Of a DNA stretch of 64,000 nt, positions 1 through 64,000 are shown piece by piece. The position numbers and the translations under genes were made by a program. This DNA is from Chiloscyllium plagiosum. Lineage: Eukaryota. Position 1 is the first letter of the stretch; each line of letters begins with the position of its first letter. Below the pieces are notes generated by a model that was given only the letters and a program-made list of their open reading frames with translations, ran no database searches and was not told where the DNA came from. The DNA lies in contig NC_057734.1 in NCBI RefSeq assembly GCF_004010195.1, forward strand, positions 25,032,206 through 25,096,205, given 5' to 3'.

Positions 1-1660
1 GTCCCAGTCTATGTTTGGAAAGTTAAAATCCCCTACCGTAACTACTCTATTATTCTTACAGATAGCTGAGATCTCCTTACAAATTTTTATCTCAATTTCC
101 CTCTGACTATTGGGGGGTCTATATTACAATCCCAATAAGGTGATCATCCCTTTCTTATTTCTTAGTTCCACCCAAATAACTTCCCTGGATGTATTTCTGG
201 GAATATCCTCCCTTAGCACAACTGTAATGCTGTCCCTTATCAAAAATGCCACTCCCCCTCCTCTCTTGCCTCCCTTTCTATCCTTCCTGTAGTGTTTGTA
301 TCCTGGAACATTAAGCTGCCAGTCCTGCCCATTCCTGAGCCATGTTTCTGTAATTGCTATGGTATCCCAGTCCCATGTTCCTAACCATGCCCTGAGTTCA
401 TCTGCCTTCCCTGTTAGGCCCCTTGCATTGAAATAAATGCAGTTTAATTTATTAGTCCTACCTTGTCCCTGCCTGCCCTGACTGTTTGACTCACTTCTGT
501 TCTCAGCTGTACCCGTCTCAGATTGATCTCTTTCCTCACTATCTCCCTGGGTCCCCCCCCCTTGATCCTGGCACCAGGGAAACAACACACCATTCTGCTT
601 TTTCTCTGCTGTCCATAGAAACGTCTCTGTCTGTCTGTACTTCGGACTACAGAATCCCCTAACACAATTGATCTCTTGGAAGCCGATGTACCCCTTGTTG
701 CATTAGAGCCAGTCTCAATACCAGAAACTTGGTTGTTCGTGCTACGTTCCCCTGAGAATCCATCACCCCCTACATTTCTAAAACAGTGTGAAATGGGTAT
801 ATCCACAAAAGACTCCTGCACTTGCTGCCTACCTCTCTTACCCTTCCTGGAGTTAACCCATCTATGTGACTGTATCCGAGACTTTCCCCCCTTTTTACAA
901 CTGCCATCCATCACATACTGTTGCTGTTGCAAATTCCTCATCGCTTCTATCTGTCTCTCCAACCGATCCACTCGATCTGCTAAGATTCGCATCCAACAGC
1001 GTTTATGGCAGATATAATCCGCAGTAACCCTTAAACTCTCTTTAAACTCCCACATCTGACAAGAAGTACATATCACTGCAAAGACCATTTTTGCTCCTTC
1101 ACAATCTACAGACCCAGAAAATAACACCGTCTTATTTCTCTGCAAACACTGCCCCAGGTTAAGTTAATAGCTATGGCTTATATTTTAAGTTTAACCAAGA
1201 GACTTATCTCCAAAAACATATAATCAACTGTACTGACTAATACAGCCTTTCTCTTGGATAGACTTAAAACAACAATTGACTTATCTGCTTCTGTGCTGTG
1301 AACTTCGCCCAACAGTTCCTCCAAGATTAGTTGTGAATTTCACTGTTTGTTAATTTTCCCAGACACACTCCGATGTCCAGCGATACACGAATTCAAACAG
1401 CAAAAGCAGTAACTGTGCAGGTTCTCTCTCTCTCCTGCACTGTCCTCACCATGTGCTTCCTTTGTCTGCTCTTCTCCCTTTTAAAACTGCTGTTGTTTTG
1501 ACTTTTTTTTCCAAAGTTCCAAAACAATGCAACAGCATATAAAACAGTAATTGCTGCTCCTGGAATTCGAGGAAATTCCTCCAACACCTAAAATACCTCA
1601 AAAAAAGGAGCAGCTCTTACAGCCAGAAATGTTTCCCGTCCTCCATCTTGGATTACTCAG
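1..1660 (-). mobile_element. CR1-clade LINE, 5' portion (5'UTR, ORF1 zinc-finger/esterase, start of ORF2 AP endonuclease)
   Basis: ORF 444-1145 has VICTSCQMWE..YIC, a coiled coil and IVLGDSVVR (SGNH-like); ORF 124-588 has YFNARGL..AITETWL..RKDR..GGGVA (APE); stops and frameshifts present. Confidence 0.9.
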
Positions 1661-1689
1661 AATCCTCAGCTGCTTCTGATACACATTTT

Positions 1690-3110
1690 CAGGTATGAAT
1701 GAAATCACCACCCCAGTGTCTACCTCCATTCTTAACAGTTTGCCATTCAGTAAGGGAGTGACACAGTATCAGTTGATGCTGCTTGCAATGGCGAATATCT
1801 TTAATAACAGTTTCGCTTTGGACTAAGAATTCGCGGCTTTTCTCATGCCTTTTCTGTACTGTGCAGATTTTCTTCCTACTCTGTAGTTGCTGTATCCTTT
1901 TCACGTTTCTTCCTCAAACATGTCCGTTCAAACGTGTCCTTTTTTCCCAGACTCTGCATACAGTTTCTGCATACTACATACAGATATTTGCTGCTGCATG
2001 AATTGTTTTTCATTCCAATGACAGTTTTGAGTTTGCATCGGTGCAAATCTCTCAGCCACCATTTTATGACTTTTATCATTGAGCTTAGCTGTTGAGCTTT
2101 CTTGGCTGTTGGCTCAAGTACCTTCTTTAAGTCTAGCTTCCTTCCTCTAAGTACCTTTGATATGGATTGCTTCACATCTTAAATCACACAACAGTCTGTC
2201 TCTGATGGAATCATTTAAGTTGTCTCCGAACTCTCAGAATTCTACTGACTTTAAATTGTTATGAACTGGGAGCTGGATTCATCATTGTGCAGATTGCATT
2301 TGTAGAATCTGATCCCTTCAACAATTCAGCAATCAGCAATGGTTTTGGTGAAAAGTGGTCTGTAGGATTGCTACTATTTCTTCACAAATTTTGGAACCTG
2401 CAGACTGCTCAGCAGGTTAAAAGCTTTCTCTTCATAATACTCAGGAACAACTATATTTGCGTCAATTCTGTTAGCTTGAACAAAAAGATGGAATCTCTCT
2501 GTGTAGGAATTATAGGTCGATATTTTCATCATACAGTCCAAGGTACCAAACATTTCTGCCCTCTATTTAAGATGTGAAGGCATAGCAAGATGTACCACAA
2601 AAGGTTTTTAACACTACTTCACTGCTTCCCATTTAAAAGAAGGTATTGCTGAGGCTGCAGGTTTTTTCCAAGTCTGCACCTTATATCAACACATTTTCCT
2701 GTATGAGAAATTAATTAGTGTTCTTTTGGATTGGAACATGTGGCAAACTCCTGCACACTGTTCACCTCTTCCCTGGGGTGATTTTGTTTTGCTGACTACC
2801 TGCTTCAATACAGTATGACGATTTTGATTTTTTTTGCTTCTTTTTATTGAAGTGCCTGTGAGATCTGCCATGAGAACCATGATTTTTTCTTTTTTTGACG
2901 AATCAGTGGCTTGAACCAGTGGATCTCAGAACAGTCTTTAACCTCATTGCTGGTTTTTCTCGTGATTAAGTTCCATGATGGATCAGGAGTCAAGGTGTTA
3001 AATAGCAGGAGTTTTATTACAGAAATGTTTACTCTACAGGCATTAAGGTTTCCCGACAACATCATTATAACTTCATGATCAGACTCAAAGTAATGACCCA
3101 CTATAATTAC
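1690..3110 (-). mobile_element. Decayed Ty3/Gypsy LTR retrotransposon: gag (about 2553-1700) with probable leader/LTR remnant
   Basis: Frame-broken minus-strand peptides SYTERFHLFVQAN, DHFSPKPLLIAE, LNDSIRDRLLCDL and knuckle-like VCRNC..KKDTFERTC. Confidence 0.7.
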
Positions 3111-3134
3111 ACAAATACGTGACTAGAAGAGTAA

Positions 3135-3858
3135 TTATTATTTAAATGGAGAAAGACAACAGAAAGCTCCAGCAGACGAAGATTTGGGGGTACTCAAAAA
3201 TAAATCACAAAAAGCTAGCAGATAATGGGGAAGACAAATGGAACATTGACCTTTATTTCAAAGGGAAGGGAATGGAGTATAAAAATAGGGAGGTCTCGCT
3301 AAAATTGAATAAGTTTGCAGCAGGAATACCATGTACAGTTTTAGTCACTTTATCTAAGGAAAGATAGGCTGGCGTTAGAGGCAGTCCAGAGGAGACTCAC
3401 TAGATTGAGCCCGGGTATGGAGAGACAGTCTTATGAGGAGAGGTTCAGAAGGTTAGGCCTGTACTCACTAGAGTTTAGAAGAATGAGACATGACCTTTTA
3501 GAAACATACAAGATTCTTGCAGGACTTGACAGGATAGATGCAAAGAGTTGTTTCCCTGTGTGGGAAAGTCTAGAATCACAGCGCATAATCTCAGAGCAAG
3601 GGGTCATCCATATAAAAAAAAAGAGCTGAGGAGGAATTTCTTCCCTCAGACGGTAATGGATGTGTAGAATTCTTTACCACAGAGGCCTATTGAGTTTGTA
3701 TCATCAAGTATATTCAAGGTTAAGATAGACAGATTTGTAATGAGAAGGAGATCAAAGCTTAAGGGGAAAAGGATTGAATGGCAGAGCAGACTCAAAGGGC
3801 AGAGCAGACTCAAAGGACTGAGTAGCCTACTTCTGCTCTTATGCCTCATGGCCTTATA
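3135..3858 (+). mobile_element. CR1 LINE 3' fragment
   Basis: SYEERFRRLGLYSLEFRRMRHDLLETYKIL C-terminal motif and CR1 3'UTR; internal 18-bp tandem duplication near 3781-3816. Confidence 0.85.
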
Positions 3859-4145
3859 ATTTAACAAATCTTAGGAGAAAGTGGTGGCAACTTGTCAATA
3901 TTTATATGCGAAAATAACGTGACTCTAAAATGAATAGCTCAAATTGCCAAATAGTGTACTAGAATAAAATGCTGCAGAGCAAAAAGATAATTATTAATTT
4001 TTAACTAAATGTCAAGTAAGATTTGTTATTTTACTGATTCTCACAATTTGTTAACATTAAAACTATTTGCTGTTGATTACTATATTCAGCAAGAGTTTTA
4101 TGTGGTGTATGACTCAAATATGACAAAAGAAATATTGGAACATAC

Positions 4146-4182
4146 CCATGTACAGATGGTCCTCACTGGGGTCATCGAGCAC
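4146..4182 (-). CDS. CAMKK2: CAMKK2 coding exon 6 (37 nt)
   Basis: ttacag|VLDDPSEDHLYM(V)|gtatgt; later exons not found, so the gene continues left of the window. Confidence 0.95.
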
Positions 4183-4735
4183 CTGTAAGAATAAACAAAC
4201 AAGAAATCACATCTTGGAAACATGCTTATACTTCAACAAGGAATATAAATCAAGAAACAGAACACATGCTGGAGGACCCACAGTTCAAAAAAGTTGAAGA
4301 TGTAGGTATCATTAGCAAGACCAGAATGTAAAGCCCACTGCTATTATTTTTAAAAAGGATTTTAGTCATTTAATTTTTGTGTGGGAAGTAGCTCTGCCTT
4401 TCAGACTATATTGATGTCCACATATTAATTTCTTCAATCTACTTTTAAATCACAATTGCCAGGTAATTGTATACACATACACACATTTTATTGTAACAGC
4501 CAGTCAATTAGAAGGAAAGCTTCCAACGCTAGCCTTAGACCATCTAAATGCTTGAGGAAAGTATAAAAGAGGGAGAAATCAAGTACAGTTGATATTCTAC
4601 TAATCTTTAAACTGGGATTTACAAAGATACTTCCTTAACCGGAGTCTATCAAGAATGCAGAGCTCATACTATAAGAATTCTTGAAGTGAATGGTATAATG
4701 TAATATAGAGAGATAGGAGGAAGAAAAAGGACACA

Positions 4736-5056
4736 GGACGGCACAGTGGTTCAGTGGTTAGCACTACTGCCTCACAGCATCAGGGACCTGGATTCGATCT
4801 GTGTGGAGTTTGCACATTCTCCCCATGTTTGCGTGGGTTTCCTCCAGGTGTTCTGGTTTCCTCCCACAGACTAAAGATGCGCAGTTAGGCGAACTGGCCA
4901 TGTTAAATTGCCCATAGTGTTCAGGGATGTGTAGGTTAGGTGCATTAGTCAGGGGTAAAACATAGAGGAATGGATCTAGGTGGGTTACTTTTTGGAGGGT
5001 CGGTATGGACTTATTGGGCTGAAGGGTCTGTTTCCACACTGTAGGATTCTATGATT
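4736..5056 (+). mobile_element. tRNA-derived shark SINE (HE1-like)
   Basis: A-box head GGCACAGTGGTTCAGTGGTTAGCAC, conserved core TGTGTGGAGTTTGCACATTCTCCCC, CR1-type tail. Confidence 0.85.
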
Positions 5057-5925
5057 ATGCTAACAGTGTTTGATAAGGAAATACAGGAACATAAACATAT
5101 ACATGCAGTTCTATACGACACTCAAATCAGAGATGAATGTATCAGAATTGATTAATCAAAATAGCTTATGAACCGAACATATGTAATATGCACAAACCAA
5201 TTACCATCTATTATTTATTGGAAAACTGGGCATTTGACAATGTCAGAGACAGAAAACTAAGCAGAAAAAATTGTTTTCACGAACAAAGAACACATTTGAG
5301 TGCTTGTTTTTTACACTTAAAGCAGAATAATATCAAATAGCCAAGAATAGATGTGTTCAAACTGAATGAGAACTACAGAGAAAAAAAAATGAAACCAACT
5401 ATAACAAGTAATATACATTATCATGAGCATGCAAACTACAAAGTCAATTTGGATGGGTCACAATGATACAAAGCAAAAATTAGAGTAGGCATGAGTGCTG
5501 CTTCTGAGGCTTTATTTAAAACTATATTCAAATGGGACTATCATTGATCTTTAAACTAAAAAGGGGAAATTGTTCCTGCTTTAATTAAATTGGAATAAAA
5601 CATTTTGAAATCCATGATTTCTTGGAAAGTAATTTCATTCCCTGGAATTAAAAATAGCAGTCAAACATGACTTGTGTAATAATCATTGTTTTTCTTGCCT
5701 CCACACCTCCTGAATCAATGATATTTAACATAACGTAGTTCATCCTCAAAGAGGCTGTTATTCAAATATAACTTGCAACAGTGAATGCTCTCAAGTGTAT
5801 GAGAATCAGGAAACAGGGACCAAGAGGGGTTTGGAATTAATTATTTAGCCTAAACTTGTCCTTATGCAGCTAAAAAGCCACCTGTCAGTATGCCCAGATG
5901 TTTAATTAGTTGTGAAGAATGCAAA

Positions 5926-5962
5926 TGATTCAAGATTTGATTCAAGATTTGATTCAAGATTT
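5926..5962. repeat. 12-bp tandem repeat (TGATTCAAGATT)x3
   Basis: Directly visible. Confidence 0.9.
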
Positions 5963-6047
5963 AATTGAGGAAAGATAATTTTACAAGGTGGGTGTTATGT
6001 TAAGATTTTCAGTTGGAAAAACAGCCCTTAGGTTTGTGAATTAAGTA

Positions 6048-6315
6048 AGGGCAACAGGTACATGGGAACACCACTACCTGCAAGTTCTCCACGAAGCCAC
6101 TCACCACCCTGACTTGGAAAGATACTGCCGTTCCTTCACAGTCGTTGGGTCAAAATCCTGAAATTCCCTCCCGACTGGCATTGTGGGTCAACCCACAGCA
6201 AGTGGACTGTAGCGATTCAGAAGGCAGCTCACCACCACCTCAAAGGCGAACAGGGTTGGGCTATCAATGCTGGCCAGCCAGCGATGCCCAAATCCCACAA
6301 TGAATTAAAAAAAAA
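6048..6315 (+). mobile_element. 3' end of a CR1/L2-group LINE (or SINE sharing its tail) with A-rich end
   Basis: CTGACTTGGAAA..CCGTTCCTTCAC..CAAAATCCTG..GGCAGCTCACCACCACCT..AATGAATTAAAAAAAA; related copies near 46270-47400 (-) and 58780-59155 (+). Confidence 0.7.
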
Positions 6316-7512
6316 CAAGTTTCTGCTGCTAATTATATCGAGGATCAAAGTGAGAAGTCTGGAACAAATAATTACACAAAGTAGTACACATGAGCAAGCC
6401 ATGAATATTGCACAGGATACATACAGCGCAACTGAAAGCTGAAGATGCAAGAACACTGAACTAACACTATCCAGGGAAAAGAACAATAAGTCTGAACCAA
6501 AAATGGCAAGATTATGCAAATTAAACTATACATCATGATAGAAAACAGAAATTCTGAAGACATTTCCATTGTCCAAATTACCCTCTCATCCCCATTTTTA
6601 TTTCAGTTTTAATCTCAACTTGCATACAACAGTGGCTGTTGTATAAAAGAATTCATGAACTTTAAAATGTGAATAGATTTATTTCCTACTAGCAAGCTAT
6701 TCTATACTTCAGAAGCGAACAGTTAGGAGCTAGTTAAGGAGATGGGAAGAACACAGAATTCATATTGTAGACTATAATTTATGGTATTGTGCCAATGTGT
6801 TCAATAAAGGAAAACATGCATTTACATATAACAGCATAGTGATTGTGCAAAACCCAAATGATTTAGATAAGTTGTACCATGCAAATTGCTTTCTCTAACC
6901 TGTGTTAAAAACCTTCTCTCCTCCTATGTTTCCATCATGATACACATGCTAATATTTTCATAGTCACGCTCTAACAAAAGAAAATGTATTCTTCTATTAT
7001 TTCAAATCTCCTTCTTCAACTGCCACACTAACTCTAGGTTTGAGCTACAGTAAAATGCTGTTTCGATGGGCCTTCACAAAACCATGACTAGATAAAGTAC
7101 CGTAAATTAATCTATTTTTGGAGGAGCAGGACTTCTGATATCAGGTCTGAAGAATGGCAAAAAGAGAGAAAAACTCAGTTGTGCTTGCCAAGAAGCTGCC
7201 GCTTTTTACCACCTTGTTTGGAGTAGAAATATGTGGTCTACATTCACATAAACTAATGACATTCTGCAACTATCCTCAAAGGGTTGCCAGAGACAGATAA
7301 CATAAAAGCATAATGACTAATCTGTTGAAATGCAATAAATATCTTCTTAAATGATTTAAGTTAATTACTATTGCTTACATAGACAGGAACAGGATAATTA
7401 TGGCTCTCAGAAGTGCTCACTCTTTAAAAGTACACATTAAAATGAATGAGATTAGATTAAAGTCTGGTGCAGTATTTTTAAAATATCTAAAATGACAAGC
7501 TATATGAACTTA

Positions 7513-7773
<261 letters not shown>

Positions 7774-8304
7774 CTAGGTGGCCACACAGTCAAATTAATG
7801 GCTCATCATAAGTAACCCTTCCTCACAACTTTGTATTGAAATCAAATAAAAGCTAACCATTTTGCTTTTGAAAGGTTATATCTGGATGAACAGAGTCCAA
7901 AGGCAGTCCCAACATTAAGCTGGGGAAGGCACAAAATATTTTCAGTCTAATTGTCGAAATCTATTTTTGGGTTGGAATGGGGAGAGGAATCATTCACATT
8001 AATGAAACAACACATCATTTTCCAGAATTGCCAACAGGAGCAAACCTGCCAGAATTGTATCTTGGGAAATCTCAGGCTGCATCTTCCTAATTTCCCACAC
8101 TGTACTCCAAACACAAATGCGTCGTGTAAATGATAAATAATACTTTTCTCCTGAGACATTAAAATCACATTGTAGCTGAGTTTAGCTACTTTCTATTTCT
8201 TTAGTTTTTTCCCAGTCACTTTTCTCCACTGAAAATATCAGTCACAATCTCTCTGCCACCACATTCTCTCATGGTTTCTAACTCGACAGCATGGACGTAG
8301 CTTT

Positions 8305-9232
8305 TAAACTTCCACTATTCTCTTAGTTTCATGCAATTCATCCCTTGACTTCTGTCTCTGCATTGCCAATGGCAGGCTACCGTCCAATATTCATTATGGC
8401 CCACTGATATCCACCACTGCCAGCTTGATTATACTGCTTCACAATCAATACTTTGCAATGATTTCATTCCATTCTTCCAGATTCTTGTCCTATCACAATT
8501 GTTTCAATGATGCAAACTTCTATATTAGTGTGTCAGAAAGGTCTTCTTTGTATTTCGCCTAAGATTTTCTTTCCACTACGTCTGAAAGGGCCCTCAACCA
8601 TTTCTGGCACATTTCTGCACTCCTCACCCCTTCCCCGAACCAGGAATGGGTTTCCCTTGCCCTCACAGCCTCCACATTTAACAGATTATTTTCCACCATT
8701 TTCAGTGGGACGCTAACATTAAAGACAGCTTCCTTTCCCCTTCAGCTTTCTAAAAAGACTGTTTCCTCTTTGATGCATTCCAAATAATACCCCAACACAC
8801 TGTCCCATTTGCCAGACACCATTCCTTGCAAATGCAGGATGTAATCATCTGCCCTTTTATCTCCTCTTGAAACCTTGCTATTTTCGATCCAAAAGCAACT
8901 GCACAATACTCAGCTCATGTATTTGATATGGACATTGCAGCTGATTACTTTCTGCCTTGCTGCACAGATGAAAACGGTATCAAAGGAAACAGTAATACCA
9001 AAGTCACCAGCAAGGCCCATCCACAGTAACCAACTTCCGTGGCTCTTCAGAACAGTTCTGAAGAATTCTGAACAGAGTTAACCATTTCTTGAGAATGGTC
9101 CTGAAGAAGTCATACCAGATTCGAAACATTAATTCTGTTTCTCTCTCCACAGATGCTGCCAGATTGCTGAGTTTCTTCATCATTTTCTCTGCTATTCTCA
9201 GATGTCCAGCATATACAATAATTTGTTTTGAT
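8305..9232 (+). mobile_element. Decayed Penelope-like retroelement (RT C-terminus and linker) with hammerhead-bearing terminal repeat
   Basis: Broken-frame peptides resembling GRL.SNIHY.PTD...LDYTAS...C.DFIPFFQIL and P.TIPCKCR.C..CPFISS; 3' repeat CTGAAGAAGTCATACCAGATTCGAAACATT...TCCACAGATGCTGCC at 9101-9232. Confidence 0.7.
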
Positions 9233-9639
9233 TCAATATCAGTGGTTGTTTGTACAGCTTCCAGAAGACGACGACGACGATGATGATACAGATCCCCCAA
9301 GATTGCACAGGAAAACATCCAGACCCCCATCAGCAGACTGTCATTTTTTCACAGCTCTTGGAAACTGCAAACTAAGGAGGTCTCATGTCATTCTCACCAA
9401 ACTATTCATCCAGTTGCAGCAGACCTTGCACTTGGAAGGAATAGGTGGCCATCCTATCCCATCAAGTTTACAGTTGCAGTGCGTTTTTATGCTGACACTC
9501 ATTTTGAGAAACAGTGTATAATCTCCCAAATTCTCAGCCCACAAATGCAGAATTACCACTGATGCAATTTTCCCCAGAATGCATCTGTTTATATATTTCC
9601 CCATGATGAGAGTCAAATTATCTGGGCTGTGAAATTTTT

Positions 9640-9859
9640 TCTGAAAAATGTGTTGCTGGAAAAGCACAGGTCAGGCAGCATCCAAGGAGCAGGAGAATCG
9701 ACGTTTCGGGCATAAGCCTTTTTTTCAGGATTCCTGAAGAAGGGCTTATGCCCGAAATATCGATTCTCCTGTTCCCTGGATGGTGCCTGACCTGCTGCGC
9801 TTTTCCAGCAACACATTTTTCAGCTCTGATCTCCAGCATCTGCAGTCCTCACTTTCTCC
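9640..9859. mobile_element. Palindromic Penelope-derived element, family A, with hammerhead-like cores on both strands
   Basis: Inverted arms of about 90 bp centred near 9731; + core CTGAAGAAGGGCTTATGCCCGAAATATC; unpaired tail 9824-9859; flanking CTGTGAAA duplication. Confidence 0.8.
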
Positions 9860-11104
9860 CTGTGAAACTTGTTACCATCACTGGCGCCCCCCCAAATGCA
9901 GGATGCTATAGATCACACTCAATTTGAGAGCACCTTATGATCAATCTCAGAATATGCCAACAGAAAGGAGTTCTACTCCATCAATGTTAAACTTGTGTGG
10001 CTACAGATGCTAGATATTAGAGGTACACAGCAGTTAACCTGAGTGTTGCCATGATGCATACATACTACAGAACTCAAGTTTCTCCTCCTTCTTGGGTCAC
10101 AGAGAGATAGCTTCAGGGAGACTATCCTGTCCCAAATATGACTCGTGTGTGAGCAGAGCAAATATATAACATTATCCAAACTTCCACCAGGAACATAGTA
10201 GAACAGGTTGCAGGCATCCACAAAATGAGGTTTGAATACCTGGACTGCTCCATCACAGCCTTGGAGTACAGGCAAAAAAGGGTGCGCTTCATCATTGAGA
10301 CATATTTGGCCCTTCATCACTGCAGCCAACAAAGTATGCGTGTGTTAGTGTCCGTGTATGTGCCTGTATGGGGGTGTGGGTATTTGTATGTCTTAGGGTG
10401 TGGGGAATATTCTGAATGCAGGGGAAATGGAGGATTAACAGCTATCGTCTAAAAATGAAAATGAGCATAAAATAATTGACCAATAGTTATTCTAATGTAC
10501 ACGTGAACCTGGTTATTTTTGGAGTTCTTGAACATTTCTGCCGCTGAATAAGTGCTTTGTTATCGACATGAGTGTATGCTTGGTATTTTCAGGGTGATCC
10601 TACATTCAAGTATCTTCACTTTACGTTCTTACTCACAAATAGGGTGAAGACAGCAGTTAGTGAGACAGGGCACAAACACTGCATGGCACCAATGCTGTGT
10701 TTCTTTGAAGGCTTCATTCACACATGAAAGCCAAGTGTTGTGCAGAGAAGTCTATTGTTATAAGCAGCAGGTTGGGAGTAATTGTGAAGTATCTCTCTTT
10801 TTTACCCTTCCATCATGAGTTGTGTCTTCAATATTTCAGATACCATCTAGACTGCTAAACTGCTGTAAAATGCTTCAGTGACCTGTAGGACAGCATTTCA
10901 TTTATAAGAACTAGAACTTAGTGCAATATTCCTTGGCAGGCCACTGTGCAATGAGGAAGCATGGACATGTGAACTGCCCAGTGTACACCACCTAGTCTTG
11001 AATGGTAATGTGCTCCCTTGAAAAGCTGATAGAAAGAATGAATCTTTTCCTCCAGAGATGCTTGGATTCATTACTGATTCTGTTTTTCAAGAAGTGGGTC
11101 GATG

Positions 11105-12308
11105 ATAAATCTGATAGAACTCTGCTAAAGGAAGTAATGAGCAGGTTAGACCAAGGAAAGCCAATGGATTTATCTACCTGGATTTCAAGAAGGCTACGGA
11201 GTAAGAAAAGGACCCATGGTTTTAGAGGCAAGATGCTAGTGTGGAAGCTTGGCAGAAAGCAAAGAGTACGGATAACAGGGACTTCTCAGGTTAGTAGTCG
11301 GTGACAAGTGGTTTTCCGCAAGGCTCAATGTTGGGACCACAACTTTTCACTTTATACATTTAATGATCTAGATGAAGGAACTGAGGGCATTCTGGCTATG
11401 TTTGCAGACGATACAAAGATAGGTAGAGGGACAGGTAACATTAATGAGGTGGGGAGGCCGCAGAATGATTTGGACAGGTTAGGTAATGGGCAAAGCAGTG
11501 ACAGATGGACCACAAAGTGGGAAAGTGAGAAGTCATGAATTTTGGTAGTAAGAATAGAGGCATGGACTATTTTCTAAAATGGGGAGAAAATTCAGAAGTC
11601 TGAAATGCAAAAAGACTCGCGAGTTCTAGTCCAGGTTTCTTTCAAGGTAAACTTGCAGGTTGAGTCAGTAGTTAGGAAGGCAAATGCAATGGTGACATGT
11701 ATTTTGAGAGGACTTGAAAAAAAGCAGAGATGTACTTCTGAGGCTATACAAGGCTCTGGTCAGATTATATTTGGAATACTGTGTGCAGTTTTGGGCCCCA
11801 CATCTCAGGAAGTACGTACTGGCCCTGGAGCACATCCAGGAGGAAGTTCACAAAAAAAGGTCCCAGGAATGAAAAGCTTAACATATGAGGAACGTTTGAG
11901 GACTCTGGGTTTATACTTAATGGAGTTTAGAAAGATGAGGGGAATCTAATTAAAACATACAGAAATCTGAATGGCCTGGACAGAGTAAATGTTGGGAAAG
12001 TGCTTCCATTGCTAGAGAGAGACTAGGACTCAAGGGCATAGCTTTAGAGTAAAGGGGAGACCTTTTCGAATGGAGCTAAGGAGAAACTTCTTCAGCCAGA
12101 GAGTGGTGAATCCATGGAATCAATTGCCACAGAAGGCTGTGGAGGGCACGTCATTGAGTATATTTAAGACTGAGATAGAGAGGTTCTTTGGGATCAAGGG
12201 TTACGGGGAGAAAGCCAGAGAATGGGATTGAGAAACTTATCGGCCATGATTGAATGGCAGAGCAGACATGATGGGCTGAATGGCCTAACTTCTGCTTCTA
12301 TGTCTTAT
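11105..12308 (+). mobile_element. CR1 LINE 3' portion (RT and 3'UTR), decayed
   Basis: FNDLDEG..FADDTKIG, YEERLRTLGLY motifs. Confidence 0.9.
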
Positions 12309-12639
12309 TGTGGGGAAGATCTGTGCAGGTCAGGCCTTACCACAAGCCTTGCACATTGATTTAGCCTCAATAACGTGTTGCCCTCAAAATCCAATGGGCT
12401 TTCCTCAGGCAGGCTCAAATCCTCTTCACAGCGATTCCATGTAGTGCTTTCTTCAAATGCTGATACTGGCAAACTTAATTTACAGCTCTTGTGCAATGGC
12501 AGCATCCCCAACTCTGAGCCAGAAGATCGGAGTTCAAGTCCCACATGCCCTAACATGTCCAAACAGATTGATTAAAAATGATTATAATGGAACTTTGATG
12601 CTGTCATCTGAGTCACAGTTCAAGGGCGTGTGATGTCAG

Positions 12640-13200
12640 AGATAATTTGCAATCAAGGAGTCAGCTGCTTATGAGAAATGAGCAATGCATGGCCACTACC
12701 ATGTCTTTCATCCTTGGGATGTCTGAGGAAACTTCATTTCTCAATTGGGTGCACATTTACCATGTCCAACAGCAACTAAAGAATAGAACAGGTAATTTAA
12801 AAGTGCAAGTGCATACACATTTACAATGGCAAGAAGCATGATGAACATGATGCATGCAATAGGGAGAGTTGCAGTCCATGAGATGTGTGCAGTGGCAGGG
12901 TTAGAGTGAGTGGTGGCCCTACTGAGTGTGAGGAGCAGAGAGATGGTGGCACTTATCTTTGTAGAACACAGTGATTGTTACCATCTTTCTGCAGAGCTAG
13001 GCATTTCTATACGCCCAGGATATTGCACTGACTCAGGCTATTACCTCTGAGCAGGTTGTCCGAGTCTGTGGTATGGTCACCTTTGTCAGTCAGCAGATAG
13101 TTACTTGCTCTCCTTTCCATCACCACACCTCTGGATCCCTTTTGGCAAAGTAGGATACTGGCTTTCCTATCTGGGCCATCCGTTGACAACAAAGGTTGTG
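12640..13200 (-). mobile_element. Possible decayed Myb/SANT-like ORF of a PIF/Harbinger-type DNA transposon
   Basis: Broken peptides VVMERRA...SEVIA*VSAISWAYRNA*LCRK resemble W-x-EVA..VSA...R...QCRK; weak. Confidence 0.3.
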
Positions 13201-14139
13201 CACTATAGGATGAGGCCAGTTCCTGCCTTGCAGTGTTTGAACTGACGTGAATATGATGTCAATGATATGAATGCAACAAAGTCCAAGCAGGGGGTGAAAC
13301 CCTACCTCTTTCCTAGTTTAAAATTTCATGTGACAGGCGATGAAGAGGCATGAGTAATGAGGTAAAGAGTGGATGATTATATGACAAAAACACTACAGGA
13401 CAAGGCAGACCCGGCGCCGTGAATCTCACTTGAAAAGGACAGTTTCGGTTCTTGACCTGTTAGGACTTGATTCGGAAGAGCATGCCAATAATTGAGACAC
13501 TGTCACAAATATATAAATAACCAATTAAATCATTAGGTGGTCAATTTGCATGAATGATTGCTATTCACTTCAAAAGCAATTCATACCAGGTTTCATCAAT
13601 AACAAAAATAACTATATATTGGAAACACAAATCCTTTAAATTATGGCAGAGAAGAAGAGGCTAATCTACTACAATGCAAGTTAAACTATATTCTCTTAAA
13701 TGCCAAATATACACATAGGTACACTCATTCACGAACAAGATGAATAAAAGACAGAGTTTGATGTGCTCTGCTTGGCGGTTTTGATGATTCTGACTGCGTT
13801 GCTCCATCAGTTTGTAGCAAACTTCATCTCATCAAATCTGAGGTGTGTCACAGCAGTTCTTTCTTAACTTAAAAACTCCTGATGCTTTTCTGAATCAATA
13901 CTGCAATAATCTCACTGCCCAAACAATAACATTGTCTTGTAGCACTAAAGATGGGCATCACTAAATTTTCCAATTTGCAAAACTTAGCATAATTATTCAA
14001 CTATACAGCAGTGACTAACTTGTATTCTAGTTCATTATCCAAAATGAACCTGATGCATGCATGCGCTCCCTTAATTACTATCACGATCCATTGGGTCCTG
14101 TATGATGAGCTCTTCTATCATTCTATTCCTCCTGTATAC

Positions 14140-14312
14140 CACCCCATTACAGACTTTCCACTGTCCTTGCCTCACTAACCCATTGTTCAAAATCTATTCC
14201 ATCTAATTTTTACCAGTTTTGATGAAAGACCAGTGACCTGAAGCTTAATGCCTTTTCTCTGCAGATGCTAACACCTTACTTTCTGAGTATTTCCTGTACT
14301 TTCTGCTTCTTT
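14140..14312 (+). mobile_element. Old Penelope-type terminal repeat remnant (family D-like)
   Basis: CAGTTTTGATGAAAGACCAGTGACCTGAAGCTT...CTGCAGATGCT...GAGTATTTCC is a decayed CTGATGA-stem-GAAAC followed by the shared tail. Confidence 0.5.
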
Positions 14313-14722
14313 AAAAGTTTTATTTTATTCCATCTGGAAACCCTGAATATTGCCTAGATGAGGCTGAAAACACTTTTGGCAAGTTGAGAGTTCAGTGTTC
14401 TGGCACTCCATAAAAACACAGCACAGCGAACATCAGCCTTGTACGTGAACTGAAAACATAATTGATTTTCTTAACATATTTAAAATTAGGAAGGGATGGT
14501 TCTAATTAGGTAAGGAAAACTATCTCCAGTAGTTGAGGGTCTAGAATAACAAATATATATGTAAGTGAATGTAAGAAATTTAGGACAGAGAGCAGAAGAA
14601 ATATTTTTCACACAGGGTAGTGAGGTTGTGTTATAACAATATATGCAGGTTCACTTAAATGGACCACTTCTACATTGTAACTTCAATATAACAATATTTT
14701 TCTTTAAATGTACCATACTTAC

Positions 14723-14774
14723 GTGGAAATCCAGCTTGCCTCATCAACTTCTTTTTAGAAAGGACTTTCATTGC
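14723..14774 (-). CDS. CAMKK2: CAMKK2 coding exon 4 (52 nt)
   Basis: ttgcag|AMKVLSKKKLMRQAGFP(R)|gtaagt; contains the ATP-binding lysine (AMK). Confidence 0.96.
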
Positions 14775-15087
14775 CTGCAAAGGAAACTTAATATCTGAAG
14801 CTTAAAAATTTAAAACATGAATAAACTTTAGTTTCACAAAATGTGATAAGAATCAGTAATTTTGAATTCCAGAAAACACGGAAAAATGTACTTATATTCA
14901 TTGTATCATATTAAACAATATCTTACAGAAATTAAGAACAGAAATTAGATTTGTCGTTATGCTGTGACCAATCCACAAAAATAATTAAAAGTATGACATT
15001 CTGGATCTTCAATCTGCTTAACATGCAGCAAAATCATAATCATCAAAATCTCCAATAAGAGAAATGTTTAATTTATTCAGCACATAC

Positions 15088-15141
15088 ATAGTAGGTGTTA
15101 TCATCTTCGTTATATGCCAGTTTGACAACTCCATAGGAACC
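15088..15141 (-). CDS. CAMKK2: CAMKK2 coding exon 3 (54 nt)
   Basis: gtgcag|GSYGVVKLAYNEDDNTYY|gtatgt; glycine-rich loop. Confidence 0.96.
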
Positions 15142-15661
15142 CTGCACAATAGAACATATAAATTCAGAAGACAATTGTGGTATAATTCATTAATTGATAA
15201 CTCTTGCATAAATTATTCATCTCATAAATATTAAAGTCAACAACAGCTGCAAATGTTTGTTAAGAAATTGTAAGTAGTAAGCAAGGATGGCAAGATGGTC
15301 TGCCAGGCACAGGGCATCCCAGCAATCCACAAAAGTGTTTATGACAGCTGCTTCGCTGCAGACGGTTCAAGCAAAGATTAGACAGGAAGGGAAGTATGTA
15401 TTGCTGGCTTGCTCAATTTCCAAATACACACTTCTTTCCTCTGGTAAAGCTTTCTTGGAAATAAGAGGGGGAGCTTATGTGGGTGGATATAGTACCTAAA
15501 TTCTGTTTTTCACACTAAGATTTTCTCCAAAAATAATTACTTCACATTTCTAATATTCAATATCGAAGTACAGCTGCAAAGACAAACAGCATAAAAGCAT
15601 CGTTAAGAGTATTTAAGAACAATTTTGGTTACATAAAACAGTTGTAATTTTTTATGCTCAC

Positions 15662-15709
15662 CTTTCCAATTTCATCTTTTAATTTGTACTGGTTTAACTG
15701 CACACAGTC
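15662..15709 (-). CDS. CAMKK2: CAMKK2 coding exon 2 (48 nt)
   Basis: gtgtacag|DCVQLNQYKLKDEIGK|gtgagc; phase 0/0, start of the kinase domain. Confidence 0.96.
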
Positions 15710-16037
15710 CTGTACACAAAATATATAAGTAAACATCATCAATAAATGAAATATTATTAGAACACTGACATGAAAACTTAATAAAATAGTCAATTAATCA
15801 TGCCTCAGTGGCTTTTAATTTTCAACTTCATGGCAACATCGATCTTTTCGCATGTCAACATTTTCACTCATCCTAAAGCAGGTGATGCTGTTTAAATTGT
15901 AAAGGTTTCCATGCACTAATGAAAATAATCTTAATTAGAGGGAACTTCTGATGTTGTTATATAAAACAAAAGCTGTGAATTCATATCAGCCTAACCTCAG
16001 AATTTTCAAAGTATTTTCAAGTTTAATTTTTTATCAT

Positions 16038-16370
16038 CGAGGAGAAAGTGAGTCTGCAGATGCTGGAGATCAAAGTTGAAACTTTATTGCTGGAACAGCA
16101 CAGCAGGTCAGGCAGCATCCAGGGAACAGGAGATTCGACGTTTCGGGCACAGGCCGAAACTTCCTGAAGAAGGGCCTGTGCCCGAAACGTCGAATCTCCT
16201 GTTCCCTGGATGCTGCCTGACCTGCTGTGCTGTTCCAGCAATAAAGTTTCAACGTCGGTACTAATGGGTTAGCCTTAAATGCACGCTGTTTATGCTGACT
16301 CACGCATCACTCCTGGTCAATTGGATGCTGCCTGACCTGCTGTGCTGTTCCAGCAATAAAGTTTCAACAC
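16038..16370. mobile_element. Young palindromic Penelope-derived element (family A variant) with intact hammerhead core
   Basis: Perfect 81-bp inverted arms 16075-16155/16173-16253; core CTGAAGA AGGGC CTGT GCCC GAAAC GTC 16164-16191; 14-bp TSD TAATTTTTTATCAT 16024-16037/16371-16384. Confidence 0.88.
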
Positions 16371-16529
16371 TAATTTTTTATCATGCCATTTTCTGTAATA
16401 CAATGTTGAAATGTTGACCAAGTTTGAATTACTCACTTCTCCTCGATTACTTGGATAAACCAAACACTTATGCTTTCATTTGAAAGTCTTGCAATATTAA
16501 CAGGATATTCTAGGATGGGGAAAGTACGA

Positions 16530-17210
16530 ACATAAAATGAACACGCAGATTAGGAGCAGAACGAGACCACAGAGTGTCTTGAACCTGTTCTGCCATTCAT
16601 AGATGATGATCTGATTACTCCACTGATTATTCTTACATTCCCCCATCAACCTTTCACATACTTGTTCATCAAAAATCTATGTGTGCCTTAAAAATATTCA
16701 ATACCTTTCATCCAACGCCTTTTGAAGAGAATTTCAAAGAGACGCACTGAGGGAAAGGATTTCCCGTTTCTGTATTAAATGGACAACGCCTTATTTTTAA
16801 AGCTATCTCCCAATTCTAGACTCCCCCACAAGAAAAAAATCTTTCCACAGCTATAGGTCAGAAGCCCCCAGGATCTTACATCTTTAATCAAGTCATGTCT
16901 TGCTACTCTAAACTCTATCAGATGCAAACCTAATCTGTTCAAGCATTCTGTTCTATGTATTAATATAGTAAATCTTCTCTGAACTGTCTCCAATGCATTT
17001 ATATCTTTCCTTAACAAAATGAGACTAATACTGTACACAGTACTCCAAATACGGTCTCACAACATCCTGTTTAACTGAAGCATAACTTCTGTACATTTGC
17101 AATCAAGTCCCCTGGACTAACATTCTATGAACTTTCCCAAATATTTGCTGCACTTGCATACTAACATTTTGAGATTCATGCGCTTAGACACCCAGATTAT
17201 ACGCATCTCA
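16530..17210 (-). mobile_element. CR1 LINE 3' fragment
   Basis: LRKDINALETVQRRFT..LNRLGL motif. Confidence 0.8.
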
Positions 17211-18800
17211 AAGGAACCCCACTGCCAAGCTTGATCTTGTCCAGATACCTGGCAGCAGGAAATCCACAATGATAAAGAGAAACCTAACAGATTAGTCAGT
17301 AAACCCAGCAGGAACAGTGGTTATATAGATGCATCCAATTCAGAGGTTGTGATTTGAAATCCCAGAATAAATATGTTCATTTGTGGAACAGATCAGGCAA
17401 TTATTATACCTACCAGACTGCTGTAAATCTTGTATGGTTGATTAACATCACTCAGTGATGGGAATCTCTTAACGTAAGAGACCCCCATTTCTGTTCCATA
17501 CAAAAGACTGACTCCTGCAGAATTTTGGGTGACTAAGGTTGAGGAACAAACACTGTCTTGCAAGTGTAACTCATATCCTTGTAATAAATACAAACATTTG
17601 AAACAACTTTGAATCAATGAAGGTTTTTGACTCTAGTAGCTGCAATCAAACGTGTTGTCACAATATCTGTCTTTTTAGTTATAATCCTTTACACTTAAAA
17701 AGGTTTAACTGCACACAATACTATTTGTGAAAGAATATAAAAAATGAACTATACACAAGTGTATTGATAATACAGGCAACTTAACAAATTTGTCAACTGC
17801 ACATCTAATTGAACAGGTGCGATTTCAACAAGTCCACATTCACACTGAACCTGAAATACATTGGTGCAAAATTAAGATGCAAAAAAGTCACTTAAAGCAA
17901 CAAAATAAACACAGAGGACACTGATTGTTCAGACAGCTTGGTCATCCACCCAAAAATAAACATATGGTTTCTACTATTATGACAGTCAATTAAATTCAAC
18001 AGTGTGAAATATTCTTAATAAAGCAACTGCTGCCTCGTTTTTAATATTTATCTTTTATCAATCCAGCCATATTACTGCAAAATTCCATGGTAACACATTG
18101 TGAATAAATGCTCAATTACAAGCAGACCCTCCAAGCAAATCACAACTCTACAACCTAGCAGTAATTCAGTGAACTTACAGAATACTGTTTCAATTTAACC
18201 TCACAAAACACAGCATTCAATTCTACCAAGGTACATTCAATCTGGACTCTGCAACACACAAACCATTGAGGACTGAAGAGGATGAACTTAAGTATATAAA
18301 TCAAATCACTTCTAAATTACCAAAACCCTTCATCACATGAAATTTTTCCAACTTGTTACTGCATTCAGAATACCATACAAAGGTGGCTTGCTATGATGCA
18401 ATAAATAATTAAAAACAGCTTACTAAGAGTTACCTATCAATGTTACAACTTAGTGAGAAACTGGAAATTGAGACTATTCTTGACTGCAGAACTCTGACAA
18501 ATGCATTGGGACTGTGTTCCCTTAATCATGGATATCTTTTTAAAGCATTGCTTGCAAAAAAAACCCCAGGAAACTGACAAAGTGAGTCACTGTCATGCAC
18601 GTTACCACAACAATAAGCTGCTTAAGTAAATTTAAGACATTTTAAATAGATCCTTAAGATATTTTAGGAAAGGGCTTGATCTAAATATTAACATCTTTCA
18701 GGAATTTTTTTTCTGCACATGCTACTTGGTCACAAATTTCCTTTCAATTTAAACCTATTAACATTTTTAGGACATTTTGTGGTAAATTGAAGATATGGAA

Positions 18801-19133
18801 GAATCGTAGAATCCTGACAGTACAGATAGAGGCCATTTGTTTGTCGTGTTCCTCTGTAAGGCATTCCATCCAGATCTACACCATCACCTTAGCATTTACC
18901 ATGGCTAATTCACCTAGTTGGCAAATCCCTGAACACTGTGGGGCAATTGTAGCATGGCCAATCCACCAAACCTGCACATCTTTGTGATTGTGGGAGAAAA
19001 TTGGAGCACCCAGCAGAAACCCACATAGACACGGGCAAAAGCATGCAAACTCTTGAGACAGTAACACGGCTGGAATCAAACCGGGTTCCCAGCAATATGA
19101 CGCAGCAGTGCTAACTTCTGTGCCACTATGCCA
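18801..19133 (-). mobile_element. tRNA-derived shark SINE (HE1-like)
   Basis: Reverse complement of the family at 4736. Confidence 0.8.
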
Positions 19134-19322
19134 TCTGCTACGGCCCACAAACATCAGATATTGATTCTATAATCTTTCAAATTATTATAGAGGATGACAT
19201 TTGGCAAATTTTAATATTAATTCTCATCTGTTTTCTTATTCTACATCATCTTTTACTAAGTTGCCTTTCAATTAAAAGAAAAGGTGGTCCAATGATTCCA
19301 CCTAGTGGTCACTGTACATGCA

Positions 19323-20135
19323 TGATGTGGAGGAGTCAGTGTTGGACTGGGGTGGACAAAGTTAAAAAAATTACACAACACCAGATTATAGTCCCACAGT
19401 TTTATTTGGAAGCACTAGCTTTTGGGGCGCCACTCTTTTTTCAGGTAGTTGTGGAGTAGGATCATTAGACACAGAATTTATAGTAAAAGATTACAGTGTC
19501 ATGCAAGTAAAATTATATATTTAACAAACCTTGATTGTTGTTAAGTCTTTCATCTTTTAGAATGGGTTACAGGTTTCAGTTCATTAATGTGTAAATCCCA
19601 GAACTTATTTTAAGTCATCTTCTCAAGATAAATTGAGGTTTGGTCTATGGGGTGAATTTGTATTTGCAGAATTATATTTACAGATACATTCTATTTTGCT
19701 CAAAAAATACACAACCAGTAGGCTGTCAATGAGACAGACAATCCACATAATATTTTGCAAATTCCACTTTGGAAATAGAACCAGTCTGAGTCAAGATCGG
19801 GATAAAGACAGACTCACACCTTTAAGGCACTGTCTGAGCTGAGATGTCACCTTTTTTATATAAAAACCTTAATTTACCTTGAGAATGTGACTTAAAAAGT
19901 TCTGGTATTTACATATTAATGAATCAAAACCTGTAACCCATTCTAAAAGATGAAAGACGTAACAACAATTGAGGTTTGTTAAATAGATCATTTTACTTGC
20001 ATGACACTGTAATCTTTTGCCATAAATAGTCTTTTGCTCCTACTCCACAACCACCTGAAGAAGGAGCAGCGCTCCGAAAGCTAGTGTTTCCAAATAAACC
20101 TGTTGGACTATAACCTGGCGTTGTGTGATTTTTAA
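19323..20135. mobile_element. Large inverted-repeat Penelope-derived element, family B
   Basis: Arms of about 280 bp (19360-19641 and 19864-20135) around a 220-bp spacer; core CTGAAGAAGGAGCAGCGCTCCGAAAGCTAG 20055-20084; TSD CACT(G/A)TACATGCA 19310-19322/20136-20148. Confidence 0.82.
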
Positions 20136-20357
20136 CACTATACATGCAGTGAGTTCAAATTCCAGCATCATTACATTTTGTGACAAGAATCATGCTCAGA
20201 CTGAAATCATAGAAGACTAAAAAAATTTTGTGAAGAGAGAACTCAAGAAGACCCACGTCTACATTGCACAAGGGAATCTAATCTAATCTAATCTAAATTA
20301 ACAACTGATCAGCTGAGGTACAAAATGGACTTTAGATAATGACAGATAGTAAATTAA

Positions 20358-20985
20358 TCATAGTCACAGAATTGTACAGCATGACTGTATGATGGTCCAA
20401 CTTGTCCGCACCAACCAGAGATCTCAATCTGACCTAGTCCCTTGTGTGAAAAAGTTACCCTTCTGGTCCTTTTTAAATCTTTCCTCTCCCACCTTAAACC
20501 TATGCCCTCTAGTTGTGGGATCCCACATCCTAGAAAAAAAAACTTTGGCTATTCACTCTATGCATGCTCATCATGATTTTGTAAACTTCTAAAGTCACCA
20601 GTCAGCCTTCAATGCTCCAGGTAAAGAAGCCCCAGTCTATTCAGCCTCTCCCTATAACTCAAACCCTCCAGTCCTGGCAACATCCTTGTGGATCTTTGCT
20701 GCAACCTCTCAAGTTTAACAACATCATTCCTATATAAGAAAAACCAGAATTGTACGCAGTGTTATAAAAATGGCCTCACCAATGTCCTGTACAGCTGCAA
20801 CATGATGCTCCCAATCTTATAATCAATGTTCTGACCAATGAAGGCAAGCATACCGAATGTCTTATTCCCACCTTGTCTACCTGCGGTTCCACTTTCAAGG
20901 GAGTATGTACTTGCACTCCTAGGTGTTTTTGCTTGGCAAAACTCCCTAGGGCCCTGTAAATCCTGTTCCTGGTTTGCCTCATACA
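20358..20985 (-). mobile_element. CR1 LINE 3' fragment
   Basis: FGMLAFIGQNIDYK..MLQLYRTLVRP motif. Confidence 0.85.
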
Positions 20986-21884
20986 CAGTGTTCTGCTCCT
21001 CATTCTAATTAGCAATCTCTGTTAGAAGCACTATGCTTAATCAAGTGGGCAGGATCCTGCTTGGCTGCGTCAGCCCATGCAGTTGACAAGCTTGCTGATA
21101 TTCTGAGTTTTGGCTCACATATAAAGAACTATTGTTTGATGCCTATGCAATTTTGATCCACAGTATTTCTGCACACTGAAGGGATGGTTGGGACGGAGAG
21201 GTGGGGAGAAAGAAACAAAGGAGAAGAGAAAACAGATTAATACTAAATATTAAAAAGTGATTCATTCACTTCATGTGGTTTCACACTCCTAGTTGAATAT
21301 TAGCTACAAAAATAAAGAATTTGAAAAACATACAAAAGACACCATTAACCAAGAAGAAGCTAAGTAGTGGTCGGCTGAAAGCAGAGAGAAATAGGAAGGT
21401 GAGGAGGAGAAAGAGACCGAGAAAAGAAACAAAGATTGTGGAGCAAATATTTTCATGATATTCAGAATGATGAAATTAAACCATTGAACAAAGGCACTAC
21501 AGCCTGAAACAGTAAATGATGCAGCAAAATTGAACAAGAAGTGCTACACAGCAACTATAACAATAAACACTGACGCAAGTATGAAACCAAAAGTTAACAG
21601 GAAATAAATGTTTTGGAGACATTAAGTATTTTATCTTTTTGAAAACACTGACACTTGCCGCACATACTCCACAAAGTTCCCTTTATTAACCTATCCAAAC
21701 AGCTATTTTTCAGTAGGAGGTTCAGCAGTAAATGTTGCCAGGCTATGAGGACATCATACGCAAACTAAATACCTGCAGATGAATTTTTTAACAATGGTTA
21801 TCATAATCATTACGAGTGGGAATCCTGGCTGATTTTTCTTCCCCAGGCTAGGAAAGTGCTGAAATACCACCCTAAATACTCAAT

Positions 21885-22255
21885 GGCTGAGGGGGGGAAC
21901 CTGATAGAGATTTATAAAATCATGAAGTGCATGGAAAGGGTGAATAGCTAAGGTCTTTTCCCCAGGGTAGCACAGTCCAAAACTAGAGGGCACAGGTTTC
22001 AGATGAGAGGGGAAAGATTTAAAATGGACCTAACAGGCGACTTTTTCACGCAGTGTGGTGTGTGTATGGAATGAATTGGCAAAGGAAGTAGTGGAGGCTA
22101 ATACAAGAACAACATTTAAAAGCCATCTGGAAGGATTTAGAAGGATATAGGCTAAATCCTGGCAAATGGGACAAGATCAGTTTAGGATATCTGGTTGGAA
22201 TGGACAAGTGGCACCAAAGGGTCTGTTCCCATGCTGTAGAACTCTATGACTCTAA
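21885..22255 (+). mobile_element. CR1 LINE 3' end
   Basis: DLIEIYKIM-type coding end and CR1 3'UTR ending CTCTATGACTCT. Confidence 0.8.
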
Positions 22256-23699
22256 GAGTTGAAACTTAACAAGTGTGTACGGATTGCAAATATATAGTTT
22301 TCCCTTAGTTGTAAGTAAAGGAGCCAACCAGTGTTGAACTAATTCATTTATTATAATTTTTACAGCTACATTGAGTGCATATTAAAAAAGGAAAAGATGG
22401 CTGTATTCCCAAAGTCATGAAGGCTCCTTTAATATCCTGATGAGCAGAAGATCAGTAGAAGTTGTAGGAACAAGCTGAAGATTCAAATGACAGCAATATT
22501 TGCGTATCCTTCCTAAAATACTTATTTCCAATTTCTATTAGAATCCAGATAGACAATCTCAATCACAGAAATGTAACCTGCAGCTTCAGCACTGAGAAAC
22601 TTACAGCAGCACTTCAAGTTTCTGCCCATTCTGCTGGCTAGGAGACAGGTTTATGCCTGGGGAAATCCAAGTGCTCTCATCAGTTAATTGGAGAACATCT
22701 CAGGTACACTTGTTGTGTCCAGCATTGGTTCTTGGAGGGAGGGATCTCCTAGCTGATCTGTAGTGTGTAATTGTTAAAGCTAAATAGATGGCACAAGCTT
22801 TTGCTACTTTGCTAGCAACTGCTGAACTGTCTACAAGTTGTTTTTGATAAAATCTTTAAAGGACATTCTCAAAAAAGCTCTTCATACTAAAACATCATTT
22901 TGTTTCATATCATCGAGTTCCGCTCATGCCTAAAGAATAGAAAGAAGGTACTAAATAATGCATTCACATTTCTTTTTTGCAGAGGAGGGCTATGTGGGTG
23001 AGAGTGACATTATGGCAGGATGTGACTGAGGTCTGCGTAGGTCTAAGACTAATTAATTGAATCTGTGTAGGTGGATAATTGATTGGATTGGTTCAGTGAG
23101 TGACAACGCAGGATGGGTAGCTGACTGCAGGTCACCAAGTAGATTGATAGGAGACTGGATAAATGACTTTACAAGCTAGGGAATATAAGGTAGAAGACTG
23201 GATGGCTGACACAAAGGGCAACTGTAGGCTTTACATTTCCATTTGACCAAAGACCGATTCATTATAAAGAAAATAACTGCACTAGAAATTAAATGTTGCC
23301 AGACCTGTTAGCAACGGTAGAACTGATGTGAATAATTCTGCAATTGTAAACACACTGGGTTAGAAACATATATTCTACAAGCAGTTACTTATATATCATA
23401 TAAAAATGCAGTGTTTTCACACATCTTCAATACAAAACTACAAAATATCTTTGTTTTTTTTGTAAATAATATCCCCTTTTCAAACACTATTTCCTGTTCT
23501 AATATTACCAAGAGGCAGGCTGCCAAAGCCTTTGATGTCTGAATGGAACGAGATATTAATTGCGGCCTAGCATTATTCCTTTTGATCTTTCCTTTCTTCA
23601 ACTAGGAGCTGAATTGTATCATGCTCATGATAGCACAGCACAAAAGCTAAACTACATGATGAATTAAACTAAGATCATCTAACTTGAGCTCTAGTGAAG

Positions 23700-26600
23700 A
23701 CCATAAGATAGAGGAGCAGAATTAGGCCATTCAGTTCATTGAGTCTGCTCTGCTATTCGATCATGGCTGATATGTTTTTCAACCCCATTCTCCTGCCTCT
23801 CCCTGCAAACGTTTGTCTACTTACTAATAAAGGATCTATGTAACTCTGTCTTGAAGACGCTCAATGACTTGGCAATGTGTTCTGCAGATTCACTGCCCTC
23901 TGGCTGAAGAAATTCCTCCTCATCTCAGTTCTAAAGAGTTGTCCCTTCACTCTAATGCTGTGCCTTCTGGTGACAGCCTTTCCTACTAGTGGAAACACTT
24001 TCTCCACATCTACTCTACCCAAGTCTCTCAGTCTTGCCTTCATTGCTCAGTCATTTGAGTATAGGAGTTGGTAAGTCATCTTGAGGTTGTACAGATTGTT
24101 GGTGAGCCTCCTTCTGGAGTGCTGTGTCCAGTCTGGTTGCCCAGTTATAGGAAGGCTATTACTAAGCTAGAGAGATTTACCAGGATGTTGCCAGGTATGG
24201 AAAGTTTGACTTCTACAAAAATGCTTGATACACTGGGACTTTTTTCACTGGAGCGTTGGAGATTGAGAGGTGACTTAATAAAGTTTATAAAATAATGAGA
24301 GGTATAGAGTTAAAGGCAGTCTTTTCCCAAGGATGAGGGATTTCAAGATTAGGGGCACATTTTGTAAGGTGAGAGGAGAGAGACTAAAAAAGATATGAAG
24401 GGCAATTTTTGTTTTACACAGAGGATGGTTCGTATGTGGAATGAACTTCCTGAGGAAATGGTGGATGTGGGTGCAATTACAACTTGTAAAAGACATTTGG
24501 ATAGGTACATGAATAGGAAAGGTTTGGGGGGATATGAGTTAGGAATAGGCAGGTGGGACTAGTTCAGTTTGGAATTATGTTCAGTATGGACTGGTTGGAC
24601 TGAAGGGTCTGTTTCTGTGCTGTACAACTCCATTCTCTAAGTTTTAATGAGATCCATCCCCCACTTCAGCATTCTTAACAATATTGAGTATGGACTCCAA
24701 GTCCTCAACTGCTCTTTATACGACAAGGCCTTCATCCCCAGGATCATTCTTATAAACATATTTAAAGGGTGGTTATGGTTTAGAAATAAATATTTCAAAT
24801 AGACAGGAAAATTAGGAGGAGTAAGCTTGATAGTAAAAAATGACATAAGAGTGAGAAAGGATATTGATTCAGATGATCAGGAAATAGATTCAGAACGAGA
24901 CGAGGTGAAGAGTAAAGAGGGCCAGAAAGTACTGGTTAGCATAGTTTATGGTCCCATACAAGTAGTTCAGTCATTGAATAGAGTATTAAACAACATAATT
25001 GGAGCTTGTAACAAGAGCAACGTAATATGTGGGGGACTTCCATCTTTATATAGGCTGGACCATTCAAATTGACAAATTAACTGGAAGATAAATTTGTGGA
25101 ACGCTTTCATGAGTTTCCAGGAGCAATACATTATGGAACTGACTGGGTTAAAAGTAATTTTTGATGTAGTATTGTGCAATGAGGCAGACTTGGAGTCATA
25201 GAAATGTACAGCACGGATACAGACTCTTCGGTCCATCTCATCCATGCCAACACATATCCCGACTTAATCTAGTCCCATTTACCAGTACTTGGCCCATATC
25301 CCTCTAAACTCCTCATATTCATCTACCCATCCAGATGCTTTTTAAATGTTGTAATTTTACAGCCTCCACCTCTTCCTCTGGCAGCTCATTTCATACAAGT
25401 ACAATCGTTTGCATGGAAAATTTGCCCATTTGATCTCTTTTAAATCTTTCGCCTCTTACCCTAAACCTATACCCTCTAGTTCTGGACTCTCCCACCCCAG
25501 GGAAGAGACCTTGTCTATTTACCCTATCCATGCCCTTCATGATTTTATAAACCTTATAAAGGTCAGCCCTTAGCCTCAGACGGTCCAGGGAAAACTGCCC
25601 CTGCCTATTCAGCCTCTCCTTATAGCTCAAACCTCCAACCCTGGCAATATTCTTATAAATCGTTTCTGAACCCTTTCAAGTTTCACAACATCCTTCTGAT
25701 AGGATGGAGACCATAACAGCACGTAATATTCAGTGACCTAACCAACGTCCTGTACAGCTGCAACATGCCCTCCCAACTCCTATACTCAATGCTCTGACCA
25801 ATAAAGCAAAACAAATACCTTCTTCACTATCCTACCTGCGACTCCACTTTCAAAGAGGTATGAATCTGCATACCAAGATCTCTTCTTTCAGCAACACTCC
25901 CTTGGACCTTACAATTAAGTGTATAAGTCCTGCCCTGATTTGCCTTTCAAAATGTAGCATCTCATATTTATCTAAATTAAACTCCATCTGCCACTCCTTG
26001 GCCTATTGGCCCATCAGATCAAGATACTACTGAAATCTGAGGTAACCTTCTTCACTGTCCACTCCACCTTCAATGTGACGTCATCTGCAAACTTGCTAAC
26101 TATACCTACTATGTTCATATCCAAATCACTTATATAAATGATGAAAAGCAGTGGACCCAGCACCGATCCCCGTGGCACACCACTGGTCACTGGCCTCCAA
26201 TCTGAAAAGCAACTTCCACCACCACCCTCTGTCTTCTGCATTTGAGCCATTTCTGTATCCAAATGGCTAACCTTGCTAACCAATCTACCATGAGGAACCT
26301 TGTCAAACACCTTACTGAAGTCCATTTGGATTATGTCCACCGCTCTGCCCTCATCAATCCTCTTTGTTACTACTTTAATTTGTAATTTGGTAAATGACAA
26401 ACTTGGAAAACATGATCATAATACAAATATATTTTCTGTTAAATTTGCAAGTGATGTATTCCAATTTCCAACAAGAATCTTAAAGTCAATTACATAGATA
26501 TGGGGTGAAGACTGGCAAAGCTTGTTTGGGTAAATGGAATGGATGCAAAATAAAGCAATGTAAAACATTGAAAAAAAAAACACGATTCAAATGCTCAACA

Positions 26601-29130
26601 CATTCTATTGAAAAAACAAATCAGCAAGTAAGATCCATCCAGAATATGAGAGTAAAAGGTCAGGGACATAAAAAGAAACTGCAAGAGATGTTATAAGGAC
26701 TTTATAAGGACATTTTAAAAACAGCTAAAAGGAAACACTGGTCCCTCAAAAGTAGAAAAATAAGGAAATATTATGGAAAATTAGGAAAACCTATTCAACA
26801 AATATTTTGTCTGTCTTTGCAGTAAAATAAAATTACAAACTAGAAATACAGAATAACCAACAGGTTAAAAAGAGGAAAGAAATTAACCTGAGTAGCTAAA
26901 AATTATATTGTAGAAACCGAATTGACTGATCAACCACATCTCCAGGATCAGATCTCTGAGCCTCTATCCATTTAGAAAATAATCTACGCCACTATTCTTC
27001 TGACCAATGTGCATAACCACACAATGTCATACATTGCATTTTATCTATCTGCTACTTCTTTGCCCACTGTCCTAGCCTGTTCAAGTACTTCTGCAGCCTC
27101 ACTGTCTCAACACTACCTGTCCCACCAGCTATCTTTGTGTCCAAAGTTAAAAATCACACAACACCAGGCTATAGTCCAACAGGTTTAATTGGAAGCACCA
27201 GCTTTTGGAGCACTGCTCCTTCATCAGGTGGTTGAAGGAGTGGCACTACGAAAGCTAGTGCTTCCAATTAAACCTGTTGGACTATAACCTGACGTTGTGA
27301 GATTTTTAACTTTGTATACCCCAGTCCAACACAGGCATCTCCAAATCATATCTTTGTGTCATCTGCAAACTTAGTAACAATACCCTTGATTCCTTCATTC
27401 AGATAATTAATGCATAACGTGATTGGTTGTGATCCCAACACAGACTCCTGTGGAGCTCCACTACCTACCATCTACGATCCCGAAAGACTCCTTTATCTCC
27501 ACACTCTGGCTTCTAACAGTCAGCCAATCTTCTACCCACGCTAGTACCCTGTCATTAACACATGGACTCTAATCTTATTTAACAGCCTCCTTGCGGCACT
27601 TTGCCAAAGGCCTTCTGAAAATCCAAATAAAACACATACACTGGCTCTTCTTTGTCTAAATTGCTTGTTACCTCCTCAAAGAATTGCAACAGATTTGTCA
27701 GGGATAACTCCTCCTTGACGAAGTCCTGCTGACTCAGCTGGATTTTATCATGCCATCTCATCTTTAATAATTGACACTAAAATCTTACCAACAACCAATG
27801 TCAGGCTGACTTCATTCTCCCTCCCCTCTTAAATAGGGGCTAAACCTTAAATCTGAACAATGCACTTGGAGAATGTTGGCACAAATGGACAGTCAAGATT
27901 GCTTTATGAGAGGAAAACTCTTTGACAAATTTACTTCTGCTTTCTGAGGACTAACTGGTAGGATAGATAAAGGGGAACTAGGTATAATGGCATTCATTAA
28001 AATGTTATACAAAATTAATGCACAAGAAATCAGCTCATATACTTGAGGTTATATAGCAGTATGGGTAGAAAATTGGTTAAAAGAAAGGAAGTAGAGAATA
28101 GGGACAAAGGGGCATTTTGAAATTGGAAATCTGTAACTAGTAGAGTGCCACAAGGGTGCCCCAAGTATTTACAAACTTTGTTCATGACTTAGGTGAATAG
28201 ACAGAATAATTTACTAAAGTTTGCTTGCAATACAAGTTAAGAGGTCTGCTAGCTCTGAACACAAAGAGGCTACTCTGAGAAACAGGCAAATTAAGTGAAC
28301 TTGCTCAGATGTGGCAGATAGATTATGAAGATTATGAGGTTACTACGTTGCAGCAAAGTAGAAAAGTACACTTTTTAAAAGGCTTGGAACATGTAAAAGT
28401 TCATGTTCAAAGAGATGTGGGCATATTCACACATGGAGCATAAAGTTTGTATCTGCAAGTACAACAGGAAGACAAAAAGCATGTTGGCCTTTATTATGTT
28501 GGGGTATGAGGATTGTGTGATGTAGAAGAATAAGGAAGTCTTACTCCAAGTGACTGGGGCTTTGATGAAATCACATCTGGAGAAACTGTAGTTTTGCTCT
28601 TCTGTTTGGGCCTGTTTCTATGCTGTATGATTCTATATGCAAGGAAGGCTATATTTGTATTAAAGTTGGTATAGTGAACATTCATCAGATTGGTTCCTGT
28701 GGTGAGAGGCTTGTTCTATGGTAAGGTGACTATGCCAGGACTTTTAGTTCCTGGAGTTAAGAAGAATGAGAAGTGATCTCATTGAAACATTTGAGATTAC
28801 AATGTGGTTTGATAGCATATCCTTATCTACTCAACTTCCTAGAACAGGAGCACAGCTTCAAGATAAGGAGCTGATCATTTTGGACTGAGATGAGGAGAAA
28901 ATTCTTCACTCATGAAGTTGTGAACCTCTGGAATTCTCTACTTGAAAGTGTTGGGAATGTCCCATTATTGAATAGTTTAAGACTGTGATGGCAGAATCAA
29001 AGCATGTGGGGGGACAGGCAAGAAAATGGAGTTAAGACTGACAAACCACCATAATTATACTAAATACTGTAGCAGGTTCAAGAACATATATATGGTCTAC
29101 ACTTGCTTCTATTTCATATATTATGTCCTA
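23700..29130. mobile_element. Cluster of nested CR1 LINE fragments in both orientations
   Basis: Repeated RT/APE motifs ([45 protein letters not shown]) on alternating strands. Confidence 0.85.
27142..27348. mobile_element. Palindromic Penelope-derived element, family B, inserted in a CR1
   Basis: Inverted arms of about 80 bp around 27228; 12-bp TSD TATCTTTGTGTC 27130-27141/27349-27360; minus core CTGATGAAGGAGCAGTGCTCCAAAAGC. Confidence 0.85.
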
Positions 29131-29465
29131 ATAAATATCAATTTAATTGTTCAGTGCTCTGAGAGTGAAGTCATTACAGTTTAAACAAAATGGTGAATGT
29201 TTCTTTACTTCACTTTAATTATATTATTGGCATTTACAGCAATCAAAGTTTTATTTTCTGCACTGTCATCTTAACTGAAGCAATTCCTGGATTTGCTTAG
29301 AATACGTATCATGTTAATGATAAATTGTACTTGAGAACTATTCTTTATAACTAGATTTAACCTGAATGTTATTTCCATGAATTTTAAACAGAATCTATAT
29401 ATATCTCATGTAAATACAGTATGGAAGAGCTGTTCTGACACATTAATTCAATAAGATATACCTAC

Positions 29466-29981
29466 CTGTAGATCTGTAATAGACACTCTATGAGATTCCA
29501 CTGTTGGGCGACGAGGCAACCGAGGAGAAGAATGTGGCGATGTAATTGGAGAATATGGCAAAGAAGGATATATATAACGTCCATTAATGGCTGAACTGCT
29601 GGCAGATGACTGAGTTAAATTGGACTTTTCTTGAAGAGATAGCTTCCGATTGGACATACTTAGTTTTATTCTAGGTTGTCGAATATCTTCAGATTGAGCT
29701 CTTTCTAATCTTCCCAAAGCCTTATCGCATGATGATCTGTCCAATTCATTATTCTCTTGCATAGGTTCATCTTCAGGTATTCCTTCCCCATTTTGTCCTA
29801 GGTCGCTGCCTGTGGTACTCTGGTCATATTCAGTCACGATGATGAAAGACTCCATGCCTAAGTCAATAGTTAGGGATGACAGACTACAACTAATATCTGA
29901 CTGCTCCTTGTTGTTAGCACATGGCTCATTTCTGCTTGCAGGCCTTTTGGCAGCAGATCTGCTTGTGACACATGATGACAT
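29466..29981 (-). CDS. CAMKK2: CaM-kinase kinase 2, first coding exon (172 codons; N-terminal regulatory region)
   Basis: MSSCV...LGMESFIIVTE...RKLSLQE...PSLPYSPITSPHSSPRLPRRPTVESHRVSITDLQ matches the CAMKK2 (not CAMKK1) N-terminus; donor CAG|gtagg at 29465; upstream acceptor tttttttctatag| puts the exon start at 30033. Confidence 0.96.
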
Positions 29982-31039
29982 GGTGCTTCACCTTGCTTTA
30001 TCCACATGGATAGGTCACGTGACCTTGAGGTTCCTATAGAAAAAAAATGTAACATACAAACTGGTTAAAATAAACATCTTAATTACATGAATGCACAGAT
30101 GAATTTCCAATGAGTACATAAAACCATGAGTAAAGACTTAAACATCCAGCTACTACAAATTCAGGTGATCAACAAAATAGATTTGGAATCTGCAGTGTTA
30201 AGTATTTACCATCTATACTATATGCCATAAATCCTTTGCAAGCCTTTCTTGAGCAACCTTCATAGAAATATAAAAGAAAAATGAGTAGGCCATCCAGCCC
30301 TTCAAACCCACTCCGCCATTCAATTTGATCAGCTAACTCAGTACCCTGTTCCCACTTTCTCCTATCCCTTTGATCCCTTCTGCCCTAGAATTACATCCAA
30401 CTCCTTTTAGAAAACATTCAATGCTTTGGCTCAAAAGCTATCTGTGATAGACTTGCCAATGCAAAACCTGTACAGTACCAGGATGTAAAATGTAGAAACA
30501 CAGCATCAGTGCTAAAATGGTAATTTTAAAATCTTTAATCCATTCTCTCCGGCACATTAACTACTATTAAGTTAACCATTAATTTTTGAAAATTGCAATA
30601 CGAATATATTAAAGGAAGTCTTTAGAAAATAATTGATGTACACATTTTTAGAAATGCAGAAGCTCTTAATTTAAAATTAAAGATCTTGAAATAAATTATT
30701 GATATATCTTGTGATATAGTTTATTCTTTCTAGTCTGGCAACAATTTCCATAACTTTATGTTTCAAAATTCTCAATCATGAACCATGGCCATATATCATG
30801 AACCAGGGAATATATCACCATAGTGTGGAGTGGGAAAGTGGAGGAGTAGCAGCGATGCTCAAAAAGATCAAATCGTTTAGCATTGATGCTTTGGCCTTTC
30901 TGTTAATCTCCGGAAAAGTGTAGACTATCTGTTTTGGCTCCTACAATCAAGTACCCTGATAACTCAATGCCTGTTTTCACGTATTAAGCATGATTATGGG
31001 TAAGGTACCAGGGGATACCTGGCATTCTTATCCCAGTAC

Positions 31040-31570
31040 AACAGCTTACACTTACATAGGACTGCTGATGAATTAAAACAATTCAAGGTGTTTCACAGCA
31101 GCATTACCAAACAAAACCTGACACCAAGCTGCATAAGGCATTGATAAAATTACCAAAAGCTTAGTAAAAGACGTTTGGTCGAAGATGCTTCTTTCATGGG
31201 CTGTCTTAAAGGAACAAAGGCAAGTAGCAATGCAAAGGAGTTTAAGAAAGGAGTTCTAAAGCTTAGGGCCTCAAAAACTTAAGGCACTTGCCATTAGTGG
31301 AGTAATTTAAAAAAGGGATGCACAGAACATTTTAGAAGTGCAGATCTCAGGGGTTTTAGGAGGTTACAGTGATATGCAAATACCAGGTCATATAGCAGTT
31401 TGAAACCTAGGATGAGGATTCTGAAATTGAATTTTACATAACCAAGAACCAAAGTAGATCAGCAAGAAGGGAAATGATGAATGATGTGAGATAAGACTTA
31501 GAGCAAGATAGTTGAGTTAGGAAAATGGGAAGCTTGTGAAAAGTGCATTAGAACAATCAAGTCTCATAGT
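31040..31570 (-). mobile_element. Old L2-type LINE 3' fragment
   Basis: Decayed L2-like 3' end pattern. Confidence 0.45.
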
Positions 31571-32994
31571 AATATAATACTATAGCAGCCAACATCTTCA
31601 GTACAATAAAATAAACAAATTGCATGCCTTAAAAACATAACTGCTCTCTCAGCAACATTCTCTCTTCTTTTGCATATGGTATCAAGCGCTTATTGGGATA
31701 AGTTGTATGGTTCACAAAGTGAATGCTAGAAGTCATCAACCACAAGAAATTTACAATCATCAATTTGAATACAACTTGGAAGTCAATTGGCAAAGTAGCC
31801 ATAAACATATTTGAATAATTTGCATGCTAAAACTAGATTCCTGGACATTAACTGAAGAAAAAAAAACTATATGACTGCAGACATTTGCCAAAAAGAAACC
31901 AATTACAGCCAGGTGAACAGGAGCTTTAGCTTGGGGACACGAGTGATCCTTTATACAGGTTTGTGTCTCTGTAAGGTTGTCATTGGGTTAAAACAGTACA
32001 ATCTATCTTTCGGAAATTTGATTACGCATGAAAAAAATTGTGTTGGAGCTTTTGCGCCCTTTTTCAGCAATACTCAAGTTTTGTACCATAAAATTACTGT
32101 TCATGATTTCTGTGGTGAGACCATTTCAGATAGCTCTTGTACAGCATGACATTGTTTGTGTTTTTTCTTTTATGGAGTAAACTATTTTTTGTTTTTTTTT
32201 CTAAAAGTACACACACAGTTTCTTGGGAATATGTTCAGTGACTGGCCTCTATGGTAAACAAATAGAAAAATAAACTTATAGTCTATCAAGTCAGGTCTCA
32301 TTCTGGGAAAATATATTCTAATGAACTTGTTCAGATACATTGTGACCCACCTGTTGAGCAGGTGGGACTTGAACTTGGATAGAGATAATGACACTGTACT
32401 CTCGGGTTGGACTTGTCTGTATTACGATCAGCTGGGATCATTTAACACTGATCATTTGCTTAAAATAGACCACAATGAGTTATTGTGTCATCTTATCAAA
32501 CCCAAATGCATTACTTGAGTAAAAATTATTGATGTTTAATCTGCAAGCTCCACAAAGACATTTTCAAAATGGAGTTTGAAGGGATGGAAAATTCAGGAGA
32601 CAAATAAAAAGAATATTTTTAAGTACCTTAGATTGACTTACCAAATGACTTTAAAAGTAGAATGATTAGGAACATTTGGGGGATTACTTAACTGTGGTAG
32701 TGAACAGGCATTATCAGATATAGAGGAAAAACAGTACACTGTATATAGAATTATATTACGACCTTATAAAATTGAAGTCTAGATGTGCCATCTGGCCCTT
32801 CTAATCTTTTTTGCCTTTCTGGAAAATAAGTCATGATTGTCCACATTACCTCCACCTTCCTGTGCTAGACCATATCCCTCATTTATAATAGTTTCTCCTT
32901 ACTTCTTTCATCTTGGGAAAAAGCTTTCTTCCAGAAAGAAATTATTGCTGATTTTTTCAATCCATGAATGTATTAAAGTTTTGAAGTTCACATT

Positions 32995-34242
32995 GTCACA
33001 AGACAAAGGAGAGCCAATGGACATGATTCACTTGGATTTCCAGTGGGCCCTTGACAAGGGACAGCAAAAAAGGTAGATAAATAAGATAACAGCCCATGGC
33101 TTTAGGGGCATGGAGAAAGGATTGGCTGACTGGCAGAATAGAAAGATTGGAGATAAAGGAGTTTTTTTTCAGGATGGCAGCCAGTGAACTACTGGAGCTC
33201 CACAGGGGAAGGGTTGGGATCACAATTATTCACATCATACAGTCATGATCTGAATGAAGAAACTGATGTATTTTTGCCAAGCCTGAGATGACACAATGAC
33301 AGATGGACAGACAGGGAAGTTGCAGGAGGACCTGGACAGGCTAGAAGAGTGGGTAAAAAATGGCAGATGGAATACAGTGTGGGAATGTGAGAGGCTATGC
33401 ACTTTGGTTGGAAGAAGAGGTGTAGACTATTTTCTAATTGGGGAAAGACTTCAGAAATCTGAAGCACAAAGGGACTGGAGACTCCTAGTTCAGGATTCTT
33501 TTAAGGTTAACATGTACATTCAGCTAGGAAGGCAAATGCAATGTTGGCATTCATTGAGGGAGCTAGAATGCAGGAGCAGCTGAGGCTGCATAAGGTTCTG
33601 GTCAGAGCCCAATTGCAATATAATGAGTAGTATTTGGTCATGTCGAAGGAAAAATGTGCTGGCATTGGAGGGGTCCAGAGGAGGTATACAAGAATAAAAG
33701 GCTTATCATTGAAGGAATGTTGGTCATATGAGGAGTGGTGAAGAAATCTGAGTTTGTATTCAATTGAATTTAGAATGACCTAGAGTGGTCACGGACAAGG
33801 TAATTTCACTAGTCGAAGACTAGGTCCTAAGGGCGTGGCCTCAGTGAAGGGACGGCCATTTAGAACTGAGATGAGGAGGAATTTCTTCAGCCAGGTGGTG
33901 GTGAACCTGTGGGACTCATTACTCAGAAGGCTAACTTGGTCAAGTCATTAAGTGCCTTTAAGTCATAGAGTTAGATAGGTTCTTGATTAGTACATGGATA
34001 AGGGCTCCGAGGAGAAGGCTGCATTCTGTCCTATTATGATGCATTTATGCGAGATAAGATTTATCTGGATGGAATGTAAAACAATACTTTTCACTGTATC
34101 TCAGTTTGTGTGACAATAATAAATCTAAATCAAATCAAGAGACTGATGAATGGGGTTGAGAAACATATCAACTACGAGTGAATAGTAGAGCAGATGTGAT
34201 GGGCTAAAAGGCCTAATTCTACTCCTATATTTAAGGTCTTAT
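32995..34242 (+). mobile_element. CR1 LINE 3' portion, decayed, with a short nested LINE tail (34025-34138)
   Basis: DKGEPMDMIHLDFQ, LQEDLDRLEEW motifs and 3'UTR. Confidence 0.85.
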
Positions 34243-34350
34243 AGCAGATTCTTGGTTCATGGTATGTTACTGCTTCACTCTGGCAACCTTGAAAATTTTA
34301 TGTCATTGGTGATTTGCCATTGCTTTCCAGGTGCCAAGTCCATCTGAACT

Positions 34351-34572
34351 GGAGCAAATTACTGCAGATGCTGGAATCTATACTGAAAACAAAAAATGCT
34401 GGGAATCACAGTGGGTCAGGCAGCATGTAGAGAAAGCAAGCCAACATTTTGAGTCTACATGATGCTTCATCAGAGCTCTGATGAAGAGTCATTTGTACTT
34501 AAAGTGTTAGTTTGCTCCCTCTCCACAGATGCTGCTTGACCCGCTGTGATTCCCAGCATTTTTTGTTTTCAT
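34351..34572. mobile_element. Palindromic Penelope-derived element, family C
   Basis: Arms of about 95 bp around the perfect 22-bp centre CTTCATCAGAGCTCTGATGAAG (34465-34486); decayed CTGATGA AGAGTC...GACTC GAAAC cores on both strands. Confidence 0.78.
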
Positions 34573-36974
34573 TATTTGAGCTGGAATGTGAATCTGGCTC
34601 ACTGTTGGTGTTATTCTAAATCACATGCTAACTATGCAGGCAACTAAGCTAACTGTTCCCTTAATTCATGTACAGACATGTGTTCGGATTATCAACATTC
34701 TCAACCTTTACCATGTTTCCTACCAGAGTGGATACTTCATACTTCACCAAATTATATTCCCTTTTCCATATTCTTATCTACTCATTTAACTTGTTTATAA
34801 TCCTTTGTAAGCCTCTTTGCATCCTATTCACACGTTACATTCCATCCAACTTTGTGCCAATAGAAGAGTTGGATCCACTACACTTGGTCCCCTCATTCAA
34901 ATCATTTTAAATCGCCAAGTCCAAACGCTGATCTTTCAGTCATCTTTCAAGTTACAGATTTTTAAATTAACAATATAATCTATTCCGACTGTTGCTTTCT
35001 GTTAACTAATGCTTAATTCATATAAATTGATTCAAATGAATGCACAAAGTAGGAACTGGGGTTGACCATATGGACCACTGAGCCTGCTCCATCATTTTAC
35101 CTGACTGAACTGCTTGTATTTCAAATTCCATATTTCATCTACTTCTGATAACCTTGGATTTTCTTGCCTTACAAGAAAATATCTATCTCTGCCTCAATAA
35201 CATTGCTCCCACTGCCTTGTGACTCGTGCTTGAACACTAAGATCCCTCTGCACCTCAAAATTCTGCAGTTGTTCTCCAACTAAGTAATTTAGTTATTCCT
35301 GCCAAAGCAAATAACTTCACATTTTCCCATATTATACTTTATCTGCCAGACTTCTGCCCATTCAATCAATATATCTAAAGACATCTGAAGTATCCTTATC
35401 CTTCTTCCCAACATATGTTCTTACCTCTGTGGGTATTATCTTTGAATTTAGCTACCATGTCTTCCCTTTTCTTAGTTGAATTATTGATGTAAATTGTAAG
35501 TAGATTGAAGCCCCTGCAGAGGTTCCTTCAGGCCTCCATTTATCATGCTCTGCCAATCAATCAAAGACTTATTTATTTATTATTTATGTTTTCTGTCAGC
35601 CTGCGAAAAATGTGACAATGCTAATGAATTACCCCCAGCATTTATTTTCATCAATAACCTGTGATGTGGCACATAATAACATAAGAAATAGGAATAGTGG
35701 GCCATCTGGCCTGTCAAGCCTGCTTCACCATTCAATAACATCATGGCTTATCTTTTCGTGGACTCATCTCCATTTACCCATCCGCTCACCATAACCCTTA
35801 ATTCCTTTACTGTTCAAAAATATGTCTTTGCCTTAAAAATATTCAATGAATTAGCCTCAACTGCTTCACTGGCCAGGGAATTTCACAAATTCACAACCCT
35901 TTGGATGAAGACGCTTCTCCTCAACTCAGTCCTAAATTCCAATGAGTACTTTCCCAGTCTACTCAATCTCTCCTCATAAGCCAACCCTCTCAATTTTGGA
36001 ATCAACCTCCTCTGCACCCCCTCCAGTGCCAGTACATCCTTTCTCAAGGAGGCCAAAACTGTACACAGTACTGCAGATGTGGTCTCACTAGCTATACAAC
36101 TGCAGCATAAACTCATTTTTAAACTCCATCCCTCTATCAATGAAGGACAACATTCTATTTGCCTTCTTAATTAATTGCTGCATCTGCAAACTAACATTTT
36201 ATAATTCATGCACAAGGACTGACATCAGTGGTGGGCAAGTTATTGGAGGGGATTTTGAGGGACAAAATTTACATGTATTTGGAAAGTCAAGGACTGATTA
36301 GGGATAGTCAACATGGCTTTGTGCATGGGATATCATGTCTCACTAACTTGATTGAGTTTTAAAGAAGTAACAAAGAGGATTGATGAGTGCAAAGCGGTGG
36401 ACGGTAACTAAATGGATTTCAGTAAGGCGTTTGAATGGTTAACAAGGTTAGATCTTATGGAATATGGAGTGAACTAGCCATTTGGATAAAGACATTGGCT
36501 TGAAGAAAGGAGACAGCGGGTGGTAGTGGAAGGTTGCTTTTTAGATTGGAGGCCTGTGACTAGCGGTGTGCCGCAATGTACGGTGCTGGGTCCACTACTT
36601 TTTGTCCTTTATATAAATGATTTGGGTGTGGATATAGAAGGTATGGTTAGGAAGTTTGCAGATGACACCAAAATTGGTGGTGTAGTGGACAGCAAAGTAG
36701 GCTACTTCAAGGTGCAACAGGACCTTGATCAGATGGGCCGATGGACCAAGGAGTGGCAGATGGAGTTTAATTTAGATAAATATGAAATGCTAGATTTTGG
36801 TAGAGTAAATCAGGGCAGGACTTCGACACTTAATAGTAAGGTCCTGGGGAGTGTTGCTGAAGAAAGAAACCTTGGAGTGCAGATTCATAGTTCCTTGAAA
36901 ATGGATTCACAGGTAGATAGAGTAGTGAAGGCGGCGTTTGGTACACTTGCTTTTATTGGTCAGTGCATTGAGTA

Positions 36975-37229
36975 TAGAGGAACCTCAATTATCTGAATAT
37001 CGGACTATCTGAAGGAAATCTCGAGGTTCTGATAGAAACATTACATCAAAGATGTGTTTCCAACACTGATTGCGCACCGCGTGCAGCTGCCTTGTCTCCT
37101 GAATAGGGAGTGAACTTAGCAGAAAACTCCAAGCTCAAGAGGAAAGGTATTGAATCAATTAACCGAATAATCAATTATCCGAACGAAATTGTGCCTGCCC
37201 ACCTTGTTCGGATAATTGACATTCCTCCT
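36975..37229. mobile_element. Tc1/mariner (Tigger-like) MITE inserted at TA in a CR1
   Basis: Imperfect TIRs AGAGGAACCTCAATTATCTGAA / TTCGGATAATTGACATTCCTCCT; interrupts the CR1 frame (CIEY|TSWEVML). Confidence 0.75.
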
Positions 37230-37456
37230 TATACGAGTTGGGAGGTCATGTTACGACTGTACGTGACCTTGGTTAGGCCACTTTTGAAATACTGCATTCA
37301 ATTCTGGTCTCCCTGCTGTAGGAAGGAAGGATGTTGTTAAACTTGAAAGGCTTCAGAAAAGATTTACAATGATGTTGTCAGGGTTAGAGGGTTAGAGCTA
37401 TAAGGACAGGCTGAACAGGCTGGGGATATTTTCCCCAGAGCACTGAAACCTTACAT

Positions 37457-38063
37457 CATGATGATGCTGCTCCTTCAACAAGGTTATGTTGTCCTTGATT
37501 CTTCTTTTTAGAGAGATCATAAAAGACACAGACTCCGAAAAGTCTAAGTTGAAGGACTTTAGGGCCAGTTTGATTATAGCTAACAGATACTGCCTCAGGC
37601 AAAAGGCTTTACAGTTTTCAAAAAAAAAATGAAAGGGGAGTGACCAGTTCTCCAAGCTCAGCTTTTCTTTGGTTGGGTTCCGATTTGGCACAGTAGTGTT
37701 TTGATGCTGCTGGACCCAAAAAAGCAGGTGCATGCTGGTACTCTCTTGCTGACATCTCTCCTATAAGACCAGTGTTTGTGCCAAGGGGTGCTTATGGTGT
37801 TTGTTTCAAGTATTTGGAACAGCATCATTAAGTTGGGATGATCTGTTGGGTTTTTGGATAGGTTAAGTTATTCAGTATTCTGTTCTCTTTTGTGTTTCAC
37901 TCAGTAATCTTGTAAATAAATTGTTTTGTTTAAAACCACATGGTTTGACCAACTTCACCCCTCTTGAAATATCCGCGTTACATCTGCTTGAAACAACTAG
38001 CAAAGGTAGGGTCTGGGCTACTTTCTTCAAATGTTTTGAGGGGGTCTGGCTTAGTCCATAACA
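37457..38063 (+). mobile_element. Solo LTR (same family as 45454-46056, opposite orientation)
   Basis: Ends ...TCCATAACA, AATAAA near 37915; reverse-complement similarity to the 45454 copy. Confidence 0.7.
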
Positions 38064-38532
38064 ATATAAACTTATGGGGGGTATGGATAGGGTCTTTTCC
38101 CTAGGATAGGAGAGTCCAAAACTAGACTAGAAGGCATGGGTTTAAGGTCAGAGGGGAAAGATTTAAAAGGGACATAAGCAGCAATATTTTCACGCAGACG
38201 GTGGTGCTTAAAGGGAATGAACTGTCACAGGAAATTGTGGAGACTAGTACAATTACAACATTTAAAAGTTATCTGAATGGGGATATGAATAAAGGAGGGT
38301 TTAGAGGAATATGGGCCAGATGCTAACAAATGGGGCTGAATTAATTTAGAATATCTGGTTGGCATGGAGAAGATGGACCAAGGAGTCTGCTTCTGCGCTG
38401 TACATCTCTATGACTTCATGACACTGAGGTCCATCTGCACAGCAGCAAGCTGCACTTCTCACCTTTTAAGTAATAGTCCATTTTGCCGTTATTTCTACCA
38501 AAATGGATGACCTCAAATTCACCAACATCATA

Positions 38533-38749
38533 CAATCTGTTCTGATATATGTGATAGTTCTGTTCCTGTGTGATCCAGTGTTATGAGAAAATTGTGTAAT
38601 AGCAGCACATTTAAACCATTGGGACCAGAATCGCATTATAGCCAATACAGGTAAGGAAAATTTGTGTCTTACATATAATGGTCTAAATTCTTCAATTGCA
38701 TTATAGCCAATTCACATTGAAGAAACACACATTATAGCATAACCGACTT
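38533..38749. mobile_element. Tc1/mariner-type MITE
   Basis: TA-flanked imperfect TIRs CAATCTGTTCTGATATA / TATAGCATAACCGACT. Confidence 0.6.
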
Positions 38750-39547
38750 ACTCCATCTGCCAGATCCTTGTCAACTCATCTATTTATATCCCTCTGCAGA
38801 CTTTCAGTGTGCTATGCAAACTATGCTCTACCACTCATCTTGTGTCATCTGCGATTTTTGACACACTACACTTGGTGCCCAACTCTAAGTCATCTACGTA
38901 AATTGTAAACAACTACGGTTTCAACACTGATCCTGGAGGTACACCATTAGCCACTGATGGCCAACCGGATAAACACCCATTTATCCCCAGTCTTTGCTTT
39001 CTGTTCATTAACCTACCTTCCATCCATGCTAATACATTAGCCGTAACATTGTGCACCTTTATCTTATAACAGTCTTTTGAGCACCACCTTGTCGAATGGC
39101 TTCTGGATATTCAGATACAGCACATCCACCGGTTCCCTGTTGTCCACTATATTCCTAATGCCCTCTAAGAATTCCAGTAAATTAAACATGACTGTATTTC
39201 ATGAACCCACGCTGTGTTTGCCCAATGGGACAATTTCTATCCTGATGACTTGCTATTTCTTCCTTGATTATAAATTCGAGCATTTCCCCCACTGTCAATG
39301 TAAAGCTAACAGGCTTATAGTTACCTGCCTTTTGTCTGCCTTCTTTTTTTAAACAGTGGCATCACATTTGCTGTTTTCCAATCTGCCTGTACCACCCCAG
39401 AGTCCAGCGAATTTTGGTAAATTGTGAGAGTATTTGCTATTTCCACCACTATCTCTTTTAGTACACTGGGATGTATTCCATCAGGACCAGGAGACTTGTC
39501 TACCTTTATCCCCATTAGCTTGCCCAACTCTACCTCTTTAGTGATAA

Positions 39548-39695
39548 AGTTAAAAATCACATAACACCAGGTGATTTGATGAAGGAGCATCGCTCCGAAA
39601 GCTAGCGTGCTTCCAATTAAACCTGTTGGACTATAACCTGGTGTTGTGTGATTTTTTAACTTTATACACCCCAGTCCAACACCGGCATCTCCGAA
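39548..39695. mobile_element. Penelope-derived family B element with short inverted 5' arm, inserted in a CR1
   Basis: TTGATGAAGGAGCATCGCTCCGAAAGCTAGCGTGCTTCC; 13-bp TSD TCTTTAGTGATAA 39535-39547/39696-39708. Confidence 0.82.
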
Positions 39696-40122
39696 TCTTT
39701 AGTGATAATAATCGTTTCTAGGTCCTCACCTGCCTTGCCTCCTTGTCATCAATTATTAGCATGTTAATTAATGTCTTAATTTACCATTTACTCATTTCCT
39801 ATGTTTAAACCAGTCTTCTTATCCTCTAAAGGGCCAATGTTTACCTTAGCCACTTTTTTCCATTTTATATATTTGCAGAAATTTTTTCTGTTTTTATATT
39901 CTGAGTTAGTTTACTCTCATAATCCATCTTACCTTTTTCTTTAGCTTTTTTTTGTGACTCTGTGTTGATCTTGAAAGGTTTCCCAATCCCCTAGTTTCCC
40001 ACTAATGTTCGCCACTTTGAATGCATTACCTTATCAAATGTCTTGAAATAACACGCTCTCCGTTATCATGCTACTCCTTTAAAGACTCTCAAATTAAATA
40101 AACATGATTTAAGCTGGTGGCT

Positions 40123-40455
40123 GGCATGCTGTCTTAGTGATTAGCCTCACTACAGCCTCACAGACCCAGGCTTGATTCCAGCCTTGGGTGACTAGCTGTG
40201 TGGAGTTTGCATGTTCTCCCCATGCCTGTGTGGGTTTCCATCAGGTGCTCCAGTTTCCTCTCAGTCCGAACATGTGCAGGTTAGGTAGATCGGCCATGGT
40301 AAATTTCCCATAGAATCTAACGATGTGCAGACTAGGTGGATTAGCAATGGTAACGCGAAGTTACGGGGATAGGGTGAGGGGTCCGACTCTGGGTGGGATA
40401 CTCTTTGGAGGGTTGGTGCAGGCCTGATGGGCCAGATGGTCTTTTTCTACACTGA
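40123..40455 (+). mobile_element. tRNA-derived shark SINE (HE1-like)
   Basis: Same core as the 4736 copy. Confidence 0.8.
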
Positions 40456-42854
40456 AAGCATGTTGGCTCTTCCCAATTACATTAAGTGAGTTTTTGTAAG
40501 TGTCCAGCTATAACCTCTAACGGTCTATTCCAATACCTTCCCCCATAGAGTCAAAAATGTCTACCGTTTTAGGGAATGTTGGAAAATTACCTTGAACTCA
40601 TCTACTACCTCATTATCCTAAGGTCTTAAGAGCGGCTAAAGTCCATCTGCCACGGATACTTATCCACCTGCAACCTCATCAGTGTTGTTTCCCTGGTGAT
40701 AACTTAATTGAGTTACTTTCCCCTTCCACCTTCTAATTTAAAGTCTATGCTGGGAATTTTTTTGGATATTCTGTATTTCCTTCCAGTCTCACATGCCCTA
40801 TTATTGTAGCACTTTATAAAATGCTTTTTGAAATTCTCAACACACTGCTGTCACTAACTGCTTTTTATTCAACAACCACTACCTCAAAAACACCAACACA
40901 TTTGCCAAACTTGATTTCCAATTCATAAATCTGTGTTGACTCTGGTCTTTGTTTTGTAAATGTCTAGTTATAATGTCTCTGATAACAGATTCTTACAATT
41001 TCCCTCTTTCTGTCAGGCTAAGCTGCAAATGGTTCCTAGTTTATTCTTTTCCTCCTTTCTTAAAAAGTGGGGACTGCATAGGCTACCTTCAAATCCACAG
41101 GACCCATTCCAAAATCTAGGAAATTTTACGAGGATCAAAATCAATATATTTAGAATTTCTGTGGCTGCCTCTTTAAATTTGAGAACACAAGCTTTCAGGC
41201 CAGTGGTTTGGTCAAATGCATGCATATATCAGACAAAAAAAAATCTTACTTTTTAAAAATTATTTGAACCTTATTCAAAGAACGCCAGAGGAACTCAACT
41301 ATTTAGTTTGCTTAGCATTTGAACTAGGTTAAAGCGGCTGCTATTTTAACTGATGTCAACAACTAGCGTTTATTTCTTTTATGAATGATCATCGGTGCAT
41401 ACACTGGTAGTACGGTATCTACAGGATTGTTTAGCATTAATTTCATCTTCTAAAAGCAACAGAAGTCAGTATGTTACAGAAAACAAGCAAACTGCCCACC
41501 TAGGTACATTGTGTAAATCTCCACTTCTTTCTTAGTTTAAATAGAGTAACCAGCTTTTAAGTTGAACAAAACAAAATTACGATTCTAATGTTCTGAAATG
41601 CCTTCCCATTACAGTTCTCCATGAAGGAGATGTCAGGTACAAACTATAGCCCTCCTAAAAAGCATTCAGATTATACACAACCATAATCTGTTGTTGCCTC
41701 CCCTTTAAAAAAATTAAACTAGCATTGGGATTAATGCAATACAGACAAGGTATCAACCAAGAACAGTCTTGCTTTTACCTATTTCATATTAATAAAGGTA
41801 AAAGTTATCATTTCAAATATGCAACCCGTGCACCAATTAATTAAAATAGCAATTTCGTAATATTTGTGAAACAAAATGACTTAATTGTTAATAGCCTACT
41901 CATACAACAGTTTGCAGTGATTAGTATGCCTGGAAACAAAAATCCCTTTGCTCTCATATAGCTCCTGGTCTCTCATCGTTAAGAGAATATTCCAATTGGT
42001 CTTTCTTGGATCCAAAATGAATAACTTCACATTTTCACACCCTGATTTTATCTACCATGATTTTATCTACCTCATCTGTCTAAGTCTCTCTAATTTACTG
42101 CTTCAATCTACATGATTTAATGTATACCTGCATATTTCTATTTCTTCATCCAAGTCATTCATATTATTTGGTGAAAAGCAGAAATCCCAGCAGAGATTCC
42201 AGAAGAACAGGAGTCACCGTATTCTGCCAATGAAAGGCTACTTCTCTTTATACTTGCTTTCAGTTGCTGCTTCTAAAACAATTACTAACCCACCATCACA
42301 GTTACCACCAATAACTTGAACTCTAATTTTTGTTAACTTCTGCATCATTTTATCAAGTACCACATGCTTATATTTACTCTCCCCTGTGTACCATGCTAGT
42401 GGTCCAAACAAATTGAACCAGACAGACACAATTTACCCATCACAAATCAACACTGACTGTCTTCAATCAGCTCATTTCTTCTTAGAAATGTTTATTTCTT
42501 GAAAAATGCCTTTCTTTTAGACTATCAAATAACCTGAGACTTAACATTATTTCTGGTAACCCCCAAAATGCCAGGCCTTCGATTTCCCCATGTAGGAAGA
42601 AGAAAACTGGCACTATATTCTAACCATATCAAAAAGTTATGGTGTGGTTAAGTATGGTGTCATCATAACATGCTACTTATTTCACTGACAAACTCAAAAG
42701 ATACTGGTCATGGACCTTAAATGATTAATAAACTACAACTCCCAGGTTATCCTGTTTTGCAGTCTTAAACTAGTAAGCCCGAATGATATACTTGCTTGTA
42801 ATTACTATGTAGCAAATTTACATTACTGCATTCAATCTGTTATCTATTTCTCCA

Positions 42855-44050
42855 TAGTAAGACATGCCCTCCAGTCCAGGCACCATCCCGGTAAATCCTT
42901 CTGCACCTTCTCTAAAGCTTCCACATCTTTTCTATAATGAGGCGACCAGAACTGAACACAATATTCCAAGTGTGGTCTAAGCAGGGATCTACAGAACTGC
43001 AGCATAACCTCACAGCTCTTAAACTCAACTCCCTTGCCAATAAAGCCAACACACCATACATCTTCTTAACAACCTTGGATGGCAACTTTGAGGGATCTGT
43101 GGACATGGACCCCAAGATCCCTTTGTTCCTCCACATTGCCAAGAATCCTGCCTTCAACCCTGTATTCTGCAGTCAAATTCAACCTTCCAAAGTGTTTTCC
43201 AGGTTGAACTCCGTCTTCCACATATCAGCCCAGTTCTGCATCCTGTCAATGTCCCGTTGCAAACTACAACAGCCCTCCACACTATCCACAATTCCACCAA
43301 CCTTCATGTCATCGGCAAACTTACTAATCCACCACTAATCCTCATCCAAGCAATTTATAAAAATCACAAACAGAAGTCCCAGAACCGATCCTTGCGGAAC
43401 CCCACTGGTCACCAAGCTCCAGGCTAAATACTTTCCATCTACCACCACCCTCTGTCTTCTATGGGTCAGCCAATTTTGCATCCAGACAGCTAGATTTTCC
43501 TGTATCCCATGCCTCATTACTTTCTGAATGAGCCTACCATGGGAAACCTTATCAAATGCTTTGCTAAAATCCATGTACACTACATCCACTGCTCTAACTT
43601 CATCAACATGTTTTGTCACATCCTCAAGGAATTCAATAAAGGTTTGTGAGGTATGACTTGCCCCTCACAAAGCCTTGTTGACTATCTCTAATCAAACTAT
43701 GTATTTCCAAGTAATCTTAAATCCTGTCTCCAATACTTTGCCCATTACTGACATAAGACTGACTGGTCTGTATTACTCCAGGATTATCCCTATTTCCTTT
43801 TTTGAACAAGAGAATAACATTGTCCACCCTCCAATCATCTGGCATTACTCCACTGGACAGTGAGGACACAAAGAATCATCACCAAAAGTGTAGCAATCTC
43901 TTCCCTTGCTTCCTGTAGTAACCTAGGGTATATCCCATTTGGCCCAGGATATTATCTATCCTTATGTTCTCCAAAAGTTTCAGCACATCCTCCTTCCTAA
44001 CATTAGCCTGTTCTAGCATATTAAGTTGTTTTATGTTATCCTCAGAATCG
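42855..44050 (-). mobile_element. CR1 LINE RT fragment
   Basis: VDVVYMDFSKAFDKVSH..VTSGVPQGSVLG motif. Confidence 0.9.
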
Positions 44051-44799
44051 TCAACATTCTACTTAATTCCATCACTGCTATTAGCATTCTTGTTTAATAA
44101 TACTTCAATTTAATTTCATGGATTTTCGAATGAACTCCATACTGGGTGAAGAATGTTAGACAACATCATGCATACAATATTTCTATCTTCAGTCAACCAT
44201 GAGCATTTGAAAAGTGAGCAGCTCTCCTTCTGAGATGAACTTATGCACACTAGTAAAAAAAGCTTTCTCGGAATAAAGTTCAAATGAAAATGGTAAAGCT
44301 GTACTTTGTTAATAAAAGCAGAGTTTTACAATGTAAAAGGTAGAACATGACATATGCGCAGGGGAAAACAAGGATATTTGCTTATAAAAGGAAAAAGGAC
44401 ACAAAACCATCAAAATAGCAAGATAGAATTCATAATTGTACATACAATTGCACCACTCGGTGAGCCCAACTTATAAAAATACATTCTGTCCATCATGTAA
44501 ATGAGTAAGGCAGGATATGATTTTCAGTGCCAGTATGATGCTAGGTACTTTGCAAACATTGGTGGATTATATTAAACTACATATCTCCTTACTGTTCACA
44601 TTCAGCAAGTTACTGGTTATTTGCATCAAGCAGCCTGCACTTGCAAAACGCACAACTGATTGTCCAACATTTGATAGGATTCTGCTACTGAACAATATTT
44701 ACTGAATAATCATAAGTGTGCTAAAAATTATGACAACAATCAATTTAGGATCATCAGCTAATCTCTCAGTCTGTTGCACTTGCCTGTACAAGCTGCATA

Positions 44800-45057
44800 C
44801 AGGTAGTTTATTCTATAATGTGATGGTTGCGTTCTTGCGATCACACTTTTGAAACAACGTTTAAAAGGTTTGGTGATGTAATCACGTTATTGCCAACACA
44901 CACTTTAAAAGTTTGCGCTTTAGAAACAGTGTCCTCAATTCATCAAGCGCATTACAGTCAACAAACGCTTTAAAAGTTTGCCCTTTAGAAATAATGTCTT
45001 CAATAGCATTATATTGAATTTGTGTTAACGAAATGAGTGTTATAGCTGAATGACCTG
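44800..45057. mobile_element. Tc1/mariner-type MITE with internal direct repeats
   Basis: TA|CAGGT...ACCTG|TA ends; internal repeat TTTAAAAGTTTGC(G/C)CTTTAGAAA. Confidence 0.7.
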
Positions 45058-45453
45058 TATATTAATACACAGGATCCTGTTTTTGCAGACAGAAAAGACA
45101 CGTGCATACACTGTCTATTTCAACATCACAAAATAAGAGACAACCATTCATTTCTTGGTTCACTTCTCAGGACAATGCCCTGACTAAATTCAATCTGCCT
45201 GTCAATCATTTGCAGATTCGTCACGGCAACACCTCTTCCAATCAGAGCCCACTTGCCAACAGCACTCGCGTCTCATGCAACATAAATGTTGGTTATCCCC
45301 TCGAATTGATATTTTTCTATATTGTCCTATGAGTGAAAAATAGAAAGCTTTGAATAGTGTTTTTTTTTGGCAACACTTTACTTCTTTATACCGAACGACT
45401 AGTAGCATATATTGGTGTCTCACAGCTGTCAGAATTAGGAACTTTGATCCTTT

Positions 45454-46056
45454 TGTTATGGTCCAGGCCAGACTCCCTCAAAACATTTCAAGAAAGTAGC
45501 CTGGACCCTAACTTTGCTCATTGTTTTAAGCAAGTGTAAAGTGGGTATTCCAGGAGGGTTGCAGCTGACCCAACCACTTAGTTTCAAACAAAACAGAATT
45601 TATTTGCAAGATTACCGAATGAAACACAAAAGAATACAGAATACCGAATAACGTAACCTGTCCGACACCCAACAGACTATCCCAACTTAATGATGCTGTT
45701 TCACATGCCTGCAACAATGCGCATAAACACTCCTTGGCAAAAAAAGAGAGAGAGAGAGATGGCAGAGGGATTAAGCATAGAACACCTTCTTCCATGTAGT
45801 TGTTTTCTGGAACCACAGCCTCAAACTTACTGCCTGCTTTCATTGAACAGCCAGACCGTTAAAAAAAGCAAACCAAAGAAAAGCTGAACTAGGAGAACTG
45901 GACACTCTCCTTTCATTGCATAAGTGTATTTTAAAAAAATTTCCGAGGCAGTATCTGTTAGCTATAATCAAATTGGCCCTAAAACTCTTAAAACCTAGAC
46001 TTTTCTGAATTGCTGCTTTTACGACCTCTCCTTGTTAAAGGAGCAGCATCGTCACA
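45454..46056 (-). mobile_element. Solo LTR with 4-bp TSD
   Basis: TGTTA...TCACA termini flanked by CTTT on both sides. Confidence 0.8.
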
Positions 46057-46888
46057 CTTTTCATTTACATTTATGCCAAACTTTTGGCATAATGTATAGG
46101 CTACAATTTCAAATATGCAGACAACTCAGAGCTTGAAAATGTAAAAAGAAAGAACACTGACAGTCTACTCATATGGCTCCTGTAATTTAACAGAAATTTG
46201 AAACGATGCATTTTGGTGGGAAAAGTGAGGCAAAGCACCATAAACTACACTTTAAAAAATGCTTTTATAGGATATGCATTTTGTCTGCTAAGCATATATT
46301 TATTTCCCATCCCGAACTGTCCTCAAGGTGGCGGTGGTGAATCAACTTCATGAACCACTGTAATTAATGTGCTGCAGGTACAACCACAATACTGTTGGGA
46401 TCAAAGCTCCAGGATTTTAAAGCAGTAACAGTGAAAGAAATTACAGTACAGGTGAAAACCAGGATGGTGTGCAGTGTGCAGGAAAATCTGCAGGTGGTGG
46501 TATTTTCATACATCTGCTGCCCTTATTTTTCTTGGTGGTAGAGGTCTTGAGTTTGGAAAGTACTATTGAAGGGATCTTGCTGCAGTACATCTCATGTATA
46601 GTACACACTGCTTTCACAATATATCAATAGTGATTGTTTAAAAAGGTGGATGAGGTACCAATCAAGTGGGTTGTTTTGTCCTCGATAGTGCTTAGCACCT
46701 TGAACATTGTTATTATTGGAGCTGCATTCATTCAGTTAAATGGGAAGATTTCCTTCACAGTACTGACTTGTGCCTCATAATTAGTGAACAGTCTTTTGGA
46801 TGTCAAGGAATGAGTCATTCATCTCAGAAATCCCAATCTCTGATCTACTTTTGTAGCCATAATATGTATATGATTGACCAGAAACTTA

Positions 46889-47015
46889 ATTGGATCAAAC
46901 TGTGATCCTCAAATGTTGAAATTAGGGGATTCAACAATAATAATGCCAATGATTGGATCAAACTGTGATCCTCAAATGTTGAAATTAGGGGATTCAACAA
47001 TAATAATGCCAATGA
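46889..47015. repeat. Perfect 63-bp tandem duplication within an old LINE
   Basis: ATTGGATCAAACTG...GCCAATG x2. Confidence 0.92.
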
Positions 47016-48721
47016 CTTGCTCATGTTGAAAATGATCATATTCTATTACTCTATTACATGTGTAACGTGCAAGGGCTACACACAATTTCGCACCCCATGC
47101 CTAGATGTTGTCTTGCATGTGGACACAGATGGCTTCAGCATCTCTGGAGTTGCCAAGTGTGCTGACCATTGTTTGCATATGCCCACTTCTAAGTTTATAA
47201 TGCAGGAAAGGTCATTGGTGGAGCAAGTGAAGATGTTAAGCTTATGACACGATATTGAAGTACTCTTGCAGTTATGAGATGATTGGCCAACCATCTTTCT
47301 TTGTGCTAAGAATGACTCCAACTAATGGAGCAGTTTTTCACATTTTTCACTGACCAGTTTTAGCTTGGAACCTTGATCGACTATCAAATTCTGCTTGGAT
47401 GTCAAAGGCAGACACTCTCAACTCAACTTCAATCTTAAAATAGTGCCATTTAAAAGGGGTCACAGGAACACATATACTTTGGGCCATACATACATAAATC
47501 TGTGAAGATGGCAGTGAAATAACTTCAGGAATGTCAATATCCTGTCACTAAGTTATCCTTTATTTACACGTGCATCGTTAATGACACTGACCCAGCTAGC
47601 TCAGAGCTGTCTAATAGAGTGAACAGAACCTCGGACAATTGGTCAGTCAGGACCTCCTGTTTGGACCAGGTTAATGGCCCCAGTCAGGGAACTCATATTC
47701 TAGGAGATGCACCTGACTGACCTCATTCCAGTCACTACATCCTTTCCCCTCTAAGTTTCTGGAATCCAGGCCCGTTCTCTTTCCAGTAGCTACTCCTGCA
47801 GCAGTTTTGCACCAGGTCTGGTTCTTCCGATTCTGCCTTGGATATTGGTGCTGTGTACTGGACTGTAGTCTGCCTCTTGTGCCCGGAGCATCTTGGCTGA
47901 AACTCATCACAGATAATTTGATTTATTGTTACATGTACCGAGTACAGCGAAAAACTTTGTTTACGGGCAATACAAGCAGATCATAGTAAGCAAGGATGTA
48001 TAGATCAAAAAGACTTGGGTTACATTGTACAGTGCGTGGTCTAGGCGAGATCAGCGTTAGCAAGATCAGCATTGAGGCTAGAGAGTCTATTCATCAATCT
48101 AATAACGATTAGGAAGAAGGTTCTTGGGCGGTAATGGCATTGAAGCTGCGACATCTTCCATTTCTATCCCATCCTCAGAGGTTTCTTCAATGCTGGGCGG
48201 AGGAGAACCACGGGTTCTGACAGCCTTGCTGTATTTTCTGAGGGGCCAGGTATGTTTTACTCCTGTCCGATTTGCAAGGTTGCAGCTTTCATGTGGTCCA
48301 CATGCTTGTTGAGAACCGCCTCTCCTACCCAACTTTGTATGTCATGGGACTGGACCTCGTGTTAACCTTACTGCTTAACCTTGGGAATGGCCATGCATGG
48401 TTTCGACACCAGACTCGTTCCCTGAAGTAAACTGTCTCTCTTGCTTGGAGCATTATTACGTCTGGCATTAGTGTTCCTGATGCCATTTCACCCTCCCCTC
48501 CCAGGTCTGAGAAGATCAAATTTAATTTGGCGTGGAATCTTCTTCCATGAGTAACACTCCTAGAGCTGTCCTTGTAGTTGTGTGAGCGGTAGTTCTATAA
48601 TAAAACAGGAATCAGGACACTATGCTGTCAGGTAAAGCTTGAAGCTCTCTCTTTAAGCCTGCCTTCAAAAGTTTGGTCTTCTCTCTCCATTGGACCATTG
48701 AACGATGGATAGTATGGGTTT

Positions 48722-49483
48722 GAGATGTTAATGGGTTAATTTGGTGTGCTGACATGTAAGAAATTAGATACTAAACTACACTGAGGGACTTTTGTTTTTC
48801 TGTTATGCAGGCAAGATGTGACAATCATACTTGGTTCTCTGGAAATGCTAAACTATCTAAGACAGCAATTGAAAAATAAGGAATAATCTAATTACACGTT
48901 GTTTTTGGGGGGCACGTACTATTACTGTTGCTGGGCATGTGACTATGGGGAACTAGCAGGGGGCTGTGTCTTGCATACATGACTGGCTGTGTTGTAAAAC
49001 CCAGTATAAAGGGAGGACTGTTCCCTTATTCAGGAAGCAAGTTTGACACAGCTTTGCAAGCAGTGTGAAGAGTGTTAAATTATTCTCCAAAAACCTTGTG
49101 CATGTGTACAATCCTTTATCCGAAATGCTTGGGACCAGCTGGTTTTTGGAATTCAGAATTTTTTGAATTGCAGAATAAAGGACAGCTTGATGTGGAACTT
49201 TTAAAAATCTTAACAGAGGAGCAAACGCACTGAGTAAAACGGGCCTCGAGGCCTGCCAGTGCTGGGCCACACCCTCCACGTCACATCTGAGTGACACGTA
49301 TCGAGTGGTGTTGACTTGGGTTAACTGTTTGCACACCAAACAACCTTGTTAATGAGAAAAAAACTTCACAAAAAACCTTCGGGACTTTGGAGCTTTTCAG
49401 ATTTCGGATAAAGGATTGTATACTTGTACTTGCTTAAATAAATAGTGGCTATTCACAGAAGTTGGTGTATTGCAGTAGCATCA
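48722..49483 (+). mobile_element. Probable solo LTR nested in the Gypsy integrase region
   Basis: TG...CA ends, TATAAA near 49005, AATAAA near 49437; interrupts integrase homology. Confidence 0.5.
49101..49426. mobile_element. Tc1/mariner-type MITE
   Basis: Perfect 20-bp inverted repeat TACAATCCTTTATCCGAAAT (49107-49126) / ATTTCGGATAAAGGATTGTA (49401-49420). Confidence 0.8.
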
Positions 49484-49814
49484 AGTGTGTAAGAATCTCA
49501 TGAAGGAACCTTACAGAGCTGCCCTTGCATATAGAATGTCATTCAACATTAGGAAATACTCAAATTCCCTGATGGTAAACAATGGCCCATTGTCTCGAAC
49601 CAACATCTCTGGGAGTCAACATATTAGAAAAGATGCTCACAACTTCTCAATCATCATCCATGATTGGTGGATGAATTCTATGCATGCCCAACCACTTTGA
49701 ATGAGCATCCACAATGACGAAAAACATGGAGTCTATGAAAGGATTGGCACAGTCGATGTGTAACCGAATCCACGAATATGAGGGAGATTCTGGTGGCAAT
49801 TTCAGCTTCCACTG

Positions 49815-52800
49815 TTGCAGGCTACGTCCAGGCCAGTCATTCTGGCTGCAGACTTCAACTGTATCATTGATGCAGATGGACGATCCGGCAGGGACACAGT
49901 AAACTGGACACCACGTCCAGAGTCCTAATGGAAATGGTCAAAGATGCCAAGCTGCACGATGTCTTCAGCAAACTGAAGAGAGCACAGTGTAGATACACCT
50001 GGTCACGGGCAGACGGGTCTATACGCTCAAGGATAGATTACATGTTTGTGTCCCGAATGTTCTCGGTCAGATCCACCGACGTCAAGCCGGTGTTCTTTTC
50101 TGACCACTGTCTCCTGCTAGCCGATTGTCACCTACAGGATGAGCAGCGGGCTGGTAAGGGAACGTGGAAGCTGAACACCAAGCTGTTGACCCCGGGAAAC
50201 ACTGAGGAGCTCAGGAGGGATTACGCAGGTTGGAGAATTGTGAAGTCCCTGTTTCAGTAACCAGCGGACTGGTGGGAAACAGTAAAAGGGAACATCAAGC
50301 GATTCTTCATCCTCAAAAGGTGTTCAGGAGGCAAGAGAGAGGTGGGGTAAACTGTCCTAACTCCAGGAAAGTATGCAGAACCTGTTCCTGCTGCAGACAA
50401 TGGGGGTCGATGTCACGGAGGACCTCCAGGAGGTGAAGGGCAGGCAAGCCTCGCTCTTTGCCTCAGAAGCCTCCAAGATAATCTTCCGGTACAGGGTCCA
50501 CTCCGTGGAGCAGGACGAGACGTGCTCACGTTTCTTCTTCCAGAAGATGCACAAAGAGAGCTTTGTGCTCAGCAGCCTGAAGGAAAAAGATGGCTCAGTA
50601 ACGTCATCTCAGGCTGATGTCATGAGGATCAGCAAATCCTTCTATGCCAGTCTGTATGACTCGAAGCCAACTGACAGCACGGCCTCCCAGTCGTTCCTAT
50701 CCTCTATCACGGAGGTCTTAAACGACAGATGGGAGAGGCTGGACCAGCCGCTATCTCTGGACGAGCTGACCAAGGCCCTCGAGTCCTTCGAAAAGAATAA
50801 AACTTCCAGAAGTGACAGCTTACCGGTCGAGCTCTATTCTACTCTGTGGGACTCGTTTGGCCAGGACCTGCTGGAGGTGTGGGTCAGTATGCTTCTGGCA
50901 GGTACCATGAGTGAAACCATGAGGAAAGGCATCATCACCCTCATCTACGAGCAGAAGGGGGAGAGGGAGAAAATCAGAAATTGGAGACCAATCTCACTAT
51001 TAAATGCAGATTACAAAATCTTGGCAAAGGTTATTGCCAACCGGGTCAGGTCCATTCTGGAATCAGTGATCCACCCTGACCAAACCTGTGCTGTACCAGG
51101 CAGGAAGATCGCTGAGAGTCTCACAATCCTCAGAGATACGATTGCCTATGTGTAGGACAGGGGGTTGGACACCTGCATCATCAGCCTGGACAAGGAGAAA
51201 GCCTTTGACAGGACATCACATATGTATATGAGAGATGTTCTCTCCAAAATGGGCTTTGGGGAGGAAATCTGTAACTGGATCAGACTGTTCTACATCAACA
51301 TTGTCAGTGCAGTCTCAATCAATGGTGGGAATCAGATAGCTTCCCAGTCAGATCTGGAGTCAGGCAGGGCTGCCCTCTTTCTCCTGCCTCGTTTGTGTCT
51401 GCATAGAGCCATTTGCCGAGTCCATAAGGATGGATGCAAGCCTGAGAGAGATGACTATTCCTGGCAGCAGGGGTCTGCAGGTTAACACCTCCCTGTACAT
51501 GGATTATGTCGCCGTTTTGTGCACAGACTCTTGTGCATATGTGACCAGTTTGAATGGGCCTTGGAGGCCAAGGTAATCCGAGGCAAGAGAAAGGCCATGC
51601 TCTTCGGGAACTGGGCCGACCAATCCTTCATCTCCTTCACCGTCAGGACTGACCACCTGAAGGTGCTAGGTGTTTGGTTCGGAGGGGCTGGGGCTTGCGC
51701 CAAGTCTTGGGGGGAGCGTATCAAGAAAGTGAGGCAGAAACTGGGCAGATGGAAGCTATGGTCACTCTCCATCACGGGAAAAAAACCTGGTCATCAGGCA
51801 TAAGGCACTGTCAGTGTTGTTATACATGGCACAGGTCTGGCCTATTCCCAGAACCTGTGCTATTACAGTCACCCGGGCCATCTTCCATTTTGTATGGAGA
51901 TCAAAGATGGCCAGGGTCCGAAGGGACTCGATGTACAAAGCTCTGGGCAACAGAGGAAAAAACACACCAAATGACACCCTCACCCTGATGGCCACCTTTG
52001 TGTGTGGATCCCCGGTATGCAAACACAAAATGTCACTACATACGGAGGTTCTACCTGCCCCCGGTGTTGCGAAGGATGGGCGTGGCCTTGCTGCCGCGGA
52101 ACGCTCCAAGTAGTTGGACCGTTCCATATCACCTGTCCTTCGTAGAGAAATTTATGAAGAAAAACACCTTTGACCACAAGTCCATCAGGAAATGGTCAGC
52201 ATGTAGTGTCCTTGAGACCCTTCGGGAAAGGAGAGGGCGGATCCTGTCAAGCGGTTCCCTGGGCAGACTGTCAGTCATTTGGCAGAATGCCTCATCACCA
52301 GAACTTTCCAATAAGCACCAAGACATGGCTTGGCTGGTGGTGAGAAGGACTCTGCCTGTGAGATCCTTTATGCATGCCCAGACTCTCTGCCACACTGCAC
52401 GCTGCCCTCGAAGCGGCTGTGGAAAGGACGAGACTGTCACACACACCTCCTTTTGGAATGTGCCTACGCAAAGGAAGTCTGCAGATGAATGCAGTGGTGT
52501 TTGTCGAGGTTCGTCCCATGCAGCTCCATGATGCAAAACTCCGTGCTCTACGGTCTGTTCCCCGGGATGCATACGGAGACGAACATCAGCTGTGCCTACA
52601 GGATCATCAACTCGGTGAAAGATGCTCTTTGGTCTGTCTGAAACCTGTTAATCTTCCAGCTGAAGGAGTTGACCCCGACTGAGTGTTGCGGACTGGCACA
52701 TTCCAAGGTCCAGGACAACGTGTTGAGGGACGTGCTGAAGCTTGGGGCAGCTGCCGCCAAGGCATGGTGGGGAAAGACCACTGTGTAACATCTGCCAAAG

Positions 52801-53012
52801 AACAGGGGGCCCACGCAGTAAGTGGGCTTCACTGACGCCTCAACTGAACATATGGATATATGGATGGTAAACGTACAGACCTCTATATACAAATGATTAA
52901 TTCCGATCTCTGTATGCAAAGAAATAGAATGTATATGTATGTATGTATGGCATGACCAATTGTACAGATCATCAAAATATTTTATGAATAAAGTATATTT
53001 TTGAAATTAAAA
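49815..53012 (+). mobile_element. Tx1/L1-clade LINE, 5'-truncated ORF2 (APE end, RT, CCHC finger), with frameshifts and stops
   Basis: SRIDYMF..FSDH, NWRPISLLNADYKILAK, SLDKEKAFDR, CPRSGCGKDETVTH; 3'UTR ends AATAAAGTATATTTTTGAAATTAAAAA. Confidence 0.9.
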
Positions 53013-54915
53013 ATATTTTCTCCTTGTTGGCACTCTGGGCACTACCCCATCAACACAGCTATGTCAGCATCCAATCCTAGCCACCAGACATAACTTCATT
53101 TTGGAAACTCCTGGTGGAGTCCAGTCAATATCTGACAGTGACTTTTGCTCAGGACATTCAATCTTGCTCTCAATAATAATATGCTAACTTCTACAGTGAT
53201 CTGGTCTTGTCAGGTCCAGGAAGGTTTCAATTCTGGTTGTGATGGCCCTTTTAATTTCCACCATCACCACCAGCTGTTCTAGCTTTTCCAGGATCTTTGC
53301 TGTCCAGTTGGATATTGTCAGTGGTGACCAAAAGGGTGTTCAGAAAATTCAAAACCAGAATGGACTCTTCTAATGGCAGCATCACTGGTGGTGTGTCCGC
53401 CAGTAGAACATACATCCGCATTTGCCACTTAGCAGCCAGACGGTGTCCCAATTTGTAATTATATTCACTCAATAACTGCCCATTGCTGAATTGGACCTGA
53501 AGCTATGGGTATCATAGCCCTGCCCCTCTGAGTAGCCTGAGAAGGGGTTAGTGGCCCATTACAATTACAAATTTATGTTTGTAAAGATGTTGGTGGAACT
53601 TTCTTTCAAAGATGATAGATATTCTCTCTCTTTCTGGGCCTATTTTGTTTGGCATCAGCCAAAAAGTGTGGGAAACATACACTATTGGGTTTTTCTCTCT
53701 GTTGGGCCACTGATGAGCCAACACTACCCCTGTATTGTATGGGGAGGCATCACATGTGAGGACTATATCTCGCTTGGAATCAATGTGATAGTTCTCTAAA
53801 AGTTCTTTATTGGTCTTCCTGGTTATTCGCACGTCATCCAAGTAAATGGTGACCTCAAGTAGACCTTGTAAAATGTTCTCCATCGTCTGTTGGAAAATGG
53901 CACGGGGCTGATGACACCCTAAAAGGCAGTCTCATATTGGTATAGGGGTATTAGTTGTAGCATACATCTGGCAATCCTCATCTAATTGTATCTGCAAGTA
54001 TGCATGACTCATGTCCAGCTTTGTGAAGGACAGCTCCCTCCCCTCCATGTTTTGCGTACAAGTCATCTATGACAGAGATTGGGTATTTATCCAGCTGTGC
54101 AAAGAGGTTTACCGTTTGTTTGAAATCCCCAGAAAGGTGAACTGACCTGATGGGTTTCACATTCGGTATGAGTGGTGCTGCTCATTCTGCAAATTGTACT
54201 GGTTTGATGATTCCTTCACTTTCCAGCTTCCTGATTTCTGCCTCTACTTTTGCACACAAGGCAGAAGGCACTGGGCAGGCCTTGCAGAATTGCTTGTTGG
54301 TCAACATGTTGCCTTGGCCACTTGGCGGCCAGACGGTGTCCCAACTTGTAATTATATGCACTCAATAACAGCCCATTGTTGAACTGGACTTGAAGCTATA
54401 GGTATCATGGCCCTTGGCCTCCTGATTGTCCCTGGGCCTTCCTGAAAAACTCCCAGGTATTTAATTAAGACTTCACTCAGGCAGCCATTAGCTCGACATT
54501 TCTCGATTAGACAATGAAGTTGACTCTTTCTGAGTCAATGTTGGTGCATCAAGCATGGGCCCAAGCCTTTTACTACAGGTAGTGGTAACTAAACCAGCTG
54601 CTCCTTATAAGAGATCAGAACCAAAGTTTTACCCTTAATCTTAGGGGATTCCTGGTAATAGATTCTCAGCTTGGCTGAAGTCTTATGCAGATTTAATGAT
54701 TGGAGACCAGAGTGAGTTTTGTTAAAGACTGGTTCCGCGATCAGTGATACTGCTGCCCCAGTACCAACCTGCAGTAGAAATGGGTGACCACCTGATCAGA
54801 CGTTTAATTTGATTAGTTCTGGTTTGGACGTTGCTAAGCAATTAACTGTTCCAAACCAGCTGTAGGTGGATTTTCCAGGGTGTGCATTCTCCTGGACACC
54901 GGTCTATGAGTTCTT

Positions 54916-55161
54916 AGAATTAGAATGCCCACAGTGTAGAAACAGGCCCTTTAGCCCAACAAGTGCACACAGACCCTCTGAAGAGTAACCCACCCAGACC
55001 CAATCCCCAACCCTATTATCCGATATTCACTCCTAACTAATGCACCTAACCTACACATCCCTGAACACTATGAGCAATTTAGCATGCTAAATTCACCTAA
55101 CCTGCACATCTTTGGATTGTGGGAGGAAACCGGAGCACCTGGAGGAAATCCACACAGAGAG
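54916..55161 (-). mobile_element. tRNA-derived shark SINE (partial)
   Basis: Reverse complement of the HE1-like core and tail. Confidence 0.8.
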
Positions 55162-56139
55162 AATGGGCAAATTCTCTTCCTCAGTTTAGGGACACACTTT
55201 TGCTGTTTCAAGTCTGTATACTGGTAGCAACTGCAATAGACTGCCAGCCCCATTCTCAAGAAAAATTTATTCATTTGGCAGAGGCTTGGCTTTGGTTTGA
55301 GGTTTTGCTGTGGGCTGACCAAAAGTCCTTCTGTTCAGGATATGTTCTGAGTGAGGCGATGCAATTGCCTTCACTCAAGTGGTGTTCCCCAAGCTCAGTT
55401 GGTCTAGTGAGGGTGTTCACCTCTGTAAAAATACCATGTAGCTCATCAGCTCCACTTGCTGCAGTTTCTAATATCAAAGCCAGTTGTCATACCTGTTTGA
55501 AGTCCAGATGGGTTTCAGCTCATAGTCGTTTTTGCATTGTCATATCATTAATCCCGCATACCAGATGATCTCTCAGCATCTCACTTAAGGTTAAACCAAA
55601 ATCACAAGCCTCTGCCAGTCGTCTTAACCTCAAACATCCTGATACAGATTCCCTGGTTCTTGAACAATCGAGTAAAACCGATAGCATCTCAGAATTAGAG
55701 GTAGCTTGGGATCGTAATATTCCATAGCTAAATCTGTCAACTCTTGGAAGGTTTAAATATCTGATGCCTCAGGAAAAGTTAGGCCCCTATTAACCAAAAA
55801 AGATATGTCCACAAGCAGTCAGGAGACTGCTTGTGGACATCCACCCTAATGTCATTTGCCTGGAAAAAAATAATGCATTCTTTCCACATATTGGGCCCAG
55901 TCTTCAATGGCAGGATCGAATGAGTCAAGCTTCCCATATAATGTCATAATGCCAGAAATGCTTACCCCAACTCAAAGACAACTGTTGTGAACAAATCTCT
56001 TCAAGGTCATGTTTCTCTTGATACGAGCTACTGAAGTAACTCCACAAAGGCTGGTATCCTGTCACCAAGTCACCCTTTACTTGCACTTACATATTACATG
56101 ACACTGACCCAGCCAGTTCAGAGCCAGCTCGACTGATAC

Positions 56140-56231
56140 TAGATTAGATTAGATTAGATTAGATTGGGAATTGAACCCGGGTCTCTGGCGCTGTGAGGCA
56201 GCAGTGCTAACCACTGTGCCACCGTGCCGCC
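56140..56231 (-). mobile_element. Internally deleted SINE: tRNA-like head joined to (AATCT)n tail
   Basis: GGCGGCACGGTGGCACAGTGGTTAGCAC...GGTTCAATTCCC followed by AATCT x5. Confidence 0.75.
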
Positions 56232-57469
56232 TACTCTGACACTCGAACCTCTGGCACTGCTTTTTTTTTGTCTTTCTATTTTGTTTTTTTTCCTCCTTTT
56301 TTTTTTTACTACCGCCTAACTGCGGTACACTCCTGTTTATTTATTTATTTATTTATTTTCTTTACACAGTGAAAGACACAAAGTGCACCAATCTTTATTC
56401 AATTTCCACCACCAGGCACTCCTGTTTATATCTGTCACTGAGGACTCCCTGATTGGAGCTGTTGACTCTGTCCAATTAGGGAACTCAGATTCACCTGGCT
56501 GTTCTCATTCCAATAACTACAGACAGGATGAGGTTAGAAGGCTATTAAAAAGCATACTGTATCTTGGCTAATAAACAGATTGGGAGATTGCAAAACAAGG
56601 AAGTTATGCTAAACGATTATGAATGATTAGTTAGATATCAGCTAGACGAATACATCCACTTTAGGAACAATGCCAAAGCCTCAGGTGATTTGCAGAGGAA
56701 ATTTGGTATAATGGTGCTCAGGATGCAAGGTTTCAGTTACATGGAGAGCCTAAAGAACCTGGGTTGGCCCCCTTTAAGCAGGAGAATCTTGGGGTGATCT
56801 AATAGAGGCTTTCATAAATCAGAGTTTTGATAAATAAGGGGAAACCATTTCCAATGGTGGCAAGTTAGCAACTGCAGTAACCTGTTATGCAACTAGTGGG
56901 TGTCATGAGGAAATAGTTTATACACTTCGATTTACAATGTACAATGTGCTGCTCAAAAGGGTGGCAGAAGCAGGTTCAGTAATTGCTTTCATAAAGGTAT
57001 CAAATATTTTGACTTGCAGATCTGCAGATTATAGAAGAAAGCAAGGACAGGTATGGGTTGAGTGATGTCCACCTATACTGTATCTTTTGGTGATTCCATA
57101 ATCAAATATAATATCACACACTTATTTAATGATGCACATATGCAGATCTATTCAAGTAATTACATATTTTTAAACATATATATTTTATTATAATTATTAT
57201 AATCCCTGAACGGTCATAATTGTCTTACACTGTTCATCATGACCTCAGTTGTCACAGGAATCACATTTGGATTTCTGCCAAAAATTTAACTTATTTAAGT
57301 AGTCCAAAAAAATTCTCATCACATCACTTCCAATTAAGACATTGCCCTTTTATTATAATTTAAAGATAAACTATATTGTAACAATCCGAATAGCATATAT
57401 AGATGGCAATTTGACTCAAAAAAGGAAATTAAAAATGGAGCTCATATTTTTTTCAAATTGCATGGATTA

Positions 57470-57706
57470 TCTAGATTAGATTACCTACAGTGTGGAAACA
57501 GGCACTTCGGCCCAACCAGTCCACACCGACCCTCCGAAGAGTAACCCACCCAGACCCACCTCCCTCTGATTAATTGACCTAACACTATGGGACAATTTAG
57601 CATGGCCAATTCACCATGGCACATCTTTGGATTGTGGGAGGAAACCAGATCACCCGGAGGAAACCCACGCAGACACAGGGAGAATGTGCAAACTCCACAC
57701 AGACAG
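57470..57706 (-). mobile_element. tRNA-derived shark SINE (partial)
   Basis: HE1-like core and tail. Confidence 0.8.
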
Positions 57707-58293
57707 ATGGGTGTAATTTCCCAATAACTGTTACACTACCATAGTACTATGGATTTTATCCTGTTTACACAGTAGGGAATTCTTTAAATATATATCAGTG
57801 ACTTTCAAATTGTAGTAATTCACAAATATACAAATATTATAGCTACCTATGGCTACTAACATGCAGTTTTTGCTGCATATGTAGCTACCTACTATCATGC
57901 ATATCTGAATATTGAGGCAACTATGTACATCTGTATTTTCTTGATGGGCATAAACTACTTGGCACAGACCCAATATTTTCTGAGAATATTAGAACTTTGG
58001 TGTTCATATGGGAAAATTAATAAGTCACTGTAAAAAGTCCCATTAATCAGAAACTTAACTGGACCCTCATCATAAAATAATCATTTCTAGAAAGTCAGAA
58101 ACTATATGATTCAAAGTGAGTCACCTCCTGACTCCCTAAATCCTTATCTCCATCTACAAGAAAAAATCAGGAACGTGATGGAATACTGTCTATTAGCCTA
58201 CATTAGTCGAGCACTAACAAAATGCAAAGTTCAACCCCATTCAGTGCAAAGCAGCCTGCTTGACTGGCACCCCTTCCATTTTCACACCATTTG

Positions 58294-58780
58294 TGGCATG
58301 GTGGCTCAATGGTTAGCACTGCTACCTCACAGCCCTAGGGAAGAAAGTGAGGATTGCAGATGCTGGAGATCAGAGCTGAAAATGTGCTGCTGGAAAAGCG
58401 CAGCAGGTCAGGCAGCATCCAAGGAACAGGAGAATCGATGTGAAGGGCTTATGCCCGAAACGTCGATTCTCCTGTTTCTTGGATGCTGCCTGACCTGTTG
58501 TGCTTTTTCAGCAACACATTTTCAGCTCACAGCCCTAGGGACCCAAGTTTGATTCCAATTTTGGGCAAGCCTCTTGGTGCTCAGGTTTTCCTCCCACAGT
58601 CCAAAGATGCAGATTAGGTGGATTGGCCATGCTAAGTTGCCCATAGAGTCCAGGAACATGCAAGCTAGATAGATTAGCCATGGGAAATGCAGAGTTACCA
58701 GGGTAAGGTGGGTCTGGGTAGGATACTCTTCAGAGAGTCAATGTGGACTCAATGAGCTTCCACACTATAGGATTCTGTGG
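58294..58780 (+). mobile_element. tRNA-derived shark SINE interrupted by a family A palindrome
   Basis: Head GGCATGGTGGCTCAATGGTTAGCAC resumes after 58540. Confidence 0.8.
58341..58525. mobile_element. Palindromic Penelope-derived element, family A
   Basis: Inverted arms, TGAAGGGCTTATGCCCGAAACGTCGATTCTCC; 15-bp TSD CTCACAGCCCTAGGG 58326-58340/58526-58540. Confidence 0.85.
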
Positions 58781-59583
58781 TCCACCAACAGGGCACTGTT
58801 TTGAAGAAAGTAACATCTGTAAAATGCACACACCAACTTACCAAGACGTCTTTTTCAGTACTTCCCAAACTTTTGCTCTCTATCACCCAAATGAAGGGCA
58901 GCAAGTGCATCAGAGCTCTATCACCCTCCAAGACTCTTCCCAAGTCACACAGCATCCTGACTTGGAAATTTATCACTGTTCCTTCAATTCCACCAGCTCA
59001 AAATTCATCAAACTTCTATCCTCCAGTACCATGTAGGTATCCTTAGCACGTTAGGGTTGTATGGGTCACATCGAGGCACTTGGTGACTCAAGGGCAGTTA
59101 GAAATGGGCAATAAATCAGGTCTTGTCAGCAATACCGACATCTGAAATTTTAAAAAACTGCTAAGTGAATAATGTCCGCAGACTGAGGGGAATCGAACTA
59201 CGCAACAAAGCAACCCCATTCTAACAAACACTAGCTTGTATCAATATGCATGGAGGGAACGTTGGAGAACGAACAAGCTGAGACAAGTACTGCCTTCTCG
59301 GAGGTAACGTGGACGATCGATGTCGACAGATAGAATCAAAATGCAGAATAGCAAAATGTCACTACGAAAATCACGTTTTCTCCACCCTGACATGTTAACG
59401 ACTGAGCCATGATGACTTACAACAAAAATAATTCCTAAAAATGTACACGCCCACACAAGGTCCAAAATCAAGCATTCTACGCCCACACCTCCTCCCCCCA
59501 CCTCCCATCCACATACTTACATCGGCCGTAACAAAAATTAACTTGGATTTTACAGTAAAATAAACAGGAGGCCAGGATGATCT

Positions 59584-59704
59584 AACAAAAACCGAAAGAA
59601 CTGCGGATGCTGTAAATCAGAAACAAAAACAGAAACTGCTGGAAAAACTCAGCAATTCTGGCAGCATCTGTGGAGAGAAATTAGAATGAACGTTCCTGGT
59701 CCAC
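59584..59704 (-). mobile_element. Penelope-type terminal repeat half copy (family D)
   Basis: Reverse complement of ...TCTCTCCACAGATGCTGCCAGA...CCAGCA...CAGCATCCGCAGTTCTT, as at 9140-9230. Confidence 0.7.
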
Positions 59705-60195
59705 TAATTCTTCCTCATAATAGTCTCTGATTTCTCTCCAGGGACTGCGGCTGGCAAGCTTTTTGTATGTGTGCAGTTCCCTGTATGACACTCTGCAAGA
59801 AGCCAGACCGAAAAACTACCCAGGCCTAATGCGGGCTGCCCCCAGTAAATAACACACCTCACTTTCACGCTTATGTTGCGATACAAATGTCAAAACTAAA
59901 GTAGAACCCCCACCATCAGTAAACGCCCACTCGCGTTTCCGACACCTCCGTCTCCTATTCCAACAATAACAAGTCTGTTTGAAGCTACGGCTGGATCCCA
60001 CCAAACTGGGGAAAAGATGTTGCAAAACTGCAAGTCCTCTGTTCATGCCAAATATTATTGTATTTGAAAATAATTCCGTATCTTGATTGAGGCGTGGAGA
60101 TGTGGGAGAGAGGGCGGCAGCTTCATTGTTAAATTGGGGTGCTTGCTCTTTCAATGTAACAATGAAGGCTCTAAAATCAGCAACGATTCAAGTAC

Positions 60196-60420
60196 CTTCA
60201 TGACAGTCGCTCGATTCCACGTCCTGAAACTACAGCAACATGTCCGGCCTCTCGGTGCCAGAGGCTCAGGAGCTCGAACACAGTCCGAGACACCGTCAAC
60301 CTCTCGCGCTCCTACTGCGGCTGCGCACAACCGTCCACCGAGAAGGGGCGGGCCACCCGGTCTGACGGACACCCGTATTAGCCAATCGGGATCGTAATGT
60401 TGTGCCGCCCACGAGACAAA
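60196..60420 (-). promoter_or_regulatory. CAMKK2: CpG-rich putative CAMKK2 promoter plus candidate non-coding exon 1
   Basis: Strongest non-repeat CpG-dense patch in the window; GC box GGGGCGGGCC 60345-60354, TGACG half-CRE 60363-60367, AGCCAATCG 60380-60388; candidate donor GAAG|gtact at 60196/60195. Confidence 0.6.
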
Positions 60421-60580
60421 AGTGATAAAATGATGTTCGAACCGGTACAGACAGGAGGTGATTCGCGTGGAATATATGAGGTTATTTCGAGGGTTTGAAG
60501 TGTTTTGCTTCAGCTCTTCCTCAACTAAATTCAAATTTTACCATCTATCAAGATGGAATTCATATGGGTATATCAGGGTT

Positions 60581-60619
60581 ACTAGTCCAGTTACATTATC
60601 ACAATGTAACTGGACTAGT
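60581..60619. repeat. Perfect 17-bp inverted repeat with 5-nt loop
   Basis: ACTAGTCCAGTTACATT-ATCAC-AATGTAACTGGACTAGT. Confidence 0.9.
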
Positions 60620-62877
60620 TTCCATAACCTCACGTTTTACACGATTTATTCTACCATTTTGTCGTCCAATAACCTGTCCACAGCAATTAGAAGCTACTTA
60701 ACCTCCTCCCATCTTGCATTCTCACCTAGCTTGGTATCATTACCGAACTAGGGCATATTAACTTCTCTCCATCTAAATCACTAAGATTGTAAATGGCACA
60801 GCACTAGTCGCAGCCTGCCAACTGGAAAATGTCCCCTTCTGTAGCAAAAAATTTGTTTCATGGTTCATTACTAAAAGCTATATTCGGGATTTGATTGAAA
60901 AGTAAATATAATTAAAACCGTTTATCATACAAGTGGTAATGAAACACAATGGGTAGCCCACTTCTTGACGTCTTGGTAGAGCCAGGTTGTATTGTGTTAT
61001 CTCTGTAAAAGCTTGAAATACAAACTATTCATTTGAATACAAACTAGTCACCTAGCAAAATGAATGTGTTTAAGATAAAATAATTTTACAAAAATTGATT
61101 TTATTTATTGTTACATGTATCTTGCAAAATATAGTGAAAAGCATTGTATAGTGTTGCCACTCTGGCACCATCTTAAAACATAGAAAAATAAACCAAAACA
61201 GAATATAAAGGCAGAAAAATTAAGAACTAAGGGGTCCAACTTTACAGTACTTCTGGTTAAGTACTCTGTTGTAGGTCATGGGCCAGGTGGCCAGGCATGA
61301 CTCCTCCACTACACCGCAAGAACGAAAGTTGCCATTCTTTGACCACGAGCCCTTGCTGGATCTTGCCAATGCCACCAGGTACTAAACAGGCCCAAAACTT
61401 GATTCTGCCGCTGCCATTAGTCCACAATAGGCCCACTTTGCCAATGCAACAGTTGCTAATGCCACAAAGTCTCGTACAGTGCCCATCCTCCTCCATGCCC
61501 TTCTATTTGAAAGGGAGGGTGACGACTTTAGTGCATATGTAAGAAAAGTTTTGATAAGGTGGATTTGGTTACAATATTTCTTATCTTGGGTCTGGCCAGA
61601 ATTAGGGGACATGGTTTTAAAATTAAGGTTTGATCTTTCAGAACTAGCATGTTTACCTCTGTTCATATTTCATGTTTGTAACCATTCCAAAGCGTGCCAT
61701 AAGGTAAGGTAGGGTTAGAGGTTTTTATCTACATGGTTGCTGACAGAAGTAAGCAAATGAGTTCAGGAACTGACAGAGGTAGTTGTTGCTTTACTTTAGT
61801 CATCTAACCAGATTTAGTGAGCAAATAAAACATAGTGGTCAGTTAGGCTTGCACTCAAATCTCTGCCGTGTTTTCATTCCCTATGAGAATCACTCCTGTC
61901 TGCGACTCTGAGAGGCCAGGGCTTAATTCTGCTTCTAAAGGTTCTTATACTTACTTTAGCTAATCCTTTCCATTCTGTATACTTTCAAAAGTTAGAATCA
62001 TACAGCAGGCTTGTTCAACAAACAGCCCACAGACCTTATCATGGCCTAAACCATTCTTACAACCCATTTTTCTATTCCTAGACCTTGTATTCCTTTCTTT
62101 CCCCATATATTTAATCAACTTGTCAGTAGTCTTTTACAGGTTTCCAAAACACCCAGTCTTCAGATTTATTAGTACTCTTTGTAACAAGTCTCCAGCCTCT
62201 CCTTTTCGCCTATATCATCCTTAATTTTCTCAGGTAAGTCACAGATTAATTTTTCTAGCTGAATGTTTGACCTAAATAGAATACATTTTGTTGAACATTT
62301 TGAATTTTTAAAACCCTCACACTTTATTACAACTTCATGTCTATTTGCTTCCAAACTCTCCCCTTAACTATTAAGTTTTTGGTTTATGATTGGAATATGT
62401 AATTTTAAACTTAATATGAAATTGAATATTATGATCACTATTTCTCAATGGATTTTTAAAATAATGACATTAATAATTATCCCTACCTCATGGCACAATG
62501 CTATATTTAAAATAGCTTCATCCATATTTGGTTCCACCCATTGCTGCAGGAATCTGTTACAAGTCAACTTCTGGACCAACTTTGCCAATCTGATTGGCTC
62601 AGTCCAGTCTAAGAAGATTAAGAGCATGAAAGTCCACCTCAACAGTGACATTGTTTTTAAACGAGAAATTACTGAAACTTGTTACAATGCACTGTTAACC
62701 CTTACAATTACTTAGGGACCTATAAACCCTCAACAGTGTTTTTTGAACTTTGCTATTCCTAATGTTAAACCATGATAATTCTATTTCCTAATTTTCTGGA
62801 CCAATAACACACGTTGTTTTGCTAATCGTATATATGTGCATAAAGCTGAATGAAAATGACTATTTTTTAAACAAAAC

Positions 62878-63228
62878 AGCATGCACTGGTCAACCATAAG
62901 TGCAACATGAAGGTAGAAAACAAAAAGTTGGAAAAACTTGTGAATCTGGAATGCCCTTTGCAGGTGATTAAGTCTCAAAACTGCAAACTGGAGCTCACGT
63001 TCAACAAATCTGAACAGCATGCTGAATATTGTGGATCAAGGACTGAACCTTGTGCAGTTTGTGGTTGCAATGTTCTGGTCAAAGACAAACGTACAACACA
63101 TTTCCTGTGGCAAAGATGTGGAGAAAACAACTGTGTCAAACCTAGATCTGAGTATCACTTTGTTGATGATATTGGGACTTGGTTTGAAGCCAACCATTTG
63201 GGATTCTTCATTGGGCTGAAGAGAAGCA
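62878..63228 (+). pseudogene. TRAFD1/XAF1-family TRAF-type zinc-finger pseudogene fragment (closest to TRAFD1)
   Basis: HALVNHKCNMKVENKKLEKLVNLECPLQVIKSQNCKLELTFNKSEQHAEYCGSRTEPCAVCGCNVLVKD resembles the TRAFD1 segment C-K-C...ECPLR..CQHC.LEL....EHEDYCGARTELC..CGRNVLVKD; several Zn ligands lost, apparent frameshift after VKD. Confidence 0.75.
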
Positions 63229-63318
63229 TAGATTAGAGTGGTGCTGGAAAAGCACAGCAGGTCAGGCAGCATCCGAGGAGCAGGGAATTTGACGTTTCGG
63301 GCAAAAGCCCTTCATCAA
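63229..63318 (-). mobile_element. Penelope-derived family A half copy
   Basis: Minus strand TTGATGAAGGGCTTTTGCCCGAAACGTC...GATGCTGCCTGACCTGCTG. Confidence 0.78.
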
Positions 63319-63544
63319 TTCTGGTATAGCTGTGTTAAGTATAATGAGAACTCTTGATTGTTCTGTTTCTTTACACATGTAGTAACTTTAAATAGCTCCA
63401 ATTCTACCACCTTTTTAATGATATAGAAAGTGGGTGTATAAGTGGCATTGTGGATTTGCAAAGATTTCTTCTATCTTTTAAGAAAGAAAAATACATACTG
63501 AGATAAAATATTTCAATGCTAAGCAAAGACCACCAATCTGGACT

Positions 63545-64000
63545 TCCACTTTTATTCGTCATTTATGTAAATGATTTGGATGAGAATTTAGGAGGCATGG
63601 TTAGTAAGTTTGCAGATGACACCAAAATTGGTGGTATAATGGACAGTGAAGGTAGTTATCTATGATTACAAAGAAATCTTGATCAATTAGGTCAATTGGC
63701 TGAGGACAGGCAGATGGAGTTTAATTTGGATAAATGTGAGGTTTTGGATTTTGGTAAAACAAACAAGGGCAGGATTTATACAGTTAATGGTAGAGGCCTT
63801 GGTAGCATTGTAAAACAGAGACACTTAGGGGTTCAGGTACATAATTCTTTGAAATTTTCATCACATATAAATAGGGTGGTTAAGAACGTGTTTAGCATGC
63901 TTCCTTCATTGCTCAGATCTTCAAGTATAGGAGTTGGGATGTCAAGTTGAGGTTGTATAGGACGTTGGTGAGGCCTCTTCTGGAGTAGTGTGCGCAGTTC
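63545..64000 (+). mobile_element. CR1 LINE RT fragment
   Basis: LLFVIYVNDLDE..FADDTKIGG..QMEFNLDKCEV. Confidence 0.88.

What the first reader, a model, noticed from the sequence alone, without database searches (positions are those of the whole stretch)
9640..63318. Multi-family system of fold-back, hammerhead-ribozyme-bearing non-autonomous retroelements
Seen: about 11 short elements in at least 4 sequence families (A: 9640, 16038, 58341, 63229; B: 19323, 27142, 39548; C: 34351; D: 9101, 14140, 59584). Most carry an intact or decayed CTGANGA-A-[stem II]-GAAA(C/G)-NUH core. Stem II differs between families yet keeps pairing (GGGC/GCCC, GGAGC/GCTCC, GAGTC/GACTC), which is the covariation expected of an RNA structure. 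Most copies are inverted repeats with the core near the axis, one unpaired tail, and variable 8-16 bp TSDs. Established: CUGANGA/GAAA/NUH is the hammerhead catalytic core, and Penelope-like elements carry minimal hammerheads in terminal repeats that often insert inverted. Inference: these are non-coding Penelope derivatives mobilised in trans, present at roughly one copy per 6 kb here, and easily mis-annotated as DNA MITEs or SINEs.
Basis: partly seen in the sequence, partly recalled or inferred. Interest (0 to 1): 0.82.

Follow-up and report, generated by a model that had tools for sequence, protein, structure and literature searches.

The report
Hammerhead-tipped stubs of Penelope retroelements
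The eleven short inserts are real, but they are the cut-off ends of four protein-coding Penelope-type jumping genes rather than a separate family, and the sharp point where most of them stop likely marks where the jumping gene's RNA begins.

Summary
All 11 copies are real: 7 fold-backs, 4 solos; 14140 is a decayed remnant at 14212-14312. Only 2 keep a strictly intact minimal hammerhead. All three stems covary between families.

The 'non-autonomous family' reading mostly fails. Each repeat is the terminal repeat (pLTR) of a Penelope-like element: RT and GIY-YIG fragments lie just upstream in longer copies, with a Neptune-type zinc-finger linker. Fold-back axes differ in 20 of 21 young copies, so they form at insertion. 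One ORF-deleted 224-nt unit does recur at 40 places, but not in this window.

Two regularities stand out:
- 20 of 21 fold-backs carry exactly one tail.
- 5' ends pile up about 30-32 nt behind a TATA-like hexamer, at -4 in A and C and -8 in B (D -7 to -2), not at the ribozyme cut site.

Best model: priming from both ends of a staggered cut at the two known internal RT start sites, running to the RNA's 5' end. A fifth family lacks this edge, and RNA reads did not test it. The scan found these elements many times before in this genome. Known kind; the mechanism is a useful lead.

The parts
9097..9225 (+). Family D solo pLTR end with tail; core CTGAAGA at 9101, stem II disrupted; no TSD found
   Evidence: (E 8.8e-16)
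9641..9859 (.). Family A fold-back: minus arm 9641-9730 (-2..+89), plus arm 9730-9857 (-4..+123, with tail); core at 9734; TSD 8 bp (9627, 9860)
14205..14325 (+).
16038..16370 (.). Young family A compound insertion: tailed minus arm 16038-16155, plus arm 16161-16253 with intact minimal hammerhead at 16164, captured piece, partial second arm 16322-16368; TSD 14 bp (16024, 16371)
16254..16321 (+). 68-nt piece of other genomic sequence captured inside the TSD; 97% identical to a locus on C8 with no A arm within 300 nt
19323..20140 (.). Long family B fold-back: tailed minus arm (-170..+121), plus arm (-165..about +85) with intact minimal hammerhead at 20055; keeps the TATAAA-like box; TSD 8 bp (19315, 20141)
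27142..27348 (.). Family B fold-back: minus arm from -5, tailed plus arm +4..+121; TSD 12 bp
34351..34574 (.). Family C fold-back, both arms start at -4 (axis on AGCT); tail on the minus arm; both cores decayed; no TSD found
39548..39697 (.). Family B fold-back with short minus arm (+58..+87) and tailed plus arm (+1..+121); TSD 13 bp
58341..58528 (.). Family A fold-back, tail on the minus arm, core lost at the axis; TSD 16 bp
59583..59720 (-). Family D solo with tail, decayed core; no TSD found
   Evidence: (E 8.4e-29)
63237..63318 (-). Family A solo without tail (+1..+81), first core letter lost; no TSD found

Best explanation
These inserts are the hammerhead-bearing terminal repeats of four protein-coding Penelope-like elements, likely laid down as short, promoterless cDNAs, one per end of a staggered cut, each running from an internal start site to what is likely the RNA's 5' end.

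Shown: each unit is the pLTR behind a GIY-YIG/RT frame; 3' ends fall at two sites about 35 nt apart; fold-backs are head-to-head with one tail and near-unique axes; 5' ends have a sharp edge.

Inferred steps, with odds:
(1) The element protein cuts both strands about 15 nt apart, leaving 3' overhangs (0.75).
(2) Each end primes its own cDNA, one at the outer site (about +125, tail included) and one at the inner site (about +90). Two cDNAs joined by microhomology give a fold-back; one gives a solo (0.7).
(3) The edge is the transcription start, 30-32 nt behind a TATA-like box in the pLTR, so the stubs are 'strong-stop' cDNAs from the first pLTR of the RNA. Longer and partial-tandem copies need a template jump or a longer RNA (0.5).
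(4) The hammerhead is kept by selection in the source elements but does not set the ends of these copies and is likely inert in them (0.8).
For: Partners:
- A: the repeat reads into a long ORF in L047, L050, L097, L098. L098 has GIY-YIG (Pfam 22.8 bits, cut-off 22.6; 27.2 in L099) followed by the arm at 96.7% identity to the window copy. RT passes Pfam RVT_1. The tail-to-ORF pattern has 1302 matches against 0 in the control.
- B: its own endonuclease lies 410-678 nt upstream in 4 of 45 sampled arms.
- C: EN or RT upstream on the same strand in 13 of 19 long loci.
- D: 8 of 11 RT/EN loci end in the D unit.

Made anew at insertion: 20 distinct axes among 21 fold-backs (about 18 if a point variant and a mirror join are merged).

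Two start sites: 3' ends cluster at +81..96 and +120..128 (the upper group is capped by the 128-nt references, one search gives +124..126). 18 of 19 two-site fold-backs use one of each (p 3.8e-5 against 0.5). In 6 of 21 the tail-less arm holds 50 nt or more that the tailed arm lacks, so it is no copy of it. TSDs are 13-17 bp in 16 of 20 gap-free fold-backs. The green anole element nicks and extends both strands and starts at two sites that bound the tail (PMC11167929).

5' edge:
- A: 45 of 100 listed rows end at -7..-3, 4 at -33..-8, 22 run through (by eye).
- B: 41 of 100 at -11..-6, 1 intermediate, 42 through (by eye).
- C: 7 of 18 short copies at -4. D: 28 of 30 at -7..+2.
- Unbiased sample, A: 44 of 155 arms at -7..-1, 3 in the next 7 nt upstream, 3 at the cut site.
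- Hexamer start: A -36, B -38/-40, C -35. B's edge shifts with the hexamer and not with stem I, which ends at -3.
- 6 of 15 listed joints in public contigs leave from -3..-5.
Against: - Family E has a TATAAA at -53 but no edge: 90 of 100 rows run through and the other 10 are scattered (by eye). The rule is not general.
- A's box (TTTTAT) is a poor TATA. D's is variable, and the script caught it in only 1 of 3 copies. CATAAA and TATAAA are also poly(A)-signal variants (recalled).
- No excess of an extra G from a copied cap: 3 of 17 A copies ending at -4 (by eye).
- RNA reads showed no pile-up of starts or ends, and 96% ran on into unlike flank.
- In vitro, the anole enzyme showed no strand difference in start site, so the one-tail rule is not explained by that assay.
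- The D. virilis promoter is TATA-less and internal (PMC2377424).
- No gap-free full-length ORF was recovered; L097-L102 hold gaps or breaks.
- In the sample, 21 of 153 A arms have EN/RT upstream on the same strand, but 11 have it on the opposite strand and 7 downstream; inverted and tandem copies explain part of this.
- The rows are exact-pattern matches on the first contigs, so they favour well-kept copies.
Confidence: 0.78

Rival explanations
1. One reading: the short units are non-autonomous families with their own source copies, transcribed as short or circular RNAs and mobilised in trans, like retrozymes.
For: One ORF-deleting junction recurs at 40 places on many contigs, often in 224-nt tandems. 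68 head-to-tail junctions exist against 0 in the control. Retrozymes are argued to be non-autonomous derivatives of these elements (bioRxiv 10.64898/2026.07.22.740005). A fixed 5' edge is what a short source RNA would also give.
Against: The 68 junctions are nearly all different. Axes are near-unique. Unit sequence equals the pLTR of coding copies. Short copies lack the upstream box. None of the 11 window copies is a tandem of whole units or carries the shared junction. Almost no 5' ends lie at the cut site.
Confidence: 0.13
2. The 5' edge is not a transcription start but a processed or paused end: poly(A)-type cleavage after a CA behind an AATAAA-like hexamer, or a reverse transcriptase pause after the hammerhead.
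For: CATAAA and TATAAA are poly(A)-signal variants, and the spacing of about 25 nt to a CA fits (recalled). In A, as many copies end at -3 as at -4 (17 and 17). There is no cap-G excess. E keeps the hexamer without an edge.
Against: A's hexamer is no poly(A) signal. B's edge lies 5 nt beyond stem I, against a structure-set pause. Stem I in A, C and D ends exactly at -4. A TATA plus initiator in a pLTR is reported for a rotifer element (PMC3846280). No poly(A) pile-up was listed at that place, in a weak test.
Confidence: 0.35
3. Fold-backs arise by self-priming: one cDNA snaps back (or an antisense RNA self-primes) and is copied, and the tail is left by endonuclease resolution.
For: Proposed for rotifer elements from palindromes at the junction (PMC3846280); the tail is ascribed to endonuclease resolution (PMC8557442). 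It would give exactly one tail. Perfect palindromic axes occur (AGCT in C; GGAATTCC in A).
Against: In 6 of 21 fold-backs the tail-less arm holds 50-297 nt that the tailed arm lacks, and the tail cannot come from the tail-less arm. Solos end at either site with their own TSD.
Confidence: 0.15
4. DNA MITEs with long terminal inverted repeats.
For: About 200-bp palindromes at high copy number.
Against: One-sided tail, TSDs of 6-17 bp, many solos, continuity with RT/GIY-YIG frames.
Confidence: 0.01

Closest known systems
Insertions of endonuclease-positive Penelope-like elements: pLTR, adjacent inverted 5'-truncated copy, 30-40 bp tail (PMC8557442 and PMC3846280, passages)
   Same: Head-to-head inversion, tail at one end, variable TSDs, partial tandems, microhomology joins; RT then C-terminal GIY-YIG; zinc-finger linker as described for Neptune and Nematis.
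   Different: Most copies here are only 80-250 bp and stop at a sharp 5' edge; about one per 5.4 kb. The edge's tie to an upstream hexamer and the one-tail count were not seen in the passages read.
Minimal hammerheads of metazoan Penelope-like elements (PMC4209133: abstract, Results, Discussion)
   Same: No loop 3, palindromic 15.2-16.2, extra base between 9 and 10.1, G10.1-C11.1, short stem I; mostly single motifs ascribed to truncated elements, some 100-700 bp apart on opposite strands.
   Different: Stem II is shorter in A-D (4-5 bp against the 7-8 bp given for Schistosoma). B cuts after CUA. Older A subfamilies carry a U-U mismatch in stem I (38 of 55 arms).
Poseidon element of the green anole, in vitro (PMC11167929, main text)
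   Same: Two internal RT start sites that bound the tail; both strands nicked and extended; uncleaved RNA is the main substrate.
   Different: Its ORF starts at stem II, as an ATG there suggests for E, whereas A's first in-frame ATG lies behind the tail. No strand preference of start sites was seen in vitro, while fold-backs here use one of each.
Non-LTR retrozymes of animals (PMC7229834, passages; bioRxiv 10.64898/2026.07.22.740005, parts 1-3 of 5)
   Same: Type I hammerhead, pLTR origin; the 224-nt family A unit found elsewhere in this genome fits.
   Different: The 11 window copies are solos or inversions, not tandems with a hammerhead in each unit.

Membership tests
Endonuclease-positive Penelope-like element | RT followed by C-terminal GIY-YIG, linked to the repeat | tested here: met
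   A. B. C: 13 of 19 loci. D: 8 of 11 loci. B, C and D rest on tblastn with A-derived and sample-derived pieces, not on Pfam.
Endonuclease-positive Penelope-like element | pLTR from partial tandems (repeat at both ORF ends) | tested here: met
   A only: tail runs into the ORF start, 1302 matches; structures. The ORF start was not examined for B, C, D.
Endonuclease-positive Penelope-like element | Inverted 5'-truncated copy and 30-40 bp tail at one end | tested here: met
   20 of 21 young A fold-backs and 7 of 7 window fold-backs
Endonuclease-positive Penelope-like element | One intact ORF of an active copy | tested here: inconclusive
   Six long loci all held gaps or breaks; no search for an intact copy was run
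Neptune (or Nematis) clade | Zinc-finger-like linker between RT and endonuclease | tested here: met
   C-x4-C-x2-C in A, B, D and C; not seen in the E fragment
Neptune (or Nematis) clade | Placement in the RT tree with named references | not tested
   No named reference proteins were fetched and no tree was built
Minimal type I hammerhead | Core boxes, G10.1-C11.1, palindromic 15.2-16.2, stems I and II with covariation | tested here: met
   84 arms chosen on core letters alone; Watson-Crick pairing 0.77 against 0.37 (maximum 0.54) in 2000 shuffles of 32 family-balanced arms. Copies within a family are related, so this reflects about four independent lineages.
Minimal type I hammerhead | Self-cleavage after the NUH | not testable with these tools
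   No pile-up of read ends; few 5' ends at the cut site
Non-LTR retrozyme | Tandem units, each with a full hammerhead | tested here: not met
   None of the 11 window copies; met by the 224-nt unit elsewhere
Non-LTR retrozyme | Circular or unit-length RNA | not testable with these tools
   Only polyA single-cell raw reads were on offer
Non-autonomous family with its own source copy | Shared junctions or structure that the coding element lacks | tested here: not met
   20 distinct axes of 21; 68 mostly distinct head-to-tail junctions
MITE | Inverted repeats reaching both ends and a fixed short TSD | tested here: not met
   One-sided tail; TSDs 6-17 bp
SINE | Internal polymerase III boxes and a simple-repeat 3' tail | not tested
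   No box scan was run; no simple-repeat tail is visible

The most novel reading that the evidence does not exclude
In Neptune-type elements the RNA starts 4-8 nt before the hammerhead, from a TATA-type promoter in the pLTR. The dimeric enzyme primes one cDNA from each end of its cut, at two fixed sites near the RNA's 5' end. Most events abort as strong-stop stubs and full copies need a template jump, a retrovirus-like transfer step not described for this class. The several hundred thousand stubs in this genome would then be a base-resolution record of the cycle, and the one-tail rule its signature.
Probability: 0.35. Interest if true: 0.68.

Novelty: new member of a known kind. Interest (0 to 1): 0.38.

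Why it matters
As a discovery of a new element class it does not hold: the architecture and the minimal hammerhead are in print for Penelope-like elements, and this scan has noted them many times in this genome.

It matters in two smaller ways. First, annotation: roughly 650,000 stubs by extrapolation from about 1 Mb (rough) would be misfiled as MITEs, SINEs or miRNA hairpins; Rfam's only window hits under E 0.01 were miRNA models on two of these fold-backs. Second, mechanism: the papers read call the origin of the inverted and tail structures unresolved. A young family with over 12,000 exact core matches gives countable rules (one tail per fold-back, 13-17 bp TSDs, a hexamer-linked 5' edge) that the existing in vitro system can test directly.

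Tried and rejected
- Rfam: no hammerhead model matched the window.
- Pfam GIY-YIG searched over the genome gave one weak hit. The partner elements were found by following the tail instead.
- Circular 140-nt unit: I first read the axis as a circle junction. Rejected, because the sequence behind the tail is the ORF start and the 68 junctions vary.
- Ends set by ribozyme cleavage: 3 of 155 A, 3 of 45 B and 2 of 48 D arms start within 3 nt of the cut site.
- Cap-derived extra G: not enriched in A (3 of 17).
- Splice acceptor at the edge: A and B have no AG there.
- Family E as a positive test of the hexamer rule: it showed no edge.
- First search for the C partner was swamped by a 1-kb repeat inserted in the query; it was redone with the 3' part.
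- RNA: no RNA holder was listed in the index. Laying two raw runs and two contig sets gave 1078 reads in X20 and 0 in X21 (no test), with no start or end pile-up. The raw runs carry the species label of the best-matching DNA contigs and may be a relative.
- Folding single arms gave no unusual stability (z -0.09 to -1.63). The dimer fold was not computed.
- PDB search with the RT piece found nothing under E 0.4. Atlas search gave only GIY-YIG clusters.
- Rows dropped: 10 of 209 clusters were hits to the flank part of the E query and were left out, as were the 10 true E clusters, for the count of 189. The C8 block holds local duplications that may overcount slightly.
- Not in print: searches listed no paper on these elements in sharks, or on strong-stop or twin priming in this class. 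Repbase, Dfam and most subscription papers were not searchable, and no supplements were read (those of the 2026 preprint and of PMC11167929 may bear on shark families and on 5' ends).

Full report
Setting. The window is G000:C25:25032206-25096205 of a 3.56-Gb assembly, 40% GC, with a TRAFD1-type zinc-finger fragment at 62871-63233. That it is shark-like is my inference from recalled repeat content and from earlier notes; it was not determined. Positions below are relative to the C of CTGA (= 0).

Observation. All 11 sites hold members: 7 head-to-head fold-backs, each with one tail, and 4 solos. 14140 is a decayed D copy at 14212-14312. TSDs of 8-16 bp were found for 7 of 11. In five arbitrary 200-kb blocks plus the window, 1,027,981 non-N bases, there are 189 A-D clusters, 53 of them inverted, after leaving out 20 E clusters. 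A strict minimal-hammerhead descriptor gives 13 hits there against 0 in reversed sequence and 0 in five shuffles; two are in the window, at 16164 and 20055. So the motif is real, but most copies are decayed.

The ribozyme. A reads ATTC-CTGAAGA-A-GGGC..GCCC-GAAA-CG-TC/GAAT, B CAC-CTGATGA-A-GGAGC..GCTCC-GAAA-GC-TA/GTG, C AGCT-CTGATGA-A-GAGTC..GACTC-GAAA-CG-TT/AGCT, and D has stem I AGTT/AACT. Among 84 arms picked on core letters alone, pairs swap between families in all three stems. Pairing is 0.77 against 0.37 in shuffles, from about four independent lineages. This matches the published minimal hammerhead, which needs a dimer and cleaves weakly (PMC4209133). In a fold-back transcript both stem II and the cut site lie in a near-perfect hairpin of -182 kcal/mol, so activity there is unlikely (inference).

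The partners. Following A's tail showed that it runs into an ORF start (1302 matches, 0 in control). In L098 a GIY-YIG frame is followed by the hammerhead, arm and tail, 96.7% identical to the window copy; an RT piece in L061 passes RVT_1. B has its own endonuclease 410-678 nt upstream in 4 of 45 arms, and window copy 19323 is an 818-bp fold-back of that element's end. C has EN or RT upstream in 13 of 19 long loci, and 8 of 11 RT/EN loci end in D. All four show a C-x4-C-x2-C linker, which PMC8557442 gives as a mark of Neptune and Nematis. No tree was built and no gap-free ORF was recovered.

Not a master family. Forty young A loci taken in chromosome order, from an exact core pattern with 12,028 matches, gave 21 fold-backs and 19 direct copies. 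The 21 axes are 20 distinct strings, with one microhomology join recurring three to four times. Head-to-tail junctions (68, control 0) are nearly all different. That is retrozyme-like, but no window copy carries it.

Two start sites and the one-tail rule. 3' ends of A cluster near +90 and +125. The anole enzyme starts at two internal sites that bound the tail, and nicks and extends both strands (PMC11167929). Here 20 of 21 fold-backs have exactly one tail, and 18 of 19 that end at the two sites use one of each (p 3.8e-5). In 6 of 21 the tail-less arm carries 50 nt or more that the tailed arm lacks, which a snap-back copy cannot give. TSDs are 13-17 bp in 16 of 20 gap-free fold-backs; in direct copies the best match is 6-16 bp, absent in two. 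Two 3' overhangs, each priming a cDNA, give exactly TSD, reversed arm, sense arm, TSD (inference). The in vitro work saw no strand preference, so the coordination is unexplained by it. The 68-nt piece inside copy 16038, 97% identical to a C8 locus without the element, shows template jumping during insertion.

The 5' edge. In A, 45 of 100 listed rows end at -7..-3, only 4 at -33..-8, and 22 run through (by eye). In B, 41 of 100 end at -11..-6, 1 is intermediate and 42 run through (by eye). In C, 7 of 18 short copies end at -4; in D, 28 of 30 end at -7..+2. The unbiased sample agrees: for A, 44 of 155 arms at the edge, 3 in the next 7 nt, 3 at the cut site. Long copies carry an AT-rich hexamer at -36 (A, TTTTAT), -38/-40 (B, TATAAA), -35 (C, CATAAA) and, variably, about -34 (D). 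That is 30-32 nt before an A in a YCA context, which fits TATA-to-start spacing and the initiator consensus (both recalled). B's edge follows the hexamer and not stem I. A TATA plus initiator in a pLTR is reported for a rotifer element (PMC3846280).

Against the edge model. Family E has the hexamer at -53 and no edge (90 of 100 run through). A's box is weak, and there is no cap-G excess. The D. virilis promoter is TATA-less (PMC2377424). The hexamers could be poly(A) signals. RNA reads gave no pile-up, and 96% ran into unlike flank, as passive read-through would. I put the start-site reading at 0.5.

Comparison and verdict. It works like, and by the tested features is, the truncated insertion product of endonuclease-positive Penelope-like elements with minimal hammerheads. 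It fails the tests for retrozyme, MITE and independent non-autonomous family. Earlier notes of this scan, seen only after my reading was written down (notes 47, 57), report the same stubs, de novo axes and edge. The hexamer spacing, the exception in E and the one-tail count were not in the few lines shown. Papers seen: bioRxiv 10.64898/2026.07.22.740005 parts 1-3 of 5; PMC11167929 parts 1-2 of 4; PMC4209133 abstract, Results and Discussion; passages of PMC8557442, PMC3846280, PMC2377424 and PMC7229834 (12 of 24); no supplements. New member of a known kind, interest 0.38.

Noticed in passing
G000, 40 places, e.g. L228-L239: An ORF-deleted 224-nt family A unit with a fixed junction, often in tandem with a hammerhead in each unit; a retrozyme candidate.
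   Followed up: partly
L163 (C15:30009084-30010079), L199 (C30:20168760 onward); 8328 pattern matches: A fifth family, E, with a longer bulged stem II, an ATG at the start of stem II, no zinc-finger linker seen and no 5' edge; absent from the window.
   Followed up: partly
window 16254-16321: 68 nt of unrelated genomic sequence captured inside a family A insertion, 97% identical to G000:C8:55700125-55700192.
   Followed up: yes
family A unit, from about +47: A short upstream frame of about 42 codons starts in the arm and overlaps the start region of the main ORF in another frame.
   Followed up: no
L097:4162-5295 and L098:6507-7652: The A protein has a long Thr/Pro/Ala-rich region with tandem 12-residue repeats behind its N-terminal domain, next to assembly gaps.
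   Followed up: no
older A subfamilies: 38 of 55 arms have a U-U mismatch in stem I where the young subfamily has a U-A pair.
   Followed up: no
G000:C15:30101771-30102845 (L173): An abundant 1-kb repeat inserted in the 3' region of a family C element; not identified.
   Followed up: no
window 29448-29987 minus; 62871-63233 plus: A kinase-kinase-like N-terminal exon (CaMKK-like by recall, no Pfam hit) and a TRAFD1/XAF1 zinc-finger fragment that looks processed or decayed.
   Followed up: no
window 49871-52531 plus; many CR1-like pieces throughout: A broken LINE with endonuclease and RT frames in a GC-rich stretch, and numerous CR1-like fragments (labels recalled).
   Followed up: no
L064, L099, L102 flanks: Retrovirus-like env and pol fragments next to family A copies (labels recalled).
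   Followed up: no
G000:C8:50003845-50188325: Several hits recur at regular offsets, suggesting local segmental duplication in this block.
   Followed up: no
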